From the sequence record NC_049816.1: a stretch of DNA of 51,111 nucleotides; one strand, given 5' to 3'. Positions 1 to 51,111 of the stretch are shown here, in pieces (position 1 is the first letter of the stretch; every line of letters starts with the position of its first letter). The stretch comes from Escherichia phage tunus. The notes under the pieces were generated by a model, which was not told where the DNA came from, made no database searches, and saw nothing but the letters and a program-made list of their open reading frames with translations. The position numbers and the translations under genes were made by a program.

Positions 1-395
<395 letters not shown>

Positions 396-467
396 TCATT
401 CTCCCGTTATCTGGTTGGTGAATTATATCACCAACCATTATAAAAGTTTAGCTATTTGTTTAGTTTG

Positions 468-1523
468 TCACAGATACTGCCTGAATTGAGCACGAACCCA
501 ATCAGGAGTATCAAGATCAATTTCTGGTTGTCCGTTTGCATACGAAGGCCATTCATCTAACTGCTGGCAAACGTTGAACTTGTTGATCACGCTCATGTAC
601 TGGATGCGCCCGATCTTCAATTGCTCAATATTCATGCGGAAAGCAAGCGGCAAGTAAGGCTCTTTCTTCTCCTGCGCAAGCAATCTTACAATTACTGGCC
701 TTTCCTCGTCTGGATACGCCTTTTTGAATAAGTCATGTTGCAAAGCCATTTTAAGATAATAGCCGTGATTGTAAGCCAGGCGCTGGAAGTCAACCGGATT
801 TGCGCTAACCGTTGTTTTGTAGTCAGTGATAATCACCGCTTCTGGATAGGTGACTTCTTCATAAATCGGCCTGCCTTTTTCGTCGTAACCGTTAATGATT
901 GTTGCCTTTACATCCTTGTTTACGTCAACGTGATCAAGACGCACTTTTACTTTTACGCCGTTGATGATCCCAAATATTGACATTTCACGCTGCGCGGTTG
1001 GGCTGTTCATGCAAGCGTTATGCTCCGGTATGGCCTCAAGTACGCGCCGCATCGCTACACAGGCATCATAATCTTTAGCGTCTATTAACTGCACTCCGTC
1101 CGCTGCGGCCTGGCATTCTGCCATCATTTCGATAAGCCACCACACATTGAGATCCTCGCCGCACTTGTACAGCATTTCCAGTAATTCAGGGTATTGTTTA
1201 CCCGTCGTACCTTTCAGGCCAAAAGATTTCAGCTTTGATGCTAACGCCGTTTGGCTAGTGATCAGATCTTTAAAATCATCCTGCGACGGTGCGCGGCGAT
1301 ATGTTTTTTCGAATAGCTCCTTGCTTTCAAAGTTGGTATGCGACTGCGTACCGAAAACAAGTGCTTTAGTTTCCTGGCGCGGCTTGTACTTCCAGTACGC
1401 CGGGCAAGTGCTGTAAATCTCCGCCAGGCTGGAACCGCTGACATATTCAGCCGTCCACGCGTTAGGATCATGATAAAGCTCGTTGCTCATTTCTTCGCTA
1501 GTGTAGGCGTTAAAATCACTCAT
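468..1523 (-). CDS. PD-(D/E)XK exonuclease (RecE/YqaJ-like recombination exonuclease)
   Basis: 351-aa ORF, RBS AAGGAG; IITDYKTT-type PD-(D/E)XK motif; sits directly upstream of erf and ssb in one leftward unit. Confidence 0.65.
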   Translation of the reverse strand: MSDFNAYTSEEMSNELYHDPNAWTAEYVSGSSLAEIYSTCPAYWKYKPRQETKALVFGTQSHTNFESKELFEKTYRRAPSQDDFKDLITSQTALASKLKSFGLKGTTGKQYPELLEMLYKCGEDLNVWWLIEMMAECQAAADGVQLIDAKDYDACVAMRRVLEAIPEHNACMNSPTAQREMSIFGIINGVKVKVRLDHVDVNKDVKATIINGYDEKGRPIYEEVTYPEAVIITDYKTTVSANPVDFQRLAYNHGYYLKMALQHDLFKKAYPDEERPVIVRLLAQEKKEPYLPLAFRMNIEQLKIGRIQYMSVINKFNVCQQLDEWPSYANGQPEIDLDTPDWVRAQFRQYL

Positions 1524-1553
1524 CTTTAATGCTCCTTGTTGCTTTATGCGTGC

Positions 1554-1581
1554 ATTGTAGCCATTTGGTTGATTTAGTCAA
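1554..1581 (-). promoter_or_regulatory. sigma70-type promoter TTGACT-N16-TACAAT for the exonuclease-erf-ssb unit
   Basis: Near-consensus -35 and -10 hexamers about 30 nt upstream of the exonuclease RBS. Confidence 0.45.
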
Positions 1582-1948
1582 TAGCTGTTTTGTTTTTTCT
1601 GTTTTCTAAACGTTCTCAGATGGCAAGAAAACAGATTTGACTCATAAGTTAATGATTAATATGTGTTATTTTTCTTGTTCCCCTGTTCTCTCAGATACGC
1701 CGGATTATATACATACACATGAATGATGGCACATACAGATACTCAGAAAGAAAAATCACCACAAACAACCAAAACCACAAGAAACGCAGACAACAAGAAA
1801 AAACAAATATACATACATAAATAAATAAACTATTGATTTTATATGTATATATCTATTTTATTGATTGTTTATTGATCTTATGTTGTATAAAATTTGCGCT
1901 AAATTTACGCCGCCTTAAATTCGATAACACCGGAAAACAAAAAATAAC

Positions 1949-1993
1949 AAATAGCACTTTTTGCTAAACGCGATGCCCAAGATCGTGTATAGT
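1949..1993 (+). promoter_or_regulatory. Phage promoter module (21-bp box, variant GCTAAAC, + 19-bp spacer + TATAGT)
   Basis: Match to AAATAGCACTTTTTGTTAAAA box, 19-bp spacer, -10 TATAGT; about 30 nt upstream of the 2025 start. Confidence 0.5.
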
Positions 1994-2024
1994 TGAAAAC
2001 AACAACAACTAAGGAGATATAAAG

Positions 2025-2294
2025 ATGAAAAAGTTAATCGCAGTTATCGCCACTGTAGCCGCTCTGACAGGATGCGCAGCGTCGCCTACTGGAAACTTCA
2101 AGGAGATCGATTGCACGGCAAAATTTAACGTTAAAACATTCCCTGTTAACGGATTCCATGAAGTCAAAATTAATGCAGTCCGCGAAAACAGATTCAGCCA
2201 AAAGCAATACAGGTTGAGCGTTGACAATAAAGAAGTTAAATTTATCAACCGTTGGCAAAATGAAAGTAAATTTATTGATTTGAGGTGTAATTAA
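2025..2294 (+). CDS. Small lipoprotein, candidate superinfection-exclusion (Cor/Llp-like) protein
   Basis: 89 aa, RBS AAGGAG; signal peptide MKKLIAVIATVAALTGC with lipobox LTGC. Confidence 0.55.
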   Translation: MKKLIAVIATVAALTGCAASPTGNFKEIDCTAKFNVKTFPVNGFHEVKINAVRENRFSQKQYRLSVDNKEVKFINRWQNESKFIDLRCN

Positions 2295-2572
2295 TGGCGC
2301 AATATGGTTATGCAATATATGACGATCGAGGAAGGGAAGTTACAGGACTTTTAACGCCTGTTTTCTTCCTTGATAAATTCACTCAGCCATCAGGTAGCAA
2401 GACTTACCAAAACAGGCCGCCAGGTAAATCATTGAAAGCAATATATGTTGGCATGAATTCCTGGCGTGGTGGCGACCCTGGCGCACCAAACTTAGGGGTG
2501 AGTGGCGACACCGTTACATGGAGTGGGCTTTCTGGATCTGATTCAAGATATATATATACTTTTTGGGGGTGA
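2294..2572 (+). CDS. Hypothetical protein
   Basis: 92-aa ORF; start overlaps upstream stop (TAATG); no recognisable motif. Confidence 0.4.
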   Translation: MAQYGYAIYDDRGREVTGLLTPVFFLDKFTQPSGSKTYQNRPPGKSLKAIYVGMNSWRGGDPGAPNLGVSGDTVTWSGLSGSDSRYIYTFWG

Positions 2573-2574
2573 TA

Positions 2575-3189
2575 ATGTACGGGATGAGTATAAAAAAATC
2601 AGACGGATCGTTATGGTTAAGTCCAGATTTCACTCCAGTTAATCTAATTGATCGGGCCGTAATATCTGCTAATACCGGAACCGTTTTTACTTCGTCAATT
2701 CCTGTTGATAGGGTATGTTTTTTCTTTGTTAGATTGACCGCTAAATCATACATATCATTCACGCAATTTAACAATGGTGGAAGGCACGCAATAAGACTTG
2801 ATAGATCTGATAATCAGGGTGAGGTTATTGTTTATGCTTTTAGTAATATGGTGACTCCCCCAGGTAGTCACGGCATAGCGTTTTATAATGCTCATGGTGA
2901 AATGGTTTATCATGGAAAAATGAGGCCGCTAGATGCAAAGCAAGTAGGAGTAAGCGGGATCGCATTTGATGTTAACATGGGCTATCCTTGCGCCATAATG
3001 CCATCACTGACAGCATTAAACTCTGTTCCTAATCCGGCTTTAGGTGGATTCATGATTTTTGAGTCTCAAGCTGCCGCGTATGGTAACGGGATCTACTCTT
3101 TTTCTAGGCAGGTTGCACAAACTCCTGGACCTGTTGGTATTTACACCGCTTCATCTGTTTTGGTTATAAATGCATCACACTATGATTAA
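2575..3189 (+). CDS. Hypothetical protein
   Basis: ATG at 2575 preceded by GGGGGT; converges on the J-like gene at a shared terminator. Confidence 0.45.
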   Translation: MYGMSIKKSDGSLWLSPDFTPVNLIDRAVISANTGTVFTSSIPVDRVCFFFVRLTAKSYISFTQFNNGGRHAIRLDRSDNQGEVIVYAFSNMVTPPGSHGIAFYNAHGEMVYHGKMRPLDAKQVGVSGIAFDVNMGYPCAIMPSLTALNSVPNPALGGFMIFESQAAAYGNGIYSFSRQVAQTPGPVGIYTASSVLVINASHYD

Positions 3190-3193
3190 AATT

Positions 3194-3218
3194 AAAGGGG
3201 GCTATGCCCCCTTTTTTT
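3194..3218. terminator. Bidirectional intrinsic terminator
   Basis: GC hairpin GGGGGctatgCCCCC flanked by A-run and T-run between convergent genes. Confidence 0.6.
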
Positions 3219-6200
3219 ACCAGCTTCCGGTAATCCTTCCGACTTCAACCCTCAATACTCCGTTTGCATCTTTTACCTTCAATCCCTCATTGGTGAATTT
3301 AGTAGCTCCTTCTCCTGGCGTTGATCCGTAATTCTCAAAGATTCCGTTTTTATCAAGCCTCCATCCTTGCTGGTTTTGAACAAAGTTGTTTGACTGAATC
3401 ACATTACCAATCATCGCATTAGTGATTGAACCGTTCTTAACCAAAAGACTATTAATGAAAACCTGATTATTCTCAACCACGAAAGGCAAAGTAAAAGTCC
3501 CTCCAGTAGAGCTAGTCATAATGGCGAACCTGTTAGCATCAAACAAAATTTGCGAGATAAGGCCGGATGAACCCTGCGAAAGCTGCATCACCATTCCTGC
3601 GCTGTATTGCTGGCCTTTGTAAGTAAGGCCAAGTTTCATAGCGTATTTAGCGCCAACTGAATCAACGCTCGCCCAAGAATCCAACTTTTCAACCAATGCA
3701 GATTCAACGTCGCCAAATCGTGCTGTTAATGCCTGGTCAGCCTGAACCCTTGCCTCTGTCTCATTGGCGATCGCCTGTTTCACTTCTGAGATGTTAGCCT
3801 CGACTTCTGTTTTGATAACTCCGTCAAGGTCGTTTATCTCTTTCGTGAACTTAGCGTCAAGCTGCTGAACGGCCTGAGCGCGCGCTTCTGACTCGTTAGT
3901 GATTGTCTGCCTTACATCGCTAATGCTTGCAGAAGTATCCTTGCGCACGCCGTCGATTTCTTTTGTGAATTTAGAATCAAGCTGCTGAATTTGAGTCGCT
4001 CGCGTCTCTGATTCAGTGGCAATTGCCTCCTGCACTGTCTTGATGCTTGATGTTATCTCGCCATCAATTGATGCCCTTAACTCTTCGATTTGAGTTACGC
4101 GCGCTTCTGTTTCATTGGCGATAAGCTCAAGAGCATGACCATATTCAGCCTTGCGCTTTCCGTTTTGCACTCGCGTCCACTTCACATCTGCATCATTTGC
4201 CAACGCGTTCTGTATGATTGATTGTGCCTGGTCTTTGATTTTATTGGCGCTGTCTATGGCGTTCTCTTTGATTTCTTGACCAGCTTCTGTATCAAAAATC
4301 TTGTCCAGAATGTCGCCCAAAACAGATTCAACATCATCTGACGCCATACCGCGAACAAAGTCAGTCCAACTGGAAACGTTGCCTATTCTGTCAACGCTGC
4401 GGATTCTATACCATACAACTTGCCCCGCTGGTAACGTGCTATGCCAATACTCATATTGAGGATATGGAATCAGCGTAAGCAGACTTGAGTTTTCAACCGT
4501 TCCGTCTGGCGATTGGTGAAGCTCAATGTAAGCCGTATCGCCTGATCCTTCCGGCATACCCCATTTGACACGAATGCCAAAAACTTCATTATCAGAAGCC
4601 GTAAGATTAATCGGCGCTCCTGGCTCGCCAACTTTACCTGTCAGAGTGGCGGTTGCAATCTTTGACCACGGGGAAGCGTTACCGCTTGCAGAAACGGATC
4701 TCACCCTTACTTGGTAGTTGCCTGAATAAATCCCTTCTACCTCTATCTCTTTGTTAGCGGTCTGCGGCGTATTCAGCCAGTTACCATCACCTTTTCGCCA
4801 CTGCATTTCATAAAGCGATGCGTAAGGAACCTTATCCCATGAAACAACCATAGTCTCAACGCTAACGCCCTGCACGACGCGAGAATAAGATGAGATCTTA
4901 ACGTTCTCAGGCGCTGCCATCACGTCAGGCTGAACAATTGAAGTCGGCCTGTCATCAATGTTTACGCCATAATCAATCTCGTCGTATTTGTTCGGATCGT
5001 ACTCCACAGCCGTGATTGAATAGGTAAACTCGTTTTCGTCATCACCCTTGCTGATAGTTGTCACAACGTATTGCTGCAACGCAAGATCAGTACGGTCAAT
5101 CGCAAAAACAGTATCAGGCTTAACATCAAAACCAAATCCAATATTTAACTCTATGGTTTTTCCGTCTGCGCTAACCTTTGAGATCGTGCGCTTAACTGGC
5201 TTGCCGTCCGGCTTGTTGATGATAATAAAATCACCAGGGCGAGCATCAACCTTAAACGGAACGAAAACCTGCAATCCTGAAACTTCCATTACTCGGCCCG
5301 ATAGGTTTAACGTTAGGTTGCTACTCTGAAAATTATCAGCGATAGCAATAACATCACCTATTGATGGAATCATCCCCTCTAGTCCGGTAGCAAAGTTTAC
5401 AGTAGTGCTTCTAAGGTTTGTTTTCAAAACCCACCGACCGCGACGATTCGCTTCGCTCCTGCGTGTGCACCCGATCGCTGTAATGCTTGTTGGATTGTAT
5501 CCAAATCGTAATGCCGCCTCAGTATCAAAAACACCCTCTACGTCCTGCTGATACATGTTTTGTTCGTCGTCAAACGTCACGTTACACTGCGTGTACATGC
5601 TTTTTTCGCTTGCGGTTGTGTACTGAAAATCACCGTTGATGACGTTTTCATTAGTAAACACGTATGATGGATCGCGTGGCTTATCAATCACGATTGATAA
5701 GCTCTCACCATTCCAAAAACTCATTCCGCGAAAGATTGAGCAAATGTCACGGATTAGCTGATAAGCCTCAACTTGATTCTGAATCACCACATCGCATAGG
5801 TAGCGAGGCTCAGTACCGCCCTTACCGTCTGGAACTTTCTGATCACAGTAAACGCCCGCCTCGTATAAGCTCCACTTGTCGATCTGTATTCCTAACTCTC
5901 GCTGATCAAGTCCATAACGCTGATTTGTCACCAGATCATAAAGAACCCAAGCGGGATTATTTGACCACGCTTTTTTAAAAGTCCCATCCCATGACCCGTG
6001 ATATTCTCTTGATATTGGATCATAGTTGCTTGGCACATTAATAATCTTCCATTTCTTTTTTATAGAAATGTTAGGGATTTGCGTAGGAAACAATTCACTG
6101 TCAAATTCTACGAATACAAGGCCAGTCAGAGGATAACGGAATTTTGCATCAACAACCTCAGCGTAACTTTGCAGCTTGATTTTATCAGTTACCTTTGAAG

Positions 6201-6795
6201 ATGTGCTGTCTGGAGTCAGTCGCTTTACTCGGATTAAAACGCGCTCATCAAACTTAGGAAGATCAATCCTTCTGCTGCGGTCGTATCCTGATCTTGTCTT
6301 GCCGTCAATTACATCTCTCATAACCTCGCTATAAGAACCGCCATCAATAGCCATATCTACGGCATACTCAACCCTTACGCCAACAAGATCGCCGTTATCC
6401 TCCTGTTTTATGCCTACTGGCATCAGGATCTTTATTCTTACCGCAGATAGATTTTTATTTGTAACAGAAATAACATAAGGATTGTCTCCGGTAATATCTC
6501 TTGCAACTGTCACCTCACTTGATGTGTCAGTAAAACCCTGGATGTAATCTTGCGTCTGCGTACCCGGTCGATATTCAGCCGTAACTCCCTCGTAGTTAAC
6601 AGTGCCATCGCTGGCAATAACCGGAACATCATCAAGATAAAGATCGCGCAACGTGAAATCTGGATCGCACTCGCCATCAGATACAGCCAGCAAAACTTTA
6701 ATCTTGTTTATCGAGATCAGGTTATCTTCCATCTCTTTTGGCACGTATGGCTTTTTGCTTCCGCCCTTACTGCCGCTTATCATATATTTAGCCAT
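3217..6795 (-). CDS. Central tail fibre / host specificity protein (lambda J-like)
   Basis: About 1190 aa; N-terminus ISGSKGGSKKPYVPKE resembles the lambda J start; fibronectin-like middle; last gene of tail module after I/K/L/M. Confidence 0.85.
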   Translation of the reverse strand: MAKYMISGSKGGSKKPYVPKEMEDNLISINKIKVLLAVSDGECDPDFTLRDLYLDDVPVIASDGTVNYEGVTAEYRPGTQTQDYIQGFTDTSSEVTVARDITGDNPYVISVTNKNLSAVRIKILMPVGIKQEDNGDLVGVRVEYAVDMAIDGGSYSEVMRDVIDGKTRSGYDRSRRIDLPKFDERVLIRVKRLTPDSTSSKVTDKIKLQSYAEVVDAKFRYPLTGLVFVEFDSELFPTQIPNISIKKKWKIINVPSNYDPISREYHGSWDGTFKKAWSNNPAWVLYDLVTNQRYGLDQRELGIQIDKWSLYEAGVYCDQKVPDGKGGTEPRYLCDVVIQNQVEAYQLIRDICSIFRGMSFWNGESLSIVIDKPRDPSYVFTNENVINGDFQYTTASEKSMYTQCNVTFDDEQNMYQQDVEGVFDTEAALRFGYNPTSITAIGCTRRSEANRRGRWVLKTNLRSTTVNFATGLEGMIPSIGDVIAIADNFQSSNLTLNLSGRVMEVSGLQVFVPFKVDARPGDFIIINKPDGKPVKRTISKVSADGKTIELNIGFGFDVKPDTVFAIDRTDLALQQYVVTTISKGDDENEFTYSITAVEYDPNKYDEIDYGVNIDDRPTSIVQPDVMAAPENVKISSYSRVVQGVSVETMVVSWDKVPYASLYEMQWRKGDGNWLNTPQTANKEIEVEGIYSGNYQVRVRSVSASGNASPWSKIATATLTGKVGEPGAPINLTASDNEVFGIRVKWGMPEGSGDTAYIELHQSPDGTVENSSLLTLIPYPQYEYWHSTLPAGQVVWYRIRSVDRIGNVSSWTDFVRGMASDDVESVLGDILDKIFDTEAGQEIKENAIDSANKIKDQAQSIIQNALANDADVKWTRVQNGKRKAEYGHALELIANETEARVTQIEELRASIDGEITSSIKTVQEAIATESETRATQIQQLDSKFTKEIDGVRKDTSASISDVRQTITNESEARAQAVQQLDAKFTKEINDLDGVIKTEVEANISEVKQAIANETEARVQADQALTARFGDVESALVEKLDSWASVDSVGAKYAMKLGLTYKGQQYSAGMVMQLSQGSSGLISQILFDANRFAIMTSSTGGTFTLPFVVENNQVFINSLLVKNGSITNAMIGNVIQSNNFVQNQQGWRLDKNGIFENYGSTPGEGATKFTNEGLKVKDANGVLRVEVGRITGSW

Positions 6796-6843
6796 GACTT
6801 TTAACCTTTTGTGCTGTTTCTTGGTTTGCACATTATAAATGCA

Positions 6844-6877
6844 CAAAAAAACCCGCGCAAGGCGGGTATTTTTTTAT
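6844..6877. terminator. Intrinsic terminator-like hairpin (bidirectional)
   Basis: ACCCGCcttgcGCGGGT hairpin with flanking A and T runs; TTTATAAT -10-like element follows on the minus strand. Confidence 0.5.
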
Positions 6878-7470
6878 GCTTTATCTTCTGCGTAGCTGCC
6901 AGCCGACCAGATTGCGCCGCCTACTGTCCTATATCCATATGGCAAAGGAACCGGATAACCTGCCGCCGTGGTATTTACAGCACCGCCGAAAGCGTAAGAA
7001 GGCTTATTTTCTGCTGATTGGCTTTGCAGTTTCATTCCTCCCTGCTGCGGCGAGATCATTTGCATGACACCGCCAAGCGCGATAGCACCACCCATCATAA
7101 ATGCGGAAGATGCAAAAGCGCCCATAGCAGCAAGACTTGCACCACCAGTAAAGAACGCAGTGGCCATAATTGCAGCGCCAAGAACAACATTAAACAGGCC
7201 GCCGGACTTAGAACCAGTTGGAACGGGAACTATTCGAACCTCTCGCGCGCACTTCCATGATTTTTCATCATGCTGACCAACGTTTTTACCGTCAACGAAT
7301 ACAGCGTACTTCATGCGCGATCCTACTTCGCTTTGCATGTAGTCTTTGAACCCTTCAACCTGGGAAGATAACGCACGTATTGCTTCGGGGTATGAGTCAA
7401 CCGCCATTTTGTGAAAGACGCCAAATCTACGCCCCAGGGAACCAGATAGCTTAATTACTTTCAATGTCAT
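6874..7470 (-). CDS. Tail assembly protein (lambda I-like)
   Basis: 198 aa; C-terminal Gly/Ala-rich hydrophobic segment typical of gpI; position between K and J. Confidence 0.7.
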   Translation of the reverse strand: MTLKVIKLSGSLGRRFGVFHKMAVDSYPEAIRALSSQVEGFKDYMQSEVGSRMKYAVFVDGKNVGQHDEKSWKCAREVRIVPVPTGSKSGGLFNVVLGAAIMATAFFTGGASLAAMGAFASSAFMMGGAIALGGVMQMISPQQGGMKLQSQSAENKPSYAFGGAVNTTAAGYPVPLPYGYRTVGGAIWSAGSYAEDKA

Positions 7471-8182
7471 ATTTCAGATCCTTATGTCGACAAATTTTTA
7501 CAGTGTGCTCCTGATACCATCCAGAATACAAGTCGATGCGAGATAGCTTTCCAAACGCATGATGTAATAGCTGGTTGTTACCCAAATAAATTCCCGCATG
7601 ATTCCAGACTGGTGATGATAGTTGCATAATCACCATATCACCAGGTTTTGGAGGCTCGTTAGTTTCAACAAATCCCTCTTTCAAATAATTATCCTGGTAA
7701 AGATTTTCACCATATTCTGACTTCCACCACTCGTAAGGCTTTCGGAAGTCATTCAATACTACTCCGTGCTGTTTATGCCATGCCATGATAAGACCCCAGC
7801 AATCGAACGACCCCAGCGACCACGGGCGACCGATAAGCGGCCTCTCCTGCGGCTCGACAATTCTCATATCACCTTCGGGCCATGACACTATAATCCACGA
7901 CACACCCATTTCATCGCACATACATGAGTCGTGCGCGCTCGGTATCGTACTAGCACCATCCCCGCAATGGGAATGCACCACCGCGATTAATTCGCCTTTG
8001 TCGAGCGATTCAGCGTATTCTACGGCGTCCATTTCAAAGTGATTTTCTGGATCGTCATGCACGTTGGTTATGCGGTGATATTTCTGTACCCGTGACTTTT
8101 GAGTTATGACGCCGCAAGCCTCTTTAGGGTATTCCTCTTTAACGTGCTGCATTATTTCAAGTTTAATTTTTGCACTAATCAT
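7451..8182 (-). CDS. Tail protein (lambda K-like) with MPN/JAMM and NlpC/P60 domains
   Basis: ATG at 8182 with RBS GGAGGA, overlapping the L stop; JAMM motif HSHCGDGASTIPSAHD; NlpC/P60-like Cys and His residues. Confidence 0.8.
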   Translation of the reverse strand: MISAKIKLEIMQHVKEEYPKEACGVITQKSRVQKYHRITNVHDDPENHFEMDAVEYAESLDKGELIAVVHSHCGDGASTIPSAHDSCMCDEMGVSWIIVSWPEGDMRIVEPQERPLIGRPWSLGSFDCWGLIMAWHKQHGVVLNDFRKPYEWWKSEYGENLYQDNYLKEGFVETNEPPKPGDMVIMQLSSPVWNHAGIYLGNNQLLHHAFGKLSRIDLYSGWYQEHTVKICRHKDLKYDIESN

Positions 8183-8943
8183 TATTGATTCCTCCGTAGC
8201 AGTGACGCCACCGCGCAACCGCCGAAATCCAACTCGTTTTGCTGACCGAATCTCAATTTGCAAGCCGTTACAGTTCCTGCGCAATAGTCTTGTGATGGAT
8301 CTGTTACTGGATTATTGTCTTTATCGAACATTGCCGATCCGTTATAAGAGCAACCCTTTCCGCTCCTGTACCACCCCCTTTGCGCCCAATAGCAAACGCT
8401 TTGAGTGATGCGCGGCGGGATCATTAATCCATCCATATCGTAAGGCGATGTCAGATCAAATTTCGCCACCTCTCTATTATACTGGCTTGGGCGCTCAATG
8501 TAATAAACCAATTTTCTGTAAGCGCCATCTTTGATTGCTCCGCCTTCTCCTATAAATTCCTTTGCCGTGATCCAGAAAGTCACCTTTGCTTGCATCATGC
8601 CATTGTAATTTCTGATCATGGCGCTAACCCTGCTGTCAAGGTTTGACACTATAAGCTGAGGCTTATCTGCCCTGCCGTTACTTGTGAAGTTAATCCCGCT
8701 CACACCGAAAGGCCGCGCTCCGTAAACATCACCCTGAAAAATAATATCTTTCGGCGGCAAGATTCCGGTTTGCTGCGCTTGCATTAATTCCTCGGCAGTA
8801 TAAGAGATGTTCTCATTGTGAAATCGGTAAATATTTGCTCCGAACTTCGTCCCGTCAATCTCTACAAGCGTTATAATTTCGCCTGGGTACAAACTTTGTA
8901 GGCAGTTCTCAAATTCAACTCTACCTGATTCTTTATTAGCCAT
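8182..8943 (-). CDS. Minor tail protein (lambda L-like)
   Basis: 253 aa, RBS AAGGAGG; C-terminal four-Cys cluster as in gpL. Confidence 0.75.
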   Translation of the reverse strand: MANKESGRVEFENCLQSLYPGEIITLVEIDGTKFGANIYRFHNENISYTAEELMQAQQTGILPPKDIIFQGDVYGARPFGVSGINFTSNGRADKPQLIVSNLDSRVSAMIRNYNGMMQAKVTFWITAKEFIGEGGAIKDGAYRKLVYYIERPSQYNREVAKFDLTSPYDMDGLMIPPRITQSVCYWAQRGWYRSGKGCSYNGSAMFDKDNNPVTDPSQDYCAGTVTACKLRFGQQNELDFGGCAVASLLRRNQ

Positions 8944-9005
8944 TTTCTACCTCCTTTTTGCTCATTGTAACATCAAGAAAAAAGCCGCACAAAGGCGGCT
9001 TTAAA

Positions 9006-9356
9006 TTACTGCATTGATGTAAATTGCTCCGTAAAAGTGGCTTTTACTTCCTGAACGGTTGGCGACAATGGAGTAAGGCCGACGCTACCGCTTTTCACTC
9101 TGAACAATCCAGGGCTTCCATCAGGCATGATCCACAAGAAAGGTTTTAGTCTGTGCTCATTTAGGAACTTGACAACATCTCTGTAATCAAGCCCAGCGTA
9201 AACAATGCTAAACTCTCGCCGGATTGTGTTAAAGCCTCCAGATGCTACCTGTGTGTATCCGTTACCGAATGCAATCTCTCGATCGTTATTTGATGACGTC
9301 ATGGACCCGCCACCGTTCTGAACCTGCGTGCACCACTTAAACTGATCCAGCTTCAT
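9006..9356 (-). CDS. Minor tail protein (lambda M-like)
   Basis: ATG at 9356 with RBS GAGG; FGNGYTQVA resembles gpM; directly downstream of tape measure. Confidence 0.65.
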   Translation of the reverse strand: MKLDQFKWCTQVQNGGGSMTSSNNDREIAFGNGYTQVASGGFNTIRREFSIVYAGLDYRDVVKFLNEHRLKPFLWIMPDGSPGLFRVKSGSVGLTPLSPTVQEVKATFTEQFTSMQ

Positions 9357-9358
9357 TA

Positions 9359-12040
9359 TCAACCTCGCTTGCTCATAACAAATTCGTAAACCTCGCCGCC
9401 CTGCATACAGGAACGTTTAATCATATCAGTAAAGATCATCTTAACACCAGTTTCGATGCCCTTCGGATCGTTTCCGTTAGTGATGCTAACATCAATCCCG
9501 CCGATGTTAAATTGAGGTGCTCCACCAGTTACAGCGCCACCGCCAGTATAGCCGGAACTACCAACAACGCCGCCGTTAGCATAGCCTCGCATCATGCGGT
9601 ACAAGTTTCCTACCCCGATACGCTGCGTCGCCTCCTTCGTCATGACAAATTCACCTTTATGGACAATTCCGGCTGGCTCATACTTCCCGCCGTCGCCAGT
9701 GTATCCACCGCCAGCAAATCCGCCAATATTCTTAAGCAAGCTCCCCATCGTCCAGGTTTGACCACCCATCAGGCCAGATAACGCATTAAAGACAACCATT
9801 TTCGTAATCATCTGAATAATCATTTTGATGATAGCCGTCGAGAAGTCTTTAAAGTTTGCCTTGCCAGTAGCGATAAAATTCGCTAATTGGTTTGTAAGGC
9901 CGTTTAACGCCTCGCTTGCGATCTGCTGAACATTGCCATAGGCATTGTTTGCATCTTGCGCGAACATCTCCCATGCGTTTTTTGCTCCTGCCAACCAGTT
10001 GCCTTGAACCTCATCCTGTGTCTGATAATACTGCTTAAGTTTCGCCTCCATTTGCTGAAAAACTTCATCGCTAACGCTTCCGCCTTGCGCCTCGTAGTCG
10101 GTGCGCAGCTTGCGTAACTCTAGCTCACGCTCGATCTGCTTTTCAGTGTAGCCAAGTTGCTTAAGGCCAAGCACATCAATAGCCGCCTGAGTTTCACGGA
10201 TAAACTTAATGCTATCTTGCTCCAGCTTGTTTTTGCGCTCCTGTAAAACAATCTGATCCCCTAGCTCCGCTTTTTGCCTTGCCATTTCAAGAACGGCTTT
10301 TTGCTCGTTTAGTAGCGCCTGTTCCGCTCCGGTCAATTTACGCTTGCTCTGCGCTTCCTCCAGGATCTCGATCTGCTTTTCGATACTCCATAATGATTTA
10401 CGCTGGCGAGAAATAACATCGTTAACAGTGCGATGCTCTTTAAGCATCTCCAGTTGCGCTTTTAAAACGTACAACTCTTTATCAAGCTGCTCAGTCGGGC
10501 CGCGAACTATTCCACCTTTAGCCTCTTTCTTTTTCTGCTCCTGCTTCTTGATTTCCTCAAGCTCTTTGCGCCTAAACTCCACGTTTTCAGCCGCGCGCTT
10601 TTTCAGTTCTTCATCAGCCGAACGCGCCACATTTTTCTGATCCTCAATAGCTTTGTTTAAAGCCTCCTGTGCTGCGCGCACTCTGTTTAAGGCCAGGTTT
10701 TCTTTGTCGATTCGCTCCGCTCGTTCCGCCATGTCCTTATTCGCATCTTTTACGACCTTTCCAATGTCTTCATAAGTGTTAAGTGCAAACTTAAGCATAG
10801 GGTTAACATAGCCAAGCTCCTTACCTAACAGGCCGCCGGACGGGGAAGCGTAATCACGCTTCGCTTTCAAAACCTCATACCACGAATCGCCCAACTCAAG
10901 GACTTTGTTTTTGTGGTTTGCAATTTCGTTATTCAAGCTGACAAAGCTAGACGCGCCCTTGTACTCGTTGACTTTCTTTTTTGCGTCATCATAAGTCATG
11001 CCAACGTCAACCAGTTTTTTAATCGCCTCGCTCGCGCCGTCTTTCGTAGTGATGTAAGCCTTTGCAAGATCTTCGGCGCTTTCGCCTGTCTTGTCGGAAA
11101 GCTCCTGTATTCCGGTAGCAATCTTTTCGGCAAAATCACCAGTCAAGCCAGTTGTTTCCTGAACGGTTTTTTTAATTGCCTCAAACTCTGTCTGTGTTTT
11201 GTAGGCATTATATGCAGCAATTGCCAGCGTACCGGAAAGCAAGCCAAACGCCACGTTTACCGGATTCAGGAAAGATAGCAACGCTTTTAAAGCATTGGAT
11301 GCGCCACCAAAAGAATCCTTAATCTGTCCGCCCTGCTGGATTGCGACCAACCAAACAGGCATTCCAGAAGCAAGTGAAGTCACCACGTCTGTGATCTGCA
11401 TTGGCAATTGCGCCATTGCTTGTTTGTATTGGCCCGTAGAAATTCCAAGTTTTTGGATCTGCTTTTCCTGCTCTTTCAGCCTTGCGATGTAAGGCGCTGC
11501 CTCCTGGCTAACACCAAGCTGTGCCGCTTTCATTTCCAGCAATTCAGACTTGCTTTTTCCGGCTGCTTCTTCCTGCTCACGCAAAGCCTGGACGAATTTT
11601 TTAGCCTCTTCCGCTGCACGCGCTTTGTTCTTTGATTCCTCAAGCGCCGCGCGGCCTTCCTCCGTCATCGCTTTTTTTGTTGCGATCAGCTTGTTTTGCT
11701 GCGTCTCAAGAATTGATCCAAGCTCAAAAAAAGTCTCATCAGGAACAATGCCCTTTTTCCATAGCGCATCAAGCTGTGTCGCTGCCTTTCGCAGCTTATC
11801 CATCTTTGACGCGGTGGGATCAATTGACTCCTGGATTTTCTTAAATTCTGCTTTCTGGCGCGCCAGTTCTTCGGCAAACTGTTTTGCTTGCTGTCGCGCC
11901 ACAACCTCAGAATCAACAAATTCATTAACGCTTTTTTTTGCGTCGTCGTTTGCCTTCTTGAATTGCTGCAATGATTTAACAGCATTGTTGACCTGCGACA
12001 CGTCAACGCCTAGCGTTAGGCCAGCGTATTTTTCAGCCAT
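9359..12040 (-). CDS. Tail tape measure protein
   Basis: 893 aa, long coiled-coil, Gly-rich C-terminus; RBS GGAGG; follows the G/G-T chaperone. Confidence 0.9.
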   Translation of the reverse strand: MAEKYAGLTLGVDVSQVNNAVKSLQQFKKANDDAKKSVNEFVDSEVVARQQAKQFAEELARQKAEFKKIQESIDPTASKMDKLRKAATQLDALWKKGIVPDETFFELGSILETQQNKLIATKKAMTEEGRAALEESKNKARAAEEAKKFVQALREQEEAAGKSKSELLEMKAAQLGVSQEAAPYIARLKEQEKQIQKLGISTGQYKQAMAQLPMQITDVVTSLASGMPVWLVAIQQGGQIKDSFGGASNALKALLSFLNPVNVAFGLLSGTLAIAAYNAYKTQTEFEAIKKTVQETTGLTGDFAEKIATGIQELSDKTGESAEDLAKAYITTKDGASEAIKKLVDVGMTYDDAKKKVNEYKGASSFVSLNNEIANHKNKVLELGDSWYEVLKAKRDYASPSGGLLGKELGYVNPMLKFALNTYEDIGKVVKDANKDMAERAERIDKENLALNRVRAAQEALNKAIEDQKNVARSADEELKKRAAENVEFRRKELEEIKKQEQKKKEAKGGIVRGPTEQLDKELYVLKAQLEMLKEHRTVNDVISRQRKSLWSIEKQIEILEEAQSKRKLTGAEQALLNEQKAVLEMARQKAELGDQIVLQERKNKLEQDSIKFIRETQAAIDVLGLKQLGYTEKQIERELELRKLRTDYEAQGGSVSDEVFQQMEAKLKQYYQTQDEVQGNWLAGAKNAWEMFAQDANNAYGNVQQIASEALNGLTNQLANFIATGKANFKDFSTAIIKMIIQMITKMVVFNALSGLMGGQTWTMGSLLKNIGGFAGGGYTGDGGKYEPAGIVHKGEFVMTKEATQRIGVGNLYRMMRGYANGGVVGSSGYTGGGAVTGGAPQFNIGGIDVSITNGNDPKGIETGVKMIFTDMIKRSCMQGGEVYEFVMSKRG

Positions 12041-12079
12041 TTTAAAACCTCCAGATATTAAAAAAGCGCCTCGCGGCGC

Positions 12080-12714
12080 TTATGTTTTGTTTGAATGAAT
12101 CATTTCTAGCGCCTTTTGTTCCATGATGCGCAAATCATTTAGCGCCATCTCCCGATCCTCAATCTTGTAAATGTCAAAAAGCATAGGCAAAACGTTATAG
12201 TCGAACCCATACACACTGCCGCTAGTCGATCTCCATTGCGTCTGCATAGCGCAAAACAGATCCCAAGATTGAAACATTGATTCATCAAAAATTACCTCCG
12301 GCGGCTCCTCCCCTTCGTAGTCTGAACGGGATAGGCCGACGGCCTCTAATTGTGCGTCAGTTGGCGGCTTGAGGTAAAACAGGTAAACCGCCCGCTTTAG
12401 TTTTTTACCCGCTGCCCCGCAAGTGCTTTCATATAATGACCAGTCAGCGATAATGACGCAGACGGGTAATAATCCAGCAATTTAGCAACGTTTTCCTCGT
12501 TAAATTCATCTTCCAGATCCCAACCGGAAGCAAGGAAGGTGATCATTTCTACGTCGCTCATCGGCTTTTCTGCCGTGTATCGTTCGTGAATTTCGCTTGC
12601 CTTCTTGTGGCGCACGGTAAAAACAATAACTTGCTCATCACCATTTGGAAGCACGAAAGAAACAGGCAGCTTAAAATCAGGCAGTGGGCCTAACGTTAGT
12701 TTCATCTTTGCCAT
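12080..12714 (-). CDS. Tail assembly chaperone frameshift product (G-T-like, -1 frameshift near 12400-12406)
   Basis: The -1 frame is open from the slippery site A_AAA_AAC to stop at 12080 and joins the track ORF 12080..12277. Confidence 0.6.
12397..12714 (-). CDS. Tail assembly chaperone (gpG-like)
   Basis: 105 aa, RBS AAGGAG; slippery heptamer sits at its 3' end. Confidence 0.7.
   Translation of the reverse strand: MAKMKLTLGPLPDFKLPVSFVLPNGDEQVIVFTVRHKKASEIHERYTAEKPMSDVEMITFLASGWDLEDEFNEENVAKLLDYYPSASLSLTGHYMKALAGQRVKN
12400..12406 (-). other. Programmed -1 ribosomal frameshift slippery heptamer A_AAA_AAC
   Basis: Zero-frame codons GTA AAA AAC TAA at the end of the G-like ORF; conserved position in siphovirus tail operons. 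Confidence 0.6.
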
Positions 12715-12785
12715 CTTAAGATCTCCTTATAGCACTTTTTGTTAAAAGTGGAATTAATTTATTTGATAGATTGATTTTACAGGAA

Positions 12786-12815
12786 TGAAAAAAGGGGCGC
12801 AACGCCCCTTGTTTT
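12786..12815. terminator. Intrinsic terminator (bidirectional hairpin)
   Basis: GGGGCGcaaCGCCCC flanked by A8 and T-rich runs, between major tail gene and G gene. Confidence 0.6.
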
Positions 12816-13476
12816 ACTTAACGTCGGAAGGTAAGAACGTGAATCGGCCTTTCAGAGATACAGAAAGGGAAACAGTTTCCATTTCGTTCATAGTGGTTTG
12901 CGGAATGTCATTAAAAGACAATACGCCAGCCCAGCAACGCATCTCTTTAGCTTTCGGCACGTACATACGCAAAGCGGTTACGTCGCCGGATTCCTCAGCC
13001 TCGCGCAAGATCGGATAAATCGGGTTATCATATTCATGAGCGAAAGTGTAGGTAAGAGAAACCGCGCTCTTGTAGGTCGGTAACTGCTGCTCCTGGTCAT
13101 CAGCCAAACACTGATAAGTGTAATACTGTTGCTCGCCGCCGTCCTGCGCAAGATCCTGTACGCAAGGAACCTCTACCCAAGATTTCACTTCTCGGAAAGT
13201 TGCTGTGTTCTGCCCTTCTGGAAATACGTTTGTATCTTTAGTGCTAACACCCTCAAGAGTAACACTTACATTATCTGATACTTCCTTAACTCGAAGCACT
13301 CGACTAACAAGTTTGCCCCAAGAAGATGTTTCAATAAGAACATAAGCGCCTTTTTTGATGCTTTGAGTGTTTTCGGTTGTAAAAACAGGATTATCAGCAT
13401 TGCTGATTTGAGTCGCGCTAATTGGCTCACCCATATTAACGCCGATGAAAATTTGAGAACCATTAGGCAAGTGCAT
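12814..13476 (-). CDS. Major tail protein (tube)
   Basis: 220 aa, strong RBS AAGGAGG; position immediately upstream of the G/G-T chaperone. Confidence 0.65.
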   Translation of the reverse strand: MHLPNGSQIFIGVNMGEPISATQISNADNPVFTTENTQSIKKGAYVLIETSSWGKLVSRVLRVKEVSDNVSVTLEGVSTKDTNVFPEGQNTATFREVKSWVEVPCVQDLAQDGGEQQYYTYQCLADDQEQQLPTYKSAVSLTYTFAHEYDNPIYPILREAEESGDVTALRMYVPKAKEMRCWAGVLSFNDIPQTTMNEMETVSLSVSLKGRFTFLPSDVK

Positions 13477-13478
13477 GA

Positions 13479-13880
13479 TTATTCCTCCTTTGTGTCAAGC
13501 CTAACACTGAAACGGATCGGTAAGAACCAACCTGTTTCACTTTTTAGTAATGCGTGGACGTTTGCCCCCTCGCTAATATAGCCAGTTTCAAACATTCTAC
13601 CATCATAGAAAAATCTCGCAATCTCTTTAGCCAGCAAACGCGCTTTATCAGTGCCGCCGCCAGGAGGCATAACAATTCCAACCTGAACCAATCCGATATA
13701 AGAAACGCATTTTCTATCAAGAGATATGCGATCTGTGTCGGCTTCCATGTAGTCAAATTTTAACCACATCGAACCATCACCAGGCGGAACAAAATCAACG
13801 TTTTCATAGGCGATCTTGAATCGTGATTCATATTCCGCCGACAGCGCCTTTCTTGCCGCTAACATTAAATCATAGTGCAT
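13479..13880 (-). CDS. Tail terminator / tail completion protein (putative)
   Basis: 133-aa ORF with RBS GAGGG; call is by position only. Confidence 0.4.
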   Translation of the reverse strand: MHYDLMLAARKALSAEYESRFKIAYENVDFVPPGDGSMWLKFDYMEADTDRISLDRKCVSYIGLVQVGIVMPPGGGTDKARLLAKEIARFFYDGRMFETGYISEGANVHALLKSETGWFLPIRFSVRLDTKEE

Positions 13881-14313
13881 TTTTTGCCCTCGAATCCTTT
13901 ATTGCCTTAGTCATATAGGATCGCAGCTTTACCGCCACGATTCCCAGCACGCCGGACGGCGCTTGTTTTGAATGCCCGTATTCAAGCGCATTGGCGTAAA
14001 TAAGCATGTTTGAAAAATAGATTGACCGCACCGCGCCACCGCCCCGCATGATTGCATATATTGCTCGCTTGCCTTCTGCAATGGTTTTACTACCATCGCG
14101 ATCGTATTGATTGAGAGCATATAGCGGCGGCTTGTTTGCTGTTACCTGCCAGTTAGCTTTATATCGGCCCGTATCAACTGGCGAACGCTTTACAAGATCC
14201 TCGTGGACGTTTGTCGCGAACATTTCAACGCAATCAACAAGGCCGCTGCTTACTGAATCAATCCACCTGCTTATATCACCGTGAAATTCCCTGATCTTAT
14301 AATTATCCGCCAT
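13870..14313 (-). CDS. Head-tail joining / neck protein (putative)
   Basis: ATG at 14313 with RBS AAGGAGG; call is by position in the neck module. Confidence 0.4.
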   Translation of the reverse strand: MADNYKIREFHGDISRWIDSVSSGLVDCVEMFATNVHEDLVKRSPVDTGRYKANWQVTANKPPLYALNQYDRDGSKTIAEGKRAIYAIMRGGGAVRSIYFSNMLIYANALEYGHSKQAPSGVLGIVAVKLRSYMTKAIKDSRAKNAL

Positions 14314-14677
14314 GCACAGCAATCCTCCTTAATATCGGACGATAAGCTGCCGTGATGTTAGTCTGTCTGACTGGTCTTGCTTCAACGACAACATAACGAT
14401 CGCCATCAATTTCAATCTGATAACCATTTTTGATCTCAGTTTCATTGGTGAATATCCCCAACTTGTCGGTTACTCGGATTGTTTCACCGTCAACCTCTCT
14501 AGTCCTCGGAGATCTAACAAGCCCATTTATCATCACTGAAATCTCAGGCTTGGTAACTTCCTCTCCGCCGATAATCTCAACCCCTCCCTGCTGCGTGATG
14601 CACTTAAACATACCGTTAGCGTCGCTGAAAAAGTTAATCCCAGCAGTAGCCATTCTTGCAATCTCATTGTAATTCAT
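14303..14677 (-). CDS. Head-tail adaptor protein (putative)
   Basis: ATG at 14677 with RBS GGAG and ATGA overlap with upstream stop. Confidence 0.4.
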
Positions 14678-15093
14678 CGGCAACATCTCCGGCGCAATCC
14701 AGTTACAAGTCCAAAGCCGCCACCGTGCTTACGGTTTAACACTTCGTACATTTTGCCCCACGGCGTTTGTCGGATCTGCTTTCCGCTTGTATCGGAAGAA
14801 ATTCGATCAAAAGTCTGACTAAACTCACCAGTCAGAGTGAACGAGGCAACGCGGCGGGAATAGCTTTCTACGCTTTCACCTTCCTGTTTCATTGCCCCGT
14901 CTAAGGTCATAAGGTGAAGAGTGTAAAGCGCAACCGCTTTCGGGTATGAGTTTTTAAACCGTTTTTTGCAAACAAATTCTTTAGCAATCTCAATCCATGC
15001 CACAATTAAATCGGGATCAACCTGCTGCATTGGTGGGGCCAACTTTACGATTTGCTGAACGATTTCAGCGTCTGTGTAAAATTCATCTACCAT
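14674..15093 (-). CDS. Head completion / connector protein (putative)
   Basis: ATG at 15093 with RBS GGAGAAAAAA; the longer track start lies in a terminator hairpin loop. Confidence 0.4.
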
Positions 15094-15137
15094 TTTTTTC
15101 TCCAGATATGACAAGGGGCGCATAAGCGCCCCAATTA

Positions 15138-15404
15138 TTAATATTCGCCGCCATCCTCTAGCTCTTTGCGGCTCTTGCCCTCGGTAGGATCTTTTTTGCG
15201 CTTCTTCTCCGCTTTCTCCTTGATTTGCTCGTTAATTTCGGAATTGTCTTTAACTTCCACATCGCCGCGAGCGATCAGGTATTCAATTGCGGAATCATTA
15301 ATGCGATCTGATTCAATTTCAATTTCATCACCAGGATGATAACGCTTACCGTCCATAATAATCATGCAAACGCCAGTTACTTTAAGTTTTAAAGTTTTGC
15401 TCAT
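15138..15404 (-). CDS. Hypothetical structural-module protein
   Basis: 88 aa, RBS GGAG, Lys/Glu-rich C-terminus; between major capsid and connector genes. Confidence 0.4.
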
Positions 15405-15421
15405 TTTGTGTACTCCATAAA

Positions 15422-15450
15422 TAAAAAAGGGGAACCCTTAAGGCTCCCCA
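15422..15450. terminator. Intrinsic terminator-like hairpin downstream of major capsid gene
   Basis: GGGGAaccCTTaagGGcTCCCC with flanking A/T runs. Confidence 0.5.
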
Positions 15451-15460
15451 TGTTATCTAA

Positions 15461-16432
15461 TTAAACTGACTTTTTCAAGCCAGTAATAAGCACCATCGTA
15501 AACGGACGGTAAATCGTAAGGCCAGTACACTTGGAAGTGCAAGGAACCTTGAAATGAAGGTCTTTTGGCTGCGCCGGAAGCATGTTAAACGCTTCTGGAA
15601 TCTCAATGCTCATATTCATTGGATCTTTTTCGTAAACCAAGCAACCTTTAGTACCTTTGCCGTCAATATCCTCAAGCTCTGCGATAGAGTCGATAGTGAT
15701 GCCGCCGTTTTGCTTCTGGAAGTATTCCAGATAACTTTCAGTGGTATTTTCCATTCGAACCGTCAGGACTTTGCGCATGGACGGCGGGATCAGGATGTTA
15801 GTCGCGCGGTGCTGGCCTTTTGTTACTTCCTCGATCGTTTCGATTGCGGCCTCCAGTTCATCGCTTGCCACATCAGGGAACTTGGTGTTTCCATCCTGGC
15901 TCATCCATCCTTTAGAAACAATTTTCGTAAGGTTAGGGTGATCGAAAACGGAAACGATCTTATGAGGCTTGGAACCTTTGAACACCAGGAAGTTAATCAA
16001 CTGATCATGCGCATTTTGCGCAGCGTTAGCCTTGCGAGTTGACAGGCTCTTGCCAGTTCGCTGACCTGCTTTAATCTCATCAATGGAGATCAGAAAAGCG
16101 TTACCCAGGCGGAACACTTTGCCAAACTCAGAAGTCATCAGCGCGTCCACAGTCGGCAGATCGTCGGTGTAGTCGGCGATAATTTTCGCGTAGCCAACCT
16201 TATCAAAAGTCTGATACTCAAAAGTCTTATCAGTATCAGAAAGCTCGTTTGTTACAGGGAATACGCGAAGTGCGGAACCTGCCGGATACTCTTTCTCGTA
16301 TGCCGTTGAACGGATCTTGTGTAGCTCCTGAGCGGTCCAAATACCCATATCAGAAGCATCACCCTTAACGCCCTGAACCTGTAAATGATTTGCTACAATG
16401 GTAGCATCTAATTCATCGTATTTTTTAGCCAT
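15461..16432 (-). CDS. Major capsid protein
   Basis: 323 aa, RBS GGAGG; flanked by terminator hairpins typical of a highly expressed gene. Confidence 0.85.
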   Translation of the reverse strand: MAKKYDELDATIVANHLQVQGVKGDASDMGIWTAQELHKIRSTAYEKEYPAGSALRVFPVTNELSDTDKTFEYQTFDKVGYAKIIADYTDDLPTVDALMTSEFGKVFRLGNAFLISIDEIKAGQRTGKSLSTRKANAAQNAHDQLINFLVFKGSKPHKIVSVFDHPNLTKIVSKGWMSQDGNTKFPDVASDELEAAIETIEEVTKGQHRATNILIPPSMRKVLTVRMENTTESYLEYFQKQNGGITIDSIAELEDIDGKGTKGCLVYEKDPMNMSIEIPEAFNMLPAQPKDLHFKVPCTSKCTGLTIYRPFTMVLITGLKKSV

Positions 16433-16445
16433 TTTGCTTCCTCCA

Positions 16446-16472
16446 TAAAAAAGGCCGTTAAATGTAACGGCC
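16446..16472. terminator. Intrinsic terminator-like hairpin upstream of major capsid gene
   Basis: GGCCGTTaaatgtAACGGCC followed by T7 on the minus strand. Confidence 0.55.
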
Positions 16473-16522
16473 TAGATGATAGCACTTTTTGTTAAACGTG
16501 CAATGTTTTTTTATGCTATTAG

Positions 16523-17305
16523 TTATTCGCCAGCGGTTTTCGTAAATACAATATCAAACTGGTCAGCAACTCCAGAACCATCATTAGCAGTCCAGTTGAC
16601 GTTAACTCTGCCTCCTACACCAGTAGGAACAACAAGACCTGTACGGCTAACGCTGGCAACCTTTGGATCTTGCTCGTTTGTAATTGTCCACTGACCCGTT
16701 TTGTCATCAGCCCAAGTAGGAACAACCGTTACCTTTAATTGAACGTTATTAATCGTCTCTGTTCCCTCTATGTAGCCATTTTCGGCCTCAATGATCGCAC
16801 CAGTAAGAAGGTATTTTCTATGATGAAGCGGCGTTATTCTGACTCCGACTATGTTCATTGTTTCATCAAACTTGTAGAAGTCACCAGTAAAAATCCAGCC
16901 ATCGACGATTTCATCGCCATCACTTTTTGCTACAAAACCATCATTGTTAACATAAACAAGATCGCCATGTTCAGGCGCAGACTCAATCGTTTGAGTTAAG
17001 CACCATACAACCCCTCTTGTTAAAATATTGATAGAATCTCCTTCCTTATAGTCAGAGTATCCGTCTTCCTCGTTAACCGTTGTCGTGATATTGCTCCTTA
17101 TAGCAACACCAGCAACCACAGCATCATACTCTTTATGATCAACAAATATGTTATAACCTTCCACTCTCTCTTTGAAGAAAACAACTTTGCCAGCAATGAT
17201 CGACTCAGATCCGCAAACGCCAGTTCCATCAATATTGTAGCGAGTAGAATCAACCAAACAACCAGGGCAAGAAAGACCCATAACAGATGAATAATCTTTA
17301 GCCAT
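16523..17305 (-). CDS. Capsid-associated protein with C-terminal Ig-like domain (candidate decoration protein)
   Basis: 260 aa; N-terminus paralogous to the next ORF (RYNIDGTGVC vs AYNIDGACVL); C-terminal bacterial-Ig-like segment. Confidence 0.5.
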   Translation of the reverse strand: MAKDYSSVMGLSCPGCLVDSTRYNIDGTGVCGSESIIAGKVVFFKERVEGYNIFVDHKEYDAVVAGVAIRSNITTTVNEEDGYSDYKEGDSINILTRGVVWCLTQTIESAPEHGDLVYVNNDGFVAKSDGDEIVDGWIFTGDFYKFDETMNIVGVRITPLHHRKYLLTGAIIEAENGYIEGTETINNVQLKVTVVPTWADDKTGQWTITNEQDPKVASVSRTGLVVPTGVGGRVNVNWTANDGSGVADQFDIVFTKTAGE

Positions 17306-17324
17306 TTCATTTCTCCTTACATAA

Positions 17325-17356
17325 TAAAAAAGGCGCTCAAGCGAGCGCCTTAATTT
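17325..17356. terminator. Intrinsic terminator-like hairpin
   Basis: AGGCGCTCaagcGAGCGCCT with flanking A/T runs. Confidence 0.5.
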
Positions 17357-17865
17357 TAGCTTGGGAAGACCTGAACTTCAAACAAAGTCAACACATCATC
17401 GCCAGTTCCAAATGTGGTTTTATCTCCCGTGTAAATCCAGTTGGTATTGATAGTGCCAGCACTTTTCACCTTGCCAGTGTTTTCATCAATTTTTACAGGC
17501 TCACGATACGATGGTTTTTTGCTCTTGTCGGTATCATCGCCAACCATCCAAACGCGGCCCTCTGTCATAACGTTGATTCCGCCGCCAGCCTCATAAACCA
17601 TTCGTCCATTATCAGCCGTAGTTTGAAAGTGCGAACGGATGCCAACGCCATAAGGAACATCACCACTACCAGAAATAGCGTCGATCAGCTTATTACCCAT
17701 TGAGTCAACGCCTTTTAGCTTAACAGCCACGCCAACCAGGATTGGGATGCCGTCTTCCTTGTCAAGAACACAAGCGCCGTCGATGTTATATGCCGAAGTA
17801 TCGGATACCTGACCAGGAAGCGCACGCGCCATAGTGTCAAAATAACTTGCTCCAATTTTAGCCAT
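17356..17865 (-). CDS. Capsid-associated protein, paralog of 16523..17305
   Basis: 169 aa, RBS AAGGAG; shared motifs with downstream paralog. Confidence 0.5.
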   Translation of the reverse strand: MAKIGASYFDTMARALPGQVSDTSAYNIDGACVLDKEDGIPILVGVAVKLKGVDSMGNKLIDAISGSGDVPYGVGIRSHFQTTADNGRMVYEAGGGINVMTEGRVWMVGDDTDKSKKPSYREPVKIDENTGKVKSAGTINTNWIYTGDKTTFGTGDDVLTLFEVQVFPS

Positions 17866-17877
17866 TTTAATTACTCC

Positions 17878-18993
17878 TTATTTCAGTTTCTCAAAACGAG
17901 CGTTAGGATTCAGCTTAGAACCTGCGTCATCCTGCTTTTCATTCGCGAAAGAGTCACCTTTAATGCTCTTACGCTGCGCCGCCATTTTATCAGAGTTTTT
18001 GGCGATGTCGAAAGCTGTTTCGATATAGGCATCAGTTTTATCAGAAACGTCATTGCCCATAACTTCCTTGATGTATGCAACCTTGATTGCTTTCGCATCC
18101 AGGCCGTCGCACTTGATGCCTAACTCTTTAGCGTCTGCCACTAATTGAGCATATTGCTCGGCATCTTCTTTGGCCTTCTTGACTGCGGCATCAATCTGAT
18201 CCTGAATGCCATCTACTTTGGTTTGCAGTGCGTCTCGCTCAGCTTCCAGGCTGTCAGCCTTTTCTTTCTGAGCTTTGGTATCAGCTTTCAGTGATTCAAT
18301 GTGATCCGCAACCGCTTTCGGCACGTCAAACTCTACAGCGCCATCCAGTTTAATTTTTACAGTCATGATTTGATCCTCTTTGTTGTTAATAACGTCGTCA
18401 CTATACGGAAAATCTTGCTGGCTATCAAGGTTTAATTTTGCAATGCCAGCTCGACCTCGGAAAACTAACGCGATGTGGTTTACCTTGATTTCAGTCTGGA
18501 TTGCATCAAACTTAACCCAATCAGGAGAATCAGGTTTCCAGTCTTCGCTAACGTCCTCATCGAAAACGTACTCACCAGTTTTATTATTGCCCCAGCCTGG
18601 TTTATCAATATCAACCGATGTATAACCAACTGAAATTTCAGCCGTGTCTCGCTTCTTTGCGCTTTCGATTGCTCGTTTTGAGTAAATGCTTAACGGAACC
18701 TCTACGCCGATCCCGTTAGGCACACCAGCGCCAGCACAAGAACCAACCACAACCTTTTCGGCATTTTCTGGCGTTACCGTGACGTGACCAACCGTGACCG
18801 GCTTCCCTGCAAAGGTGGCGAGCGAGTCGGCCTTGAATACTTCTGACGCAGGGCGAAATTCTCGGCGCTCACCGAAAGGAGTCTGATAGACTTGTAAACC
18901 AATTCGCGCCACGATAGGGCGATCAACTAAAAACCCGTTATCATCAAAGTGCGCCTTTACTTTGGCGCTATCAAATCTTTGTTTTGCCTTCAT
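17878..18993 (-). CDS. Prohead protease / scaffolding fusion protein (putative)
   Basis: 371 aa; globular N-terminal half, coiled-coil Ala/Lys/Glu/Asp-rich C-terminal half; between minor head and capsid genes. Confidence 0.55.
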   Translation of the reverse strand: MKAKQRFDSAKVKAHFDDNGFLVDRPIVARIGLQVYQTPFGERREFRPASEVFKADSLATFAGKPVTVGHVTVTPENAEKVVVGSCAGAGVPNGIGVEVPLSIYSKRAIESAKKRDTAEISVGYTSVDIDKPGWGNNKTGEYVFDEDVSEDWKPDSPDWVKFDAIQTEIKVNHIALVFRGRAGIAKLNLDSQQDFPYSDDVINNKEDQIMTVKIKLDGAVEFDVPKAVADHIESLKADTKAQKEKADSLEAERDALQTKVDGIQDQIDAAVKKAKEDAEQYAQLVADAKELGIKCDGLDAKAIKVAYIKEVMGNDVSDKTDAYIETAFDIAKNSDKMAAQRKSIKGDSFANEKQDDAGSKLNPNARFEKLK

Positions 18994-19003
18994 TTAATAC
19001 CTC

Positions 19004-19759
19004 TTAACTGTTCCAATCTGGTATGGCCCAACAACGACAACCGAAAGGCTCACCAGGAAAATCATGTTCAGAATCTAGCGCAATGCGCTTACCTTCCCAT
19101 TGTACATGCTGCAATCGCTCTCTGTCATCAAGCATACCATGCCAAAAATAATGAGTTACTTTTGAATCATAAAGACGCTGGCGCATGAGTCTACTATTCC
19201 AAGCGCCTATGATGTTTTCCGCCCTTGTCTTACCCCAAGAGCTATACACTGCGAACCTCTTACCAGCCAATTCATTAACCTGGCTATCTCTCATTCCGCG
19301 AAAGTTTGCCAATCTAATATTGGTTGACCAGTCAGACACGATGTTTCCAAATAGCTTTTGAAGAGATGCGATCGTCATGTCATGCCATTGACCGTATAGC
19401 GTCCTATACCAACTCTCATTCGCATTGGCCCCAATAGCCATAAGGATGATAACGGCTGAATTTGACTTGCCTCCCGTTGATTTGGCTACGTTAATAAATT
19501 GCTTCGAGTTGAATTTATAAACAGCAAGACCGATAGCCGGAAGTGATGCGGCGATGCCAGCTATTAGCTTTAACGCGAAGCTACTAATCTCATCCTCTGC
19601 GGCGTTGATTTCTTCGGTGTCCGCGTCAAATTTCATTTCCTTTGTTTTGCTGCGCATCAGCACAACAAGATCCCTTATCGCCTCCTGAATTGAGCGGCGC
19701 AATTGCCGCTCGCTTGCCTCAGGAAAGCGCCATTGTTTAACGACGCCTTTCACTATCAT
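19004..19759 (-). CDS. Minor head / head morphogenesis protein (Mu F / SPP1 gp7 family)
   Basis: 251 aa; C-terminal HGMLDDRERLQHVQWEG...FPGEPFGCRCW motif; start ATGA-coupled to portal stop. Confidence 0.75.
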   Translation of the reverse strand: MIVKGVVKQWRFPEASERQLRRSIQEAIRDLVVLMRSKTKEMKFDADTEEINAAEDEISSFALKLIAGIAASLPAIGLAVYKFNSKQFINVAKSTGGKSNSAVIILMAIGANANESWYRTLYGQWHDMTIASLQKLFGNIVSDWSTNIRLANFRGMRDSQVNELAGKRFAVYSSWGKTRAENIIGAWNSRLMRQRLYDSKVTHYFWHGMLDDRERLQHVQWEGKRIALDSEHDFPGEPFGCRCWAIPDWNS

Positions 19760-21048
19760 TGATCGTTACCCTCGGTTGTTCCTGGCTCCGGCTCTACGTC
19801 CTGCTCAGGTAATTTAATGTTATTGCCGTCTTTTAGTTTAACGTTAGGCGCAATGGCTCGCAATGTGTCGCGTGCCTCATCTGCATCCATGAATTGACCG
19901 TCAATAGCCTTGCTCAAAGAATCAATATTCTTGTTCAAGATCTCGGCCTGGTCCTTTTCGCTGGGAACGCTTAACGGCGCAAACTGAATACTCCATTCTT
20001 CCTCTTGAATCAGGAACGGGATCAGAAATTCAAGGATTGGTTTGTATTCTTCCTTTCGCTTTCGATCGATCAGCTTGTAGAAGGTTTCAAGCGCCGTGTT
20101 TTGGCTCGCGCTAACACCGCCAACGTTCTTGTTTTTGAGGATGATTTCATGGATGCCGGAAAGAGATACAATGCGATCCATCTTCTTTTCCAGGAATGAA
20201 TCGACGCCGGAAATATCAGAATTTAAAACATCATATTCCTCATCTTCCGCATCAATGCCGATCGCGCGGCCTACGCCACCCTCATCATCAACTTGAGCAA
20301 GGCGCAAACGTGCAGCGTTAACACCATCATCATCATCACAAAGATCAGCAAGACCTTTAGCTTTCCATACCGCCTGTTGCTTACGTCGCAACAATTGAGT
20401 TGCTAAGTTTTCGCAGTAGTTATAATCACAAATGGCCTCAACTAGTCGCTTATTCAGGATCGATTCACCCCACCCATCATTTGATTGACGTCGCTGATTT
20501 GGTAGCCGCTCACCGTCGATAATACAGACTCGCGAATAGTGAACCTGATATTCTGGCAAGTCCGCACCAGGTGAAATGGTGTAAATTAACGGCTCGCCAT
20601 ATCGCACCTTGCGTGGATTAGTTTCGCGCTTTTCTACGCGAACCTGAAAGCGATCGTAAACGCGAACATCTTCAAGGATTGCACCGGGCGCTACAGGTGA
20701 CTTTAACGCCCTGCCATCCTGGACGATTGCCACGATTGCAGCGCCACCAAAAAGACGCGACCAGCAAAGCGCATCAATGATTTTATCGTTTAGTCGCTTC
20801 TCATCCCACAAAGATCTAAAACTTTCCTCATCTTCCACGCCATCAATATTAAATCCAGGCGTCACCATTTCTTCTGGAACAACGTCGATGATTCGTTTTG
20901 CTAGGCCGTCACGAATGTAAAAATCAGCGTGCGTGGTGTATTCGAACCCCTGCATAAAGAAAGGCAACTCTACACGCCCATTGCCCTTACTACCCTTGAA
21001 AATCTCGTTGTATCCATCGGCCTTAACTAGCCTTGTTTTTTCGCTCAT
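19756..21048 (-). CDS. Portal protein
   Basis: About 430 aa, ATG at 21048 with RBS GGAG; position between large terminase and minor head protein. Confidence 0.8.
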   Translation of the reverse strand: MSEKTRLVKADGYNEIFKGSKGNGRVELPFFMQGFEYTTHADFYIRDGLAKRIIDVVPEEMVTPGFNIDGVEDEESFRSLWDEKRLNDKIIDALCWSRLFGGAAIVAIVQDGRALKSPVAPGAILEDVRVYDRFQVRVEKRETNPRKVRYGEPLIYTISPGADLPEYQVHYSRVCIIDGERLPNQRRQSNDGWGESILNKRLVEAICDYNYCENLATQLLRRKQQAVWKAKGLADLCDDDDGVNAARLRLAQVDDEGGVGRAIGIDAEDEEYDVLNSDISGVDSFLEKKMDRIVSLSGIHEIILKNKNVGGVSASQNTALETFYKLIDRKRKEEYKPILEFLIPFLIQEEEWSIQFAPLSVPSEKDQAEILNKNIDSLSKAIDGQFMDADEARDTLRAIAPNVKLKDGNNIKLPEQDVEPEPGTTEGNDQ

Positions 21049-21063
21049 CGTCAAATCTCCATA

Positions 21064-21090
21064 ATAAAAAAGGCTGGAAAAATCCAGCCT
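21064..21090. terminator. Intrinsic terminator-like hairpin between terminase and portal
   Basis: AGGCTGGAtttttCCAGCCT followed by T-run on the minus strand. Confidence 0.5.
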
Positions 21091-21118
21091 TGATTATATA
21101 ACTTTTTAGCAATTAGTG

Positions 21119-22687
21119 CTATTTATTGCGTAGACCAGCCAGCTTTTTCATCCTTGCTACCGGATCATCTGCCAAGTTCATTTCGACGTTAACAGCATCA
21201 ACTATATTATCGACAATATCATCATGGGGATGAGAATCGTCAAAAGTGAACGCTGCAACCTCTGCCAGTATCTCAGGTAACATGGGATGACTTTCTGGCA
21301 GTGCCACACGTCCGGCCCTCATTACTGGCGCGGCGTCCATTGCTCGCGTTACCTTGTCATTGCTTCGCTGAACGGGATTTATATCAATCGGGATCTTCTT
21401 TTTGGCCCCCTGAATCAAACCCGTGCCGCTGGCCTTATCCTCAATGTGGATACGTCGCAAGCTGCCACACTCCTTATTGCGCTTCCAGCACTGATTAACG
21501 AAGGCAATAAAATTTAATTCAAGATCCGGCGCTTCCCACTTTCCGCGAATGCCATCAATGAAGTAAACGCGATTCTTATACATCCCCCAATAACAAAAAA
21601 CTGAATAGTCGTTAAGCTCTCCGGCCTTCTGCGCGGTATCACCAGTAATAAATGTGTATTCAAAGCGATCCGGTTTAGGAAGTGCGCATTTTTCGCCGCT
21701 GCCGTAATACTGGAACCACTCTGTTTTAAACACGTTGCCGCCAAGCGCGATGGGTTGCTGTTGGTACTGACTGGCGAACGTATAAGGATCTGCATTGCGC
21801 AATGCAAGCAATTCCTCCGCGCTTTCCTTCGCAGGCCAAAATGAATAATGAGCAACGCCATCTATCATCACTGGCTTACTTGACAACACATCACGATCAA
21901 ATTCAGGCTTCAACCAATCAGGAAGCGTTTCGCGGTATTCTTTCGTAACCAGCGCCGGAATACTCACAACTTTAAACTCAATACCACCCATCCCGCCATT
22001 AAGCATAAACCAGGTGGAATCATTAACGTGTAGTCGCTGTTGCACCATAACAATCGGCGTAGTGTCTTTCATTCGACGCGATCGCACTGTGTTTTTTAAC
22101 CGCATGTGGATCGCCTCACGCTTGACCTTAGAAAGCATATCATCAGGCTTGTCTGGATCGTCCAGAACCAGCATACCAGTAAAACCATCATCCATATAGC
22201 CGCCACGCAAACCTGTTACCTGTCCGCCAATAGAACGTGAGTTAACTTGCAATTTAACCTTGCCGCCATCCGTAACTATGAGATCTTTTGCGCTCGCCTT
22301 TGCCAGTTTTCCTGGCCATAGCTCTTGCCACTCAGGAGAACCGATAATCTCCTTTATCCTGTTGCTGTTTTGCTGGACAAGTCCATCACTAAACGAAAGG
22401 TTAAGGTTTCTCACCTTCCGACTTTTCAATGACGCGTAGGGTGACATGTGGATCGAGAAAATCTCAGTCTTACCGCTACCTGGCGTAATGTTGAAAATCA
22501 CATTCTGCGACTCTCCATTGATGATCTTCTCTACCTCACTGCACAATAAGCTAAAATGCCAGTTGCTCTGGAATTTTTGCCCCTGCAATAACTGAAACCA
22601 GATTCTGATCATCTTTTCGAATGAATGCTCACTGATTTCTTTAATGGCTCGCTTTTGCGCCGCCGTCAAATCTTCCCATATGATCAT
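21119..22687 (-). CDS. Terminase large subunit
   Basis: 522 aa; Walker A NITPGSGKTE; start overlaps small subunit stop (TAATG). Confidence 0.9.
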   Translation of the reverse strand: MIIWEDLTAAQKRAIKEISEHSFEKMIRIWFQLLQGQKFQSNWHFSLLCSEVEKIINGESQNVIFNITPGSGKTEIFSIHMSPYASLKSRKVRNLNLSFSDGLVQQNSNRIKEIIGSPEWQELWPGKLAKASAKDLIVTDGGKVKLQVNSRSIGGQVTGLRGGYMDDGFTGMLVLDDPDKPDDMLSKVKREAIHMRLKNTVRSRRMKDTTPIVMVQQRLHVNDSTWFMLNGGMGGIEFKVVSIPALVTKEYRETLPDWLKPEFDRDVLSSKPVMIDGVAHYSFWPAKESAEELLALRNADPYTFASQYQQQPIALGGNVFKTEWFQYYGSGEKCALPKPDRFEYTFITGDTAQKAGELNDYSVFCYWGMYKNRVYFIDGIRGKWEAPDLELNFIAFVNQCWKRNKECGSLRRIHIEDKASGTGLIQGAKKKIPIDINPVQRSNDKVTRAMDAAPVMRAGRVALPESHPMLPEILAEVAAFTFDDSHPHDDIVDNIVDAVNVEMNLADDPVARMKKLAGLRNK

Positions 22688-23214
22688 TAAAGTTGCTCCA
22701 GAATATCAATAACAGCCTCTTTCACCTCATCGGCAGTTACTGCGTCAATGCTTGCATTAGTTGCCGCGCTCGCTTCAACGCTCACTGTTGCTGGCTTCTC
22801 TACTCCGATCTCTTTACCGATAAATCCAGCGTTAATCATGTTATTTGCCGCAAGCTGGAATTTTTGCTCGTAAATTACTTTATCAACAAACTCCATCACA
22901 TCGCAGAATCCAGGCTCTTTACGCCATTTGCTTACGGCAGCCTCAGTCACGCCGAGATACAAGCTGAATCCGTTAACCGTGAAAACGCGAGGCTTGTAAA
23001 CTCTGCTCTCGTACACGTCACCCTGAAAGGAAGCAGTTTCAGCCGCCTGAATGTGATTCTCTTCGGCCCAAGTGAAATAGCGGATCGCCATGTCAAAAAC
23101 CTGTTCCGGCGTGTACTTGTGGCGGTTGTTTAGCGTGACAATATCGCCATAAGTTTTATTGTATAACTCTTTGAAATTTAATGCCTTTACAGCAGGCTCA
23201 ACGTTTTTAGCCAT
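22687..23214 (-). CDS. Terminase small subunit (putative)
   Basis: ATG at 23214 (MAKNVEPAV) with RBS AAAGGAGG; immediately upstream of large terminase. Confidence 0.6.
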   Translation of the reverse strand: MAKNVEPAVKALNFKELYNKTYGDIVTLNNRHKYTPEQVFDMAIRYFTWAEENHIQAAETASFQGDVYESRVYKPRVFTVNGFSLYLGVTEAAVSKWRKEPGFCDVMEFVDKVIYEQKFQLAANNMINAGFIGKEIGVEKPATVSVEASAATNASIDAVTADEVKEAVIDILEQL

Positions 23215-23242
23215 TGTTAATCCTCCTTTGGTTAGATGCCTG

Positions 23243-23251
23243 ATTATACCA
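23243..23251 (-). promoter_or_regulatory. Extended -10 promoter element TGgTATAAT upstream of small terminase
   Basis: Perfect TATAAT with TG at -15/-14, just downstream of a terminator hairpin. Confidence 0.35.
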
Positions 23252-23263
23252 GACAACGGGCAA

Positions 23264-23294
23264 TAAAAAACCCGCCGTGCGGCGGGTAATTTTT
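23264..23294. terminator. Intrinsic terminator
   Basis: CCCGCCGtgCGGCGGG with A6 upstream and T-run downstream. Confidence 0.55.
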
Positions 23295-23517
23295 AAGCTG
23301 TATATTTTACTTTTCCATCTTTGGCTCGAATGGAATTTAGGATCTTGCTGCCGATCATCAGGTATTGACCACGCACAAGCCATTTCTTTTGTTTTTCGCT
23401 CCAGATTGCAGAAGCGTACCAGCCTTTATTAATAACGAACTTATAAGCAAAGCGCATGACAACGGAAAAGATAATGATAGCCATGATAAAACCAATGCAG
23501 AAAGATAATGCGATCAT
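23293..23517 (-). CDS. Small membrane protein (hypothetical)
   Basis: 74 aa, RBS GAGGG; hydrophobic N-terminal helix. Confidence 0.4.
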   Translation of the reverse strand: MIALSFCIGFIMAIIIFSVVMRFAYKFVINKGWYASAIWSEKQKKWLVRGQYLMIGSKILNSIRAKDGKVKYTA

Positions 23518-23655
23518 TGTAAAGCCCTCACAAGGTTAATTGAAAATTGATGTGTTTCAGGATTAGCGCCCGATTGCTCTTTTGCTTTTGCTACCGCTTC
23601 CAGTTCATCAAGAGCATCAACTACGCATTCATATTCCTGTTTGCATGATTGGCAA

Positions 23656-23889
23656 TTACGCCCCATTCGCCGGATCGTCATCTTCACTTTGTAATTCATC
23701 AGCGACAACCTCACGCTTAATGCTGGTAATGTTGTGAATCGGGTAAGCAACATTTCCAATAGAAATGCAAGTTTCGTCACCGTCCAACTGATCCTCTGTC
23801 GCTTCTACTGTAAAGCTGTTAACAAAGCTATTGTAGAAAGGGTGAATAACGGTATCACGGAAAGAAACGGTTAATTTGTATTTGATCAT
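23656..23889 (-). CDS. Hypothetical protein
   Basis: 77 aa, RBS GGAG; acidic C-terminus. Confidence 0.4.
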   Translation of the reverse strand: MIKYKLTVSFRDTVIHPFYNSFVNSFTVEATEDQLDGDETCISIGNVAYPIHNITSIKREVVADELQSEDDDPANGA

Positions 23890-23930
23890 TTTGAATCTCC
23901 ATTAAAAAAGGCGATACGTCTTACGGATTA

Positions 23931-23945
23931 TTTTGCATTGCAAAA
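23931..23945. promoter_or_regulatory. Perfect 15-bp palindrome TTTTGCATTGCAAAA (candidate operator)
   Basis: Exact inverted repeat in the leader between a putative promoter (24023-24051) and the 23889 start. Confidence 0.3.
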
Positions 23946-24022
23946 ACCTCCTGCATATCGCCGTTGTTGTGTGACTATCGCGTCACGCGTTCGGACCAAG
24001 CCGCTCTTATGTAAACGACGCC

Positions 24023-24051
24023 ATGCTAACCAATCAGGAAAGAGTTGTCAA
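24023..24051 (-). promoter_or_regulatory. sigma70-type promoter candidate TTGACA-N17-TAGCAT
   Basis: Consensus -35 with plausible -10; lies in one of the few junctions lacking the phage box. Confidence 0.3.
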
Positions 24052-24282
24052 TCATTCCCTGTCGAAAGCGTTCCCCCAGCGTCCGCGCAAGTAACCACAT
24101 AGCCAAATGAATTGAGTGATCGTCAACATTGGCGCGATTGGCTGGTAGTGTTCTGCAATGATGCCCTTCATTACTTCATCAACATACTTCCCGCGCTTTT
24201 CCACATCCGCTTTCATCGCCTCGCCGCACTTTTTAGCCTGGCGTTTAGCTGCGTTGAATTGCGCCTCATTCATGCCGAACAT
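24052..24282 (-). CDS. Hypothetical protein
   Basis: Internal ATG at 24282 preceded by AGGGGAGGGG. Confidence 0.4.
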   Translation of the reverse strand: MFGMNEAQFNAAKRQAKKCGEAMKADVEKRGKYVDEVMKGIIAEHYQPIAPMLTITQFIWLCGYLRGRWGNAFDRE

Positions 24283-24410
24283 CAGTATCCCCTCCCCTTC
24301 CATTCTTCCGCAAGTTTGAAATAGTTCATAGCTTCTTCTACATCTCCGCGCTCAAGTGCTTCCTCCTGCTTCTCTTTGCACCATTGCGAAGGTTGTTTGT
24401 ACTCATCCAT
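24282..24410 (-). CDS. Hypothetical acidic microprotein (42 aa)
   Basis: ATG at 24410 with RBS AAGGTG; stop overlaps next start; below the ORF-track size cut-off. Confidence 0.3.
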   Translation of the reverse strand: MDEYKQPSQWCKEKQEEALERGDVEEAMNYFKLAEEWKGRGY

Positions 24411-24480
24411 TAAATCACCTTACCAGAAAAATAGCTCGTTAGAATGCGATTTAGGCGCTCTAACGGCTATGCGTTTTTAA

Positions 24481-24795
24481 TTAAAAACCGTCGAGAATCT
24501 CTCGGAAGTTGTTTAGCGTCTTAACTTTGGCCTTATCCCACGTTACAGATCCTGCATCTTCCCACGGGGAACCAGGGCCGTGATTTGTCATATCATCAAT
24601 CAAGCAAGAGATCTCATCAATAACAACATCTTTTAAATGCTCGCGGTACTCAATATCTTCTACAGGCTCAAAAGCCTGAATGACACCTCCTAAAACCTGT
24701 TGCTGCGCCTTTGCCTTGTCCAAATCATCATGGATGAAACGATGCTCTTTCTTGTTCTCGTTAGTTCCGATTTGGTAGTAGTGAATGTAAATCAT
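24481..24795 (-). CDS. Hypothetical protein
   Basis: ATG at 24795 with RBS GGAGGA and ATGA overlap. Confidence 0.4.
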   Translation of the reverse strand: MIYIHYYQIGTNENKKEHRFIHDDLDKAKAQQQVLGGVIQAFEPVEDIEYREHLKDVVIDEISCLIDDMTNHGPGSPWEDAGSVTWDKAKVKTLNNFREILDGF

Positions 24796-25055
24796 AAACC
24801 TGATTCCTCCATAGTCTCGTTTATGCGCTTCCAGTTTTCGACTTGCTGATCTCTGTATCCATTCTCTCCGAACCATGCGGCAGCTTCCGCTTGCTCAGTC
24901 CCAGCAGGATCAAATGCGTGTTCTAGCTGGCTGAAAACTTCACGGGCCACTTGCTCAGGAATTTTAACCGTTGCCTGGATGCCGTCATCATCTCGCCAGC
25001 CAAAGGCCGCTAACATAATGCGCGCTTGCTGCTCTGACAGGTTAATCGTGATCAT
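24792..25055 (-). CDS. Hypothetical acidic protein
   Basis: ATG at 25055 overlapping upstream stop; Asp/Glu-rich. Confidence 0.4.
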   Translation of the reverse strand: MITINLSEQQARIMLAAFGWRDDDGIQATVKIPEQVAREVFSQLEHAFDPAGTEQAEAAAWFGENGYRDQQVENWKRINETMEESGL

Positions 25056-25264
25056 TCTTCTACTACCTCGCATTCGTCATGGTTAACACTAATATTGTCG
25101 CCAGCCTTGATAAACTCGCTGTTACGCGGCGCAATAACACAATAAGATCCGTCGCTGAAATGTCCGTCAACTTCCAGCACATCACCAACAACCAGGCCAC
25201 ATTGCTCAAGAGTGATTGATCCGTCGCCGTTGATAGTGTCGATTTTGGTGATTTTGATTTTCAT
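25052..25264 (-). CDS. Hypothetical protein
   Basis: 70 aa, RBS GAGGAAAG, downstream of promoter module 25297-25342. Confidence 0.45.
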   Translation of the reverse strand: MKIKITKIDTINGDGSITLEQCGLVVGDVLEVDGHFSDGSYCVIAPRNSEFIKAGDNISVNHDECEVVEE

Positions 25265-25296
25265 TGCGCTTTCCTCTGTTTCGCTTCAATAAGGGC

Positions 25297-25342
25297 ACTT
25301 TACCAAATGCCCTTGCGGAAGTTTTAACAAAAAGTGCTATTA
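25297..25342 (-). promoter_or_regulatory. Phage promoter module (box + 19-bp hairpin spacer + TAAAGT)
   Basis: Box AAATAGCACTTTTTGTTAAAA read on minus strand; spacer palindrome AAGGGCA...TGCCCTT. Confidence 0.5.
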
Positions 25343-25630
25343 GCTCAGATAGTAAAGCTCATCGCGCGCGAAGTCGTCAAAATCTCGCTGTGTCAGCGGT
25401 CGATCCTCTCGCGCCGCTTCCTCTATCATGTTGATCAAAAAATCGTTCATCAACCCTAGTCCGCCATCCGGCATATAGCAAGCTGCGAAAGCTCGCGCCC
25501 ATGAACGAGCATTTTTGAATCCTGCGCGCTTCATTGTGACTGGCGAGTGTTTAGAGTCGTTCCACTTGTTACACTGCGCGATGTTTTCAAAAGCGTTAAC
25601 CAGTAGTTTGCGGTAAGTTTTGTTTGCCAT
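25340..25630 (-). CDS. Hypothetical protein
   Basis: 96 aa, RBS AAGGGG. Confidence 0.45.
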   Translation of the reverse strand: MANKTYRKLLVNAFENIAQCNKWNDSKHSPVTMKRAGFKNARSWARAFAACYMPDGGLGLMNDFLINMIEEAAREDRPLTQRDFDDFARDELYYLS

Positions 25631-25641
25631 TTCAGATCCCC

Positions 25642-25824
25642 TTATTTTTGTTTAAGCCCCATCAGCATCTTGCGAACGCCATCCTTTTTCCCGTCAGAGT
25701 AGCCAGCAATCGAACCAGCGGCAAACATCATCAAGTTGCCCCAAAATGCCATAATGCCCTCGTAGTTAATGGTTAAATGACTGCCGAAAAGGATCAGGAA
25801 AAGAATAATAATACCAGTTTTCAT
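25642..25824 (-). CDS. Small membrane protein (hypothetical)
   Basis: ATG at 25824 with RBS GAGGT; hydrophobic helix. Confidence 0.4.
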   Translation of the reverse strand: MKTGIIILFLILFGSHLTINYEGIMAFWGNLMMFAAGSIAGYSDGKKDGVRKMLMGLKQK

Positions 25825-25831
25825 TTTAACC

Positions 25832-26080
25832 TCAGTAACAATCATTAACGTGAATCAGCACGGAAAAACGACACTTGCGTAAGCGGTGGCGCTTCTTGAC
25901 GTACATATAAGCATCGCTGTAATACTTAAATTCAGTGGCAATAATGCCGAAAAAGTCGTCTGTAACATAGTGCCAATTGCCGCCTAAGCTGCGTCGCTGC
26001 ACATGATAAGTAGAACAGTCTCGGCAAAATACGATCCGGTATTCCGGCTTAAACAGTCGTTTCAATGCGTTAAAAACCAT
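25832..26080 (-). CDS. Hypothetical Cys-containing protein
   Basis: 82 aa, RBS GAGGG; CRDC...C pattern. Confidence 0.4.
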   Translation of the reverse strand: MVFNALKRLFKPEYRIVFCRDCSTYHVQRRSLGGNWHYVTDDFFGIIATEFKYYSDAYMYVKKRHRLRKCRFSVLIHVNDCY

Positions 26081-26179
26081 AGTAGCGCCCTCATGCTATA
26101 AAGAAAAAGTAGCATTGATAATACCGCAATCATTGCGGAATGAAAATCAAAAGGTGGCTTAGGATTCGTTGCGTTATTG

Positions 26180-26560
26180 TTATTTCCCAGCATTGCGCGC
26201 GATCCTCTTGTAACCATAGTAGAAATCATCGCCTACGCCACGGAATTTTAACGCGTTACGCGCCAGGCGGCGGATTCGACGATTATCCAGTTTGCCGTAA
26301 TTGGTTGGCGCTTTAATCGTCTTGATTGGGCAGCCGCGATGGTTAGTGATTTGCTTGAGGGTAGCAACAATACCATCAAGCGAACGGATAGCGAAGCCGC
26401 CGAATCCAAGATCTTTATTGATTAGATAGCCATTGATGCCAGGGATTCCGAATCTTTTGCTATCAACCTTAACAATCTGGCCCTTCTTCATTCCGCTATC
26501 TGGAATTGCGTAAGTAACTAAGAATTTAGTGCCGACGCGAATTTTTCTGATGTTAACCAT
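26180..26560 (-). CDS. Hypothetical protein
   Basis: ATG at 26560 with RBS GAGAGGG; downstream of promoter module 26591-26636. Confidence 0.45.
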   Translation of the reverse strand: MVNIRKIRVGTKFLVTYAIPDSGMKKGQIVKVDSKRFGIPGINGYLINKDLGFGGFAIRSLDGIVATLKQITNHRGCPIKTIKAPTNYGKLDNRRIRRLARNALKFRGVGDDFYYGYKRIARNAGK

Positions 26561-26590
26561 TGTGATTCCCTCTCTTTGATTGGTGTTTGC

Positions 26591-26636
26591 ATTATAGCGA
26601 GGCATTGTGCCTCGCGTTTAGCAATTCGTGCTATTT
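26591..26636 (-). promoter_or_regulatory. Phage promoter module (variant box + 19-bp hairpin spacer + TATAAT)
   Basis: Box variant AAATAGCACGAATTGCTAAAC; spacer palindrome GCGAGGCacaatGCCTCGC; perfect -10. Confidence 0.5.
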
Positions 26637-27221
26637 AATCTTTGTGTGCTTCCATTTGACAGCATTGACGATCTCGTTTACAGCCAGTTCCGGCTTGCCG
26701 TCCTGCAAGTGGAAGTCATAGTGATGGATTCGATAGTGATAACCGCTCAGGTCAATGTAGCCTCTCGAATCGCCAGCAAACGTGAAGCCGTCGCGATGCA
26801 ATCGGCAAATATGCACCTCATGCCCTGCCTTAACAAGCGGCTTGACTTCTTCTGGGAATCCTCCATCGCTGATCACAACCGCTAAATCTCGGTACATCTC
26901 GTGAATCTCTTCAACCATTCGACGCCCGAAATAGTGATCTCCAAAAACTGGCTTCATTACATCCTCACTAATCCAGATCATGAATTGTCGAGGTGACTTG
27001 CCTCCTAAGATAACTTGAGGCTTTTCTTTTTGCTCTCGGTCGTTGTACAGGTCCATAAATTCATCGTATCGGTACACGCCCAGCATAGAAAAAGCAATAT
27101 CGAACATCGGCTGTTTGAATGACGCCTTGACAGCAGGGTAACGATGGCCCGTTAGGTAAGCTGCAATAGTGTCCTTCCCGCAGCCTGGCGGCCCATTAAG
27201 GATAATAATGTCTCGTTTCAT
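26631..27221 (-). CDS. P-loop nucleotide kinase (dNMP kinase / polynucleotide-kinase-like)
   Basis: 196 aa; Walker A NGPPGCGKDT at N-terminus and Walker-B-like VVISDGG; RBS AAGGGGAG. Confidence 0.65.
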   Translation of the reverse strand: MKRDIIILNGPPGCGKDTIAAYLTGHRYPAVKASFKQPMFDIAFSMLGVYRYDEFMDLYNDREQKEKPQVILGGKSPRQFMIWISEDVMKPVFGDHYFGRRMVEEIHEMYRDLAVVISDGGFPEEVKPLVKAGHEVHICRLHRDGFTFAGDSRGYIDLSGYHYRIHHYDFHLQDGKPELAVNEIVNAVKWKHTKIK

Positions 27222-27223
27222 GA

Positions 27224-27415
27224 TTATTCTCCCCTTGCTTTCAACACAGTAATTTCTGTTGTCTCGCTTAAAACCTTGAAATTTCTATTCTCGCTTTTAA
27301 TCGTCATATTGACAATCATAACCTGACCGCGCTCTATCATGTCGGCAAGCTCTCGAAGGTGACATGCAGTTTTGGCAATCTCTTCGCTTTTTTTGTCAAA
27401 TGGTGGCAATTGCAT
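27224..27415 (-). CDS. Hypothetical protein
   Basis: 63 aa, RBS GGAGGA. Confidence 0.4.
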   Translation of the reverse strand: MQLPPFDKKSEEIAKTACHLRELADMIERGQVMIVNMTIKSENRNFKVLSETTEITVLKARGE

Positions 27416-27568
27416 TTAGTTTCCTCCATAGCGAAAAATCGCATTAAATTTTTTCCCGCGCTTCTTGTCTTCGTTGCGCTTCTTGCGTTGCTTTTTCACA
27501 AGCTCCACATGCTCATCGTACCCGCGACGCTTCTTTTTGGTAATGATTTTTTCAAAGTTACGCATCAT
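27416..27568 (-). CDS. Highly basic microprotein (50 aa, Lys/Arg-rich)
   Basis: ATGATG at 27568 with RBS AGGGGG; stop overlaps next start (TAAATG); below track cut-off. Confidence 0.3.
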   Translation of the reverse strand: MMRNFEKIITKKKRRGYDEHVELVKKQRKKRNEDKKRGKKFNAIFRYGGN

Positions 27569-27624
27569 TTCCCCCTTTAGGTTTTCTCAACATGGCGCAC
27601 TGCATGAATGCGCCATAGCAAGAA

Positions 27625-27810
27625 TCACCACTCAAATTTCTGTTTGTCTCTGATAATCTCGTAAATTGCTAACCACACCCAAACAAACCAGAAAGCGAGA
27701 ACAATTTTATCGTCTTTGTCTGTCGCGTCAGAATATTTCACCAACGCACGGAACGTAAACAAGCCTGAAATGTAAAGAAAAACAACCAAAAAAGCAAGTA
27801 ACCAAATCAT
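27625..27810 (-). CDS. Small membrane protein (hypothetical)
   Basis: 61 aa, RBS GAGGGAG; two hydrophobic segments. Confidence 0.4.
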   Translation of the reverse strand: MIWLLAFLVVFLYISGLFTFRALVKYSDATDKDDKIVLAFWFVWVWLAIYEIIRDKQKFEW

Positions 27811-28070
27811 TTATTTTCTCCCTCTACTACCAGCGTGTAAAGCAATTCAGGATCAATCATGTTGCGGCGGCGTGGCTCTCGTGGCGAATCGGGCCATGCG
27901 CATTTTCCGTTTGACACAATATAGCCTACCAGGTCACTAAGTTTTGAGATTCCATCTCGACGGATAACGTCGTACCCAATATCCTTGCCGTCAATAGAAT
28001 GGATAGCAAAGAAGCTAGGCTCGCCGTCGATAACGTCCACCGCTTTAAAAAACTCAATCTTGTTAGCCAT
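27807..28070 (-). CDS. Hypothetical protein
   Basis: 87 aa, RBS GAGGA. Confidence 0.4.
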   Translation of the reverse strand: MANKIEFFKAVDVIDGEPSFFAIHSIDGKDIGYDVIRRDGISKLSDLVGYIVSNGKCAWPDSPREPRRRNMIDPELLYTLVVEGENK

Positions 28071-28101
28071 GATTTAATCCTCGTTTGTTGTTTATGGGCT
28101 T

Positions 28102-28147
28102 ACTATACCGCAAGCCCGATAATCTGTTTTTGCAAAAAGTGCTATTT
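28102..28147 (-). promoter_or_regulatory. Phage promoter module (box + 19-bp hairpin spacer + TATAGT)
   Basis: Box variant AAATAGCACTTTTTGCAAAAA; spacer palindrome around GGGCTTgcGGtatagtAAGCCC. Confidence 0.5.
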
Positions 28148-28303
28148 ACGAACGCATAACGCTGTTACATCCTTCCCACTATCTGACATGTGGAGAATAA
28201 CTTGCTTTCGCGCCTCCTGGCATCTTGATTCGCCGTGGAACTCCTGCGACTCAATAGCTGCGGAGTTGTAACTTGTGACAAAGATTAAAAGCAACCAAGT
28301 CAT
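28142..28303 (-). CDS. Hypothetical microprotein (53 aa) with hydrophobic N-terminus
   Basis: ATG at 28303 overlaps HAD gene stop (ATGA); 3' end overlaps the promoter box; below track cut-off. Confidence 0.25.
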   Translation of the reverse strand: MTWLLLIFVTSYNSAAIESQEFHGESRCQEARKQVILHMSDSGKDVTALCVRK

Positions 28304-28839
28304 TTTAAACACTCCACGCCGTGAGATTGCAGGTGAGCGTGTGGCTTGTCGTATTCCGTGACCTGATAGGTTGTGATCCCCAGGCTGCGGAAGTGCTTAA
28401 CCACGTTCGGCGAATCGTCAAAGGCGCAAACAATGCTGTCCAGGCCAATGGCGCGCAAGGCTTCTTCTTTAATAACCGTATCCTTTCGGTTGTCCTCCTG
28501 GCGGCGCATGATGATTTCGTCAAACTTCACACCGTTCTCATTCAACCATTTGCAGGTTTTATAGCGAACCTCGTCGCTACGTCCGGTCAAGATGACGATG
28601 GCAAATCCCGACACCCATAAACCGTTAATAACCGCGATAGTGCTTTTAATCGGTGAATCTCCGGCGGCGGCCCTGTTAAACTCGCGCCACGATTCCGTAA
28701 GGTGCAAGTTTTCAGTTGGCAGCAAATGCAAGCGATGCGATCCGTCCGATAATGTGCCGTCCAGGTCAACGATAACAATCGGCTTGCTGGTGATTAATTC
28801 GTACTTTTTGCCCCACAGTTCGAAAGTGTATTTTTTCAT
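28300..28839 (-). CDS. HAD-superfamily phosphatase (polynucleotide 3'-phosphatase / nucleotidase-like)
   Basis: 179 aa; HAD motif I IVDLDGTLSDG; ATGA-coupled to upstream gene. Confidence 0.7.
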   Translation of the reverse strand: MKKYTFELWGKKYELITSKPIVIVDLDGTLSDGSHRLHLLPTENLHLTESWREFNRAAAGDSPIKSTIAVINGLWVSGFAIVILTGRSDEVRYKTCKWLNENGVKFDEIIMRRQEDNRKDTVIKEEALRAIGLDSIVCAFDDSPNVVKHFRSLGITTYQVTEYDKPHAHLQSHGVECLK

Positions 28840-29045
28840 TGCATAGCCTCAATCTTTGCCGCCAGTTTATTTAACACGTTCGCCATGCGCCGTGCGCTCT
28901 CTGCCGAAAGTATTCCCCGAAAGTCTGGCATCCGCCCATATTCGAAAGTGCCATCTATGAAGATCTGATTTCCACGCTGATAAACGTCGATAGTGTCTCC
29001 GTAGTCGTCGGTGAATTTATATTTTGCTGTTTTGTTCTGTTCCAT
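28836..29045 (-). CDS. Hypothetical protein
   Basis: 69 aa, RBS GAGGAAG. Confidence 0.4.
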   Translation of the reverse strand: MEQNKTAKYKFTDDYGDTIDVYQRGNQIFIDGTFEYGRMPDFRGILSAESARRMANVLNKLAAKIEAMQ

Positions 29046-29047
29046 GA

Positions 29048-29275
29048 TTATTTCACTTCCTCAAAGGTTGCGATAAGGTCGGCGTAAGCGCAAATTTCGT
29101 TGCCACTTTGGCCGTTCAGGAACATGCGGAATCCCTGATTATTATTGACGTAAAACGATCCGGTTGATGTTCTCATCTTCTGCGCGGAGTAGATATTTCC
29201 CACCGTGAACATAAAGCCGCAACCTGGCGCTACACTGACGCACTTCATTTTCTTCTGGATGATTAAACTTTCCAT
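29048..29275 (-). CDS. Hypothetical protein
   Basis: ATG at 29275 with RBS GAGAGGGG. Confidence 0.4.
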   Translation of the reverse strand: MESLIIQKKMKCVSVAPGCGFMFTVGNIYSAQKMRTSTGSFYVNNNQGFRMFLNGQSGNEICAYADLIATFEEVK

Positions 29276-29305
29276 CGCGTTTCCCCTCTCGTTGAAAGTG
29301 AGGCC

Positions 29306-29350
29306 ATTATACCTGGCCCCACATTTGAGTTTTAACAATTCGTGCTATTT
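29306..29350 (-). promoter_or_regulatory. Phage promoter module (variant box + 18-bp spacer + TATAAT)
   Basis: Box variant AAATAGCACGAATTGTTAAAA; perfect -10. Confidence 0.5.
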
Positions 29351-30242
29351 ACACTTTGACCTTCCACTTAACCATCGTTCCGCGCTTGATGCTGATCTCA
29401 CCTGCAACGGTGCGGTTTTTTGCGCCGCCGTAGTGAAGCAGAAGAATAACAACGTCATCATGAATCTCGATCGTCTTTGGTGTAGCCGTTACTTCAAACC
29501 ACACACCATCATCAAGCCGGACTCCTTTTAGCGTGGCTGCAACTGGCATATCTTCAATTGCGCCCTGCGTTACGATTTCTTGATTTGCAAAGGCGCTCTT
29601 GTCAATACGCCAGCCTCCAGGCGCTTTCATTTCGGCAGCCGCTTTGTGGATCTCATCGCCAATGATTTTCTGAATTGACGTCTTACCGCCGCCGAATGGA
29701 GTTTCTCCAAATAAGTGTTTTGTAATGTCTTCCACGTAGTACACTTTATCTTTTTCGTTGTGCGGATTGAAATCGTTGTGAGCATTGACAAAGAAATCAA
29801 CTTTCAACCCTGATTTCTGACCATCGCTATAAACGCCATTGTCGCGTGATGTGAAGCGAATCGTTGAGTTACCAGTTGTGTGGAACGTGATCGGATACTT
29901 GATATTGTCCACACTTAAGCACCACAGCTTTTTGTAGTCGCAGGTTTTCATATTGACCATCGGAATCTCTGCGCGTTCCGGTGAGCGAACTGGTAACACC
30001 TGGCCCTTGTATGGCTTGTAGTGGAAGCTGGTATATCCTGGCATTGCGTAGCCATAGTCTTTAAGTGCGTTGTAGTGCTTGTTATGTGCATCAATGAAGT
30101 GTTCAATCTCCATGCTTGATGGCTCACGCTTGTAGCTATACAAATCAACCTTATGGCATGTTTTTTCATCGGTAAAAATGTAATGACCAATGCCGCGAGA
30201 TTCGAAGGTGATCGGGAATTTAATGTCAGCAAGTTTTAACAT
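29349..30242 (-). CDS. Hypothetical protein with internal N-terminal tandem duplication
   Basis: 297 aa, strong RBS AGGAGG; two homologous about 50-aa segments (IKFPITFESRG...IEHFIDAHN vs IKYPITFHTTG...VDFFVNAHN). Confidence 0.5.
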   Translation of the reverse strand: MLKLADIKFPITFESRGIGHYIFTDEKTCHKVDLYSYKREPSSMEIEHFIDAHNKHYNALKDYGYAMPGYTSFHYKPYKGQVLPVRSPERAEIPMVNMKTCDYKKLWCLSVDNIKYPITFHTTGNSTIRFTSRDNGVYSDGQKSGLKVDFFVNAHNDFNPHNEKDKVYYVEDITKHLFGETPFGGGKTSIQKIIGDEIHKAAAEMKAPGGWRIDKSAFANQEIVTQGAIEDMPVAATLKGVRLDDGVWFEVTATPKTIEIHDDVVILLLHYGGAKNRTVAGEISIKRGTMVKWKVKV

Positions 30243-30257
30243 TGTGTTTCCTCCTAA

Positions 30258-30440
30258 TTACTTAATTCTAACTTCAACGTCAATATCTGAGCTAGGGGCG
30301 AATAGCTGCGCCTTGCCATTTACACGAATGGTAAGAATGTTCTCTTTGCGGCAGTTATCCAGCACTAGGCGATATTTGCCAGCAAACTTAACCATCATTC
30401 CCGGCTTGACTTCGCTCATTTTGATGATCTTATCCATCAT
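30258..30440 (-). CDS. Hypothetical protein
   Basis: 60 aa, ATGATG start with RBS AAAGGGG; preceded by the 200-nt leader. Confidence 0.45.
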   Translation of the reverse strand: MMDKIIKMSEVKPGMMVKFAGKYRLVLDNCRKENILTIRVNGKAQLFAPSSDIDVEVRIK

Positions 30441-30636
30441 TAACCCCTTTCACATAAATAACCGTTTAATCTTTGGTGACGGGCTTCACTTCGTCGGTAG
30501 CCTCAGCTCAGTGACCTATCTAGCGTTCTGCCTGGTGGCGAGTGTGATAGTTCTGGCCTCACGGTTGGGAATCCTGACACTTCGATCAAGCCCCTGCGTT
30601 ACTCCTCTCCCGCAGCAATCCTTGCCGCCCGTCTAT
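30441..30636 (-). ncRNA. Candidate structured RNA / cis-regulatory leader (about 195 nt, GC-rich, no ORF)
   Basis: Lies between a promoter module and the 30440 start; no start-codon-initiated ORF on the transcribed strand; possible closing helix GACGGGC...GCCCGUC and internal hairpins. Confidence 0.3.
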
Positions 30637-30642
30637 GTGTGT

Positions 30643-30688
30643 ATTATGCCTGGTTATCGCTTTTGAGTTTTAACAAAAAGTGCTATTT
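30643..30688 (-). promoter_or_regulatory. Phage promoter module (box + 19-bp spacer + CATAAT)
   Basis: Exact box AAATAGCACTTTTTGTTAAAA on minus strand. Confidence 0.5.
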
Positions 30689-30872
30689 AGAATTTTACCT
30701 CTTCCACAAGCTCAACCATCTTGTAACCAAGACGATAAGAGTCACCGAACAACAAGATCCCCATAAATTCATCGTGGCTTATTGACTCTTTGCCAACCGT
30801 TCTAAGCTCGCCGTTGTGAATCACAGTATCGCCGATCTTGATTTCTGATTTATGGACTAATTTCGTTTTCAT
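30687..30872 (-). CDS. Hypothetical protein
   Basis: 61-aa ORF with weak Shine-Dalgarno GGGTGA. Confidence 0.4.
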   Translation of the reverse strand: MKTKLVHKSEIKIGDTVIHNGELRTVGKESISHDEFMGILLFGDSYRLGYKMVELVEEVKF

Positions 30873-30887
30873 TTATTCACCCGCTAA

Positions 30888-31073
30888 TTAAAAGAACGCT
30901 ACATAGTTTGCAATGCCTTTGGCGTCGTCGTTTGGCATTGCTTTTACAGCCAGGTCATAACCTGCCTCTACCTTCTGCTTTGCTGTTTCTTCGTTGTAGC
31001 CCCAGATAACCAGGATTTTAACTACGTTTTCTTTGTTCAGGACTTTAAGGTCTTTGGTGATGCGACGTGCCAT
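30888..31073 (-). CDS. Hypothetical protein
   Basis: 61 aa, RBS GAGGAAAC. Confidence 0.4.
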   Translation of the reverse strand: MARRITKDLKVLNKENVVKILVIWGYNEETAKQKVEAGYDLAVKAMPNDDAKGIANYVAFF

Positions 31074-31104
31074 TTTTGTTTCCTCAATCTCGTTTCGATG
31101 AGGC

Positions 31105-31150
31105 TATTATGCCAGGCTTCGCGCCTGGCGTTTTAACAAAAAGTGCTATT
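31105..31150 (-). promoter_or_regulatory. Phage promoter module (box + 19-bp hairpin spacer + CATAAT)
   Basis: Exact box; spacer palindrome CGCCAGGCgcgaaGCCTGGC; transcript would begin near CATCGAAACGAG. Confidence 0.5.
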
Positions 31151-31418
31151 TTGTCTCGACGGTCATATGTTCTGTCTTCGTGCCTTTGCCATTGCTTTTC
31201 GACACTTCCCAGCTAGTAGCGCCCTTGCAGTTGGTGAAGTAAACAGTGCGATCGTCATAGAATCGGTAAACGGTGCAACCGTCAGCGGTGAATAGCTCCC
31301 TTACGCTGTAGTCATCGCCAGGGTTAGCCATCTGCACATTGCCAACATGCGCGCCATCTTCTTTGCATCCGGTCAGGAATGCCATTGCCGCCAAAACGCT
31401 GATTAATGCCTTTTTCAT
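31146..31418 (-). CDS. Small lipoprotein, second candidate exclusion / surface lipoprotein
   Basis: 90 aa, RBS AAGAGGAAG; signal peptide MKKALISVLAAMAFLTGC with lipobox. Confidence 0.55.
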   Translation of the reverse strand: MKKALISVLAAMAFLTGCKEDGAHVGNVQMANPGDDYSVRELFTADGCTVYRFYDDRTVYFTNCKGATSWEVSKSNGKGTKTEHMTVETK

Positions 31419-31879
31419 TGCTCTTCCTCTTTGATGATTTCGCGGATCATATCCTGGTAGCGGCTTACGCCCTCACAAGCTCCAGCCAGTTTATCCCCTT
31501 CCAGGTCAACGATATTCGGGATTGCTGCCAGTATGCGATCGGCAAACTTTTTGATCGCCCTTGCCTTGATGGCTGGCAATTCTTCGGGTGTGATGATTTT
31601 CCTTTTCGATTCGCGGACCATGCGGAAAACGTAAAATTTATCATCTTCCGTTTCCTCTACCTTGATGCTTACCCGACCTGCGGCCCTTACTTCTGGAACG
31701 CGGTTGATAATGGTCCGGCTGTAGGATGAACTGCGCGTGATCTTGTAGCAGTCGTCACCGCTTAACATTCCGGCCAGGTCAATTAGTGACATTTTATACT
31801 CTTCAATATCGCCACTAGCCAGGCGGCGACCAAGCTCGCGAAGCCAATCGCAATAGTCCTTAGTGGTCTTCTGTTCCAT
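31415..31879 (-). CDS. Hypothetical early protein (first gene of leftward early unit)
   Basis: ATG at 31879 with RBS GGAGGAAAGG; the track's upstream ATG overlaps the promoter -10. Confidence 0.5.
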   Translation of the reverse strand: MEQKTTKDYCDWLRELGRRLASGDIEEYKMSLIDLAGMLSGDDCYKITRSSSYSRTIINRVPEVRAAGRVSIKVEETEDDKFYVFRMVRESKRKIITPEELPAIKARAIKKFADRILAAIPNIVDLEGDKLAGACEGVSRYQDMIREIIKEEEQ

Positions 31880-31910
31880 TTCCTTTCCTCCAGTTGTTGA
31901 CTGTTGGCGC

Positions 31911-31939
31911 ATTATAAAAGCTATTTGGTGCGTGTCAAT
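31911..31939 (-). promoter_or_regulatory. sigma70-type early promoter TTGACA-N17-TATAAT (leftward)
   Basis: Consensus hexamers; resembles the promoter at 1554-1581. Confidence 0.55.
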
Positions 31940-32374
31940 GTTTTTGTTGTATTCAAAACGTTACCAATATCGAAAAACTACAAAATCATGCGCAAGTTAT
32001 TGATTTCGCGGCTGTTATTTTTCTGTTCACTCTGTTAACGCAATCCGCCGGAAAAAGTATATATACATATGCAATCCGCCGCGCGCGCAACTATCCATAT
32101 ATACCCACACACAACCACACCATAACCAACAAAAAGCACTGTAACAGTGAGAACAAAAAGAAAACATTATAGATATATATAAATAAATAATCTTTATTTT
32201 CAATGTATTATAGAGGATTTTCTTTGTTTTTTCCGTTTTCGCTACACCGGAAAACCGCGCGGAAACACGCCGCCTGAAATCGGTAACAGGGGTGAACAAA
32301 AGACAACAACCACTGACAGCCAGGCGGAAAAGTGAGGCAAGAGGGGAAGGTTTCACTATCTCCCCTGCAACCAA

Positions 32375-32463
32375 TGATTAAACGTGATTACTTTTCTCAT
32401 CAAATTTGCAAAGGCAATCATCATTTTGACGTGATTTGATTACGAATGATTACTTTTGATTAT
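32375..32463. repeat. Phased GATTA(C) direct repeats (iteron-like)
   Basis: Five TGATTA/GATTAC copies at about 32376, 32386, 32438, 32448, 32458, the last three exactly 10 bp apart, just upstream of the rightward promoter module. Confidence 0.45.
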
Positions 32464-32491
32464 TTCGATCGCAATCCTGGCGATAACCGTC

Positions 32492-32537
32492 AAATAGCAC
32501 TTTTTGTTAAAACTCAGGCCACCTGATCGGGTACATT
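32492..32537 (+). promoter_or_regulatory. Phage promoter module (box + 19-bp spacer + TACATT)
   Basis: Exact box; transcript would start near the conserved CATCGAAACGAACC. Confidence 0.5.
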
Positions 32538-32577
32538 ACACACATCGAAACGAACCGCACTTACTGAGGACCAAACA

Positions 32578-32880
32578 ATGATTAACATGAACCTGTTCAC
32601 CGCTAAAGACCACGAGAATATGGCAGCACTGGCTGACCTGTTCGAAACAGCAGAAATGGCTGAACTGTTCATGACTGAGCATGAATTCCAGGACGGCATC
32701 AGCAATGCCATTGAAACAAATTTTGGCGACGCTCGCGTTACTGGTGCAATGTTTGCAAATATCGCGCGTAAATTCTTCCAGGCTTACCGCGACGCTCGCC
32801 ATGTAAAGGGCACGTTTGGATCTGCGAAAGACACCGCTGAAACTATCCGCGCTTACATTGAGCGCCACGCAAAACAATAA
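32578..32880 (+). CDS. Hypothetical acidic early protein (first gene of rightward early unit)
   Basis: 100-aa ORF with weak Shine-Dalgarno GAGGAC; Asp/Glu-rich N-terminal half. Confidence 0.5.
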   Translation: MINMNLFTAKDHENMAALADLFETAEMAELFMTEHEFQDGISNAIETNFGDARVTGAMFANIARKFFQAYRDARHVKGTFGSAKDTAETIRAYIERHAKQ

Positions 32881-32924
32881 ATAGCACTTTTTGTTAAAAG
32901 CTGATCGGGATAACCTGGTATAGT
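32879..32924 (+). promoter_or_regulatory. Phage promoter module (box + 19-bp hairpin spacer + TATAGT)
   Basis: Exact box; spacer palindrome GGGATAAC...GTTATCCC; followed by CATCGAAACGAACC. Confidence 0.5.
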
Positions 32925-32959
32925 TATCCCATCGAAACGAACCGCTCAGGAGATAGTAA

Positions 32960-33232
32960 ATGAACATCAGCAAAACCACTTTCAATTTCGCTAAGCGTCA
33001 CGGTCTTGATCTGACTGTTGAAGATTTTGGCGATGTTCTGCAACTCTGCATTTGGGAAGCAGATAACGATTGCGAGTGGCTTTGCTCTTATCGTATTAAC
33101 TACGATTGCTTGACCTGGCACGGCAATATCTATCTGCCGCAAGAAGTGAAAGAAGAATTGCCAGCGACTATCAACAACGAAGTTTTCTTGCGCCAGGTGC
33201 TGAAATTTATCAGTAAGGAGATCAAAAAGTAA
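32960..33232 (+). CDS. Hypothetical protein
   Basis: 90-aa ORF with weak Shine-Dalgarno AGGAGA close to ATG. Confidence 0.45.
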   Translation: MNISKTTFNFAKRHGLDLTVEDFGDVLQLCIWEADNDCEWLCSYRINYDCLTWHGNIYLPQEVKEELPATINNEVFLRQVLKFISKEIKK

Positions 33233-33498
33233 TGGCGGTGATTACCGAAAATGATTTGGATCTGGCGGAGGCGTTTTGCAGGGCCGCCAGGGCCAACCTG
33301 GATGTGGCTACTAAATTTCTTCCGGCGCGACCACTCTTTTCGTGTGCGCCCGTGAATAAACCGACTCGCGTAATGATCGTGATTGAAGGTGATGGCCTGT
33401 ACGCTGAAAAGACGTTCCACATCAGCAACATTAAGGGCCGTGCTGATTTTATCAATGATGTTTGCTTATTGCAGGAGAAGAAAAAATGTTGGATGTGA
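33232..33498 (+). CDS. Hypothetical protein
   Basis: 88 aa, RBS AAGGAG, TAATG overlap with upstream stop. Confidence 0.45.
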   Translation: MAVITENDLDLAEAFCRAARANLDVATKFLPARPLFSCAPVNKPTRVMIVIEGDGLYAEKTFHISNIKGRADFINDVCLLQEKKKCWM

Positions 33499-33695
33499 TC
33501 AAGAAAGCCCGTGAGATGGGTATGGATGTTTCAATCTGCGACGCTTCCGCGCGTCACCCGTCAGCACCTGAAAATATGGTTGTTGTCATCGTGCATAATC
33601 ACCGCTATGAGTGCCGTGCGATGTTTGAGAAGCAGGATAAAGAGTCTCAACGCTGCTTTATCAATGAAGTTTGCGATCTGTATGGTCGGATCTGA
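33486..33695 (+). CDS. Hypothetical protein
   Basis: ATG at 33486 with RBS AGGAGA. Confidence 0.4.
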   Translation: MLDVIKKAREMGMDVSICDASARHPSAPENMVVVIVHNHRYECRAMFEKQDKESQRCFINEVCDLYGRI

Positions 33696-33921
33696 AATGT
33701 TCAAGAAATTGTTATGGCTGTACCGCTCCAGGCGCAACAAGGGATATTGCAGGGGCACGGAAAGGAATCTTGACCGCGCTTATAAATACTGTCTGTTGTT
33801 GCTCGCCAGTCTGCCGGAAAACAGGAAGGAATATATTGCGCTGCGAGAAATAACAATGCGGATATATAGTTACAGAAATAAACTATACGTCTTTAAATCT
33901 TTACGATAAGGAGTAATAACC

Positions 33922-34185
33922 ATGAAAATTAATGCACCTATTCCAGTTAAGCGCAAAGCACGTTTGCTCAATAACGGATGTTACGCCCTGCGGCCTGCAT
34001 TTAAGGCTCGCACATTTCCGGTTATCGTTAACGTGTCTCACGTAAGCCGTAGCGGAAACCTGGTATTCGTTAAAGGTGAAGATCTGGCGGCGCTTGGATT
34101 CTATGGCGGTGCTCACGGAGAACCGCTCGGATTCTGGCTTGTAGATCCGTTAACTGGAGAGCGTGAAATCGAATTTCTGGACTAA
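33922..34185 (+). CDS. Hypothetical protein
   Basis: 87 aa, RBS AAGGAG; about 225 bp of low-coding-potential sequence upstream. Confidence 0.45.
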   Translation: MKINAPIPVKRKARLLNNGCYALRPAFKARTFPVIVNVSHVSRSGNLVFVKGEDLAALGFYGGAHGEPLGFWLVDPLTGEREIEFLD

Positions 34186-34229
34186 ATAGCACTTTTTGTT
34201 AAAAACGATGCGCTGCTGATTGGTATAGT
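34184..34229 (+). promoter_or_regulatory. Phage promoter module (box + 19-bp hairpin spacer + TATAGT)
   Basis: Exact box; spacer palindrome GATGCGCT...AGCGCATC. Confidence 0.5.
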
Positions 34230-34260
34230 AAGCGCATCGACAACAAACGAGGATTTAAAG

Positions 34261-34458
34261 ATGGAAAATCAGGTTGATGTTAAAGTTGTTAAGCGCGACA
34301 AGTCTCACGAAAAAGGTTTGTTTAAGAAAGGTGCTGAAATCACCATTGACCTTGATGATATGGAGGCGTATCACTCAGGGCTAACTTGGAACGTTCGCAA
34401 ATGTGAAAACGGCCTGTTCAAGTTAAATGGCTTTGAAACATACATGGAGATCATTTAA
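34261..34458 (+). CDS. Hypothetical protein
   Basis: 65 aa, RBS GAGGA. Confidence 0.45.
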   Translation: MENQVDVKVVKRDKSHEKGLFKKGAEITIDLDDMEAYHSGLTWNVRKCENGLFKLNGFETYMEII

Positions 34459-34670
34459 TGGCAAAGCAATTAAAACTTAAATGCGTAGAAACTTATAACT
34501 CAATTTGGAAATTCACGCGCGAAAAAGAATATCCACTAATGGGAAATCTCAAAGAAGATCCTCATGTAATTTCAGATAATGGTCTTCACCTTTATTTGAT
34601 GGAATACAACGATGGCTATATTGGTGCTGGTGTTCCTGGACATAAATTTAAGCTGAAAAATAAGAAATGA
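34458..34670 (+). CDS. Hypothetical protein
   Basis: 70 aa, TAATG overlap with upstream stop. Confidence 0.45.
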   Translation: MAKQLKLKCVETYNSIWKFTREKEYPLMGNLKEDPHVISDNGLHLYLMEYNDGYIGAGVPGHKFKLKNKK

Positions 34671-34778
34671 GGCTATTTATTTTCAAAAACGCTTGGATGG
34701 TTGCGGTTGCAAATGACCATTACGGCGGCGACGGAAAAAGAGCACGACGCCATTCATATTTCAATTGAGGATATTTAA

Positions 34779-35006
34779 ATGAAAGCAAAAGTTTTAAACA
34801 TTGTGTCAACTATTGACGCCCATCACCGCGTGGCTGTAAAACTTGATAAGTCTTGTGGAATTAGCCAAATCACTATCACCGAGGGTAAAGGCGGCTATCT
34901 TATTGGTATCCATCCAGGCGGTAAGGTGCGCAAATACAATAAAGATCAGTTAAAAGAATTACTGGAAGAAAACGCTTTCTATATTCAAAGTTGGCGTGCT
35001 CTTTAA
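34779..35006 (+). CDS. Hypothetical protein
   Basis: 75 aa, RBS GAGGA. Confidence 0.45.
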   Translation: MKAKVLNIVSTIDAHHRVAVKLDKSCGISQITITEGKGGYLIGIHPGGKVRKYNKDQLKELLEENAFYIQSWRAL

Positions 35007-35048
35007 TTAATATGGCGGCGTTTTGCCGCCTTTTAAATGAGGTGGAAA

Positions 35049-35165
35049 ATGATAGATAAGGCTATTGATTTCTTTTTTTATTCGATTATTGGCGCGGTTG
35101 GCTTTTTGGTTACTGCTGCTGGCCTGGCTATTATCTTGGCTGTTATTAAGGGGATTATGCGATGA
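35049..35165 (+). CDS. Small hydrophobic peptide (38 aa, single transmembrane helix)
   Basis: ATG at 35049 with RBS GAGGTGG; ATGA overlap with next gene; below track cut-off. Confidence 0.3.
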   Translation: MIDKAIDFFFYSIIGAVGFLVTAAGLAIILAVIKGIMR

Positions 35166-35386
35166 GTCAAGACGGATTTTTTGAGCGCCTTCAAATGGCA
35201 GAAGATGCCGGACTAAATAAAGAGGCGGCGCTTGAAGTGGCATATAAAATTAAGACTCTTGATGAGGCTTTAGGTGATATGGATATGGATCTTGAATCAA
35301 GCGCAATATTTGCAGATCCCACTATGATTGTTAATGATTGTGGATGCGATTTCGATCCTGGTTGTCCGCGCTGTTTTCCGTTTTGA
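35162..35386 (+). CDS. Acidic protein with C-terminal Cys4 zinc-ribbon-like motif
   Basis: 74 aa, Asp/Glu-rich; C-terminal CGCDFDPGCPRC. Confidence 0.45.
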   Translation: MSQDGFFERLQMAEDAGLNKEAALEVAYKIKTLDEALGDMDMDLESSAIFADPTMIVNDCGCDFDPGCPRCFPF

Positions 35387-35396
35387 GGTAATGACG

Positions 35397-36107
35397 ATGT
35401 ATAAAGGTTTAATATTCTCCCTATTTGATGGATCTGGTAAAGCCGTTAAAGATTGGGCTGATAATGGCTATAAGTGCATTTGCTTTAATGCTGACGGCGG
35501 CGATCACGGTGATTACCAGTCAGTGCGCATACAGCATGAGAATATCGAATACGTTAACGTCTGGATTGATGATGCTTTTTATGTTAAGGCAATCAATAAT
35601 GAGTGGGGCAATCCTGATTTTATTATGGCCTTCCCACCATGCACCGACCTTGCAAATAGCGGATCTCGCCATTGGGCTAAAAAGCGCCTTAAAAATCCAT
35701 CTTTCCAGGATGAGGCCGCCGACACTTGCAGAATCGCGGCTGATATAGCTGATTATTTCGGTGTTCCATACATGATCGAAAATCCGGTTGGCAAGTTGTC
35801 AACGTTATGGCGAAAGCCTGATTATACGTTCCATCCGTGCGATTACGCTAGCTATCTGCCGGAAGATGATAAACATCCCGACTTCCCTGATATTATTCCG
35901 GCGCGGGATCGCTATTTTAAGAAAACATGCCTCTGGACTGGCAACGGCTTTGTTATTCCTCCACGCGCTTTAATCCTGCCGAAAGAGAAAGACAAAGATA
36001 ATCCAGGCTGGGCCAAAACTGGCGGCAATTCATCGCGCACAAAGATGATCCGCTCCCTCACTCCGCGCGGCTTTGCTCGCGCCGTCTTTGAGTCAAACTC
36101 AAAATAG
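35397..36107 (+). CDS. DNA cytosine-C5 methyltransferase-like protein (short, core motifs only)
   Basis: ATG at 35397 with RBS GAGGT; motif I-like FSLFDGSG, motif IV-like FPPC, motif VI-like ENPVGKL in canonical order and spacing; no obvious target-recognition domain. Confidence 0.55.
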   Translation: MYKGLIFSLFDGSGKAVKDWADNGYKCICFNADGGDHGDYQSVRIQHENIEYVNVWIDDAFYVKAINNEWGNPDFIMAFPPCTDLANSGSRHWAKKRLKNPSFQDEAADTCRIAADIADYFGVPYMIENPVGKLSTLWRKPDYTFHPCDYASYLPEDDKHPDFPDIIPARDRYFKKTCLWTGNGFVIPPRALILPKEKDKDNPGWAKTGGNSSRTKMIRSLTPRGFARAVFESNSK

Positions 36108-36147
36108 CACTTTTTGTTAAAAGCCAGGTGTAAAAACCTGGCATAAT
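36102..36147 (+). promoter_or_regulatory. Phage promoter module (box + 19-bp hairpin spacer + CATAAT)
   Basis: Exact box; spacer palindrome CCAGGtgtaaaaaCCTGG. Confidence 0.5.
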
Positions 36148-36176
36148 CACATCAAACAAACAAAGGAGATCTGATC

Positions 36177-36563
36177 ATGAATGTTATCTGTAATGAAACC
36201 AACGTATTGATGAAAGGCCGATTTAAAACGGTTTATCAGAAGATTGCAGGAAGTAATGATGTGATCGAGGTGGAAGAATTCCAGGTTAAGACGCTTGTTA
36301 AGGGTAGCCGCTGGCTTCCAGCAAACCGAGATGATTACCGCGTCATTAACACAAAAACCGTTCTTTGCACGTTTGTAGATCATAACATGCCGTGCAAAAA
36401 GCACTTTAAGCAGGGAAAGCGATACCAGATCGAGAAAGGGCGACCGCTTGGAAGCGTTGCGGGTTATGTTTTTGATGAGTGCGGCGACCGCTGGAACCTG
36501 TACCGTGAAGAGGTCGGATTCTCTGCTGGCGGCTGTTATCTTTTTGAGGGTAAATATCTGTGA
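36177..36563 (+). CDS. Hypothetical protein
   Basis: 128 aa, RBS AAGGAG. Confidence 0.45.
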   Translation: MNVICNETNVLMKGRFKTVYQKIAGSNDVIEVEEFQVKTLVKGSRWLPANRDDYRVINTKTVLCTFVDHNMPCKKHFKQGKRYQIEKGRPLGSVAGYVFDECGDRWNLYREEVGFSAGGCYLFEGKYL

Positions 36564-36781
36564 TAAACAGTGAAAACCGTTACAAAGTAACGAATTCTAC
36601 CACAAAGACTTTCAAGCCTGGCGATATAGTCAGGCCCATCAAAAAAACGGCGGTAGGTTGGCTGATTGGTTTTTCATATCATAAGGCTCTTTACTTTACG
36701 TTTAAGGATGGGATCATGGGGGAATGCTATAGCGACCGCCATCCTGATCGACTTCTGGTTGCAATAGAGCGGATCAAATAG
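36560..36781 (+). CDS. Hypothetical protein
   Basis: 73 aa, start overlaps upstream stop. Confidence 0.4.
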   Translation: MINSENRYKVTNSTTKTFKPGDIVRPIKKTAVGWLIGFSYHKALYFTFKDGIMGECYSDRHPDRLLVAIERIK

Positions 36782-36821
36782 CACTTTTTGACAAAACGGG
36801 GTAGTATTGGGCCGTTAAAAT
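36776..36821 (+). promoter_or_regulatory. Phage promoter module (variant box TTGACAAAA + 19-bp spacer + TAAAAT)
   Basis: Box variant AAATAGCACTTTTTGACAAAA; hairpin GGGCCGttaaaatttaCGGCCC. Confidence 0.45.
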
Positions 36822-36849
36822 TTACGGCCCACAAAGGAGAAGCTAACGA

Positions 36850-38430
36850 ATGTTTTCATTAGAAACGAACAAATTAACTCCACAGCAAATAATCGCTATG
36901 GCTGAAAGCCAGAACCTTTCACCAGTTCGCGTATCAATTCAGGCTAACGGCTATCGCCAGTCGTCCAGCTTTTGGGGCGACGTAAAGGATGTGAATAGCG
37001 GTCACGATCGCTACCCCGTTATTTCTCTTGGTAATGATATTGATGTTGTCGGCAAGTTATCACGCAGCATTGCGCGATCCGTTCAATTCCCTGAATCATC
37101 GGCTTACATGCACTTTATCGGCTGCATTTCTGCCGCTATGCTTGGACGCTTTACGGTTGACTATCACGGAACCGATCAGCCGACTGCGCTTTACGTCGTT
37201 ACAAGCCAGCCGCCGTCAACTGGTAAATCTGCGATCAACAGCATGGCTATTGCTCCGATGATTGCGGAAGTTGAGAAGATCAACGAGAAACGCCGCAAGG
37301 AAAGAAAGAAAATACAGGCAAAGCTGGCAGGTCTTGCAAAGGAGATGAAAAGCGAAAGATCCGGCGCTGATATGGAATCTCTATACCAGGAAAAAGAGGA
37401 TCTGGAGGAAAAGCTGGAAAAAATGTGTGATATAACTTTTCCTGTTTCAGATACAACTCCAGAAGGCTTGGCGAAAATCAACAACAAGCAAGGTAACTTT
37501 GCCGTAATTTCTGATGAAGCAACAAGTATTAACAGTCTGTTAGGTTTGACCTATGCAAATAGCGAAAGGAAGACTAACAGTGAGTTAGTGCTTAAGGCGT
37601 GGGATAATGGTCACGTATCAATTGCCCGTGCTAATGCTGACAATAATATGAGTTTTCGCGCGCTTGGATGTATGAGCGTTATAGCCCAGGATGAAACGAT
37701 AAGCGGAATCATGGACGCTGGATCGCGAGGCATCGGTGTTAGTGAGCGTTTTTTGTTGGTCCGCGAGGAATCATTCTTAGGCCGTCGCTCATTCATTGAT
37801 GAAAATGGTGATTCTACCTATGAGGCGGTGGATTCTGAATTGAAAGCCCAATATTATCAATTGGTGCATAACATCATGAGCGAATCAAATATATCGCTGA
37901 AAATAAGCCGTTCAGCTATGCGAGTGCTCAACATTGCTCGCCAGGATATGGAGCCGCATCTTGCAGACGGAGGAAAGTATTCTCATACAATGTTACGCGG
38001 TGCGCTGGGTAAAATGGATAAACAGGTGATCAGGCTTGCTTCCGTCCTGCATGTTATCCGTAACTGGTTTAATCCTGCCGGATACCCGCAGAAGTCGAAA
38101 GAGATCGACGTGGAAACAATGCAAGAGGCGTTGATCATGTTTCAGGAATTGAGCAAAACATACATTAGCGCCGCCAATGCTTCTGGTTATGCTGGTGATG
38201 ATGCTGAAATGGGTAAATTGATTGAATTGATCACGAGGCACGGCAAGGCTAACAAAGGGATCCTGAATATTCGCGCCCTGTACGAATCAGCGAGAAAGGT
38301 AAAACCTTTCGTTGGTCAGGCTGGCGTAATGAAAAGGATAGAAGGGCACTTACTGCCAATGCTGGAAGAAAGAAATTATGTTTGTGTGATTAATGGTGTT
38401 ATTTTTGTCAATCCAATACTGCTGGGATGA
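36850..38430 (+). CDS. P-loop NTPase with SF3-helicase/AAA-like Walker motifs (function unknown)
   Basis: 526 aa, RBS AAAGGAGA; Walker A VTSQPPSTGKSA and Walker B FAVISDEATS about 110 aa apart; Lys/Glu-rich coiled segment between them. Confidence 0.6.
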   Translation: MFSLETNKLTPQQIIAMAESQNLSPVRVSIQANGYRQSSSFWGDVKDVNSGHDRYPVISLGNDIDVVGKLSRSIARSVQFPESSAYMHFIGCISAAMLGRFTVDYHGTDQPTALYVVTSQPPSTGKSAINSMAIAPMIAEVEKINEKRRKERKKIQAKLAGLAKEMKSERSGADMESLYQEKEDLEEKLEKMCDITFPVSDTTPEGLAKINNKQGNFAVISDEATSINSLLGLTYANSERKTNSELVLKAWDNGHVSIARANADNNMSFRALGCMSVIAQDETISGIMDAGSRGIGVSERFLLVREESFLGRRSFIDENGDSTYEAVDSELKAQYYQLVHNIMSESNISLKISRSAMRVLNIARQDMEPHLADGGKYSHTMLRGALGKMDKQVIRLASVLHVIRNWFNPAGYPQKSKEIDVETMQEALIMFQELSKTYISAANASGYAGDDAEMGKLIELITRHGKANKGILNIRALYESARKVKPFVGQAGVMKRIEGHLLPMLEERNYVCVINGVIFVNPILLG

Positions 38431-38822
38431 TTATGTTTTTGCTTGATCTGTATAAATGGTGTGAGTCATACGATTGGTTTAACAGGCAGCACATAGCCAA
38501 ATTTATCTATCAGCATAGAGAATGTGAGCGGCTCGCACGGGCCGCCGGACTTACGCCGCGAATGTTCGCCAGCCTTGCATCTAAGGAATTTTGCGCAAGA
38601 ATGATGACGGCTGGTTATATAGATGGAGTCTGCGGAAAATACTGGTCCAAAGGATCGTCAAAGCGGCCTTTCGGATTCGAATTGTATAGCCTGGATGGTA
38701 TGCGCAACGACTGGATCAGGGATATGGCTAGAATAGGGGAGATGGGCGATGATGAATTGTTCCAGGCAAAAGCTAATAGACAAGATCTTGAAGCACTGCG
38801 CCGTAAATTCAATATCACATGA
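38427..38822 (+). CDS. Hypothetical protein
   Basis: 131 aa, ATGA-coupled to the NTPase gene. Confidence 0.45.
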   Translation: MIMFLLDLYKWCESYDWFNRQHIAKFIYQHRECERLARAAGLTPRMFASLASKEFCARMMTAGYIDGVCGKYWSKGSSKRPFGFELYSLDGMRNDWIRDMARIGEMGDDELFQAKANRQDLEALRRKFNIT

Positions 38823-38833
38823 GGATTTTATTC

Positions 38834-38929
38834 ATGCGTTACTTACGCTGCTTTATTCAGATATGCGCGCTTTTGGCACCAATGAACACGTTTTATGCAA
38901 TGATGATGGTGTGTTATTGGTTACAGTAA
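38834..38929 (+). CDS. Small hydrophobic peptide (31 aa)
   Basis: ATG at 38834 with RBS GAGGA; alternative to the overlapping track ORF 38749..38943, which lacks an RBS. Confidence 0.25.
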   Translation: MRYLRCFIQICALLAPMNTFYAMMMVCYWLQ

Positions 38930-38937
38930 AGCGTATG

Positions 38938-38983
38938 GAATAGCATTTTTTGTTAAAACTCCCGACCTTGTGTCGGGTATATT
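38938..38983 (+). promoter_or_regulatory. Phage promoter module (box + 19-bp hairpin spacer + TATATT)
   Basis: Box variant gAATAGCATTTTTTGTTAAAA; spacer palindrome CCCGACcttgtgTCGGG; followed by CATCGAAACGAACC. Confidence 0.5.
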
Positions 38984-39020
38984 TGTTTCATCGAAACGAA
39001 CCAACCAAAAAGGAAAAATT

Positions 39021-39245
39021 ATGTCCAGCAAGTTTTTAGTAGTTCGCGTATACAATCATGCAAATGGATCTTCTTCTGAAATCCCGACAGTTTACGATAA
39101 GGATTCAGGCTGGAGTGAGCAATCGGCGGTTGAAAATGAGCGCAAGATTGCAGGACTATACGGCGACACTTGCAGCATTGAAGTAAGGCAGTACGACGAA
39201 TATAACAAACCAACAAACGAAAGCCATACGTGGCCCGACGCATAA
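39021..39245 (+). CDS. Hypothetical protein
   Basis: ATG at 39021 (MSSKFLVV) with purine-rich RBS. Confidence 0.4.
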   Translation: MSSKFLVVRVYNHANGSSSEIPTVYDKDSGWSEQSAVENERKIAGLYGDTCSIEVRQYDEYNKPTNESHTWPDA

Positions 39246-39280
39246 AAATAAAGGAGGCATTAAGCCTCCTTTTTCTTTTC
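39244..39280. terminator. Bidirectional intrinsic terminator between convergent units
   Basis: AGGAGGCattaaGCCTCCT with A-run upstream and T-run downstream; overlaps the spanin 3' end. Confidence 0.6.
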
Positions 39281-39655
39281 TATCCAGTAAAGACAAATCA
39301 GCACAAGAAACACAACCACGCATATGATTACTGGATCGTACCATCTGCCGTTATTACCCTGCACGACCTGAATTTTGTCTGCCTTGATGGTATTGGCCTG
39401 AATGGTTGATGTTGTGAAATCCTTCTTGCTGGACGTGTCCACCTTGTCAACCGCAGATTCCTTTATTGTGGTTTCCTGTTTTGTGCTGGCGTCCTGCTTT
39501 GCTGTAATGCCAACTGTCTGCTTCACGTTCTCCGCTCCAGCCTGTGCTGTGATTTCCGGCTTACTGCCGATTAATCCGGTCAGTGGCGTAACGCTTGAAC
39601 ATCCAGACAAGATCACCGCCATTGCGATTGGTGTAAGTAAAAAATTCTTCATCAT
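39260..39655 (-). CDS. Unimolecular spanin (lipoprotein with C-terminal transmembrane anchor)
   Basis: Signal peptide with lipobox LSGC, periplasmic Lys/Thr-rich region, C-terminal TMD; last gene of lysis cassette. Confidence 0.7.
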
Positions 39656-40143
39656 TTCAGATCCATTGTGCAATATTTGTATTCGACCTTGCGCCTGTTA
39701 AGTAAGCCTTTAGACTTCTCGCGCTTTCCTGTTTTTGGGTTATGGTAATAAGTCCAACGATAAAGCTGATCGCAAGCCTCGTTTAATTTCCCCTGGTTTA
39801 TGAGTTTCAGCATTGTTGAATTTCTGAAAGCTCCCACACCTGCATTGTAAGTGAATGAGTACATTGCTGCACGCATACTATCAGGAATGTAAACCTTAAC
39901 TTGCTTGTCAACTTCCTTTTTAGCAACCTGGATATGCTTAGCCAACAAAGCATCACACTCTTTTTTAGTGTACGTTTTCCCCAGGATAACATCTGGTCCG
40001 GTGATTCCTGCGCAAACCGTCCATACTCCCGCAATATCTTTGTATGGCTTGTATCTTACCCCTTCGATCTCTTCAAGAAGTGGAGAAGTCAAGGCAACCG
40101 CAACGCCAAAGGCCGCAGCCGCTACCCTGTTCTTTATGCTCAT
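39652..40143 (-). CDS. SAR endolysin (GH24 / T4-lysozyme-type muramidase with signal-arrest-release N-terminus)
   Basis: 163 aa; weakly hydrophobic Ala/Gly-rich N-terminus followed by catalytic E-x8-D/C-x5-T-like lysozyme motif. Confidence 0.75.
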
Positions 40144-40358
40144 TACTTGCCCCTGATTTCAATAGCTTTTTGAATATCACCTTTTTCGATCGCTTCGTGG
40201 AATTTTTTACTATCACGCCAGCGAAGGTAAGCGCCCCATGCACCGAATGCAGCCATTAAAACAAAGCTGGCAATAGCAATGGTTAACTGCCCTGTAGCGG
40301 CGCTTGCGATAGATGAACCGCCAGATCCAGCGGTAGCTGCGTTAATAAAATCTTTCAT
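40143..40358 (-). CDS. Pinholin-type holin
   Basis: 71 aa with two TMDs, the first Gly/Ala/Ser-rich; basic C-terminus; immediately upstream of SAR endolysin. Confidence 0.65.
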
Positions 40359-40381
40359 TTTTATTCTCCATATTAATTAAA

Positions 40382-40395
40382 GTCAATATATTGAC
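40382..40395. promoter_or_regulatory. 14-bp perfect palindrome GTCAATATATTGAC upstream of holin (candidate operator)
   Basis: Exact inverted repeat about 25 nt upstream of the holin start. Confidence 0.3.
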
Positions 40396-40504
40396 CGCAT
40401 GATAAACGTACATGGTAAAAAAATTAAACAAAAAAAAGAGGCGACAAACGCCGCCCCCTTGCAAGTTTTTGATTTAATTTGTCATTGATTTAAATAAAAA
40501 TTCA

Positions 40505-41620
40505 TCAATTCATCATTTCTGGATAGTGAACAAATCGCCCAACCTCTCCATGCTCTTTGTCGTAAATGATAACCGCCGCGCGGCGTCGAGATCGCCAGCC
40601 ACCGCGCGCTGCGTATGCGTCTTTTGCCGCCAGGGTGCTATGTACTTCCACGATGCCAAGCGACGTTTCCGTTACGGTCTGGTGATGCCAATGCCCTACG
40701 TGCGCATACATCGTTTTTGAGTTTCCGAAGTCCTCCCGCCAATCGGACGCGCACATCATTAGCAACGTTTCAGGCTTTCGCACTGTGTGCCCGTGATGGT
40801 ACGCAAGGAAAGTTTTTCCGTATTGCGTGTGGTGCACAACGCGAGGGGAAACATCAACGTAAACGCGCGGCTCGTTTTCATATGCTGCCGCCATTGCTGC
40901 GCGTAGCCAAATCATTCCTGATTGGTCATGATTGCCCTCTACGATCTGGACTTCAACATGTTTATGCTTTAACAACATTTTATTGATTGCGCGTCGCATT
41001 GCACGGATGGCAACGTAAACCAATTTTGCATATCGACTATCTTGATCCAGTACGTGACCGCTTGCAGGTGTAACCGCCTCCAGGCCGTCGCTATGCAGCA
41101 TATCGCCACCAATCAGGATGACAGCCTTTTCGCTATCCGGTGCGCACATTAAAGCATAGTCGATAAAGTTATTCATAACGCGCTCTGCCGTGGCAGTATC
41201 CCAATTTTCGCCGCATTCGTGCTTATGGGCCATAGCGCCTAAGTGCATGTCAAAGATCGGATACAAGGAAAGCGTTTCGTTATAGTCGCGCTCCTGTAAT
41301 GGGACCGGATCTAATCGCGGAACTTCCTCGCTAAATGCCTCCATTGCTGCGCGCATTAATGCTTCTAATTGCTCTTTATCCTTGCTGGTTTTAGTCCACT
41401 TTAGGATTATGTTGCCTTCTTTGTCAGTCATTACTGACTCACCATGAACGCCAAAACCAGGCGCTCCAATGGTGGATACCTGGCCTTGCTTTGCAAGACG
41501 CGCCGCGCGACGCTCGACGCTTCTCACATTCATTCCGTACTCTTGAGCGATCTGTTTATATGTCTTACCAGCCGCCCGTTCGATCTTGAATTGCTCATCT
41601 GTAATTTTTACATTTTTCAT
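40505..41620 (-). CDS. HTH domain - calcineurin-like metallophosphoesterase fusion protein
   Basis: ATG at 41620; N-terminal HTH (TYKQIAQEYGMNVRSVERRAARL); metallophosphatase motifs DMH, GDMLH, GNHD, GHWH. Confidence 0.6.
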   Translation of the reverse strand: MKNVKITDEQFKIERAAGKTYKQIAQEYGMNVRSVERRAARLAKQGQVSTIGAPGFGVHGESVMTDKEGNIILKWTKTSKDKEQLEALMRAAMEAFSEEVPRLDPVPLQERDYNETLSLYPIFDMHLGAMAHKHECGENWDTATAERVMNNFIDYALMCAPDSEKAVILIGGDMLHSDGLEAVTPASGHVLDQDSRYAKLVYVAIRAMRRAINKMLLKHKHVEVQIVEGNHDQSGMIWLRAAMAAAYENEPRVYVDVSPRVVHHTQYGKTFLAYHHGHTVRKPETLLMMCASDWREDFGNSKTMYAHVGHWHHQTVTETSLGIVEVHSTLAAKDAYAARGGWRSRRRAAVIIYDKEHGEVGRFVHYPEMMN

Positions 41621-41714
41621 TCTGCTACCTATCTCATCACTATATGGTACATAACTGTAACAGCGATGATAACGGGTAACGGTAGAACAAACAAGCGCCA
41701 CATGATAACTATCC

Positions 41715-41957
41715 TCATTTATAATATTTGCGAGGCTCTCGGATTTTAGCCATTGCCTCTTTGAAATCAATTTTTGTTGGAACTGCTGGAACTCTTACCA
41801 TTTTTCGCGGCCTTTCCTTGAGGAAAGTCATCTTGTCGCCGCTAATTATGCTCACATCTGCAATATCAAAGTATTGCGCGATCTTCTTTATGTCGTCGGC
41901 AATACCGCATTCTTTAGCGTGATTCCATACCGCATCTCTTCCTTGCTCAACCTTCAT
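41715..41957 (-). CDS. Hypothetical protein
   Basis: ATG at 41957 overlapping stop of upstream microprotein. Confidence 0.4.
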   Translation of the reverse strand: MKVEQGRDAVWNHAKECGIADDIKKIAQYFDIADVSIISGDKMTFLKERPRKMVRVPAVPTKIDFKEAMAKIREPRKYYK

Positions 41958-42126
41958 GCTTATAATATGCCTCCGCTTGTTCAATTGGTGCGTGACCGTA
42001 TGCAACTTTCAGTAAAAACATTGCGATCTCCCAATCAAACTGGAATCCTTCCTTTGAACCGCCATCCACTGAACCTTTTGCCACCTCTTGAGCAAGATTA
42101 AAAGCGCGTTTATCGAATACTACCAT
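41947..42126 (-). CDS. Hypothetical microprotein (59 aa)
   Basis: ATG at 42126 with RBS GAGGAAAT; below track cut-off. Confidence 0.35.
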   Translation of the reverse strand: MVVFDKRAFNLAQEVAKGSVDGGSKEGFQFDWEIAMFLLKVAYGHAPIEQAEAYYKHEG

Positions 42127-42158
42127 TTTTATTTCCTCATGTTTGTTTCGTTGAAATA

Positions 42159-42204
42159 ATTATGCCCGACACTAGGCCGGGCGTTTTAACAAAAAGTGCT
42201 ATTT
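42159..42204 (-). promoter_or_regulatory. Phage promoter module (box + 19-bp hairpin spacer + CATAAT)
   Basis: Exact box; spacer palindrome CCCGGCctagtgtCGGG. Confidence 0.5.
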
Positions 42205-42438
42205 GATCGCTGAATCGTAAAATTCTTGCAGGTCTTTAGCAATTATTTCATGCCATTTTTCAAGAGGATGTTTTCTAGTTTCCTCAAAACTCATATCCAG
42301 GCAGCCGGAAAACTCCCACAAATCGCAATCAATATATGGCTTAACGAACGAATTTTTTTCCATACAGTCGCACACCATAGCGCGATATAAAAGAAATTCG
42401 CCATCCTCATTAAGTAAAACGCTTCTCTCTTTTTCCAT
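42199..42438 (-). CDS. Hypothetical Cys-rich protein
   Basis: ATG at 42438 with RBS GGAG; multiple Cys. Confidence 0.4.
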   Translation of the reverse strand: MEKERSVLLNEDGEFLLYRAMVCDCMEKNSFVKPYIDCDLWEFSGCLDMSFEETRKHPLEKWHEIIAKDLQEFYDSAIK

Positions 42439-42442
42439 CGTA

Positions 42443-43168
42443 TTAACTCCGTTTGCGTGCTCGGCGTTCGGTAACAGAAGGACAAATATCGCTGATCTTA
42501 ACGTATCGCGTTTTCTGCTCTTCGCCTTCTTTAAGTTTACGCATGACAAAAATCACGCTCCCCTTATTGTTGCCCTGTACAGGCTCGCCAGTCAATCCAG
42601 ACACAAAGGCGATTCTTCCGGTGCGGGAATATTCCACTCCCCCCTCTTCGTAAACCTCGCCAGTGATCCAGATGATTTCAGCCGCGTTTTTCTGCGCCTC
42701 ATAAAACCATGCTGTAGAGTTGTCGGATGGCAACAAAACATCAATTTGGTTGTTGTGCTCCATTTGCTCAATTGCTTTCTTGATAAATGGAGTTGGGTTG
42801 CTGTACGGCGGGTTAAGCCATACGTGCTTGTTGCTACCCCACCAACGCTTTAAGCAGTTTGTTTCCTTGCTATAGAACTTCTCGCAAACTGCGTTTTCCT
42901 GGCTTGCTGCCGCGTCGAGATCGTATTCGCCAAATTCTGATTCCATCCACTCCACGATCTCTTGAGGTGTGCTCCACATATCGCGCACAACGTCCGGCGT
43001 AGTGCTTCCAGCGTATCGGTTGCCGCTTACCTTATAATATTGATTTGGCTTTACTGCCTGGTAATGGCCTCCAGTTGCAAGGGCATTCCCTATAAATGTT
43101 TCTCTCTCCAACTGCTCAAAGCTAACGAATGCGTCATGGGTGTCTTTATCTAAAATATCTTTAGCCAT
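42443..43168 (-). CDS. dam: DNA N6-adenine methyltransferase (phage Dam-like)
   Basis: 241 aa, RBS GGAGAAA; motifs DLDAAAS and NPPYS. Confidence 0.75.
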   Translation of the reverse strand: MAKDILDKDTHDAFVSFEQLERETFIGNALATGGHYQAVKPNQYYKVSGNRYAGSTTPDVVRDMWSTPQEIVEWMESEFGEYDLDAAASQENAVCEKFYSKETNCLKRWWGSNKHVWLNPPYSNPTPFIKKAIEQMEHNNQIDVLLPSDNSTAWFYEAQKNAAEIIWITGEVYEEGGVEYSRTGRIAFVSGLTGEPVQGNNKGSVIFVMRKLKEGEEQKTRYVKISDICPSVTERRARKRS

Positions 43169-43207
43169 TTCATTTCTCCGCTATTAAAAGCTATCTTGTG
43201 TTATTGA

Positions 43208-43253
43208 ATTATGGCGCAATCCATCGCGCCAGTTTTAACAAAAAGTGCTATTT
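43208..43253 (-). promoter_or_regulatory. Phage promoter module (box + 19-bp hairpin spacer + CATAAT)
   Basis: Exact box; spacer palindrome GGCGCGATggattGCGCC. Confidence 0.5.
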
Positions 43254-43667
43254 AAGCATGTATTCAATAGCCAACTTAAACTGATTAAATCCGTAGGCGA
43301 CCGCAGCGAATCCTCCTAAGCTGCGAACTCGACGCAAAAAAGCCTTTTGTTCATCGCTGACTGGTGATGCTTTACCCTTGCCTGATTTATTCACTCGTTT
43401 GATCTCAATCGCTGCAAATGGGTATTTTCCGTTTAAACCAATCAGGATGATGAAATCGCTTACACCCTTAACCAAGCCGGACTGCTGATCAATCATCGCC
43501 GTTGCTTTAGACTTCTCATTCTCGTTTACCGTATGCCACGCCAGCAAGTAAGGATGAGTATAAGTCAACCACTGAAAGCTATCTATCTGGTGATTAACTT
43601 CCTTTCTAGTGTCGGTTGGATCTCTTTCGTAAAACTCAAGATAATCTCCTTTATCAGTTATAGCCAT
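43248..43667 (-). CDS. VRR-NUC-type PD-(D/E)XK nuclease (putative)
   Basis: 139 aa; DFIIL...AIEIK-type motif; translationally coupled to the helicase. Confidence 0.55.
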   Translation of the reverse strand: MAITDKGDYLEFYERDPTDTRKEVNHQIDSFQWLTYTHPYLLAWHTVNENEKSKATAMIDQQSGLVKGVSDFIILIGLNGKYPFAAIEIKRVNKSGKGKASPVSDEQKAFLRRVRSLGGFAAVAYGFNQFKLAIEYMLK

Positions 43668-45664
43668 TAAACAAACTCCCGTTTTGCAATGTTATCCTCA
43701 CCTTTGCCGTTTTTGCGATGCGTTACGCGTACAGGCGGCATGATGTGATGAGCGTATGACATTATTTTACGCGCATTTCTATAGCTCGCCACCATACCAG
43801 CAATCTTGCGATCCGGTATGTGCTGCAATGCTATTTTTCTCCATATCGTCCTGCAAATGTTGCTTTCTGACTCAGGGAAAAATCTTTCGTATGCCTTGAA
43901 CGTGTCGCCGTTGGCCTCAAGCTCATAGCAAAAAATAATTCCTTTCTGGTTTTTCGTCATATCAACGCGGAAAGATTTAACGTTGCACCAATCGTTTTTG
44001 GTGTAGTGCTTACCGCTTAACTTCTCGTTAGGATCGACAAGAGAAATATCGCAACAACGGCATACTCTCGCCACTACGTCGTTTTTTGTTCCGCAACCGC
44101 GCTTGATTATCTTTTTCGTTCTCGGATCTACCTGGTCCTCGCAAATTCTGTAAGTCCAAAAATGCTCGCATCTCTTCCCGTTATCGTCTACGTGCATACA
44201 TCGGCGAGCGTAAAAGCTGTTTAGCGTTCCACATATCGGACAAGTCTTAGGCTCTTTCCCGTTTGTAAATCTCTTTTGGAATTGCGCTTGCTCAAGGATT
44301 GGATCGAAATACAAATCCCCTAACTCATCCATAGTACCTGCAAAATCCAATACAAGATGATCTTTTTTCTTGAATCCCTGATCAATGTGCCATTGCTTAA
44401 GCAGTCGCATGCCGCGCCCCAAAAGCTGGATAAGCAATGTTAGAGATCCTATCTTTCTCAGTATTACCGAAGTATCCCAAAACGGAACGTTAACGCCAGT
44501 GGTAAGCGCCTGTACCTGGAAGATGTATTTTACTTTTCCCTCGTATGCCTCCCTCAGCCACTCTTTACGCTGATTATCTCCAGTCTTGCCAGTTATGATC
44601 CTGTATTCAACGCCTGGCGGCAGTGCGGCGGCGGCCTCCTTGCAGTGCCTTTCCCCTGCGCATGTAACTAAAACTCCGTTCCTGTCTTTGCATATCTCAT
44701 GGACTTTAGCCATGATTTTCTGTGTCATTGTTGCGTCTTGATGGATCTTTTCTTCCATCTTGCGCAATGTTTTAGCGTCAAAGTCTGAAACGCCATCCTC
44801 GCTACTGGCTTCGAACTCTGAAAGGTCATAACCCAGGTCGCCTACGTCGCCGAAGTTTGTTGGCACTACCGAACCGAATTTGATTAAGTAGTTTGTGTCT
44901 ATGTTAGTCACCTGCTCACGCCAGAATCCCTTTTTGTTCTTATCTTCAACCAGTATTGGAACCACGCCGCGAAATTCAGATCCAGTCATACCGAATATTC
45001 GCAATTCGTGCCCGTATGCCTCGCGACACCTGCGCATCATTTCCATGATTATTACGGTGTACTGTGTGCGTCCTGTTCCGAACATTGGATCGCCATTGGA
45101 ATCAAATTGCTGTTCTTCTCCAATCAGTACTGGCAAATCCTTCTTAGTGGTCATCTGCTGGTAAGATTCATTATTTTCTATCGCGTCCGCGAGATCCTCC
45201 CAATCCACCTGGTGACATTCATCAATACCGATAACGTGCGGAACATAATCACCTAACGACTTAAACAATCCGTTTACTACAGTGCCCTCAGAACCGACCA
45301 CGATCGGAAAGTATGCGCTTTTTGTTTTCAGTCCGGCGCAATAGATTGAGTTTGGCACTCCAAGATTGCTGATCTCTTCCGAATCCTGATCAACAATTTC
45401 AGCCTGGCGAGCAAGGACCATCATTTTCAATCCCATTTTTCGGCATTGCGCCGCAACCATCGCAAACATCAATGTTTTGCCAGCCGACACAGAAGCCTTA
45501 ACAAAGAAAGGATGCTCATAGTTTTTCATGCGCTTTGCGATCTCGGCATACGCAACGCACTGATAAGGATAAGGCACTATATTGCCAACCGTGAATCGCT
45601 CTTGGATGCTTTTTATTACTGCCTCGCCTAACGCTGATATTTGTTTTTCGATATTTGGAATCAT
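43667..45664 (-). CDS. SF2 DNA helicase with C-terminal zinc-finger region
   Basis: 665 aa; motif I VSAGKTL, motif II IDECH; several CxxC pairs in C-terminal third. Confidence 0.8.
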   Translation of the reverse strand: MIPNIEKQISALGEAVIKSIQERFTVGNIVPYPYQCVAYAEIAKRMKNYEHPFFVKASVSAGKTLMFAMVAAQCRKMGLKMMVLARQAEIVDQDSEEISNLGVPNSIYCAGLKTKSAYFPIVVGSEGTVVNGLFKSLGDYVPHVIGIDECHQVDWEDLADAIENNESYQQMTTKKDLPVLIGEEQQFDSNGDPMFGTGRTQYTVIIMEMMRRCREAYGHELRIFGMTGSEFRGVVPILVEDKNKKGFWREQVTNIDTNYLIKFGSVVPTNFGDVGDLGYDLSEFEASSEDGVSDFDAKTLRKMEEKIHQDATMTQKIMAKVHEICKDRNGVLVTCAGERHCKEAAAALPPGVEYRIITGKTGDNQRKEWLREAYEGKVKYIFQVQALTTGVNVPFWDTSVILRKIGSLTLLIQLLGRGMRLLKQWHIDQGFKKKDHLVLDFAGTMDELGDLYFDPILEQAQFQKRFTNGKEPKTCPICGTLNSFYARRCMHVDDNGKRCEHFWTYRICEDQVDPRTKKIIKRGCGTKNDVVARVCRCCDISLVDPNEKLSGKHYTKNDWCNVKSFRVDMTKNQKGIIFCYELEANGDTFKAYERFFPESESNICRTIWRKIALQHIPDRKIAGMVASYRNARKIMSYAHHIMPPVRVTHRKNGKGEDNIAKREFV

Positions 45665-45696
45665 CTTAAACCTTTAAAAAATGCCATTTGGAGTAT

Positions 45697-45742
45697 ATAA
45701 TAGACTCATTACAATAAACTGTTTTAACAAAAAATGCTATGA
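45697..45742 (-). promoter_or_regulatory. Phage promoter module for helicase unit (box + 19-bp spacer + TATTAT)
   Basis: Box variant on minus strand in the divergent region between helicase and HTH gene. Confidence 0.45.
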
Positions 45743-45751
45743 GGTGACTAG

Positions 45752-46228
45752 ATGAAAGATGCACGAATTGCGGTGTCTACGGGTGAGATCGACAAGCGCA
45801 CTATTAACGGTAACAACGGAACGCGACGAGGTAAAGACAAAAAGCCACGAAAACACCGAACCGGATTTCTTATCCTGCGAGATGAGGTAAAAGCAAGCCT
45901 GAAATCTCGCTTGGATATTCTGATCGAGTATTATGGCGGTGTTCCTGCTATGGCTCGACGTCTACGCGTATCTCAGCAAGTCGTTAACCAATGGCGAAAG
46001 CGTGGTATGATTTCAGCCGCTGGAGCACAAAAGGTGCATAACGACTACAAATATAATGGATGCAAAGGATACCGCGCATCATTTTGTCGTCCAGATCTGC
46101 GGTTTGATTCTAACGGTAAGCCTCTTACTACCCGTTGCGACAAATACGAGATGTTGCGCGTAGTCAAAAATTCAGACTACGAACCAGGCGGACGATTCTA
46201 CAAAGGTGATAACAGCACAAATAGCTAA
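45752..46228 (+). CDS. HTH DNA-binding protein (Cro/CI-like helix-turn-helix)
   Basis: 158 aa, RBS GAGGTG; HTH segment MARRLRVSQQVVNQWRKRGMIS; basic N-terminus. Confidence 0.55.
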   Translation: MKDARIAVSTGEIDKRTINGNNGTRRGKDKKPRKHRTGFLILRDEVKASLKSRLDILIEYYGGVPAMARRLRVSQQVVNQWRKRGMISAAGAQKVHNDYKYNGCKGYRASFCRPDLRFDSNGKPLTTRCDKYEMLRVVKNSDYEPGGRFYKGDNSTNS

Positions 46229-46283
46229 TGATAAGGCTCAGCGAAATGATAATATTTGCTGGGCTTTTTTATTGAGGTTTGCC

Positions 46284-47213
46284 ATGAATACTGAAAACTT
46301 TATGACCTATCAGAAAGAAGATGTTTTGCCATATATGAAGGGGTTATGGCGTGAAGCACTACAAAGCATTTGCGGACTGCATAGCGATGTTTTCAACAAA
46401 AAGCATCAACCTTGCCCACACTGCGGCGGTAAGGATCGTTTTAGATGGACTGATAAGCTAAATGAAGAGGGCGACGGCGGCGCGATCTGCAACGTATGCG
46501 GCAACGACACGGGGATCGGTTGGTTAATGAAATTAACTGGCGAACCTTACAGCGAGGCCATCAACATTTTGGGCCGCTTCCTCGGAAAAGTGCCACAAGA
46601 TTACAGGATCAGAGCAAACAAACGCGCTTCGCGTTCTTCTGGTTACTCGTTCGGGAAACAGGCAAGTCATGAATGTTGCGAAAAAGTGATGGCAAAAACA
46701 TTAAAATTCGATCGCACACCTTTAAGCGTTTATGAGGGGATATATCCGCCGGAAGATTGTCATTATGATTGCGGCGTCAAGGATGGTCGATACATTCACG
46801 CGCTACCTTGTCACCTGGTGCATGATGACGGGCTGGATGATGAAATGTGTAACGTGCTTTTCATTGATGAGGATGGAAAGGATTGGTTTTTAGCTCGCGA
46901 CTACACGCGCGGATCTGTTGTTAAAACAGGTAGCACAGATAAGACGATCTATTTGTGCCTTGATTGGGTTGATTCTCAGCATGTTCATTTATCAACTGGT
47001 CAAGAGGTGTGGGCCTGTTTTACTCCTTCAAATCTTGAAATGGTTGCGCATAGATATAAAGGAGAAAGAAGAATGCGCGTAGTCTGCCGGAAAGATGATC
47101 GTGATGTGATAATCGCGGCAGAGGAAAGAGGGCTTGACATAATTATGCCTGTTAACGATAATTTTAAACAGGGCGTAGAAAGAAAACTCTACAAGCCTGA
47201 ATCACTGCTATAA
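46284..47213 (+). CDS. DNA primase (zinc-ribbon + TOPRIM-like)
   Basis: ATG at 46284 with RBS GAGG; N-terminal CPHCGG...CNVCG zinc ribbon; hairpin with T-run between HTH gene and this start. Confidence 0.65.
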   Translation: MNTENFMTYQKEDVLPYMKGLWREALQSICGLHSDVFNKKHQPCPHCGGKDRFRWTDKLNEEGDGGAICNVCGNDTGIGWLMKLTGEPYSEAINILGRFLGKVPQDYRIRANKRASRSSGYSFGKQASHECCEKVMAKTLKFDRTPLSVYEGIYPPEDCHYDCGVKDGRYIHALPCHLVHDDGLDDEMCNVLFIDEDGKDWFLARDYTRGSVVKTGSTDKTIYLCLDWVDSQHVHLSTGQEVWACFTPSNLEMVAHRYKGERRMRVVCRKDDRDVIIAAEERGLDIIMPVNDNFKQGVERKLYKPESLL

Positions 47214-47227
47214 AACTCCGCTAGTAT

Positions 47228-47255
47228 TGCCCCGCTTATGCGGGGTTTTTTTTTG
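47228..47255 (+). terminator. Intrinsic terminator after primase
   Basis: CCCCGCttatGCGGGG followed by T9. Confidence 0.65.
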
Positions 47256-47319
47256 CACTTGAAAATGCTATTATCTGCATTGTCATTAGCAAAAAGTGCT
47301 ATTTAGGAGGATTTTACAA

Positions 47320-49293
47320 ATGGCGATTTACAGACAAGGCCAAGCGTCTATGGACGCGCAAGGTTATGTAACTGGTTACGGTACAAAATGGCGTGAGCAA
47401 TTAACCTTGATTCGCCCAGGTGCAACTATTTTCTTTCTTGCTCAACCTTTGCAAGCTGCTGTGATTACAGAAGTGATTAGCGATACAAGCATTCGCGCAA
47501 TTACTACTGGCGGCGCGGTAGTACAGAAGACAAATTACCTGATCTTGCTTCATGACTCGTTAACGGTTGACGGTCTTGCGCAAGACGTAGCGGAAACGTT
47601 GCGTTATTACCAGGGGAAGGAATCGGAGTTTGCTGGATTTATTGAGATCATCAAGGATTTTGATTGGGATAAGCTACAGAAGATCCAGGAAGACGTAAAG
47701 ACAAATGCTGACGCAGCCGCAGCAAGCCAGAAGGCAGCTAAAACTAGCGAGAATAACGCAAAGACAAGCGCAACAAATGCAGAGAATAGCAAGAAAGGTG
47801 CTGACACTGCAAAGGCTGCCGCTGAATCCGCGCGCGACGCTGCAAACACTGCAAAGACTGGCGCTGAAGCAGCAAAGTCTGGCGCTGAATCCGCGCGTGA
47901 CGCTGCGAACACTGCAAAGGCAGGAGCTGAAAGTGCGCGAGATCAAGCGGAGGAATACGCAAAGCAGGCCGCAGAACCTTACAAGGACTTATTGCAACCG
48001 TTGCCGGACGTGTGGATACCATTTAATGATTCCCTGGATATGATTACCGGATTCTCGCCGTCATACAAAAAGATTGTCATAGGTGACGATGAGATCACGA
48101 TGCCAGGCGACAAGATTGTCAAATTTAAACGTGCATCAACCGCTACTTACATTAATAAGTCTGGAATGTTTACCGTTGCTGATATTGATGAACCACGTTT
48201 TGAACGTGATGGCCTGCTTATTGAGGGGCAAAGAACGAACTACATGCTCAATTCGGAAAGCCCTGCCAGTTGGGGGCGATCGTCAAATATGGATGTTCCC
48301 GAAACCGGGAAGGATAGTTTTGGTTTTACCTATGGAAAGTTTGTCTGTAACGATTCTCTGATTGGGCAAACCTCAGCCATTAATATGGCATCAATTGCTG
48401 CAACAAAGTCAGTTGATGTCTCAGGCGATAATAAATACGTGACAACCTCATGTCGTTTTAAAACAGAACTGCAGGTAAGGTTGCGTATCCGATTTGATAA
48501 ATATGACGGTAGCGCAACAACTTTTCTTGGTGATGCGTATATTGATACACAAACGCTTGAAATTAATATTACAGGCGGTGCTGCATCAAGGATTACCGCA
48601 AGAGCTAAAAGAGATGATGTTACTGGCTGGGTTTTTGCGGAAGCTACAATACAGGCTGTTGATGGTGAGATAAAAATAGGATCTCAAATACAATATGCAC
48701 CACAGGAAGGTGGTGCAACTGTATCTGGTGATCACATATATCTTGCAACTCCACAGGTAGAGAATGGGTCTTGTGTTTCTTCATTTATTATTTCTGGGGT
48801 GAATGCAACTACAAGGGCAAGCGATATGGTTACAGTGCCAATAAAAAACAACCTTTACAATTTGCCGTTTACAGTTCTTGTGGAGGCTCACAAAAACTGG
48901 AGTAGGACTCCAAATGCTGCGCCTCGTGTTTTTGATACTGGAGGTCATCAATATGGTGCGGCAATTATTCTTGCTTTCGGATCTGCCGAGGGCGATAATG
49001 ATGGATTCCCTTATTGCGATATAGGTGGATCAAACAGAAGGGTTTACGAGAATGCAAAACTAAAAAAGATGATCATGGGAATGAGAGTAAAGAGTGATTA
49101 CAATAATTGCTGTGTAAGTAATGCCAGAATATCAAGCGAAACAAAAACGGAATGGAGATATATAGTATCAACGGCTAATATAAGGATTGGCGGACAAACA
49201 AGTACAGGCGAACGCCATCTTTTCGGGCACGTTAGAAACTTCCGTATATGGCACAAGGCACTAACAGATCATCAATTGGGGGAAATTGTATAA
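47320..49293 (+). CDS. Tail fibre protein (side / L-shaped fibre candidate)
   Basis: About 657 aa, RBS AGGAGG; Ala-rich repeats then beta-rich C-terminal domain. Confidence 0.7.
   Translation: MAIYRQGQASMDAQGYVTGYGTKWREQLTLIRPGATIFFLAQPLQAAVITEVISDTSIRAITTGGAVVQKTNYLILLHDSLTVDGLAQDVAETLRYYQGKESEFAGFIEIIKDFDWDKLQKIQEDVKTNADAAAASQKAAKTSENNAKTSATNAENSKKGADTAKAAAESARDAANTAKTGAEAAKSGAESARDAANTAKAGAESARDQAEEYAKQAAEPYKDLLQPLPDVWIPFNDSLDMITGFSPSYKKIVIGDDEITMPGDKIVKFKRASTATYINKSGMFTVADIDEPRFERDGLLIEGQRTNYMLNSESPASWGRSSNMDVPETGKDSFGFTYGKFVCNDSLIGQTSAINMASIAATKSVDVSGDNKYVTTSCRFKTELQVRLRIRFDKYDGSATTFLGDAYIDTQTLEINITGGAASRITARAKRDDVTGWVFAEATIQAVDGEIKIGSQIQYAPQEGGATVSGDHIYLATPQVENGSCVSSFIISGVNATTRASDMVTVPIKNNLYNLPFTVLVEAHKNWSRTPNAAPRVFDTGGHQYGAAIILAFGSAEGDNDGFPYCDIGGSNRRVYENAKLKKMIMGMRVKSDYNNCCVSNARISSETKTEWRYIVSTANIRIGGQTSTGERHLFGHVRNFRIWHKALTDHQLGEIV
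47815..47945 (+). repeat. In-frame 63-bp tandem repeat inside tail fibre gene
   Basis: Two near-identical 36-bp cores GCTGAATCCGCGCG(C/T)GACGCTGC(A/G)AACACTGCAAAG at 47821 and 47884. Confidence 0.5.
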
Positions 49294-49571
49294 TGCGTGA
49301 TTTAACACTGAAATTTGTAGACAAGGCGGAGTTTTCCGCCTTTCTGGAAGAAATTGAATGGAACGAAAACGAATCCATTCAGGATGCAATCCTGCTCGAT
49401 GTAATCGGCAATACTTACACAGTAATTGCACGATCTGACGATGGCGATGAGATTGCGCGAAAGAACGACGGCTATTTCGTCAATGTGCGAATCATTGATG
49501 ATAAGTTTGATGCCGTAATTTTTAATGGATACGTGGTTGAGTTAGATCAGCCTATTAGAGAATGGGCTTAA
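49293..49571 (+). CDS. Hypothetical protein (possible tail fibre accessory)
   Basis: ATG at 49293 overlapping tail fibre stop (TAATG). Confidence 0.4.
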   Translation: MRDLTLKFVDKAEFSAFLEEIEWNENESIQDAILLDVIGNTYTVIARSDDGDEIARKNDGYFVNVRIIDDKFDAVIFNGYVVELDQPIREWA

Positions 49572-49583
49572 GGAGTTAGGAAA

Positions 49584-50321
49584 ATGGCTACAGTCACTGT
49601 TATACCTAGTGATATAACGAAGCTGAAAAATGACGTTTCAACACTAAAACAGGATGTTGCTACTATTCCTGGTGATATAACGAAGCTGAAAAGTGATGTT
49701 TCGACACTAAAACAGGATGTTGCAGGAAAAGCATCAACTGCTGATGTTGACAATAAGTTGAAACCGTATCTAAAACAAACTGATCTATCATCCGAGTTGG
49801 GTAGCGGAAGGTATAGTGGGAGTTTTTACCCCCTAACTGGTAACGATGCATTTTATTTATTTAATATTAACACAACCGCTCAATCAGCAAACTTATGGCT
49901 TGATCCAAATGCTGGAGTGTCGCAAGTTTTACGCTCAACTTCCTCTTCTCGTTATAAGCGCAGCGTAGAATCGGTTATTGATGAATATGCGGATCTGATG
50001 CTTGAAATGCGTCCTGTGTGGTATCGGTCAACTTGTGAAAGCGACCGTAAAGATTGGGGATGGTACGGACTGATTGCAGAGGAAGTTGGAGAGGTTGCGC
50101 CGGAGTACGTTCACTGGCGACCTCTGCAAGAAGGAGAAGATCCTGCCATTGCTTCAAGTAATGGCATGGTGGCGGAAGGCGTTATGTATGACCGCCTCAC
50201 TGTTCCACTGATTCACCACGTTAAGAAACTGAAAGCGGAAAACGATGAGATGAGAAAAGAAATTGACGAGCTAAAAGCGGTTGTAGAGGCACTGGTAAAC
50301 AAACCAACCACGTTAGACTAA
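49584..50321 (+). CDS. Tail fibre/spike protein with C-terminal intramolecular chaperone-like domain
   Basis: 245 aa, RBS AAGGAG; N-terminal 21-aa tandem repeat; C-terminus (DWGWYGLIAEEVGEVAPEYV...) resembles self-cleaving chaperone domains of fibre proteins. Confidence 0.6.
   Translation: MATVTVIPSDITKLKNDVSTLKQDVATIPGDITKLKSDVSTLKQDVAGKASTADVDNKLKPYLKQTDLSSELGSGRYSGSFYPLTGNDAFYLFNINTTAQSANLWLDPNAGVSQVLRSTSSSRYKRSVESVIDEYADLMLEMRPVWYRSTCESDRKDWGWYGLIAEEVGEVAPEYVHWRPLQEGEDPAIASSNGMVAEGVMYDRLTVPLIHHVKKLKAENDEMRKEIDELKAVVEALVNKPTTLD
49605..49730 (+). repeat. In-frame 63-bp tandem repeat (2 copies) inside fibre gene
   Basis: Direct repeat about 90 percent identical, period 63 bp, encoding IPxDITKLKxDVSTLKQDVA twice. 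Confidence 0.6.
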
Positions 50322-50350
50322 AAAATGCCCCGCATATGCGGGGCTTTTTG
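50322..50350. terminator. Bidirectional intrinsic terminator between fibre gene and ssb
   Basis: GCCCCGCAtaTGCGGGGC with A5 upstream and T5 downstream. Confidence 0.65.
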
Positions 50351-50353
50351 TTA

Positions 50354-50806
50354 TCAGAATGGTATATCGTCGTCAAAGTCAATCGGCGGCTGATTGCTTT
50401 GCTGCGGCTGCTGTTGAGTATTTTGTTGCTGTTGCTGTTGTGGTTGCCCCCATCCTCCTTGCGTTCGCTGCTGATATTGTTGCTGGCTTTCACCTCTCTG
50501 GCTAAATAGCAAGTTTGCAAATCCGCCAGGTTGCACGGTGCTGTAAATCTTTCCGTTGTATTCTCGCGTTTCAACCCGCAAGGTATCGCAGGAAACAGAA
50601 ATAACCTTGCCTACCTGGAATGCCTCAGCATACCAACCATTCAGGCCGTCTGTTTTCGCGTTAAAGAAAAACACATAGTTTGTATACTGCCAATTTCCTT
50701 CACGATCTTTATATCGTTCGGAAAGCTCAACAACATATAGCGTACTGCCGTTAGGCATTTGCTTTACTTTTGGCTCTTTTCGGATCTCACCGGTAATAAC
50801 GTGCAT
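50354..50806 (-). CDS. ssb: Single-stranded DNA-binding protein
   Basis: ATG at 50806 with RBS AGGAGAAAA; Gln/Gly-rich linker and acidic tail ending DDDIPF. Confidence 0.85.
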   Translation of the reverse strand: MHVITGEIRKEPKVKQMPNGSTLYVVELSERYKDREGNWQYTNYVFFFNAKTDGLNGWYAEAFQVGKVISVSCDTLRVETREYNGKIYSTVQPGGFANLLFSQRGESQQQYQQRTQGGWGQPQQQQQQNTQQQPQQSNQPPIDFDDDIPF

Positions 50807-50828
50807 TTTGTTTTCTCCTATGACAAAA

Positions 50829-50849
50829 GGGGCGCAAGCGCCCCGTTTA
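50829..50849 (-). terminator. Terminator/attenuator-like hairpin between erf and ssb
   Basis: GGGGCGCttGCGCCCC followed by U-rich stretch on minus strand. Confidence 0.4.

Positions 50850-51111
<262 letters not shown>

What the first reader, a model, noticed from the sequence alone, without database searches (positions are those of the whole stretch)
1590..2000. Control region R1: divergent promoters, CA-rich tract and AT-rich repeats (paralog of R2)
The 500-bp gap between the exonuclease and lipoprotein genes carries a leftward sigma70 promoter, an unusual CA-rich tract (about 1760-1800), an ATAAATAAATAA run, TATTGAT repeats, a CCGGAAAAC box and the rightward promoter module. The same ordered elements recur about 30 kb away in R2, so the genome has two homologous divergent control regions.
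Basis: seen in the sequence. Interest (0 to 1): 0.55.

Follow-up and report, generated by a model that had tools for sequence, protein, structure and literature searches.

The report
Twin origin-like DNA modules, T1-like phage
The 500-bp gap upstream of this T1-like phage's recombination exonuclease gene holds one of two ancient, co-evolving copies of a ~360-bp non-coding DNA module (easily melted AT-rich centre, IHF-type sites, inverted repeats) that sits at the same two places in T1-like phages; it is the best current candidate for their unmapped replication origins, though no experiment has tested this.

Summary
R1 (1591-1950) aligns with R2 (31939-32309) at 66% identity (E 4e-28). Its score is 14-33 sd above shuffles, including shuffles that keep local composition. 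The window is a Warwickvirus (Drexlerviridae) genome.

The same ~360-bp core lies at both syntenic positions in dozens of relatives: upstream of the exonuclease, and at the main strand switch. It is non-coding and has no conserved RNA structure.

Its parts:
- five to six copies of a 14-mer (TGTTCTTTTTGTTC type) in both orientations, found almost only in these cores;
- two conserved IHF-consensus sites;
- a centre that, with its R2 twin, is the least stable duplex in the 51-kb genome;
- a CA-rich tract that, with its twin, is the most strand-asymmetric segment.

T1 and Cronobacter phage ESP2949-1 keep the twin low-stability centres with lineage-specific flanking repeats shared by both copies.

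Best reading (about 0.45): twin origin-type assembly sites, embedded next to a conserved sigma-70 promoter. Main rival (about 0.3): an upstream control region for the early promoters. Function is inferred, not shown.

The parts
1554..1581 (-). Leftward sigma-70 promoter of the exonuclease-Erf-SSB operon: -35 TTGACT at 1581-1576, 16-nt spacer, -10 TACAAT at 1559-1554
   Evidence: Consensus scan and PWM scan, 12.2 bits. Conserved as TTGACT-16-TA(T/C)AAT, with the -10 lying 34-40 nt before the exonuclease start codon, in 42 of 43 related loci including the T1 clade.
1591..1950 (+). R1 core: one of two paralogous copies of the ~360-bp non-coding module
   Evidence: blastn E 4e-28 against R2. Shuffle controls. 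Iterated nhmmer finds it at both syntenic positions in 57 sources. 26-sequence alignments.
1591..1604 (+). Block A: 14-mer repeat copy (TGTTTTTTCTGTTT), rightward orientation. It abuts the -35 region and reads as an A-rich, UP-element-like tract on the promoter strand
   Evidence: In relatives, blocks A and G are extended direct repeats of up to 37 bp.
1645..1657 (+). Block B: IHF-type site (TAAGTTAATGATT, one mismatch to YAANNNNTTGATW)
   Evidence: At this alignment column the consensus is perfect in 8 of 26 cores and within one mismatch in 17 of 26, always in the same orientation. The R2 copy at 31993-32005 is perfect.
1664..1705 (+). Block C: 14-mer repeat copies (TGTTATTTTTCTTGTTC, then CCCTGTTC) followed by the GC box ACGCCGGAT
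   Evidence: In several relatives the GC box after C and box H carry the same lineage-specific sequence.
1706..1720 (+). Block D: TATATACATACACAT, a (TA)n-like box. The 8-mers ATATACAT and TATACATA occur only in R1 and R2 (4 of 4 genome copies each)
   Evidence: k-mer enrichment; alignment.
1747..1830 (+). CA-rich, G/T-poor tract. Its sequence and length vary among relatives; its strand bias is kept in most
   Evidence: Most CA/GT-asymmetric 60- and 80-bp segment of the 51-kb window (0.80; genome sd 0.15). The R2 tract (32087-32166) ranks second. It is the variable-length spacer in the alignments.
1781..1806 (-). Block E: 14-mer repeat copy in inverted orientation (GAAACGCAGACAACAAGAAAAAACAA on the + strand)
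   Evidence: minus-orientation matches cluster at this column.
1795..1894 (.). AT-rich centre, holding ATAAATAAATAA (1817-1828), a perfect IHF consensus at 1826-1838 (TAAACTATTGATT) and an imperfect inverted repeat
   Evidence: Least stable 60- and 100-bp duplex segment of the whole window (z 4.8 and 5.3). The R2 centre ranks second at those sizes and first at 40 bp. The IHF consensus is perfect in 16 of 26 cores and within one mismatch in 24 of 26 at this column. Inverted repeat.
1856..1877 (+). Block G position: degenerate here (TTTTATTGATTGTTTATTGATC, includes two of the TATTGAT repeats). In relatives it is a clean 14-mer repeat copy, rightward orientation
1893..1925 (+). Block H: GC box region (TTTGCGCTAAATTTACGCCGCCTTAAATTCGAT). 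ACGCCGCCT is shared with R2
1926..1950 (-). Block I: 14-mer repeat copy in inverted orientation (AACACCGGAAAACAAAAAATAACAA on the + strand), includes the CCGGAAAAC box
1949..2024 (+). Rightward module of the 21-nt direct-repeat family: AAATAGCACTTTTTGCTAAAC (1949-1969), -10-like TATAGT (1988-1993), ribosome-binding site AAGGAG, then the cor ATG at 2025
   Evidence: One of 18 copies in the window. The -10-like hexamer starts at offset 37-38 (0-based) from the A of ATAGCAC in 11 of 18. The family is described in PMC11447400.
31911..31938 (-). R2 leftward promoter: perfect consensus TTGACA-16-TATAAT
   Evidence: Best sigma-70 match in the genome, 16.2 bits.
31939..32309 (+). R2 core: the paralogue of R1, same orientation, about 30 kb away at the main strand switch
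32310..32491 (.). R2-only spacer between the core and the 21-nt repeat, rich in TGATTA / TGAT[CT][AG] hexamers. Candidate packaging (pac) region; not part of R1
   Evidence: 6 hexamers here. A 97-241-bp spacer (173-241 bp in 25 of 26) is present in all 26 R2 loci and is about 5-fold enriched for these hexamers. Position 1 of the T1 record (start of the annotated 2.8-kb terminal repeat) falls in the equivalent cluster.

Best explanation
R1 is one of two paralogous copies of a ~360-bp cis-acting DNA module that T1-like phages (Drexlerviridae) keep at two fixed genome positions. It most likely works as a replication-origin-type assembly site.

Proposed mechanism (all steps inferred).
1. A phage protein binds the 14-bp repeats. 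These occur as direct copies (A, C, G) and inverted copies (E, I).
2. Host IHF bends the DNA at two conserved sites, one of them in the centre. This brings the inverted copies E and G together around the AT-rich centre.
3. That centre is the most easily melted DNA in the genome. It opens, helped by negative supercoiling from the strong promoter that fires away from it.
4. The phage helicase (DUF3987 family) and primase then load. The strand-biased tract beside the centre (CA-rich to its left in this phage) is where loading or priming would occur.

Shown here: the anatomy, its statistical exceptionality, its conservation at both positions, and the shared change of the two copies within a genome. 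Inferred: protein binding, melting and replication initiation. The neighbouring promoters are real and may well be coupled to the module, but the module is not just a by-product of divergent promoters.
For: 1. True paralogy, not low complexity.
2. The core is found at both syntenic positions in many relatives (nhmmer).
3. The least stable 60-bp window lies 290-344 bp upstream of the exonuclease start codon in 42 of 43 loci. It lies at the R2 site in nearly all loci that include that site, among them clades with no detectable sequence homology.
4. In the window, in T1 and in ESP2949-1 the two least stable segments of the whole genome are the R1 and R2 centres.
5. The 14-mer TGTTCTTTTTGTTC, within one mismatch, occurs 31 times in 17.8 kb of cores and 0 times in 507 kb outside them. 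Its positions and orientations are fixed.
6. IHF consensus sites are conserved at two fixed columns. The window has only 6 perfect sites in all, and 2 are in the cores.
7. The flanking repeats are lineage-specific but shared by both copies within a genome. T1 has TGTTACA/TGTAACA, with 6 of 6 genome copies in its two regions. ESP2949-1 has C-rich and G-rich inverted arms around a near-identical 42-nt centre in both copies.
8. The module is kept in ESP2949-1 R1 without divergent genes.
9. There is no conserved ORF and no conserved RNA structure, so it acts as DNA.
10. The origin of T1-like phages is unidentified according to PMC11447400. The phage encodes its own primase and two helicases.
Against: - No experiment links these regions to replication. 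None was found in the literature searches.
- There is no DnaA box within one mismatch, and GATC is not enriched.
- The repeat-binding protein is unidentified. The helicase and primase have no solved relatives by sequence that would reveal an origin-binding domain.
- The left edge of the core always abuts a strong promoter at a nearly fixed distance. A transcriptional role would explain that equally well.
- The 14-mer shares the 9-mer CTTTTTGTT with the 21-nt promoter-associated repeat. This hints at a transcription factor or an RNA polymerase alpha-subunit contact rather than an initiator.
- In this particular phage the 14-mer copies are degenerate: 6 of 18 three-mismatch matches in the window lie in R1 or R2.
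- The CA-rich bias is not kept in T1.
- Phages of this kind may rely largely on recombination-dependent replication.
Confidence: 0.45

Rival explanations
1. Upstream control region of the early promoters, with no replication role. The core would be an extended UP-element, IHF and activator/repressor platform. It would set the strength or timing of the strong sigma-70 promoter at its left edge, and possibly of internal or rightward promoters. The 14-mer repeats would be sites for a phage transcription factor (for example the Cro/YdaS-like 158-aa regulator at 45752-46228) or for the RNA polymerase alpha subunit.
For: - The core abuts conserved, strong sigma-70 promoters in both copies. The R2 promoter is the best match in the genome.
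- Block A reads as an A-tract immediately upstream of the -35.
- The IHF site in block B lies about 100 bp upstream of the predicted start.
- The distance from the AT-rich centre to the exonuclease start codon is tightly conserved.
- The 14-mer shares CTTTTTGTT with the promoter-associated 21-nt repeat.
- The AT-rich centre gives many promoter-like PWM hits on both strands.
Against: - 360 bp with inverted repeats 85 bp apart around the genome's least stable DNA is far more than known upstream promoter elements need.
- In R2 cores the distance from promoter to centre varies by more than 100 bp through insertions. Some R2 copies keep only the right half, far from the promoter.
- The third divergent promoter junction has no core.
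- Promoter-like hits in the AT-rich centre lack a conserved -35.
Confidence: 0.3
2. Another DNA transaction site: a recombination hotspot or module-exchange junction, an accessory site for packaging, or an architectural element that pairs the two loci through IHF and a bridging protein.
For: - R2 lies next to a hexamer-rich spacer where the terminal repeat of the T1 record begins.
- Mosaic breakpoints fall at the edges of R2, and the genes flanking R2 are highly variable.
- R1 sits upstream of the exonuclease-Erf-SSB recombination operon.
- The two copies show signs of sequence exchange.
- GT/CA-rich DNA is a preferred pairing substrate for recombinases (my own knowledge).
Against: - R1 has no hexamer spacer. 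One pac fragment is what is reported for TLS.
- The two copies are direct repeats at 66% identity, so recombination between them would delete 30 kb.
- Nothing here tests pairing.
Confidence: 0.12
3. A transcribed product: a non-coding RNA (for example a CA-rich unstructured RNA acting as a Rho or Hfq ligand) or small peptides, as annotated in some GenBank records.
For: - Three small hypothetical CDS are annotated inside the R1 equivalent of phage Kalemo and others.
- The CA-rich tract resembles a C-rich, G-poor Rho-loading sequence (my own knowledge).
- Promoter-like hexamers flank it.
Against: - No Rfam match even at E = 1.
- RNAalifold predicts 0 consensus pairs on either strand.
- Single-sequence folds are unremarkable, z -1.5 to -2.7.
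- The longest ORFs differ in strand and position among relatives, and indel lengths are mostly not multiples of 3 (219 of 261).
- The CA tract varies in sequence, and the bias is absent in T1.
Confidence: 0.05
4. A functionless relic of an old duplication, or a compositional artefact.
For: AT-rich and low-complexity tracts can inflate similarity scores.
Against: - z is 14-16 even with local composition preserved.
- Blocks are conserved at both loci across genera.
- The duplex-stability and strand-bias ranks are extreme and conserved.
Confidence: 0.02

Closest known systems
Bacillus phage SPP1 oriL / oriR (two distant regions bound by the replisome organiser G38P; recalled from memory, not re-read here)
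   Same: Two discrete, homologous non-coding regions tens of kb apart in a ~45-50-kb pac-type siphovirus genome. Each combines repeated binding boxes with an AT-rich segment.
   Different: There is no sequence relationship. The binding protein here is unknown and initiation is untested. The cores here are ~360 bp, have IHF sites, and sit next to strong promoters.
Iteron-type origins that use IHF (lambda ori; plasmids pSC101 and R6K gamma ori; from memory)
   Same: Multiple copies of a short repeat, an adjacent AT-rich unwinding element, and IHF-type bending sites.
   Different: The repeats here are in both orientations and flank the AT-rich centre. There is no DnaA box. No initiator gene overlaps or adjoins the element. 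There are two copies per genome.
Satellite phage P4 ori and crr (alpha protein type-I iterons, TGTTCACC; from memory)
   Same: Two cis regions that share a repeat. The repeat resembles TGTTCAC / GTGAACA, which is present in blocks C and I of many cores. The phage primase is annotated in the T1 record as alpha-protein-like.
   Different: The primase here is only 335 aa, with no matching helicase or DNA-binding domains detected. The resemblance rests on a 7-mer only. The spacing is 30 kb rather than 4.5 kb.
Herpes simplex virus oriS / oriL (from memory)
   Same: A quasi-palindrome with an AT-rich centre flanked by inverted binding sites, multiple paralogous copies, and a position between or next to strong promoters.
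   Different: An unrelated virus and unrelated proteins. This is an architectural analogy only.
Transcription-primed phage origins (T7 primary origin; T4 oriF and oriG; from memory)
   Same: A promoter-like -10 element bordering an AT-rich unwinding segment. The strand bias would make leftward transcripts G/U-rich.
   Different: There is no conserved -35 or activator box for an internal promoter. No transcript data exist.
21-nt direct repeat of T1-like phages (aaATAGCACnnnTTGnTAAAA; PMC11447400)
   Same: [quoted passage not shown]
   Different: This accounts for only the last ~75 bp of the finding, not the 360-bp core. The function of the repeat is itself unknown.

Membership tests
Iteron / unwinding-element replication origin | Several copies of a short repeat that could bind an initiator | tested here: met
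   The 14-mer TGTTCTTTTTGTTC type sits at five fixed positions (A, C, G direct; E, I inverted). Within one mismatch: 31 matches inside cores against 0 in 507 kb outside. This is sequence evidence only. The copies in this window are degenerate.
Iteron / unwinding-element replication origin | An adjacent, exceptionally AT-rich, easily unwound segment | tested here: met
   The R1 and R2 centres are the two least stable segments of the genome in the window (z 4.2-5.3), in T1 (z 5.3-5.9) and in ESP2949-1 at 40 bp (z 4.6-4.7). The same holds at locus level.
Iteron / unwinding-element replication origin | Host-factor sites (IHF and/or DnaA) | tested here: inconclusive
   The IHF consensus is conserved at two columns (within one mismatch in 24 of 26 and 17 of 26 cores). 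No DnaA box lies within one mismatch, and GATC is not enriched.
Iteron / unwinding-element replication origin | Replication actually initiates there, or the region supports replication in cis | not testable with these tools
   This needs marker-frequency sequencing, 2-D gels or plasmid-amplification assays. GC skew is uninformative because it follows gene orientation.
Iteron / unwinding-element replication origin | A cognate initiator protein that binds the repeats | not tested
   Candidates are encoded: the DUF3987 helicase, the zinc-ribbon primase and a Cro/YdaS-like regulator. No binding domain was identified.
Divergent promoter control region | Promoters firing outward on both sides | tested here: inconclusive
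   A leftward sigma-70 promoter is conserved in 42 of 43 loci, and a rightward 21-nt-repeat module is present in the window. However, ESP2949-1 keeps the R1 core with no rightward gene or module, and the window's third divergent junction lacks a core.
21-nt direct-repeat family of T1-like phages | Match to aaATAGCACnnnTTGnTAAAA, intergenic, co-directional with the next gene and about 76 nt before its start codon | tested here: met
   1949-1969 AAATAGCACTTTTTGCTAAAC, 74 nt before the cor ATG. One of 18 copies.
Structured non-coding RNA | Conserved secondary structure, covariation, or a match to a known RNA family | tested here: not met
   Rfam: no match at gathering score or at E = 1. RNAalifold: 0 consensus pairs on both strands.
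Protein-coding small ORFs (as annotated in some GenBank records) | A conserved reading frame | tested here: not met
   The longest ORFs differ in strand and position among the 26 cores. Indel lengths mod 3 are 1:182, 2:37, 0:42.
pac site of the P1 type (hexamer clusters, IHF, Dam) | Clusters of TGATC(A/G)-like hexamers flanking a cleavage region | tested here: not met
   The R1 core abuts the 21-nt repeat with no spacer, and R1 has one TGATTA. The hexamer cluster is specific to R2.

The most novel reading that the evidence does not exclude
R1 and R2 are the two long-sought replication origins of T1-like phages. On this reading they form a family-wide pair of IHF-bent, quasi-palindromic unwinding elements whose flanking repeats change together in both copies, by gene conversion or by co-evolution with a phage initiator. 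One copy (R2) would be physically coupled to the packaging start site and to the strongest early promoter, so that early transcription, replication start and packaging are organised from one ~700-bp hub.
Probability: 0.4. Interest if true: 0.7.

Novelty: new member of a known kind. Interest (0 to 1): 0.58.

Why it matters
T1 is one of the seven classic T phages, yet its replication origin has never been mapped. A 2024 re-annotation of its relative TLS reports that lambda-type tandem repeats (iterons) are found neither in its helicase gene nor elsewhere in the genome, and does not identify an origin (PMC11447400). This analysis points to two specific ~360-bp targets that are conserved across genera. 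It gives defined sub-elements to mutate: the 14-mer repeats, the two IHF sites, the AT-rich centre and the strand-biased arms. The question 'where and how does T1 start replication?' thereby becomes directly testable. The analysis also shows that the small 'hypothetical protein' genes annotated in this gap in several GenBank records are probably spurious. Finally, it offers a natural case of two distant non-coding paralogues that evolve in concert.

Tried and rejected
- Structured RNA. Rfam at gathering score on the whole window and at E = 1 on 1450-2100 gave nothing. Single-sequence folds of both strands of both cores gave z -1.5 to -2.7. RNAalifold on 26 cores, both strands, and on the E-F-G sub-alignment gave 0 pairs.
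- Small ORFs. There is no conserved frame.
- DnaA boxes and GATC clustering. Neither is present.
- GC skew as an origin marker. It tracks gene orientation only, and there is no shift inside the 29-kb co-oriented block.
- Similarity to plasmids or E. coli chromosomes that might carry an annotated origin. None.
- Literature on T1 origin, transcription starts or intergenic elements. Only the TLS paper was relevant. A preprint that mentions SECphi27 intergenic repeats concerns homopolymer slippage.
- Solved-structure relatives of the helicase and primase, sought to find an origin-binding domain. None.
- Internal sigma-70 promoters. The AT-rich centre gives many PWM hits on both strands but no conserved -35, so none is called.
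- Tandem repeats. Only trivial ones.
- Rank test for within-genome R1-R2 similarity. The signal is weak (mean rank 4.2 of 13) and is confounded by truncated R2 copies and by relatedness. The ESP2949-1 and T1 comparisons are the stronger evidence.
- Exact search for the ESP2949-1 inverted arms in IMG/VR. It found only that phage's R2, because the R1 arms differ by a few bases.
- Neighbouring protein of R2 as a handle for orthologous loci. Only 2 loci were found because the flanking genes are variable. The helicase gene was used instead.
Full report
WHAT THE WINDOW IS. The 51,111-bp window is essentially a complete genome of a T1-like coliphage. The R1 region is 99.7% identical to Escherichia phages SECphi27, XY3 and EC195, and R2 is 100% identical to SLUR29. 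SECphi27 belongs to Warwickvirus, Tempevirinae, Drexlerviridae. R1 is the 501-bp gap (1524-2024) between the exonuclease VIII/RecE-like gene (468-1523, minus strand) and the cor-like lipoprotein gene (2025-2294, plus strand). R2 (31880-32577) is the main strand-switch region of the genome. In phage T1 the sequence record is opened at this same junction.

CHECK OF THE OBSERVATION. R1 1591-1950 aligns with R2 31939-32309 at 65.9% identity over 381 columns, with E 4e-28 against the whole window (MAFFT alignment). The Smith-Waterman score of 79 compares with 13.1 +/- 2.0 for dinucleotide shuffles. It compares with 21.9 +/- 3.6 when R1 is shuffled only within 30-bp blocks, which keeps the order of AT-rich and CA-rich tracts, and with a maximum of 18 against any other segment of the genome. 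The similarity is therefore real homology and not low complexity. The window contains only two copies.

HOW WIDELY IT IS CONSERVED. I used the exonuclease and the DUF3987 helicase as handles and fetched 43 and 45 related loci from IMG/VR. An iterated nhmmer profile built from the two window copies finds the core, often full-length, at both positions in many phages. One position is immediately upstream of the exonuclease. The other is 3.2-5.6 kb upstream of the helicase, at the strand switch. Among the phages is TLS (L043, R1 position). The core has no similarity to plasmids or E. coli chromosomes.

ANATOMY. Alignments of 26 non-redundant cores and self-comparisons give this order:
- Block A: a 14-mer of the TGTTCTTTTTGTTC type.
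- Block B: AACAAAA followed by an IHF-type site.
- Block C: two more 14-mer-like copies, then a GC box.
- Block D: a (TA)n-like box.
- A CA-rich spacer of variable length.
- Block E: the 14-mer, inverted.
- Block F: the AT-rich centre, holding a second IHF-type site.
- Block G: the 14-mer, direct. In relatives it forms an extended direct repeat with A of up to 37 bp.
- Block H: a GC box, which in several phages has the same lineage-specific sequence as the box after C.
- Block I: the 14-mer, inverted.

The profile also matches its own reverse strand (E about 1e-21). The stretch from C to I is thus a large imperfect palindrome centred on F. The 14-mer, within one mismatch, occurs 31 times in 17.8 kb of cores and never in 507 kb of flanking phage DNA. 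The consensus was derived from the cores, so this shows exclusivity rather than independent discovery. In this particular window the copies are degenerate. The IHF consensus YAANNNNTTGATW is perfect in 16 of 26 cores, and within one mismatch in 24 of 26, at block F. At block B it is perfect in 8 of 26 and within one mismatch in 17 of 26. It is always in one orientation and occurs essentially nowhere else in the cores. The whole window has only six perfect sites, and two are in R1 and R2.

PHYSICAL EXTREMES. By nearest-neighbour duplex stability, the R1 centre (about 1795-1894) and the R2 centre (about 32131-32230) are the two least stable segments of the genome at 40, 60 and 100 bp (z 4.2-5.3). 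The CA-rich tracts 1747-1830 and 32087-32166 are the two most CA/GT-asymmetric segments (0.80 and 0.67 against sd 0.15). T1's two regions are barely alignable with these. Even so, the two least stable segments of the T1 genome are again at the two syntenic positions (z 5.3-5.9). The 7-mer TGTTACA/TGTAACA occurs six times in T1, all in those two regions. In 42 of 43 exonuclease loci the least stable 60-mer lies 290-344 bp upstream of the start codon. In nearly all helicase loci that include the junction, the least stable 60-mer lies at R2. This holds even in clades with no profile hit.

A DISTANT RELATIVE. Cronobacter phage ESP2949-1 (Kyungwonvirus, 50% GC) keeps both elements. Its two least stable 40-mers are at the R1 and R2 equivalents. 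Both copies share a near-identical 42-nt centre (AGATAAATAAATAAATAAACCTTTAWTTTTCATATATATCTA). In both copies that centre is flanked by C-rich and G-rich inverted arms that Warwickvirus lacks. The two copies of one genome therefore change together, and the inverted symmetry around the centre is kept while the arm sequence is replaced. In this phage the gene on the far side of R1 runs in the same direction as the exonuclease, and there is no rightward promoter module. The core therefore does not depend on a divergent-promoter setting.

WHAT IT IS NOT. It is not a structured RNA. Rfam gives nothing even at E = 1, RNAalifold gives 0 consensus pairs on both strands, and single-sequence folds are unremarkable. 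It is not coding. ORFs differ in strand and place, and 219 of 261 indels are not multiples of three. The three small CDS annotated here in phage Kalemo and others are therefore probably spurious. It has no DnaA box, and GATC is not enriched. GC skew follows gene orientation and is uninformative.

THE FLANKING PROMOTERS. The leftward promoter is well supported. TTGACT-16-TA(T/C)AAT is conserved in 42 of 43 loci. The R2 counterpart is a perfect consensus and the best sigma-70 match in the genome. The rightward 'promoter module' is a copy of the 21-nt direct repeat already described for TLS, T1, Rtp and Rogue1, whose function is unknown (PMC11447400). The window has 18 copies.

INTERPRETATION. 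The combination fits an origin-type assembly site best:
- repeats in both orientations;
- IHF-type bends;
- the most meltable DNA of the genome;
- strand-biased flanks;
- two co-evolving copies;
- persistence without divergent genes.

The closest analogues, recalled from memory, are SPP1 oriL/oriR, P4 ori/crr, iteron origins that use IHF, and, architecturally, herpesvirus oriS/oriL. I put this reading at about 0.45. Every functional step in it is inferred: binding, bending, melting and loading. The main rival (about 0.3) is an upstream control platform for the early promoters. In its favour, the core always abuts a strong promoter at a nearly fixed distance, and its 14-mer shares CTTTTTGTT with the promoter-associated 21-nt repeat. 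Against it, the promoter-to-centre distance varies by more than 100 bp among R2 copies, some R2 copies keep only the distal half, and the third divergent junction has no core. The two roles are not mutually exclusive. A recombination, packaging or architectural role (about 0.12) and a transcribed product (about 0.05) are less likely.

NOVELTY. I found no description of this paralogous pair. The TLS paper reports that lambda-type tandem repeats (iterons) are found neither in its helicase gene nor elsewhere in the genome, and it does not identify an origin. TLS nevertheless carries the R1 core (L043). If the origin reading is right, this is a new member of a known kind. Its practical value is a concrete, testable location for the origins of a classic phage.

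Noticed in passing
window: 18 sites, e.g. 1951, 26634(-), 31149(-), 32494, 36104, 42202(-), 43251(-): In the 21-nt direct-repeat modules, a -10-like hexamer (T/C)A(T/A)A(A/G)T starts at offset 37-38 (0-based) from the A of ATAGCAC in 11 of 18 copies. The -35-like TTGTTA is therefore 21 nt from the -10, too far for a standard sigma-70 promoter. In most copies that spacer holds a GC-rich perfect palindrome (stem 5-8 bp) whose sequence differs from copy to copy. Mean stem length is 5.1 against 3.45 in shuffles. The published description does not mention this.
   Followed up: partly
window 32310-32491; R2 loci L049-L093; T1 (L003) record ends: An R2-only spacer (97-241 bp; 173-241 bp in 25 of 26 loci) lies between the core and the 21-nt repeat in all 26 R2 loci. 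It is about 5-fold enriched in TGAT[CT][AG] hexamers (1.93 against 0.37 per 100 bp). Position 1 of the T1 record, where the annotated 2.8-kb terminal repeat starts, falls inside the equivalent hexamer cluster, about 270 bp from the AT-rich centre. This makes it a candidate pac region, reminiscent of the hexamer clusters of P1 pac (from memory).
   Followed up: partly
L001 6238-6568 (phage Kalemo) and equivalents in tunus, KMB46, G3B1 and others: Several GenBank records annotate three to five small 'hypothetical protein' genes inside the R1 gap. No reading frame is conserved across relatives, so these calls are probably spurious.
   Followed up: yes
window R2 31939-32309 against R1 and R2 of other phages: R2 cores are much more diverged among phages than R1 cores. 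This window's R2 is more similar to the R1 cores of several clades (scores 67-83) than to most other R2 cores (29-61). This suggests R2 was overwritten from an R1-like copy, or that the two positions evolve at very unequal rates. Some R2 copies (Salmonella and Citrobacter phages L065, L068, L091) keep only the right half, blocks E to I.
   Followed up: partly
L045 2261-2803 (Shigella phage 2019SD1): The R1 core is rearranged. The right half lies 33 bp from the exonuclease match. The left half maps about 200 bp further on, within the span of the lengthened exonuclease alignment. This could be a rearrangement, an insertion or an assembly problem.
   Followed up: no
whole window: GATC occurs 315 times, about 1 per 162 bp, which is above random expectation. 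The two cores hold only one GATC between them. The phage family encodes its own Dam-type methyltransferase.
   Followed up: no
window 45664-45752: The third divergent junction (helicase operon against regulator-primase operon) is only 88 bp. It has a sigma-70-like promoter (TTTAAA-17-TATAAT) and a 21-nt repeat but no core. Divergent promoters in this genome therefore do not need the core.
   Followed up: yes
GenBank records LL5, PHB17, Pocis76, XY3, TLS, haarsle, Rtp (start at R2); BEK26, BEC3, BEK12B (ends in or near R1): Many deposited genomes are opened at R2, probably following the T1 convention. A few from one study break in or next to R1. BEC3 is cut inside the AT-rich centre. This may reflect assembly or coverage problems at these extreme sequences rather than physical ends.
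   Followed up: no
L095 24030-24130 and 43470-43545 (Cronobacter phage ESP2949-1): The AT-rich centres are flanked by near-perfect GC-rich inverted repeats: CTCCCCCTCCCCCCT ... AGGGGGGAGGGGGAG in R2 and a shorter version in R1. These give strong cruciform or hairpin potential that the Warwickvirus copies lack.
   Followed up: partly

Follow-up and report, generated by a model that had tools for sequence, protein, structure and literature searches.

The window that we analyzed is 51,111 nucleotides of Escherichia phage tunus (NC_049816.1), a T1-like coliphage of the Drexlerviridae. It contains 19 copies of a 21-nt box (AAATAGCACTTTTTGTTAAAA) with at most 3 mismatches, versus 0.00 in 100 shuffles. 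Two additional variants, with a central GAA (26616-26636, minus strand) or a central AAA (6799-6819, minus strand), bring the total to 21, so the recurring box that was described in an earlier note on this DNA is real. We located all 16 of the promoter modules that it listed (Table 1). In 14 of these 16, the box is followed by a -10 hexamer after 19 nt; in the other two (1949, plus strand, and 29350, minus strand), the spacer is 18 nt. The fixed spacing thus holds, with two exceptions instead of one, and one of the -10 hexamers is at 31106, not 31105. The hexamers are CATAAT (five modules), TATAGT (four), TATAAT (two), and TAAAGT, TACATT, TAAAAT, TATATT, or TATTAT (one each). The box was also said to be always co-oriented with the downstream gene. 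This is correct for the 16 promoters only: five boxes that do not have a good -10 hexamer at 18-20 nt had been overlooked, and three of these face against the flanking late genes.

Table 1. Promoter modules, boxes outside of promoters, and box-independent promoters in the window.
Feature	Position	Strand	Description
Module	1949..1993	+	Box 1949-1969, 18-nt spacer, -10 TATAGT 1988-1993; weak 4-bp stem; first promoter of divergent unit
Module	25297..25342	-	Box 25322-25342, 19-nt spacer, -10 TAAAGT in loop of 7-bp hairpin AAGGGCA/TGCCCTT; predicted +1 is A at 25290
Module	26591..26636	-	GAA box variant AAATAGCACGAATTGCTAAAC, 19-nt spacer, -10 TATAAT; 8-bp hairpin between box and -10
Module	28102..28147	-	19-nt spacer, -10 TATAGT flanked by hairpin GGGCTT/AAGCCC
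Module	29306..29350	-	GAA box variant, 18-nt spacer, -10 TATAAT
Module	30643..30688	-	19-nt spacer, -10 CATAAT; no hairpin; unusual 196-nt leader follows
Module	31106..31151	-	19-nt spacer, -10 CATAAT abutted by hairpin GCCAGGC/GCCTGGC
Module	32492..32537	+	-10 TACATT; weak hairpin; first rightward promoter past 540-bp non-coding region
Module	32879..32924	+	-10 TATAGT in loop of 8-bp hairpin GGGATAAC/GTTATCCC
Module	34184..34229	+	-10 TATAGT in loop of 9-bp hairpin CGATGCGCT/AGCGCATCG; chimeric cassette relative to phage FritzSarasin
Module	36102..36147	+	-10 CATAAT; spacer hairpin GCCAGGT/ACCTGGC
Module	36776..36821	+	Box variant TTGACAAAA, -10 TAAAAT inside 8-bp hairpin; 5' of putative helicase gene
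Module	38938..38983	+	Box GAATAGCATTTTTTGTTAAAA, -10 TATATT; hairpin CCCGAC/GTCGGG, then T-rich run
Module	42159..42204	-	-10 CATAAT; G-U pair in spacer hairpin
Module	43208..43253	-	-10 CATAAT; hairpin TGGCGC/GCGCCA; 5' of Dam methylase gene
Module	45697..45742	-	-10 TATTAT; no hairpin; DNA helicase operon; -10 overlaps -10 of divergent regulator promoter
Box variant	6799..6819	-	AAACAGCACAAAAGGTTAAAA; 3 nt 5' of ATG of J-like tail-tip gene; no -10 after it; same layout in T1 and TLS
Box and weak -10	12727..12772	+	Box 12727-12747; faces against late genes; weak -10 TAGATT at 19 nt, aimed at bidirectional terminator; kept in T1; reverse complement of box abuts RBS of tape-measure chaperone gene
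Box	16477..16497	+	Faces against late genes; adjoins terminator 5' of major capsid gene; only TATTAG at 19 nt; kept in T1
Box	21104..21124	-	GCACTAATTGCTAAA; between terminase and portal genes, then terminator; no -10 at 18-20 nt
Box	47284..47304	-	Faces back at primase terminator; reverse complement abuts RBS of lateral tail-fibre gene; no -10 at 18-20 nt
Box-independent sigma-70 promoter	31911..31938	-	Perfect TTGACA-16-TATAAT (12/12); head of leftward early operon
Canonical sigma-70 promoter	45673..45701	+	TTTAAA-17-TATAAT for Cro-like regulator gene (45752..46228); transcribes through reverse box

The repeat itself was already known. A 21-nt direct repeat (aaATAGCACnnnTTGnTAAAA) was described in phage TLS in 2024, and was reported in T1, Rtp, and Rogue1 as well (PMC11447400). 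The earlier note did not take this publication into account. It describes the same element, with the same consensus and the same T/G/A subtypes, about 76 nt 5' of start codons. The authors left the repeat unexplained (they offered a stoperator, an enhancer site, or an UP element as options), and they counted just three promoters in the genome. They do not describe the constant 19-nt distance to a -10 hexamer, the hairpins, or the match to the marbox that we discuss below.

The earlier note had proposed a motif scan of related genomes. Contigs from related phages contain 386 distinct modules, and in 297 of these (77%), the -10 hexamer is exactly 19 nt from the box. T1 and FritzSarasin have 14-16 such modules each, and Klebsiella phage NJS1 has 13. 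There are none in two phages that share the helicase, coliphage Sortsne and Vibrio phage K217. The box does not vary even between subfamilies that share only 40-70% identity in their proteins. Most of the related modules have G at -14 (86%), A at +1 (85%), and C at -1 (69%), and nothing at -35 to -30 is similar to TTGACA. The box spans -52 to -32, and its center near -41/-42 is at the position of a class II activator. The fixed distance from box to -10, the G at -14, the lack of a -35, and the class II position of the box all support the earlier proposal that an activator takes the place of the -35. Close relatives have no annotated RNA polymerase gene, in agreement with its reported absence from this phage. 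The middle promoters of T4 (MotA box and AsiA sigma appropriation) similarly lack a -35 but have a good -10, together with a conserved 5' box that replaces recognition of the -35. However, the MotA box has its center at -30 and is recognized by the phage's own MotA with AsiA, while the tunus box is centered at -41/-42, and neither MotA nor AsiA is annotated in relatives.

The spacers had been described as almost always containing an inverted repeat. The inverted repeats are real, but they also extend beyond the spacer. Stems of 5 bp or more are present in 12 of the 16 modules in the window. Perfect stems of 6 bp or more are found in 47% of 297 distinct related modules, versus 4% in shuffles, and the mean MFE is -10.4 kcal/mol (-4.9 in shuffles). 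In many cases, the loop contains the -10 hexamer and the 3' arm falls at -6 to +4. RNA from the sense strand folds 2.3 kcal/mol more stably than antisense RNA (226 vs. 49 modules), and there is no such asymmetry in shuffles. Also, hairpins are twice as frequent where a co-oriented ORF ends just 5' of the module. The strand preference and the association with co-oriented ORFs support the suggested role of the hairpin in read-through transcripts. We infer that the GC-rich inverted repeat, which occupies the free positions (-31 to -13 and -6 to +4), would form an RNA stem-loop in transcripts from the 5' gene. It might attenuate, terminate, or 3'-stabilize incoming transcripts, as in the PeSL (promoter-early stem-loop) cassettes of the T4-type phages RB49 and phi1, whose stem-loop was shown to terminate or attenuate 5' transcription (PMC2839356). 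Like PeSLs, the modules are intergenic cassettes that start at the stop codon of the 5' gene; they combine a sigma-70 promoter with a G/C-rich stem-loop, including G-T(U) pairs, that lies between the 5' element and the -10 or overlaps the -10. Both kinds of cassette mediate gene insertion or deletion through recombination: a cassette-mediated gene deletion is seen at the chimeric cassette at 34184, by comparison to FritzSarasin. The entire cassette may double as a recombination linker. Unlike the tunus modules, PeSLs contain a normal -35 and work without an activator, they are from another phage family and have no sequence in common with the modules, and the terminator role in tunus is predicted.

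The box is a consensus marbox, and we predict that it is a near-optimal binding site for MarA, SoxS, Rob, or RamA. This identity was not recognized by the earlier note and is new relative to the literature that we searched, in which we found no link between Drexlerviridae phages and MarA/SoxS/Rob and no map of transcription starts for the Drexlerviridae. The box fits two marbox patterns from the literature with 0 mismatches. The first, AYnGCACnnWnnRYYAAA, is reportedly from Martin et al. 1999; it has 25 matches in the window with at most 1 mismatch, versus 2.6 expected. The other, gcannwwntgnnaaa (PMC12052159), has 19 exact matches in the window, versus 1.5 expected, and all 19 are boxes. We also built a marbox PWM solely from 75 ChIP-seq sites for MarA/SoxS/Rob/RamA (PMC10268841). 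The phage boxes score 15-19 bits, while the median real site scores 12, and the box is within the top fifth of the 75 ChIP-mapped sites. The consensus of these sites (GCACTAATTGCTAAA) is identical to the box at 21104-21124. The positions that vary among the phage boxes (-43 to -41 and -37) are low-information positions of the marbox.

The geometry matches as well. Class II sites are in the forward orientation, are clustered at -41, and lack a -35 (PMC10268841). The paradigm is micF; other examples are lpxC P2, lpxL P1, and rfaY P1. The phage modules share with these enterobacterial promoters an asymmetric marbox (a GCAC and an AAA element separated by about 7 bp) in the forward orientation, centered near -41 and overlapping the -35 position. 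Both lack a -35 hexamer, and their -10 is of the ordinary sigma-70 type. Spacing and orientation are identical to micF, which has GCACTGAATGTCAAA-N20-TAGAAT where the phage has GCACTTTTTGTTAAA-N20-TATAAT. In the cryo-EM complex of Rob with micF, the GCAC element has G-47 and A-45, and sigma R4 is moved off the -35 by Rob (PMC9178005). There are also differences. The host promoters are for scattered single genes and their marboxes are degenerate, while this virulent phage has about 16 such promoters in a 51-kb genome and its boxes are near-consensus and almost alike. Also, the phage modules have a stem-loop in the spacer or around the -10, and binding of the activator is a prediction in the phage.

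Overall, these about 16 phage promoters are probably class II sigma-70 promoters that are run by a host antibiotic-stress activator of the MarA/SoxS/Rob type at a marbox. Several observations count against this. The same modules are present in Drexlerviridae records whose labelled hosts are Vibrio cholerae (Vc1) and Pseudomonas aeruginosa (Motto), and these bacteria are not known to have MarA/SoxS/Rob. (The host labels are as recorded; both genomes are 45% GC, and the two J proteins share 92% identity. T1-like records labelled "Campylobacter" exist too.) T1-like phages grow fast, although E. coli that is not under stress has little MarA or SoxS and keeps most of its Rob sequestered. Mutations in the classical T1-resistant mutants map to fhuA/tonB and are not known to map to rob, which would be explained by redundancy of the three activators. 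The boxes are more uniform (at A-48, T-40, and T-36) than the marbox consensus demands. And five boxes are at places where a class II promoter is impossible.

Alternatively, a phage-encoded activator might bind the box at -42 and switch on the promoters as a delayed-early class, in which case the likeness to the marbox would be mimicry or coincidence. The binder could be the Cro-like regulator (45752..46228) or an unrecognized small early protein. All of the box-bearing phages that we examined have conserved the regulator, whose gene is always back-to-back with a box-type promoter. Its own canonical promoter overlaps the -10 of the box-type promoter, which is an autoregulatory layout like that of lambda cI/PRM. 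The box includes a pseudo-palindrome (TAGCA-N5-TGYTA, centered at -42), and it is retained in the phages labelled as Vibrio or Pseudomonas phages. Nevertheless, we consider a phage-encoded binder unlikely. The phage HTH proteins, which were suggested previously, are poor candidates: the regulator contains just one HTH, which is Cro-like, and lacks a MarA-like fold, and its recognition helix is among its least conserved parts and varies between phages, whereas the box is invariant. The other conserved small proteins have no DNA-binding signature, and among 583 six-frame ORFs, we found no AraC-type protein and no homologue of MarA/SoxS/Rob (using approximate query sequences). Conservation of the box is asymmetric, not dyad: G-47 never varies, while the position that mirrors it is C or T, and A-50/A-51 and A-34/A-33 are on the same strand. 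The orientation of the box relative to the -10 is fixed. Finally, a chance match of about 18-21 bits to the marbox, in the register and orientation of micF, is very unlikely.

It is less probable still that host RNA polymerase reads the box by itself, with no extra protein, as an UP-like element for alpha-CTD or as a displaced -35 (TTGYTA). The box is rich in A and T (it has a T-tract at -43 to -39 and AAAA at -35 to -32), TTGCTA or TTGTTA is similar to TTGACA, G-14 makes the promoters partly -35-independent, and UP elements were considered for TLS (PMC11447400). But invariant G-47, C-46, C-44, and G-38 are not a property of UP elements, the TTGYTA hexamer is 22 bp from the -10, which is beyond the reach of sigma-70, and the box overlaps the -35 position instead of lying 5' of it. 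About as improbable is a box that acts negatively or has a purely architectural role near an independent -10, either as a roadblock similar to a stoperator or as a recombination linker that gene conversion keeps uniform: five boxes are in non-promoter contexts, beside terminators or ribosome-binding sites and in both orientations, the cassettes recombine, and stoperators were suggested for TLS (PMC11447400), but the 19-nt distance to the -10 is retained in 77% of modules across diverged subfamilies, the position-specific variability of the box mirrors a protein-binding profile, and the phages are virulent, with no repressor or integrase annotated in the relatives that we examined.

If the modules are run from a marbox, then each of the 16 would be an activator-dependent sigma-70 promoter with a -10 hexamer and G-14 but no -35, and transcription would most likely begin at the conserved A, 7 nt 3' of the hexamer. 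One monomer of the AraC-family protein MarA, SoxS, or Rob (or RamA in Klebsiella) would read the asymmetric site, fill the -35 region, touch sigma-70 region 4 and alpha-CTD, and recruit the host RNA polymerase. A few canonical promoters (such as 31938..31911 and the regulator's own promoter) would need no box. Rob, which is constitutively abundant, would be the likeliest default activator, and MarA, SoxS, or RamA would give a stress-induced boost.

The 21-nt box (AAATAGCACTTTTTGTTAAAA), which lies at -52 to -32 relative to the predicted start site, occurs 19 times in the window with up to 3 mismatches, and 0 times in 100 shuffled sequences. Two diverged copies bring the total to 21 (see the table). 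At the level of sequence, the box matches the marbox, the asymmetric site to which MarA, SoxS, Rob, or RamA (AraC-family activators of the host) binds as a monomer. It has the GCAC element, the A/T-rich centre, and the TGnnAAA element of a marbox, and it is asymmetric and ~20 bp long. A published search pattern for marboxes (gcannwwntgnnaaa; PMC12052159) has 19 exact matches in the window, instead of the 1.5 that would be expected, and all 19 of them are boxes. The boxes also score highly with a weight matrix that was built solely from 75 Salmonella ChIP-seq sites for MarA, SoxS, Rob, or RamA (PMC10268841): their scores of 15-19 bits are in the top fifth of the real sites, which have a median of 12. 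Across the window, 28 positions score at or above the median real site, vs. 4.4 in shuffles. The consensus of the ChIP sites (GCACTAATTGCTAAA) is identical, in every letter, to the box at 21104-21124, and among the mapped host sites are some that are identical or nearly identical to phage boxes (GCATTTTTTGCTAAA, GCACATTTTGTTAAA, and GCACAAATTGCTAAA). The two profiles agree position by position, and the positions at which the boxes of the phages vary (-43 to -41 and -37) are those where the ChIP matrix is uninformative. The consensus that Martin et al. reportedly gave in 1999, along with an "18-19 bp" rule, has 16 exact matches in the window (AYnGCACnnWnnRYYAAA).

The boxes are also placed as marboxes would be at class II promoters, where the activator overlaps the -35 region. 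The model class II promoter, micF of E. coli, has the sequence GCACTGAATGTCAAA-N20-TAGAAT, and its RNA is annotated as starting 8 nt past the hexamer, while the phage modules (box, 19-nt or 18-nt spacer, and -10 hexamer) read GCACTTTTTGTTAAA-N20-TATAAT, with the same orientation and spacing. (From AAA to the hexamer is 20 nt in both.) The micF orientation is found in 16/16 of the window's modules. The class II sites that have been mapped are concentrated at -41, in the forward orientation, at promoters that lack a -35 (PMC10268841); on micF, RamA sits at about -41. In the cryo-EM structure of Rob on micF, Rob contacts G-47 and A-45 of the GCAC and holds region 4 of sigma-70 off the -35 (PMC9178005). 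All of the sequence-level properties of this class are present in the phage modules. We think that the modules are probably class II marbox promoters that are served by the host's Rob, MarA, SoxS, or RamA and are fused to stem-loops like those of PeSL cassettes (see below).

All 16 modules that were listed in the earlier note, which was a reading of the sequence without database searches, were found. The spacer is 19 nt in 14 of them and 18 nt in two (1949+ and 29350-), rather than in just one. G-14 is present in 14 of the 16, and 13 have an A at the predicted +1; 32931, 34236, 36154, and 31099 are among these predicted A starts. The statement that the box is always co-oriented with the downstream gene needs to be amended, as five boxes were overlooked, and three of those five are opposed to the adjoining late genes.

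The window is a complete or near-complete 51-kb genome of a T1-like virulent coliphage (Drexlerviridae, Tempevirinae/Warwickvirus group). Its nucleotide relatives are Escherichia phage tunus (99%) and phages tonn, swan01, and FritzSarasin (96-97% identical). The gene order is that of the annotated FritzSarasin and T1 genomes: the late structural genes are on the minus strand at ~3-23 kb, and the early and middle genes form divergent blocks at 23-47 kb. Neither the FritzSarasin nor the T1 annotation includes an RNA polymerase or sigma gene, which agrees with the claim that this phage has no RNA polymerase gene.

A pattern scan of IMG/VR found 120 loci, on T1-like contigs, which together with the window and two reference genomes gave 386 distinct modules. 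In 297 of these (77%), a -10-like hexamer lies exactly 19 nt past the box; the hexamer is at 18 nt in another 16 modules and at 20 nt in 18. In the logo of the 297 modules, the -10 is T/C-A-T-A-A/G-T, the conserved positions are G-14 (86%), T/C-12, A-11, T-7, C-1 (69%), and A+1 (85%), and a conserved leader (AUCGAAACGAA) comes after +1. The same logo has no -35-like sequence and, apart from G-14, no information at -30 to -15. This, with the fixed distance from the box to the -10, supports the proposal that these promoters lack a canonical -35 and depend on an activator. There are 14 such modules in T1, 16 in FritzSarasin, and 13 in the Klebsiella webervirus NJS1, and none were found in coliphage Sortsne or Vibrio phage K217 (unrelated phages with the helicase gene in common). 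The earlier note had expected the box to be conserved at orthologous junctions in related phages, and our motif scan found it there.

The box itself has already been published. When phage TLS was re-annotated in 2024, a direct repeat of 21 nt (aaATAGCACnnnTTGnTAAAA) was described from 21 sites, ~76 nt ahead of start codons, and it was reported from T1, Rtp, and Rogue1 as well (PMC11447400). The roles that the re-annotation suggests for the repeat (stoperator, enhancer site, or UP element) are all speculative; it gives just three promoters for the genome and does not mention the fixed link to the -10, the hairpins, or a host factor (PMC11447400). The repeat has been left without an explanation since the T1 genome paper, as that paper is cited in the TLS re-annotation (PMC11447400). 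In the literature, we found the repeat only in the description of TLS; we found nothing that ties it to marboxes, and neither activator binding nor mapped starts at these boxes.

What reads the box? E. coli and Klebsiella possess activators of the MarA/SoxS/Rob type, and if a conserved host protein pins the site, that would account for a box whose conservation exceeds that of every phage protein. Rob is constitutively abundant and partly sequestered, and its activating ligands are bile salts and similar compounds. The main alternative, which we consider unlikely, is that a protein encoded by the phage binds the box. The hosts of two phages bear on this. The records for Vibrio cholerae phage Vc1 and Pseudomonas aeruginosa phage Motto (both Drexlerviridae) have the box modules, and if those hosts are genuine, then a MarA-type factor is unlikely in them. 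Either these host labels are wrong, or the box functions without enterobacterial factors. The labels are doubtful because both genomes are 45% GC, the J proteins are 92% identical to one another, and there are also T1-like records under "Campylobacter phage" labels.

As for the phage's own proteins, we found no homologue of MarA, SoxS, or Rob among 583 six-frame ORFs of the window (best E-value 0.75, with approximate query sequences), and when 28 early or conserved proteins were scanned with Pfam and PHROGs, nothing MarA-like came up, so we rejected a phage-encoded MarA-like protein. Those scans gave one DNA-binding candidate, a regulator of the Cro/YdaS type (45752..46228, plus strand), whose gene is present in more than 800 records. 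Its AlphaFold model (pLDDT 84) is a single all-alpha Cro-like domain with no second HTH, which argues against its being a two-HTH mimic. In an alignment of 30 homologues, the regulator's recognition helix ranks with its most variable parts, and the box is invariant across the family; the conservation of the box has no dyad symmetry, and the direction of the box is constant. The suggestion that the phage's HTH proteins bind the box fared poorly, given the regulator's variable helix and single Cro fold. The second HTH protein that the earlier note named is also a poor candidate; its ORF (40505-41770, minus strand) encodes a phosphoesterase or DNA-repair exonuclease with weak HTH-like matches near the N-terminus (Sigma70_r4_2, E = 0.002; HTH_28). 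Two other stretches of the regulator are nearly invariant in the 30 homologues: a basic N-terminal stretch (DKRTxNGNNGTRRGxDKKxRK), which is low-confidence in the model, and a C-terminal stretch (GYRASFCRPDLRFDSNGKP). If a phage protein does bind the box, then a non-AraC protein would have MarA-like specificity, which would also be of note.

Other kinds of sites fit less well than a marbox. UP elements are A/T-only, extend from -38 to -59 upstream of an intact -35, and have no invariant G or C, whereas the box spans -52 to -32, has no -35 after it, and has invariant G-47, C-46, C-44, and G-38. Stoperators (of the mycobacteriophage L5 type) are repressor sites that are scattered in the transcription units of temperate phages, with no fixed relation to promoters, whereas 77% of the boxes are exactly 19 nt from a -10 and the relatives have no annotated repressor or integrase. 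An ordinary -35 within the box (TTGYTA) would be 22 bp from the -10, and there is no -10 at 17 bp downstream. GCAC-N3-TTGC resembles the sigma-54 promoter (TGGCAC-N5-TTGC), yet it has a different spacing and lacks the GG. Sites for CRP, FNR, Fis, IHF, ArcA, and DnaA are a poor fit when their consensus sequences are compared with the box by eye.

The spacers often form hairpins: 47% of modules have a perfect stem of 6 bp or more, vs. 4% of shuffles. The hairpins fill the only positions that are unconstrained, either from the box to the -10 (with the hexamer directly next to the 3' arm) or around the -10 (with the 3' arm at -6 to +4), and the stems were classed by whether they lie upstream of the -10, overlap it, or enclose it. 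In RNA folds, the sense strand is the more stable by 2.3 kcal/mol (226 vs. 49 modules, P = 7e-29, Wilcoxon test) and has more G-U pairs than the antisense strand (304 vs. 132); shuffles show no asymmetry between strands. Stems of at least 6 bp are found in 51% of modules that have a co-oriented ORF ending just upstream, vs. 22% otherwise. The three promoters at the head of divergent units (1949+, 32492+, and 45742-) fold weakly, with stems that are just 4-5 bp long and minimum free energies of -1.9 to -5.0 kcal/mol, while 12 of the other 13 modules in the window are at -9 to -17 kcal/mol. The idea that the hairpin serves read-through transcripts is supported by the sense-strand asymmetry and by the enrichment behind co-oriented ORFs, and the hairpins probably act in this way. 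Orthologous junctions have unrelated stems, of differing type, from phage to phage, which implies selection on the structure and not on the sequence. About a third of the upstream-type hairpins (18/52) are followed by a T-rich run, and three "rho-independent terminators" in the GenBank record for T1 are spacer hairpins. A DNA cruciform or an N4-like hairpin promoter does not fit, because the positions of the arms vary and the G-U pairs and sense-strand asymmetry point to RNA, and a structured non-coding RNA or a tRNA was rejected as there were no Rfam or tRNA matches.

The closest analogue of these hairpins is PeSL, the promoter-early stem-loop cassette of the T4-type phages RB49 and phi1 (PMC2839356). 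PeSL has a sigma-70 promoter and a stem-loop, with G-T pairs, that lies in the -35 to -10 interval or over the -10; the stem-loop was demonstrated to terminate upstream transcription, and the cassettes mediate gene shuffling (PMC2839356). Our modules share with PeSL the repeated intergenic promoter and the integrated stem-loop. The hairpin data lend indirect support to the view that the spacer stem-loop would, as in PeSL, terminate or attenuate transcription that arrives from upstream.

The modules show signs of shuffling as well. For example, module 34184 of the window combines the left half of FritzSarasin module 40886 with the right half of module 40159; the crossover is within GCATCGA, which both modules have at the start site, and the intervening gene is lost. 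A second chimera, at 28147, was seen by eye, and the same spacer is found upstream of different genes. The cassettes serve as recombination linkers that flank gene insertions and deletions. The window is without one FritzSarasin gene at each of two places (34184-34260 and 28070-28147; FritzSarasin region 40053-40920), and at both places the module that is left is chimeric, derived from the two modules that flanked the gene.

Five boxes have no good -10 at 18-20 nt. They are in the late regions and adjoin rho-independent terminators or ribosome-binding sites, and three of the five are antisense. T1 has counterparts at four of these five places, and we found no box at the terminase-portal junction of T1. 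The antisense boxes, which face terminators, may give rise to short antisense RNAs or act as roadblocks, and the box at 12727 could produce a ~40-nt RNA that ends at a bidirectional terminator. Within the large terminase gene, there is a marbox-like sequence (ACTGCACAATAAGCTAAA at 22538-22555, plus strand) that matches the consensus exactly (15.9 bits). It does not belong to the family of boxes, there is no -10 close by, and it may be a chance occurrence.

Diverged boxes and boxes outside of promoters
Feature	Coordinates	Strand	Remark
Diverged box	26616-26636	-	GAA centre
Diverged box without a good -10 at 18-20 nt	6799-6819	-	AAA centre; overlooked by the earlier note
Box without a good -10 at 18-20 nt	12727-12747 (region 12727-12772)	+	overlooked by the earlier note
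Box without a good -10 at 18-20 nt	16477-16497	+	overlooked by the earlier note
Box without a good -10 at 18-20 nt	21104-21124	-	overlooked by the earlier note
Box without a good -10 at 18-20 nt	47284-47304	-	overlooked by the earlier note

Some other features of the early regions are worth describing. At the head of the leftward early operon is a perfect sigma-70 consensus (31911-31938, minus strand; TTGACA-16-TATAAT, 12/12). It overlaps the ATG at 31912 that was given for ORF 31415..31912, so the true start codon is probably farther downstream, at the ATG near 31879. DUF7174, the first gene behind this promoter, is missing from T1 and NJS1 and was set aside as a candidate for a MarA-like protein. 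A non-coding stretch of ~540 bp (31940-32480; FritzSarasin has a comparable gap of ~690 bp) separates the divergent early operons. It has two copies of gcaatccgcc, very AT-rich stretches, and several tgattac(ttt) repeats that directly precede the 32492 box, and it may serve as a replication origin or as a region that the regulator binds. At 45673-45752, a canonical promoter for the regulator (TTTAAA-17-TATAAT, plus strand) and the helicase gene's box promoter (minus strand) share the DNA of their -10s (45696-45702), and the reverse box sits in the regulator's leader, immediately ahead of the Shine-Dalgarno sequence. This layout is kept in T1, NJS1, Vc1, and Motto, and it looks like a mutually exclusive switch. 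Finally, the promoter at 30688 is followed by a GC-rich leader of 196 nt (30441-30636, minus strand) with no listed ORF on that strand. The start of the leader (cacacatagacggg.ggcaaggattgct) is conserved in phage Motto; the leader has no match in Rfam, and its degree of structure is not unusual (z = +1.35). A small gene may have been missed here, or a gene may have decayed.

It is possible, though we would stop short of calling it probable, that the Drexlerviridae have tied nearly all of their early and middle promoters to the host's MarA, SoxS, Rob, or RamA, so that their expression is higher in stressed or resistant cells and the activators are titrated. (We take these to be virulent phages of enterobacteria, with hundreds of isolates that include candidates for therapy.) If so, then phage expression would be higher in cells that are exposed to bile, salicylate, or oxidants, and in drug-resistant cells in which mar or ram is derepressed, which would link the regulation of antibiotic resistance to phage susceptibility, with derepression of mar or ram, or signals from the gut such as bile salts, boosting the phage's genes. 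Replicating phage DNA, with ~20 optimal marboxes per genome, would draw activators away from the efflux and porin regulon, and infection is predicted to titrate them off the genes for efflux pumps. If the activators do drive them, these promoters, with near-optimal marboxes, would be compact, ready-made parts that respond to MarA, SoxS, or Rob. A host activator would also explain a repeat that has been puzzling from the T1 genome paper through to the 2024 re-annotation of TLS, and it would be a rare instance of a strictly lytic phage assigning most of its transcription programme to a single stress regulon of its host.

What the first reader, a model, noticed from the sequence alone, without database searches (positions are those of the whole stretch)
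2025..3189. Lipoprotein plus two unknown genes converging on the J-like fibre gene; second lipoprotein at 31146..31418
Two small lipoproteins with a classic LTGC lipobox are encoded at opposite ends of the early regions. Phage lipoproteins of this size often block the phage's own receptor (Cor/Llp-like exclusion). The first is followed by two ORFs of unknown function (2294..2572, 2575..3189) sharing a terminator with the receptor-binding J-like gene.
Basis: inference. Interest (0 to 1): 0.5.

Follow-up and report, generated by a model that had tools for sequence, protein, structure and literature searches.

The report
BtuB receptor-binding cassette with exclusion lipoprotein
The three genes next to the tail-tip gene of this T1-like coliphage are the already described swappable host-recognition cassette, here the version for the vitamin B12 transporter BtuB with its probable receptor-blocking lipoprotein, while the second lipoprotein is an unrelated, uncharacterised early protein.

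Summary
All four ORFs, both LTGC lipoboxes and the shared hairpin terminator are at the stated coordinates.

The window is a Warwickvirus (Drexlerviridae), 99.6% identical to SECphi27 and tunus. The three genes at 2025..3189 are the known "bona fide RBP locus" downstream of gpJ, in its BtuB allele. They are 98.5-99% identical to FritzSarasin/Bas04. The 204-aa protein is 100% identical to that of JK16. Both phages use BtuB by experiment.

The first lipoprotein travels with this allele and has the Cor/Llp layout. Its mature part has no significant sequence match to Cor, and the fold match to Llp is weak. Blocking of BtuB from the periplasm is therefore likely but untested.

The second lipoprotein (DUF4884) does not track the receptor allele and occurs in phages of several genera. 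It lies behind a perfect consensus early promoter, and its function is unknown.

Overall the locus is ordinary and already explained.

The parts
1949..1968 (+). Copy of a phage-wide 20-nt motif (AAATAGCACTTTTTGCTAAA). A TATAGT hexamer follows at 1988..1993. This is the probable promoter or regulatory element of the lipoprotein-ORF92-ORF204 operon.
   Evidence: The motif has 20 copies in the window against 0.03 expected by chance, and its orientation follows gene orientation. Most copies are followed after 19-21 nt by a TATAAT-like hexamer. It is also present in T1 and KarlJaspers. Promoter function is inferred.
2025..2294 (+). Outer-membrane lipoprotein, 89 aa (72-73 aa mature). Probable superinfection-exclusion or lytic-conversion protein that inactivates BtuB.
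2294..2572 (+). 92-aa partner of the RBP. Homologue of T1 gp32 and N15 gp22, and probably an adaptor or assembly partner at the tail tip.
   Evidence: PHROG 557 at 4e-20. hhalign to T1 ST32 / Bas05 g23 gives 91.8% probability, E 7e-7. It is always adjacent to the 204-aa gene, including in JenP2 and 933W. It has no signal peptide or TM segment. The family is small: 19 clusters among 1.84 billion representatives.
2575..3189 (+). 204-aa receptor-binding protein, BtuB-specific allele.
3194..3214 (.). Bidirectional intrinsic terminator shared by the cassette and the J-like gene.
   Evidence: The stem has 9 pairs, 6 of them G-C, with a 3-nt loop and dG -15.7 kcal/mol. A T-run follows on the + strand.
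3217..6795 (-). J-like central tail fibre / tail-tip hub (1192 aa) that carries the separately encoded RBP.
   Evidence: Pfam FNIII-A_GpJ, Phage-tail_3 and Phage_Tail_Tip. It is 67% identical to T1 gp33 and 96% to the J of the FhuA phage PeterMerian. Divergence from PeterMerian is concentrated in the last ~50 aa.
31146..31418 (-). Second lipoprotein, DUF4884 family, 90 aa. Second gene of an early operon. Function unknown and not tied to the receptor allele.
   Evidence: Pfam PF16225 scores 31.9 bits against a cut-off of 30. Invariant residues are C18, C48 and C64, and the core reads DGCTVYRFYDDRTVYFTNC. Homologues occur in BtuB, FhuA and LptD Drexlerviridae and in phages of other genera; T1 has none. 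There is no homology to Cor or to lipoprotein 1.
31911..31938 (-). Perfect consensus sigma-70 promoter (TTGACA-16-TATAAT) driving the operon that contains lipoprotein 2.
   Evidence: It matches 12 of 12 positions and is the only such site in 30600..32700. It implies that the upstream ORF starts at the ATG at 31879, not at 31912.

Best explanation
Genes 2025..3189 are the exchangeable host-recognition cassette of a T1-like (Warwickvirus) phage, in the allele specific for the TonB-dependent vitamin B12 transporter BtuB.

The 204-aa protein is the receptor-binding protein. With the 92-aa partner it is mounted non-covalently on the tip of the J-like central fibre. It binds the extracellular face of BtuB to trigger irreversible adsorption.

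The lipoprotein encoded first in the same operon is exported, lipidated and sorted to the inner leaflet of the outer membrane. There it most likely binds the periplasmic face or plug of BtuB and locks the receptor in a state the RBP cannot bind. This would exclude superinfecting BtuB phages and stop progeny being lost on debris, as T5 Llp and T1 Cor do for FhuA and Rtp45 does for LptD.

What is shown: gene structure, allele identity with BtuB-dependent phages, the RBP fold, homology to T1 gp31/gp32, and modular exchange.

What is inferred: physical binding to BtuB, the role of the 92-aa protein, and the exclusion activity and its mechanism.

The second lipoprotein (31146..31418) is a separate matter. 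It is an early-expressed DUF4884 envelope lipoprotein of unknown target that is not part of this receptor system.
For: Allele identity:
- The three proteins are 98.9, 98.9 and 98.5% identical to bas04_0025/24/23, and 56, 72 and 64% identical to the same three-gene convergent cassette of Bas06.
- Bas04 and Bas06 use BtuB (Maffei 2021 S5 Table; RB-TnSeq in the 2026 preprint).
- JK16, whose 204-aa protein is 100% identical, is also BtuB-dependent.

Contrast within the genus:
- PeterMerian/Bas05 has a 96% identical J but uses FhuA. It carries the T1-type cassette instead.
- DNA homology between the window and PeterMerian breaks exactly at 2079..3214.

RBP fold and homology:
- hhalign gives 95.5% and 91.8% probability to T1 gp31 and gp32.
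- The termini are conserved and the internal and C-terminal-half segments are variable.

Lipoprotein:
- The lipobox and two further cysteines, at mature positions 14 and 72, are invariant. This parallels the Llp Cys11-Cys58 bond that is shared with Cor (PMC9586334).
- JenP2 and 933W carry the RBP pair without the lipoprotein, so it is not needed to make the RBP.

Literature:
- Maffei 2021 (PMC8594841), the BASEL completion paper (PMC11990801), bioRxiv 10.64898/2026.04.02.716166 and the KanT1 paper (PMC13164509) describe this locus type and propose cognate exclusion lipoproteins.
Against: - No experiment on this lipoprotein family was found in the searched literature.
- Its mature part has no significant sequence similarity to Cor: PHROG with no hit at E<=1, the NCBIfam cor model at 19.2 bits against a cut-off of 31, and hhalign at 4.4% probability.
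- The lipoprotein is co-transcribed with the RBP genes. In T1 cor is on the opposite strand to the RBP genes, and in T5 (own knowledge) llp is expressed separately from the RBP gene. Its timing may therefore differ.
- Which of the two non-lipoproteins contacts BtuB rests on a fold match and on published AlphaFold3 models (ipTM 0.47 for Bas04, 0.82 for Bas06), not on binding data.
Confidence: 0.72

Rival explanations
1. All three proteins form a membrane-located superinfection-exclusion system. The 92-aa and 204-aa proteins would be an 'outer membrane protein' and a 'membrane-associated protein' that help the lipoprotein. This follows the PHROG/RefSeq labels and was assumed for the T1/KanT1 homologues.
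For: PHROG 557 and 425 carry those labels. The KanT1 paper assumes a role in exclusion because the genes are linked to cor.
Confidence: 0.06
2. Lipoprotein 1 is not a receptor blocker. It has another envelope role, such as helping lysis or release, or protecting against colicins or other phages through a target other than BtuB.
For: There is no significant sequence homology of the mature part to Cor or Llp. The structural match is weak. It is co-transcribed with structural genes.
Against: It is strictly linked with the BtuB-type RBP allele, and Cor replaces it at the same position and orientation in FhuA-type relatives; the recombination junction lies inside the signal-peptide codons. Its size, lipobox and terminal cysteine pattern match Llp/Cor. 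The phage already has a u-spanin for lysis.
Confidence: 0.15
3. Lipoprotein 2 (DUF4884) is a second Cor/Llp-like blocker of this phage's own receptor.
For: It is a small lipoprotein with a classic lipobox and conserved cysteines, behind a strong early promoter. Early expression would suit exclusion.
Against: Homologues occur regardless of receptor: Bas04 and Bas06 (BtuB), Bas05 (FhuA), Rtp and JeanPiccard (LptD), and in Serratia, Erwinia, Pantoea, Pseudomonas and Xanthomonas phages. Bas04 has a 99% identical RBP cassette but only a 47% identical lipoprotein 2. T1 lacks it. It has no homology to Cor or lipoprotein 1 and is 28 kb from the RBP genes.
Confidence: 0.05

Closest known systems
BtuB-type 'bona fide RBP locus' of Drexlerviridae and related small siphoviruses (FritzSarasin/Bas04, KarlJaspers/Bas06, JK16, PTXU06; Maffei et al. 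2021; bioRxiv 10.64898/2026.04.02.716166)
   Same: It has the same three genes in the same order, convergent with gpJ. Identity is 98.5-100% to Bas04 and JK16 and 54-72% to Bas06 and PTXU06.
   Different: Essentially nothing; this window is a member of that group. The literature infers but has not tested the role of the lipoprotein and of the 92-aa protein.
T1 / N15 / phi80 FhuA cassette: gp32 (N15 gp22), gp31 (N15 gp23) and Cor
   Same: It has the same parts: a small (~100 aa) plus a large (~200-230 aa) beta protein and a small lipoprotein, lying between gpJ and recE. The two non-lipoproteins are true distant homologues (hhalign 91.8% and 95.5%). The lipoprotein gene sits at the same place and in the same orientation.
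   Different: The receptor is FhuA rather than BtuB. In T1 the RBP pair is on the J strand and only cor is convergent; here all three genes form one convergent operon. The mature lipoprotein is 14 residues longer and has no detectable sequence homology to Cor.
T5 Llp (PDB 8A60) and Rtp45 (LptDE-Rtp45 cryo-EM): exclusion lipoproteins acting from the periplasmic side
   Same: Each is a small lipidated protein encoded beside the RBP gene. Llp has a disulphide linking the two ends of the mature chain, and lipoprotein 1 has invariant cysteines in matching positions. BtuB is a TonB-dependent transporter like FhuA, for which plug-jamming 'reverse allostery' was shown.
Oekolampad (Bas18) RBP bound to LptDE (PDB 9RPT chain C)
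   Different: Identity is only 16%. Its length is 254 aa (309 aa for Rtp44) against 204 aa here, and its receptor is LptD.

Membership tests
Small-siphovirus RBP locus downstream of gpJ (Maffei 2021) | Located directly downstream of the gpJ homologue, between gpJ and the recombination genes | tested here: met
   The cassette at 2025..3189 lies between the J-like gene (3217..6795, -) and recE (468..1523, -).
Small-siphovirus RBP locus downstream of gpJ (Maffei 2021) | Allele matches that of phages whose terminal receptor was determined by experiment | tested here: met
   Identity is 98.5-99% to Bas04, 100% (204-aa protein) to JK16 and 56-72% to Bas06, all BtuB phages. FhuA phages T1 and Bas05 carry a different allele.
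Small-siphovirus RBP locus downstream of gpJ (Maffei 2021) | The locus is exchanged as a module independently of the rest of the genome | tested here: met
   DNA homology to PeterMerian (same genus, FhuA) covers 3..2078 and 3215..8000 but not 2079..3214. The same cassette is present in the Dhillonvirus PTXU06.
Small-siphovirus RBP locus downstream of gpJ (Maffei 2021) | The encoded RBP has the fold of a solved RBP of this locus type | tested here: met
Small-siphovirus RBP locus downstream of gpJ (Maffei 2021) | The RBP physically binds the receptor (BtuB) | not testable with these tools
   This needs binding assays or a complex structure. The only published evidence found is AlphaFold3 models.
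T1 gp31/gp32 - N15 gp23/gp22 proteins (PHROG 425 / 557) | Sequence homology of both proteins | tested here: met
   PHROG 425 at 1.8e-49 and PHROG 557 at 4.3e-20. hhalign gives 95.5% and 91.8%. Pairwise BLAST is only marginal.
T1 gp31/gp32 - N15 gp23/gp22 proteins (PHROG 425 / 557) | Membrane location, as the database names imply | tested here: not met
   There is no signal peptide and no TM-like segment. The predicted fold is all-beta and matches a soluble RBP.
Cor / Llp exclusion lipoproteins | Signal peptidase II signal with lipobox and an outer-membrane sorting residue at +2 | tested here: met
   The lipobox is LTGC followed by Ala. G16 and C17 are invariant in the family.
Cor / Llp exclusion lipoproteins | Small mature chain with one cysteine near each end (Llp Cys11-Cys58 disulphide, shared with Cor) | tested here: met
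   The mature chain is 72-73 aa, with invariant cysteines at mature positions 14 and 72. The bond itself was not tested.
Cor / Llp exclusion lipoproteins | Significant sequence match of the mature protein to the Cor models | tested here: not met
   The full-length PHROG 1119 match (8e-8) disappears without the signal peptide. NCBIfam NF047972 scores 19.2 bits against a cut-off of 31. hhalign on mature parts gives 4.4%.
Cor / Llp exclusion lipoproteins | Fold like Llp (PDB 8A60 chain B) | tested here: inconclusive
Cor / Llp exclusion lipoproteins | Encoded next to the cognate RBP gene and co-varying with receptor specificity | tested here: met
   It is the first gene of the RBP operon. It is present with the BtuB-type RBP in all six loci examined and is replaced by Cor in the FhuA loci.
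Cor / Llp exclusion lipoproteins | Expression abolishes receptor function and phage adsorption | not testable with these tools
   This needs expression in E. coli followed by plating, colicin and B12 assays.
DUF4884 (PF16225), for lipoprotein 2 | Score at or above the Pfam gathering threshold | tested here: met
   It scores 31.9 bits against a cut-off of 30, E 1.1e-7. 19 of 20 homologous clusters carry PF16225.
Cor / Llp exclusion lipoproteins, for lipoprotein 2 | Adjacency to the RBP gene, co-variation with the receptor, and homology to Cor | tested here: not met
   It is 28 kb from the RBP genes. It is present in BtuB, FhuA and LptD phages and in other genera. hhalign gives 0.3% to Cor and 0.1% to lipoprotein 1.

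The most novel reading that the evidence does not exclude
The DUF4884 lipoprotein at 31146..31418 may be a new kind of phage envelope effector. It is expressed at once from a perfect consensus promoter. It is conserved in phages of at least six Gram-negative genera whatever receptor they use. Among near-identical Warwickviruses it diverges to about 45-58% identity. It could act on a conserved outer-membrane machine or envelope component, for example as a receptor-independent exclusion or anti-defence factor, rather than on the phage's own receptor.
Probability: 0.2. Interest if true: 0.55.

Novelty: already known. Interest (0 to 1): 0.25.

Why it matters
The practical value is that the terminal receptor of this phage can be read from its sequence: it is BtuB. 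[quoted passage not shown]

Two smaller points go slightly beyond the literature read here:
- The cassette is exchanged with one junction inside the lipoprotein signal-peptide codons. This explains why annotation pipelines call this lipoprotein "Cor".

If the lipoprotein does block BtuB, it would extend the Llp-type jamming mechanism to a second TonB-dependent transporter. It would also predict cross-protection against BF23-like phages and E colicins.

The DUF4884 lipoprotein remains an open question.

Tried and rejected
- Direct sequence searches of lipoprotein 1 and its family profile against PDB sequences found nothing meaningful; Llp was not found. A Cor profile against PDB also missed Llp, so sequence methods cannot link these lipoprotein families.
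- Foldseek of the lipoprotein 1 model against PDB gave no hit better than E 0.9.
- I tested whether the 92-aa protein is a paralogue of a domain of the 204-aa protein. Only a 14-residue motif (YG-A-Y-D/N-xx-G) aligns, at 8.7% hhalign probability, so this was rejected.
- I looked for a receptor-specific signature in the last 50 residues of J. The window and Bas04 agree, but Bas06 (also BtuB) looks more like the FhuA phages, so no clean signature emerged from this small sample.
- A standard sigma-70 scan found no convincing promoter upstream of lipoprotein 1. The 20-nt motif is the better candidate.
- The DUF4884 profile hits designed 'Cake' beta-propellers (E 1.5e-10). Each repeat scores only about 4 bits, so the total comes from adding many weak repeat matches. 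It hints at most at a propeller-blade-like hairpin.
- No paper on DUF4884 function, on the JenP2 receptor or on the 20-nt motif was found.
It was rerun with alignment A2.
- The Sp5 morphogenesis paper does not mention the homologues of the RBP pair.

Full report
**What is there**

The window is a complete T1-like phage genome. The region 1700..3400 is 99.6-99.7% identical to Escherichia phages tunus, EC195 and SECphi27 (Drexlerviridae, Tempevirinae, Warwickvirus).

- A lipoprotein at 2025..2294 (+).
- A 92-aa ORF at 2294..2572 (+).
- A 204-aa ORF at 2575..3189 (+).
- A second lipoprotein at 31146..31418 (-).

The three + strand genes are tightly packed (TAATG overlap, then a 2-nt gap). Each has a Shine-Dalgarno sequence, so they form one operon. 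This operon converges on the J-like gene (3217..6795, -). A strong hairpin at 3194..3214 fills the 27-nt gap between them.

In a six-frame scan only these two ORFs fit a lipoprotein signal pattern. The u-spanin (39260..39655, -) is a third lipobox protein.

**What the cassette is**

The literature already describes this locus type. Maffei et al. 2021 (PMC8594841) matched allelic variants of a "bona fide RBP locus" directly downstream of gpJ to each terminal receptor of Drexlerviridae, together with cognate exclusion proteins. A 2026 preprint confirmed this with genome-wide screens.

The window's three proteins are 98.9, 98.9 and 98.5% identical to bas04_0025/24/23 of FritzSarasin. FritzSarasin's terminal receptor is BtuB (S5 Table). 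In RB-TnSeq its top host genes are btuB, sdaC and dcrB. The 204-aa protein is 100% identical in JK16, which is also BtuB-dependent.

KarlJaspers/Bas06 is another BtuB phage, in a different genus. It has the same convergent three-gene layout at 56, 72 and 64% identity. The Dhillonvirus PTXU06 has it too.

PeterMerian/Bas05 is in the same genus as the window, with a 96% identical J, yet it uses FhuA. It carries the T1 layout instead: J, then gp32-like and gp31-like genes on the same strand, with cor opposite. DNA homology between the window and PeterMerian covers 3..2078 and 3215..8000 and is absent only from 2079..3214. One exchange junction therefore lies just after the signal-peptide codons of the lipoprotein gene, and the other lies at the terminator and 3' end of J.

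**The two "unknown" genes**

PHROGs places the two proteins in families 557 and 425. The RefSeq T1 record labels T1 ST32 and ST31 with the names of those families.

Pairwise BLAST to T1 is marginal. Profile comparison supports homology: 95.5% probability (E 1.5e-8, 149 columns) for the large protein and 91.8% (E 7e-7) for the small one.

The 204-aa protein is therefore the RBP. The BtuB, FhuA and LptD RBPs look like diverged relatives, although the preprint calls the families unrelated.

Within the BtuB family both termini are nearly invariant (MYGMxIxxxDGSLWLSPDFTPxNLI... and ...LVINASKYD). Internal and C-terminal-half segments vary. This fits a conserved attachment surface and a variable receptor surface, but that reading is an inference.

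Neither protein has a signal peptide or a membrane segment. [quoted passage not shown]

The 92-aa protein always accompanies the RBP, including in JenP2 and in short-tailed Stx phages such as 933W. Its exact role as adaptor or assembly partner is not known.

**The first lipoprotein**

The family is small: 12 clusters in 5.8 billion sequences. Invariant residues are the lipobox Gly-Cys and two further cysteines at mature positions 14 and 72. Position +2 is never Asp, so outer-membrane sorting is expected.

This parallels T5 Llp, whose Cys11-Cys58 bond ties the two ends of the chain and is shared with Cor (PMC9586334).

The apparent "Cor" annotation is weak on inspection:
- The PHROG 1119 match (8e-8) vanishes when the signal peptide is removed.
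- The NCBIfam cor model scores below its cut-off.
- A profile comparison of the mature parts is not significant.

The junction in the signal-peptide codons explains the spurious full-length match.

The strongest arguments for an exclusion role are contextual:
- The gene occupies the same place and orientation as cor.
- It is swapped together with the RBP.
- It is absent where the RBP pair occurs in other phage types, so it is not an assembly factor.

BtuB is a TonB-dependent transporter like FhuA. The plug-jamming, loop-closing mechanism shown for Llp was proposed to be general for such transporters. The KanT1 paper independently noted Cor-like proteins in BtuB phages. I put exclusion through BtuB at about 0.7.

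**Expression**

No standard promoter precedes the lipoprotein gene. A 20-nt motif (AAATAGCACTTTTTGYTAAA) lies at 1949..1968, with TATAGT 19 nt downstream. This motif occurs 20 times in the genome against 0.03 expected. It is oriented with the genes and usually followed by a TATAAT-like hexamer. It is conserved in T1 and KarlJaspers.

The cassette is therefore probably transcribed from this phage-wide element. The exclusion lipoprotein and the RBP would then be made together, unlike in T1, where cor and the RBP genes lie on opposite strands.

**The second lipoprotein**

It belongs to Pfam DUF4884. Its conserved core is DGCTVYRFYDDRTVYFTNC, with invariant cysteines.

It is the second gene of an operon behind a perfect TTGACA-16-TATAAT promoter.

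Homologues at 41-47% identity are present in BtuB (Bas04, Bas06), FhuA (Bas05) and LptD (Rtp, JeanPiccard) phages. They also occur in phages of Serratia, Erwinia, Pantoea, Pseudomonas and Xanthomonas and in a 124-kb phage-like contig among small early genes. T1 has none.

Bas04 shares a 99% identical RBP cassette with the window but only a 47% identical copy of this protein. There is no homology to Cor or to lipoprotein 1, and only two incidental mentions of the family appear in the literature.

It is thus not a blocker of the phage's own receptor. Its target is unknown.

**Verdict**

The locus is a known kind and a near-identical copy of characterised phages, so novelty is low.

Noticed in passing
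window 1949..1968 and 19 further sites (e.g. 25323, 28128, 30669, 31132, 32492, 32879, 34184, 36102, 42185, 43234): A 20-nt motif, AAATAGCACTTTTTGTTAAA, occurs 20 times (up to 3 mismatches) against 0.03 expected. It is co-oriented with the genes. Most copies are followed after 19-21 nt by a TATAAT-like hexamer, and the spacer is often a G+C-rich inverted repeat. The spacing from its TTGTTA to the -10-like hexamer (21-22 nt) is too long for a standard sigma-70 promoter. It is conserved in T1 (7 exact copies) and KarlJaspers (10 exact copies). No description was found in the searched literature.
   Followed up: partly
window 31911..31938 (-) and 31415..31912 (-): A perfect consensus sigma-70 promoter overlaps the 5' end of the 165-aa ORF. 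The real start of that gene is probably the ATG at 31879 (MEQKTT..., 154 aa).
   Followed up: partly
window 39260..39655 (-): A third lipobox protein is present: the u-spanin ([19 protein letters not shown]... with a C-terminal TM segment). It is 80% identical over the aligned region to the KarlJaspers u-spanin and follows the endolysin gene.
   Followed up: yes
L007 (933W) 4714..5618; L008 (JenP2) 3717..4615: The 92-aa and 204-aa pair occurs at 42-50% identity without any lipoprotein in two other settings. One is short-tailed Stx phages (933W, VT2-Sakai and about 100 Stx records), between tail-fibre genes and lom. The other is the Nonagvirus JenP2, convergent with J. The annotated 933W small ORF appears to be truncated at its 5' end. 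The receptor these versions bind is not known to me.
   Followed up: partly
window 2079..3214 versus L006 (PeterMerian): The exchange junction of the receptor cassette lies inside the lipoprotein gene, directly after the signal-peptide codons. The BtuB-type and FhuA-type lipoproteins therefore share a signal peptide at the DNA level but have unrelated mature parts.
   Followed up: yes
window 2294..2340, 2575..2620 and 2869..2910: A short motif (YG-x-A/S-x-Y/W-D/N-xx-G-xx-V/L) recurs at the N-terminus of the 92-aa protein, the N-terminus of the 204-aa protein and residues 99-112 of the 204-aa protein. It also recurs in the T1 and Bas05 homologues. The proteins are not otherwise alignable.
   Followed up: partly
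phage records MG065636, MG065643, MG065649, MG065680, MG065681, MG065685: Records labelled 'Campylobacter phage' (~50 kb) carry the same T1-like cassette and the DUF4884 lipoprotein at 37-64% identity. They look like T1-like coliphages and are possibly mislabelled.
   Followed up: no
supplement of bioRxiv 10.64898/2026.04.02.716166: In RB-TnSeq, the BtuB-type phages Bas04 and Bas06 also depend on the inner-membrane proteins SdaC and DcrB. The passages seen for FhuA-type relatives list tonB for Bas03, and fhuA and dcrB around Bas05. By homology the same dependence on SdaC and DcrB is expected for this phage.
   Followed up: no
window 31146..31418 (-), core residues 46..64: The DUF4884 core gives many weak (~4 bit) repeat matches to designed 'Cake' beta-propellers, and a sub-threshold match to Pfam Lipoprotein_15. 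It may resemble a single propeller-blade hairpin. The summed E-value comes from adding many weak repeat matches and is not meaningful.
   Followed up: partly

What the first reader, a model, noticed from the sequence alone, without database searches (positions are those of the whole stretch)
12080..12714. Programmed -1 frameshift producing a G-T-like tail assembly chaperone
The G-like ORF ends ...GTA AAA AAC TAA. The heptamer A_AAA_AAC (12400-12406) is a canonical slippery site and the -1 frame stays open for about 107 codons to the stop at 12080, directly upstream of the tape measure gene.
Basis: partly seen in the sequence, partly recalled or inferred. Interest (0 to 1): 0.4.

Follow-up and report, generated by a model that had tools for sequence, protein, structure and literature searches.

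The report
Tail chaperone G/GT programmed frameshift
This T1-like E. coli phage almost certainly makes a longer version of its tail assembly chaperone by a programmed -1 ribosomal slip at A_AAA_AAC, a long-known feature of long-tailed phages that is merely unannotated in this genus.

Summary
On the minus strand a 105-codon gene (12714-12397, Pfam Phage_TAC_4) ends GTA AAA AAC TAA. The heptamer A_AAA_AAC sits at 12406-12400. The -1 frame is open for 106 further codons to the stop at 12082-12080, 39 nt before the tape measure gene.

- The 41 codons after the G stop contain no start codon, yet 36 of them tested show purifying selection only in the -1 frame (pN/pS 0.34, against 1.3-1.4 in the other frames).
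- They carry the start of a DUF1799 domain.
- The two-frame layout recurs in about 1,100 phage records.
- In 90 distinct relatives the synonymous base before the Lys/Gly codon always fits a slippery X_XXY, and a stop follows within one codon.
- In three distant relatives the frames overlap by only two codons, which pins the shift to the heptamer.

The window is a Warwickvirus (Drexlerviridae). The conserved frameshift in T1-like chaperones is already published (phages Stevie, Skenny) and is annotated as a joined CDS in Klebsiella phage Shelby. Records of this genus list two separate ORFs, and the 211-aa fusion is absent from public protein sets.

No experiment exists for T1-like phages. A hairpin 7 nt downstream is suggestive only. 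Verdict: ordinary, already known, low interest.

The parts
12814..13476 (-). Tail tube (major tail) protein gene, immediately upstream of the chaperone pair
   Evidence: Pfam Phage_tail_3 2.2e-62. Annotated as major tail protein in the 100%-identical phage tunus record.
12792..12810 (-). Terminator-like hairpin plus T-run between the tail tube gene and G
   Evidence: A terminator is annotated at the homologous position in T1.
12728..12747 (-). One copy of the 20-bp T1-type dispersed repeat TTTTAACAAAAAGTGCTAT(A/T). Its 3' end overlaps the start of the G ribosome-binding site.
   Evidence: 20 copies in the window against 0.01 expected. A comparable repeat is described for Stevie and T1 (PMC4319613).
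12723..12728 (-). Shine-Dalgarno AAGGAG, 8 nt before the G start codon
   Evidence: Read from the sequence.
12397..12714 (-). G-like tail assembly chaperone ORF (105 aa plus TAA), the zero-frame product
   Evidence: Pfam Phage_TAC_4 5e-31. The exact protein is public as TfmA / tape measure chaperone.
12400..12406 (-). Slippery heptamer A_AAA_AAC, made of the last base of the Val codon, the Lys codon and the Asn codon. The zero-frame TAA follows directly.
   Evidence: It is the only phased X_XXY_YYZ in the overlap in 52 relatives that have a canonical heptamer there. The synonymous base before the Lys/Gly codon fits X_XXY in 90 of 90 distinct loci.
12363..12392 (-). Possible stimulatory hairpin: 8-bp stem GGCGGUUU/AAGCCGCC, 14-nt loop, starting 7 nt 3' of the heptamer
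   Evidence: MFE fold. It is stronger than 99% of synonymous recodings and ranks 2nd of 160 control windows. The dinucleotide-shuffle z-score is only -1.3 and covariation is inconclusive.
12080..12400 (-). T-like extension in the -1 frame (106 codons plus TAA), reachable only by the frameshift
   Evidence: Pfam DUF1799 1.5e-12, starting at residue 23 of the extension. pN/pS is 0.34 in this frame only.
12080..12277 (-). 65-aa ORF annotated separately in GenBank records. Here it is read as the C-terminal part of the T extension, not as a gene of its own.
   Evidence: Its ATG is not conserved and annotated starts differ from phage to phage.
12064..12081 (-). Terminator-like hairpin plus T-run overlapping the T stop codon, before the tape measure gene
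   Evidence: A terminator is annotated at the homologous position in T1.
9359..12040 (-). Tape measure protein gene (893 aa), the presumed client of the chaperones
   Evidence: Pfam TMP_2 1e-36 and Tape_meas_lam_C 1e-21.

Best explanation
Ribosomes translating the tail assembly chaperone gene (12714-12397, minus strand) mostly stop at TAA and release the 105-aa G-like protein. A small fraction slip back one base on A_AAA_AAC (12406-12400). They then continue in the -1 frame for 106 codons and make a 211-aa G-T fusion, ...AGQRVKN-LKRAVYLFYLKPP...

By analogy with lambda, the shared G part would coat the tape measure protein. The T part (DUF1799) would recruit the tail tube protein. The low slip rate would set a high G:GT ratio.

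Shown here: the sequence anatomy, protein-level selection on the -1 frame with no start codon available, nucleotide-level selection on the slippery tetramer, and conservation of the layout.

Inferred: that the shift is ribosomal, its efficiency, the binding partners, and any stimulation by the adjacent stop codon or the hairpin 7 nt downstream.
For: Anatomy and context:
- The anatomy is exact.
- The gene order is tail tube, G, T, tape measure, gpM-like minor tail protein.
- G matches Phage_TAC_4 and T matches DUF1799. The full fusion matches PHROG 17368 end to end (1-209 of the fusion against 1-211 of 213 profile positions, 6e-99).

No independent start:
- There is no ATG/GTG/TTG in the T frame from 12481 to 12278.
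- In 12 Drexlerviridae, the first 36 codons after the G stop give pN/pS 0.34 in the T frame, against 1.29 and 1.42 in the other frames. Pairwise differences by codon position are 705, 578 and 1386. The other frames contain stops.
- The protein alignment is conserved straight across the junction, ALAGQRVKN|LKRAVYL.YQ.PPTD.

Conservation of the layout:
- tblastn with the fusion finds 1,147 phage records. 1,094 of them cover at least 80% of the query. Every listed full-length row matches in two pieces.
- In 97 of 99 fetched loci, 103-107 codons are open in the -1 frame after the G stop.
- In Dhillonvirus and Xanthomonas OP1 the frames overlap by only 2 codons, which are the heptamer itself.

Selection on the slip site:
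- The base preceding the Lys/Gly codon is A in 87 of 90 loci. It is G in the three G_GGA_AAC phages. Neighbouring Ala, Gly and Arg codons use all synonymous forms.

Published context:
- The same frameshift is stated for the T1-like phages Stevie and Skenny. It is annotated as a joined CDS in Shelby.
Against: - No protein-level evidence exists for any T1-like phage that I could find.
- All GenBank records of this genus annotate two separate ORFs.
- The fusion sequence is not in the 15-billion-protein collection.
- A_AAA_AAC is a poor shifter in E. coli.
- About 40% of related loci lack any canonical heptamer. The family-wide mechanism may therefore differ in detail from a tandem slip.
- There is no detectable sequence similarity to lambda gpG or gpT, so the functions of the two domains rest on position and analogy.
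Confidence: 0.9

Rival explanations
1. The downstream frame is expressed on its own, as the separate 65-aa ORF (12277-12080) that GenBank records annotate. No frameshift occurs, and the 119 nt between the G stop and that ATG are non-coding.
For: An ATG exists at 12277, and gene callers and several records annotate it. A GGAGG lies upstream.
Against: - The 'non-coding' 119 nt show purifying selection in the T frame.
- They encode residues 23-41 of the DUF1799 match.
- The GGAGG ends 17 nt before the ATG, which is poor spacing.
- The Met is not conserved: Webervirus has EQT at that position.
- Annotated starts differ from phage to phage.
- The N-terminal extensions of gene-caller ORFs reaching into the overlap are unrelated to one another.
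- In Dhillonvirus and OP1 only two -1 codons, neither a start codon, lie between the -1 frame's opening and the G stop.
Confidence: 0.05
2. The fusion arises by transcriptional slippage. RNA polymerase adds one A in the A6 run, so a fraction of mRNAs carry G and T in one frame and the ribosome does not shift.
For: The site is a run of six A. Adding one A would put T in frame. Two IMG/VR contigs differ in the length of this run, A5 instead of A6, which shows the run is indel-prone at least in sequencing.
Against: - From general knowledge, productive slippage by bacterial RNA polymerase needs longer runs, typically nine or more; this was not tested here.
- Distant homologues use G_GGA_AAC and WaterSpirit uses A_AAG_GGT at the same position, with no long homopolymer.
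- The conserved element is the phased X_XXY tetramer, which is a property of codon-anticodon re-pairing.
Confidence: 0.04
3. The open -1 frame is a chance or decaying feature with no function.
For: The heptamer itself is no more frequent than chance.
Against: The frame is conserved, with domain-level homology, across about 1,100 phage records and several host genera. It shows purifying selection.
Confidence: 0.01

Closest known systems
Phage lambda G / GT tail assembly chaperones (-1 frameshift at G_GGA_AAG)
   Same: Both have two overlapping ORFs between the major tail and tape measure genes. In both, a -1 slip near the end of G appends a T domain. The tape measure protein here carries the lambda-type C-terminal domain. 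The expected logic is a low GT:G ratio, with neither product in virions (PMC5009743).
   Different: The Pfam families differ: Phage_TAC_4 and DUF1799 here, and no lambda gpG or gpT family matched at E up to 1. Profile comparison with lambda gpG and gpT gives probabilities below 1%. The heptamer differs. Here the zero-frame stop abuts the heptamer, whereas in lambda the G and T ORFs overlap by 19 nt. Lambda is experimentally proven and this site is not.
T1-like (Drexlerviridae) tape measure chaperones: Citrobacter phage Stevie, Klebsiella phages Skenny and Shelby
   Same: These are homologous genes in the same family. The authors state a conserved translational frameshift (PMC4319613; PMC6763657). 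Shelby carries a joined CDS named 'tail assembly chaperone frameshift product'. T1 genes 40 and 39 have the identical GCA AAA AAC TAA layout.
   Different: Shelby and other Webervirus have GCA AAA GTT TAA, which is only an A_AAA tetramer and not a heptamer. Records of the genus of this window (Warwickvirus) do not annotate the fusion.
IS1 InsA / InsAB' frameshift
   Same: It uses the same A_AAA_AAC heptamer in E. coli. It is a deliberately low-efficiency -1 shift that makes a small amount of a fusion protein, with no established stimulator (PMC4066793).
   Different: It is an unrelated protein (a transposase) in an unrelated genetic context.

Membership tests
Conserved G/GT-type tail assembly chaperone frameshift of long-tailed phages (Xu, Hendrix and Duda 2004 class) | Two consecutive ORFs located between the major tail (tube) gene and the tape measure gene | tested here: met
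   Tail tube 13476-12814, G 12714-12397, T frame to 12080, tape measure protein 12040-9359.
Conserved G/GT-type tail assembly chaperone frameshift of long-tailed phages (Xu, Hendrix and Duda 2004 class) | The second ORF is in the -1 frame, overlaps the end of the first, and has a slippery sequence in the overlap | tested here: met
   The overlap is 27 codons. A_AAA_AAC at 12406-12400 is the only phased heptamer in it.
Conserved G/GT-type tail assembly chaperone frameshift of long-tailed phages (Xu, Hendrix and Duda 2004 class) | The second ORF has no usable start of its own, yet is conserved as coding sequence | tested here: met
   There is no ATG/GTG/TTG from 12481 to 12278. pN/pS is 0.34 in that frame only.
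Conserved G/GT-type tail assembly chaperone frameshift of long-tailed phages (Xu, Hendrix and Duda 2004 class) | The arrangement and slip site are conserved in relatives despite sequence divergence | tested here: met
   1,094 records cover at least 80% of the fusion query. 97 of 99 loci have 103-107 open -1 codons after the G stop. The X_XXY tetramer is fixed in 90 of 90 distinct loci.
Conserved G/GT-type tail assembly chaperone frameshift of long-tailed phages (Xu, Hendrix and Duda 2004 class) | The fusion protein is actually made, at a low ratio to G, and is required for tail assembly | not testable with these tools
   This needs infected-cell proteomics or genetics. No such data for T1-like phages were found in the literature searches.
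Pfam PF08748 Phage_TAC_4 (tail assembly chaperone) | Score above the curated gathering threshold over the full domain | tested here: met
   107.9 bits against 21.1; residues 1-105 match profile positions 1-124 of 124.
Pfam PF08809 DUF1799 | Score above the curated gathering threshold | tested here: met
   48.0 bits against 26; extension residues 23-101 match profile positions 3-80 of 80.
Lambda gpG / gpT sequence families | Detectable sequence homology to lambda gpG or gpT | tested here: not met
   No lambda-type family appears in the Pfam scan at E up to 1. hhalign probabilities are 0.16% (G) and 0.11% (T). The resemblance is in organisation and mechanism, not in sequence.
Tail assembly chaperone fold | Predicted structure matches solved chaperone structures | tested here: inconclusive
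   The AlphaFold2 model built on a 4-row alignment has mean pLDDT 58, too poor for a fold search. There is no sequence match in the PDB.
-1 frameshift sites with a 3' RNA stimulator | Stable structure 5-9 nt downstream of the heptamer, maintained by selection | tested here: inconclusive
   An 8-bp stem lies 7 nt downstream, at -13.2 kcal/mol. It is stronger than 99% of synonymous recodings and ranks 2nd of 160 control windows. The dinucleotide-shuffle z-score is only -1.3. Covariation is not distinguishable from controls. The stem is absent in Braunvirinae and phiEB49-like phages.

The most novel reading that the evidence does not exclude
In T1-like phages the programmed shift may be, at its core, a single-tRNA P-site slip on a phased A_AAA/A_AAG (or G_GGA) tetramer placed one codon before the stop. 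A 3' hairpin would assist it in some lineages. The full heptamer seen in this window would then be an optional enhancement.

The basis is that about 40% of homologous loci (Webervirus, phiEB49-like, Chambers) keep the tetramer and the nearby stop but have no X_XXY_YYZ anywhere in the overlap.

If this holds, the junction in this phage could read ...VKK-LKR rather than ...VKN-LKR. The family would then be a natural series for dissecting tetramer against heptamer frameshifting.
Probability: 0.25. Interest if true: 0.3.

Novelty: already known. Interest (0 to 1): 0.1.

Why it matters
The main value is correcting annotation. In this genus the essential GT fusion is missing from public records. The 65-aa 'gene' and the 119-nt 'gap' are artefacts of gene callers that cannot follow a frameshift. 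The product names given there ('tail length tape measure protein') are also misleading.

Biologically, the site confirms that T1-like phages follow the near-universal rule for long-tailed phages. It uses a deliberately weak slippery site, which suits a minority product. It opens no new question.

Tried and rejected
- **Word-indexed protein search with the fusion.** It returned only three hits, all gene-caller versions of the T ORF. It did not even return the G proteins that are known to be in the collection. It therefore says nothing about whether fusions exist, and it gave too thin an alignment.
- **AlphaFold2 on that alignment.** Mean pLDDT was 58, so I did not run a fold search.
- **PDB sequence search and NCBIfam.** Neither returned anything useful.
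- **Profile comparison with lambda gpG and gpT.** No similarity was found.
- **Rfam scan of 11950-12850.** There were only sub-threshold sRNA-like matches over the terminator at 12792-12810, and nothing at the shift site.
- **Covariation test of the downstream hairpin across 41 Drexlerviridae sequences.** 68.7% of cells were paired against 65.9% in shuffles, with one clade-level compensatory change. I did not count this as support.
- **Upstream Shine-Dalgarno-like stimulator.** I considered and rejected it. The Gly codon that would supply the G-run uses all four synonymous forms among relatives.
- **Xu et al. 2004 and 2013.** Neither paper is held in the library. What I say about them comes from papers that cite them and from general knowledge.
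- **Other phased heptamers with long -1 extensions in the window.** 1274-1268 was checked and 11731-11725 was inferred from the ORF list. In both, the 'zero frame' is a spurious ORF inside a real gene. Three other sites listed were not resolved: 28309-28303 (ORFs listed but left unresolved), 33208-33202 and 33318-33312.

Full report
**What the window is.** The stretch 11900-13000 is 100% identical to Escherichia phage tunus. It is 99.5% or more identical to the other 29 records listed, including tonn, swan01 and SECphi27, which belong to genus Warwickvirus, subfamily Tempevirinae, family Drexlerviridae (T1-like siphophages). The genes of interest are on the minus strand.

**Checking the observation.**
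- The ORF 12714-12397 encodes 105 aa and ends CAG CGG GTA AAA AAC TAA.
- AAAAAAC occupies 12406-12400 and is phased A_AAA_AAC. The zero-frame TAA follows directly.
- The -1 frame opens at 12481, 27 codons before the shift point, and stays open for 106 sense codons to TAA at 12082-12080. The +1 frame closes after 13 codons.
- A slip would give a 211-aa fusion, ...ALAGQRVKN-LKRAVYLFYLKPPTD...
- The flanking genes are a tail tube protein (13476-12814, Phage_tail_3 2e-62) and a tape measure protein (12040-9359, TMP_2 and Tape_meas_lam_C). A gpM-like minor tail protein follows.

The coordinates and description are therefore right. The heptamer alone means little, with 25 copies in the window against 21.7 expected. 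Its context is what is unusual. Among 60 phased X_XXY_YYZ heptamers that have 60 or more open codons upstream, only three are followed by 100 or more open -1 codons. In the other two the 'zero frame' is a spurious ORF inside a real gene: 1274-1268 was checked, and 11731-11725 was inferred from the ORF list.

**What the two reading frames encode.** The zero-frame product matches Pfam Phage_TAC_4 over its whole length (5e-31, 108 bits against a 21-bit cut-off). The -1 extension matches DUF1799 (1.5e-12), starting at residue 23 of the extension. The fusion matches PHROG 17368, a 213-position profile, from end to end (6e-99). This shows that some phage records already hold a protein spanning both parts.

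**Is the -1 frame really translated, and from where?** By the ORF tool's definition, the first ATG/GTG/TTG in that frame after it opens at 12481 is at 12277. That is codon 42 of the extension. GenBank records of this genus annotate a separate 65-aa or 55-aa ORF from such internal Met codons and leave at least 119 nt 'non-coding'.

That gap is coding. In 12 Drexlerviridae, the first 36 codons after the G stop give:

| Frame | pS | pN | pN/pS |
|---|---|---|---|
| T frame (-1) | 0.76 | 0.26 | 0.34 |
| G frame (0) | 0.31 | 0.40 | 1.29 |
| +1 frame | 0.28 | 0.40 | 1.42 |

Pairwise differences by codon position in the T frame are 705, 578 and 1386. The T frame has no stops in any of the 12 phages, and both other frames have stops in all of them.

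The protein alignment of 19 phages is conserved straight through the junction, and motifs such as LKRAVYL and TQWR persist in distant members. The Met at 12277 is not conserved, and annotated starts of the 'second gene' differ from record to record. When gene callers extend the T ORF upstream into the overlap, the extensions are unrelated to one another. The only way to translate this conserved segment is to enter it from G.

**Conservation of the arrangement and of the slip site.**
- tblastn with the fusion finds 1,147 phage records. 1,094 of them cover at least 80% of the query. Every listed full-length row matches as two pieces in different frames, down to 27% identity in Pseudomonas, Ralstonia and Xanthomonas phages.
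- I fetched 99 related loci. In 97 of them the -1 frame is open for 103-107 codons after the G stop.
- A phased heptamer abuts the stop in 56 loci: A_AAA_AAC in 52 (including T1 itself, GCA AAA AAC TAA), G_GGA_AAC in three distant phages, and A_AAG_GGT in one.
- In Dhillonvirus and Xanthomonas OP1 the two frames overlap by only two codons, which are the heptamer. This pins the shift site.
- Across 90 distinct G-T regions, the third base of the codon before the Lys/Gly codon is A in 87. It is G in the three G_GGA phages. It therefore always allows P-site re-pairing.
- The neighbouring Ala, Gly and Arg codons use all their synonymous forms. A stop follows within one codon in all 90. That is nucleotide-level selection for slipperiness, independent of the protein sequence.

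**Mechanism.** The best reading is a low-frequency -1 ribosomal slip at A_AAA_AAC. In E. coli this heptamer and G_GGA_AAC are of low efficiency. [quoted passage not shown] That matches lambda, where a G:GT ratio of about 30:1 is crucial. In lambda, G binds the tape measure protein, T binds the major tail protein, and neither ends up in virions (PMC5009743).

The functions of the two domains here are inferred from position and analogy. There is no sequence similarity to lambda gpG or gpT, and structure prediction was too poor to use.

Two candidate stimulators were examined.
- **The abutting stop codon.** It is conserved in all relatives. Its stimulatory role is general knowledge and was not tested here.
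- **A hairpin at 12392-12363.** It has an 8-bp stem starting 7 nt after the heptamer, at -13.2 kcal/mol.
  - In favour: it is stronger than 99% of synonymous recodings of the same peptide, and this window ranks 2nd of 160 control windows in the neighbouring genes. Hairpins of different sequence sit at the same place in T1, Dhillonvirus and Pseudomonas phage Medea1.
  - Against: the dinucleotide-shuffle z-score is only -1.3, the covariation test is inconclusive, and Braunvirinae and phiEB49-like phages have no hairpin.
  - I rate it as suggestive only.

**Rivals.**
- Independent initiation of the 65-aa ORF is contradicted by the coding signature upstream of its ATG, by the truncation of DUF1799 it would cause, by the poor SD spacing, and by the lack of a conserved start.
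- Transcriptional slippage on A6 cannot be excluded from sequence. It is disfavoured because homologues use GGGAAAC or AAAGGGT at the same spot, and because what is conserved is a phased tetramer.
- Chance is excluded by conservation.

**Comparison with what is known, and novelty.** This is the classic tail assembly chaperone frameshift. It has been experimentally confirmed in lambda, P2, L5, TM4, phiC31, HK022 and HK97, as listed in PMC5313236. [quoted passage not shown] It is annotated as a joined CDS in Klebsiella phage Shelby.

For Warwickvirus the fusion is simply not annotated. The exact G protein and the 65-aa ORF are in public collections, but neither possible 211-aa fusion is. The finding is therefore correct but already known in kind. 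Its practical value is fixing annotation.

Virion mass spectrometry would likely miss the product, because lambda's chaperones are not in virions. Infected cells should be used, with a protease other than trypsin, because the junction is rich in Lys and Arg.

Noticed in passing
Related loci L005, L012, L020, L070-L101 (Webervirus); L011, L047-L052 (phiEB49-like); L016: About 40% of homologous G-T loci have no canonical X_XXY_YYZ heptamer anywhere in the frame overlap. They have only a phased A_AAA or A_AAG one sense codon before the stop (GCA AAA GTT TAA, GCA AAG GTC TAA, CAA AAG CAC TAA), yet the T frame is fully conserved. This suggests tetramer (single-tRNA) slippage in those lineages. Shelby's GenBank record nevertheless annotates a frameshift product.
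   Followed up: partly
L028:1480-1560 and L068:1480-1560 (IMG/VR contigs): Two contigs have A5 instead of A6 at the slip site (GTA AAA ACT AAA), which puts T in the +1 frame relative to G. L028 also has further frame disruptions near the T / tape measure junction. These are probably homopolymer sequencing errors, but natural variants are not excluded.
   Followed up: partly
window, 20 sites, e.g. 12728-12747(-), 25322-25341(+), 30668-30687(+), 36103-36122(-): The 20-bp repeat TTTTAACAAAAAGTGCTATT occurs 20 times (0.01 expected). The copy at 12728-12747 lies on the coding strand just ahead of G. It corresponds to the unexplained dispersed repeat reported for T1 and Stevie. It contains a TGnTAT extended -10-like core, so it may be a promoter element.
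   Followed up: partly
window 12792-12810(-) and 12064-12081(-): Terminator-like hairpins bracket the G-T pair, one after the tail tube gene and one overlapping the T stop codon just before the tape measure gene. Terminators are annotated at the same positions in T1. They may step down expression from tube to chaperones to tape measure.
   Followed up: no
GenBank records of tunus, SECphi27, T1 RefSeq and others (L001, L003, L019): The G ORF and the short downstream ORF are both named 'tail length tape measure protein' in several records, apparently from PHROG labels. PHROGs 17368, 569 and 680 carry that name although the proteins are chaperones.
   Followed up: no
window 28300-28312(-): A 179-aa minus-strand ORF (28839-28300) ends with a phased T_TTA_AAA directly before its stop, and a 56-aa ORF follows in the -1 frame with its own GTG at 28312. 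It looks like ordinary overlapping ORFs. It was not settled which strand is coding in this region.
   Followed up: no
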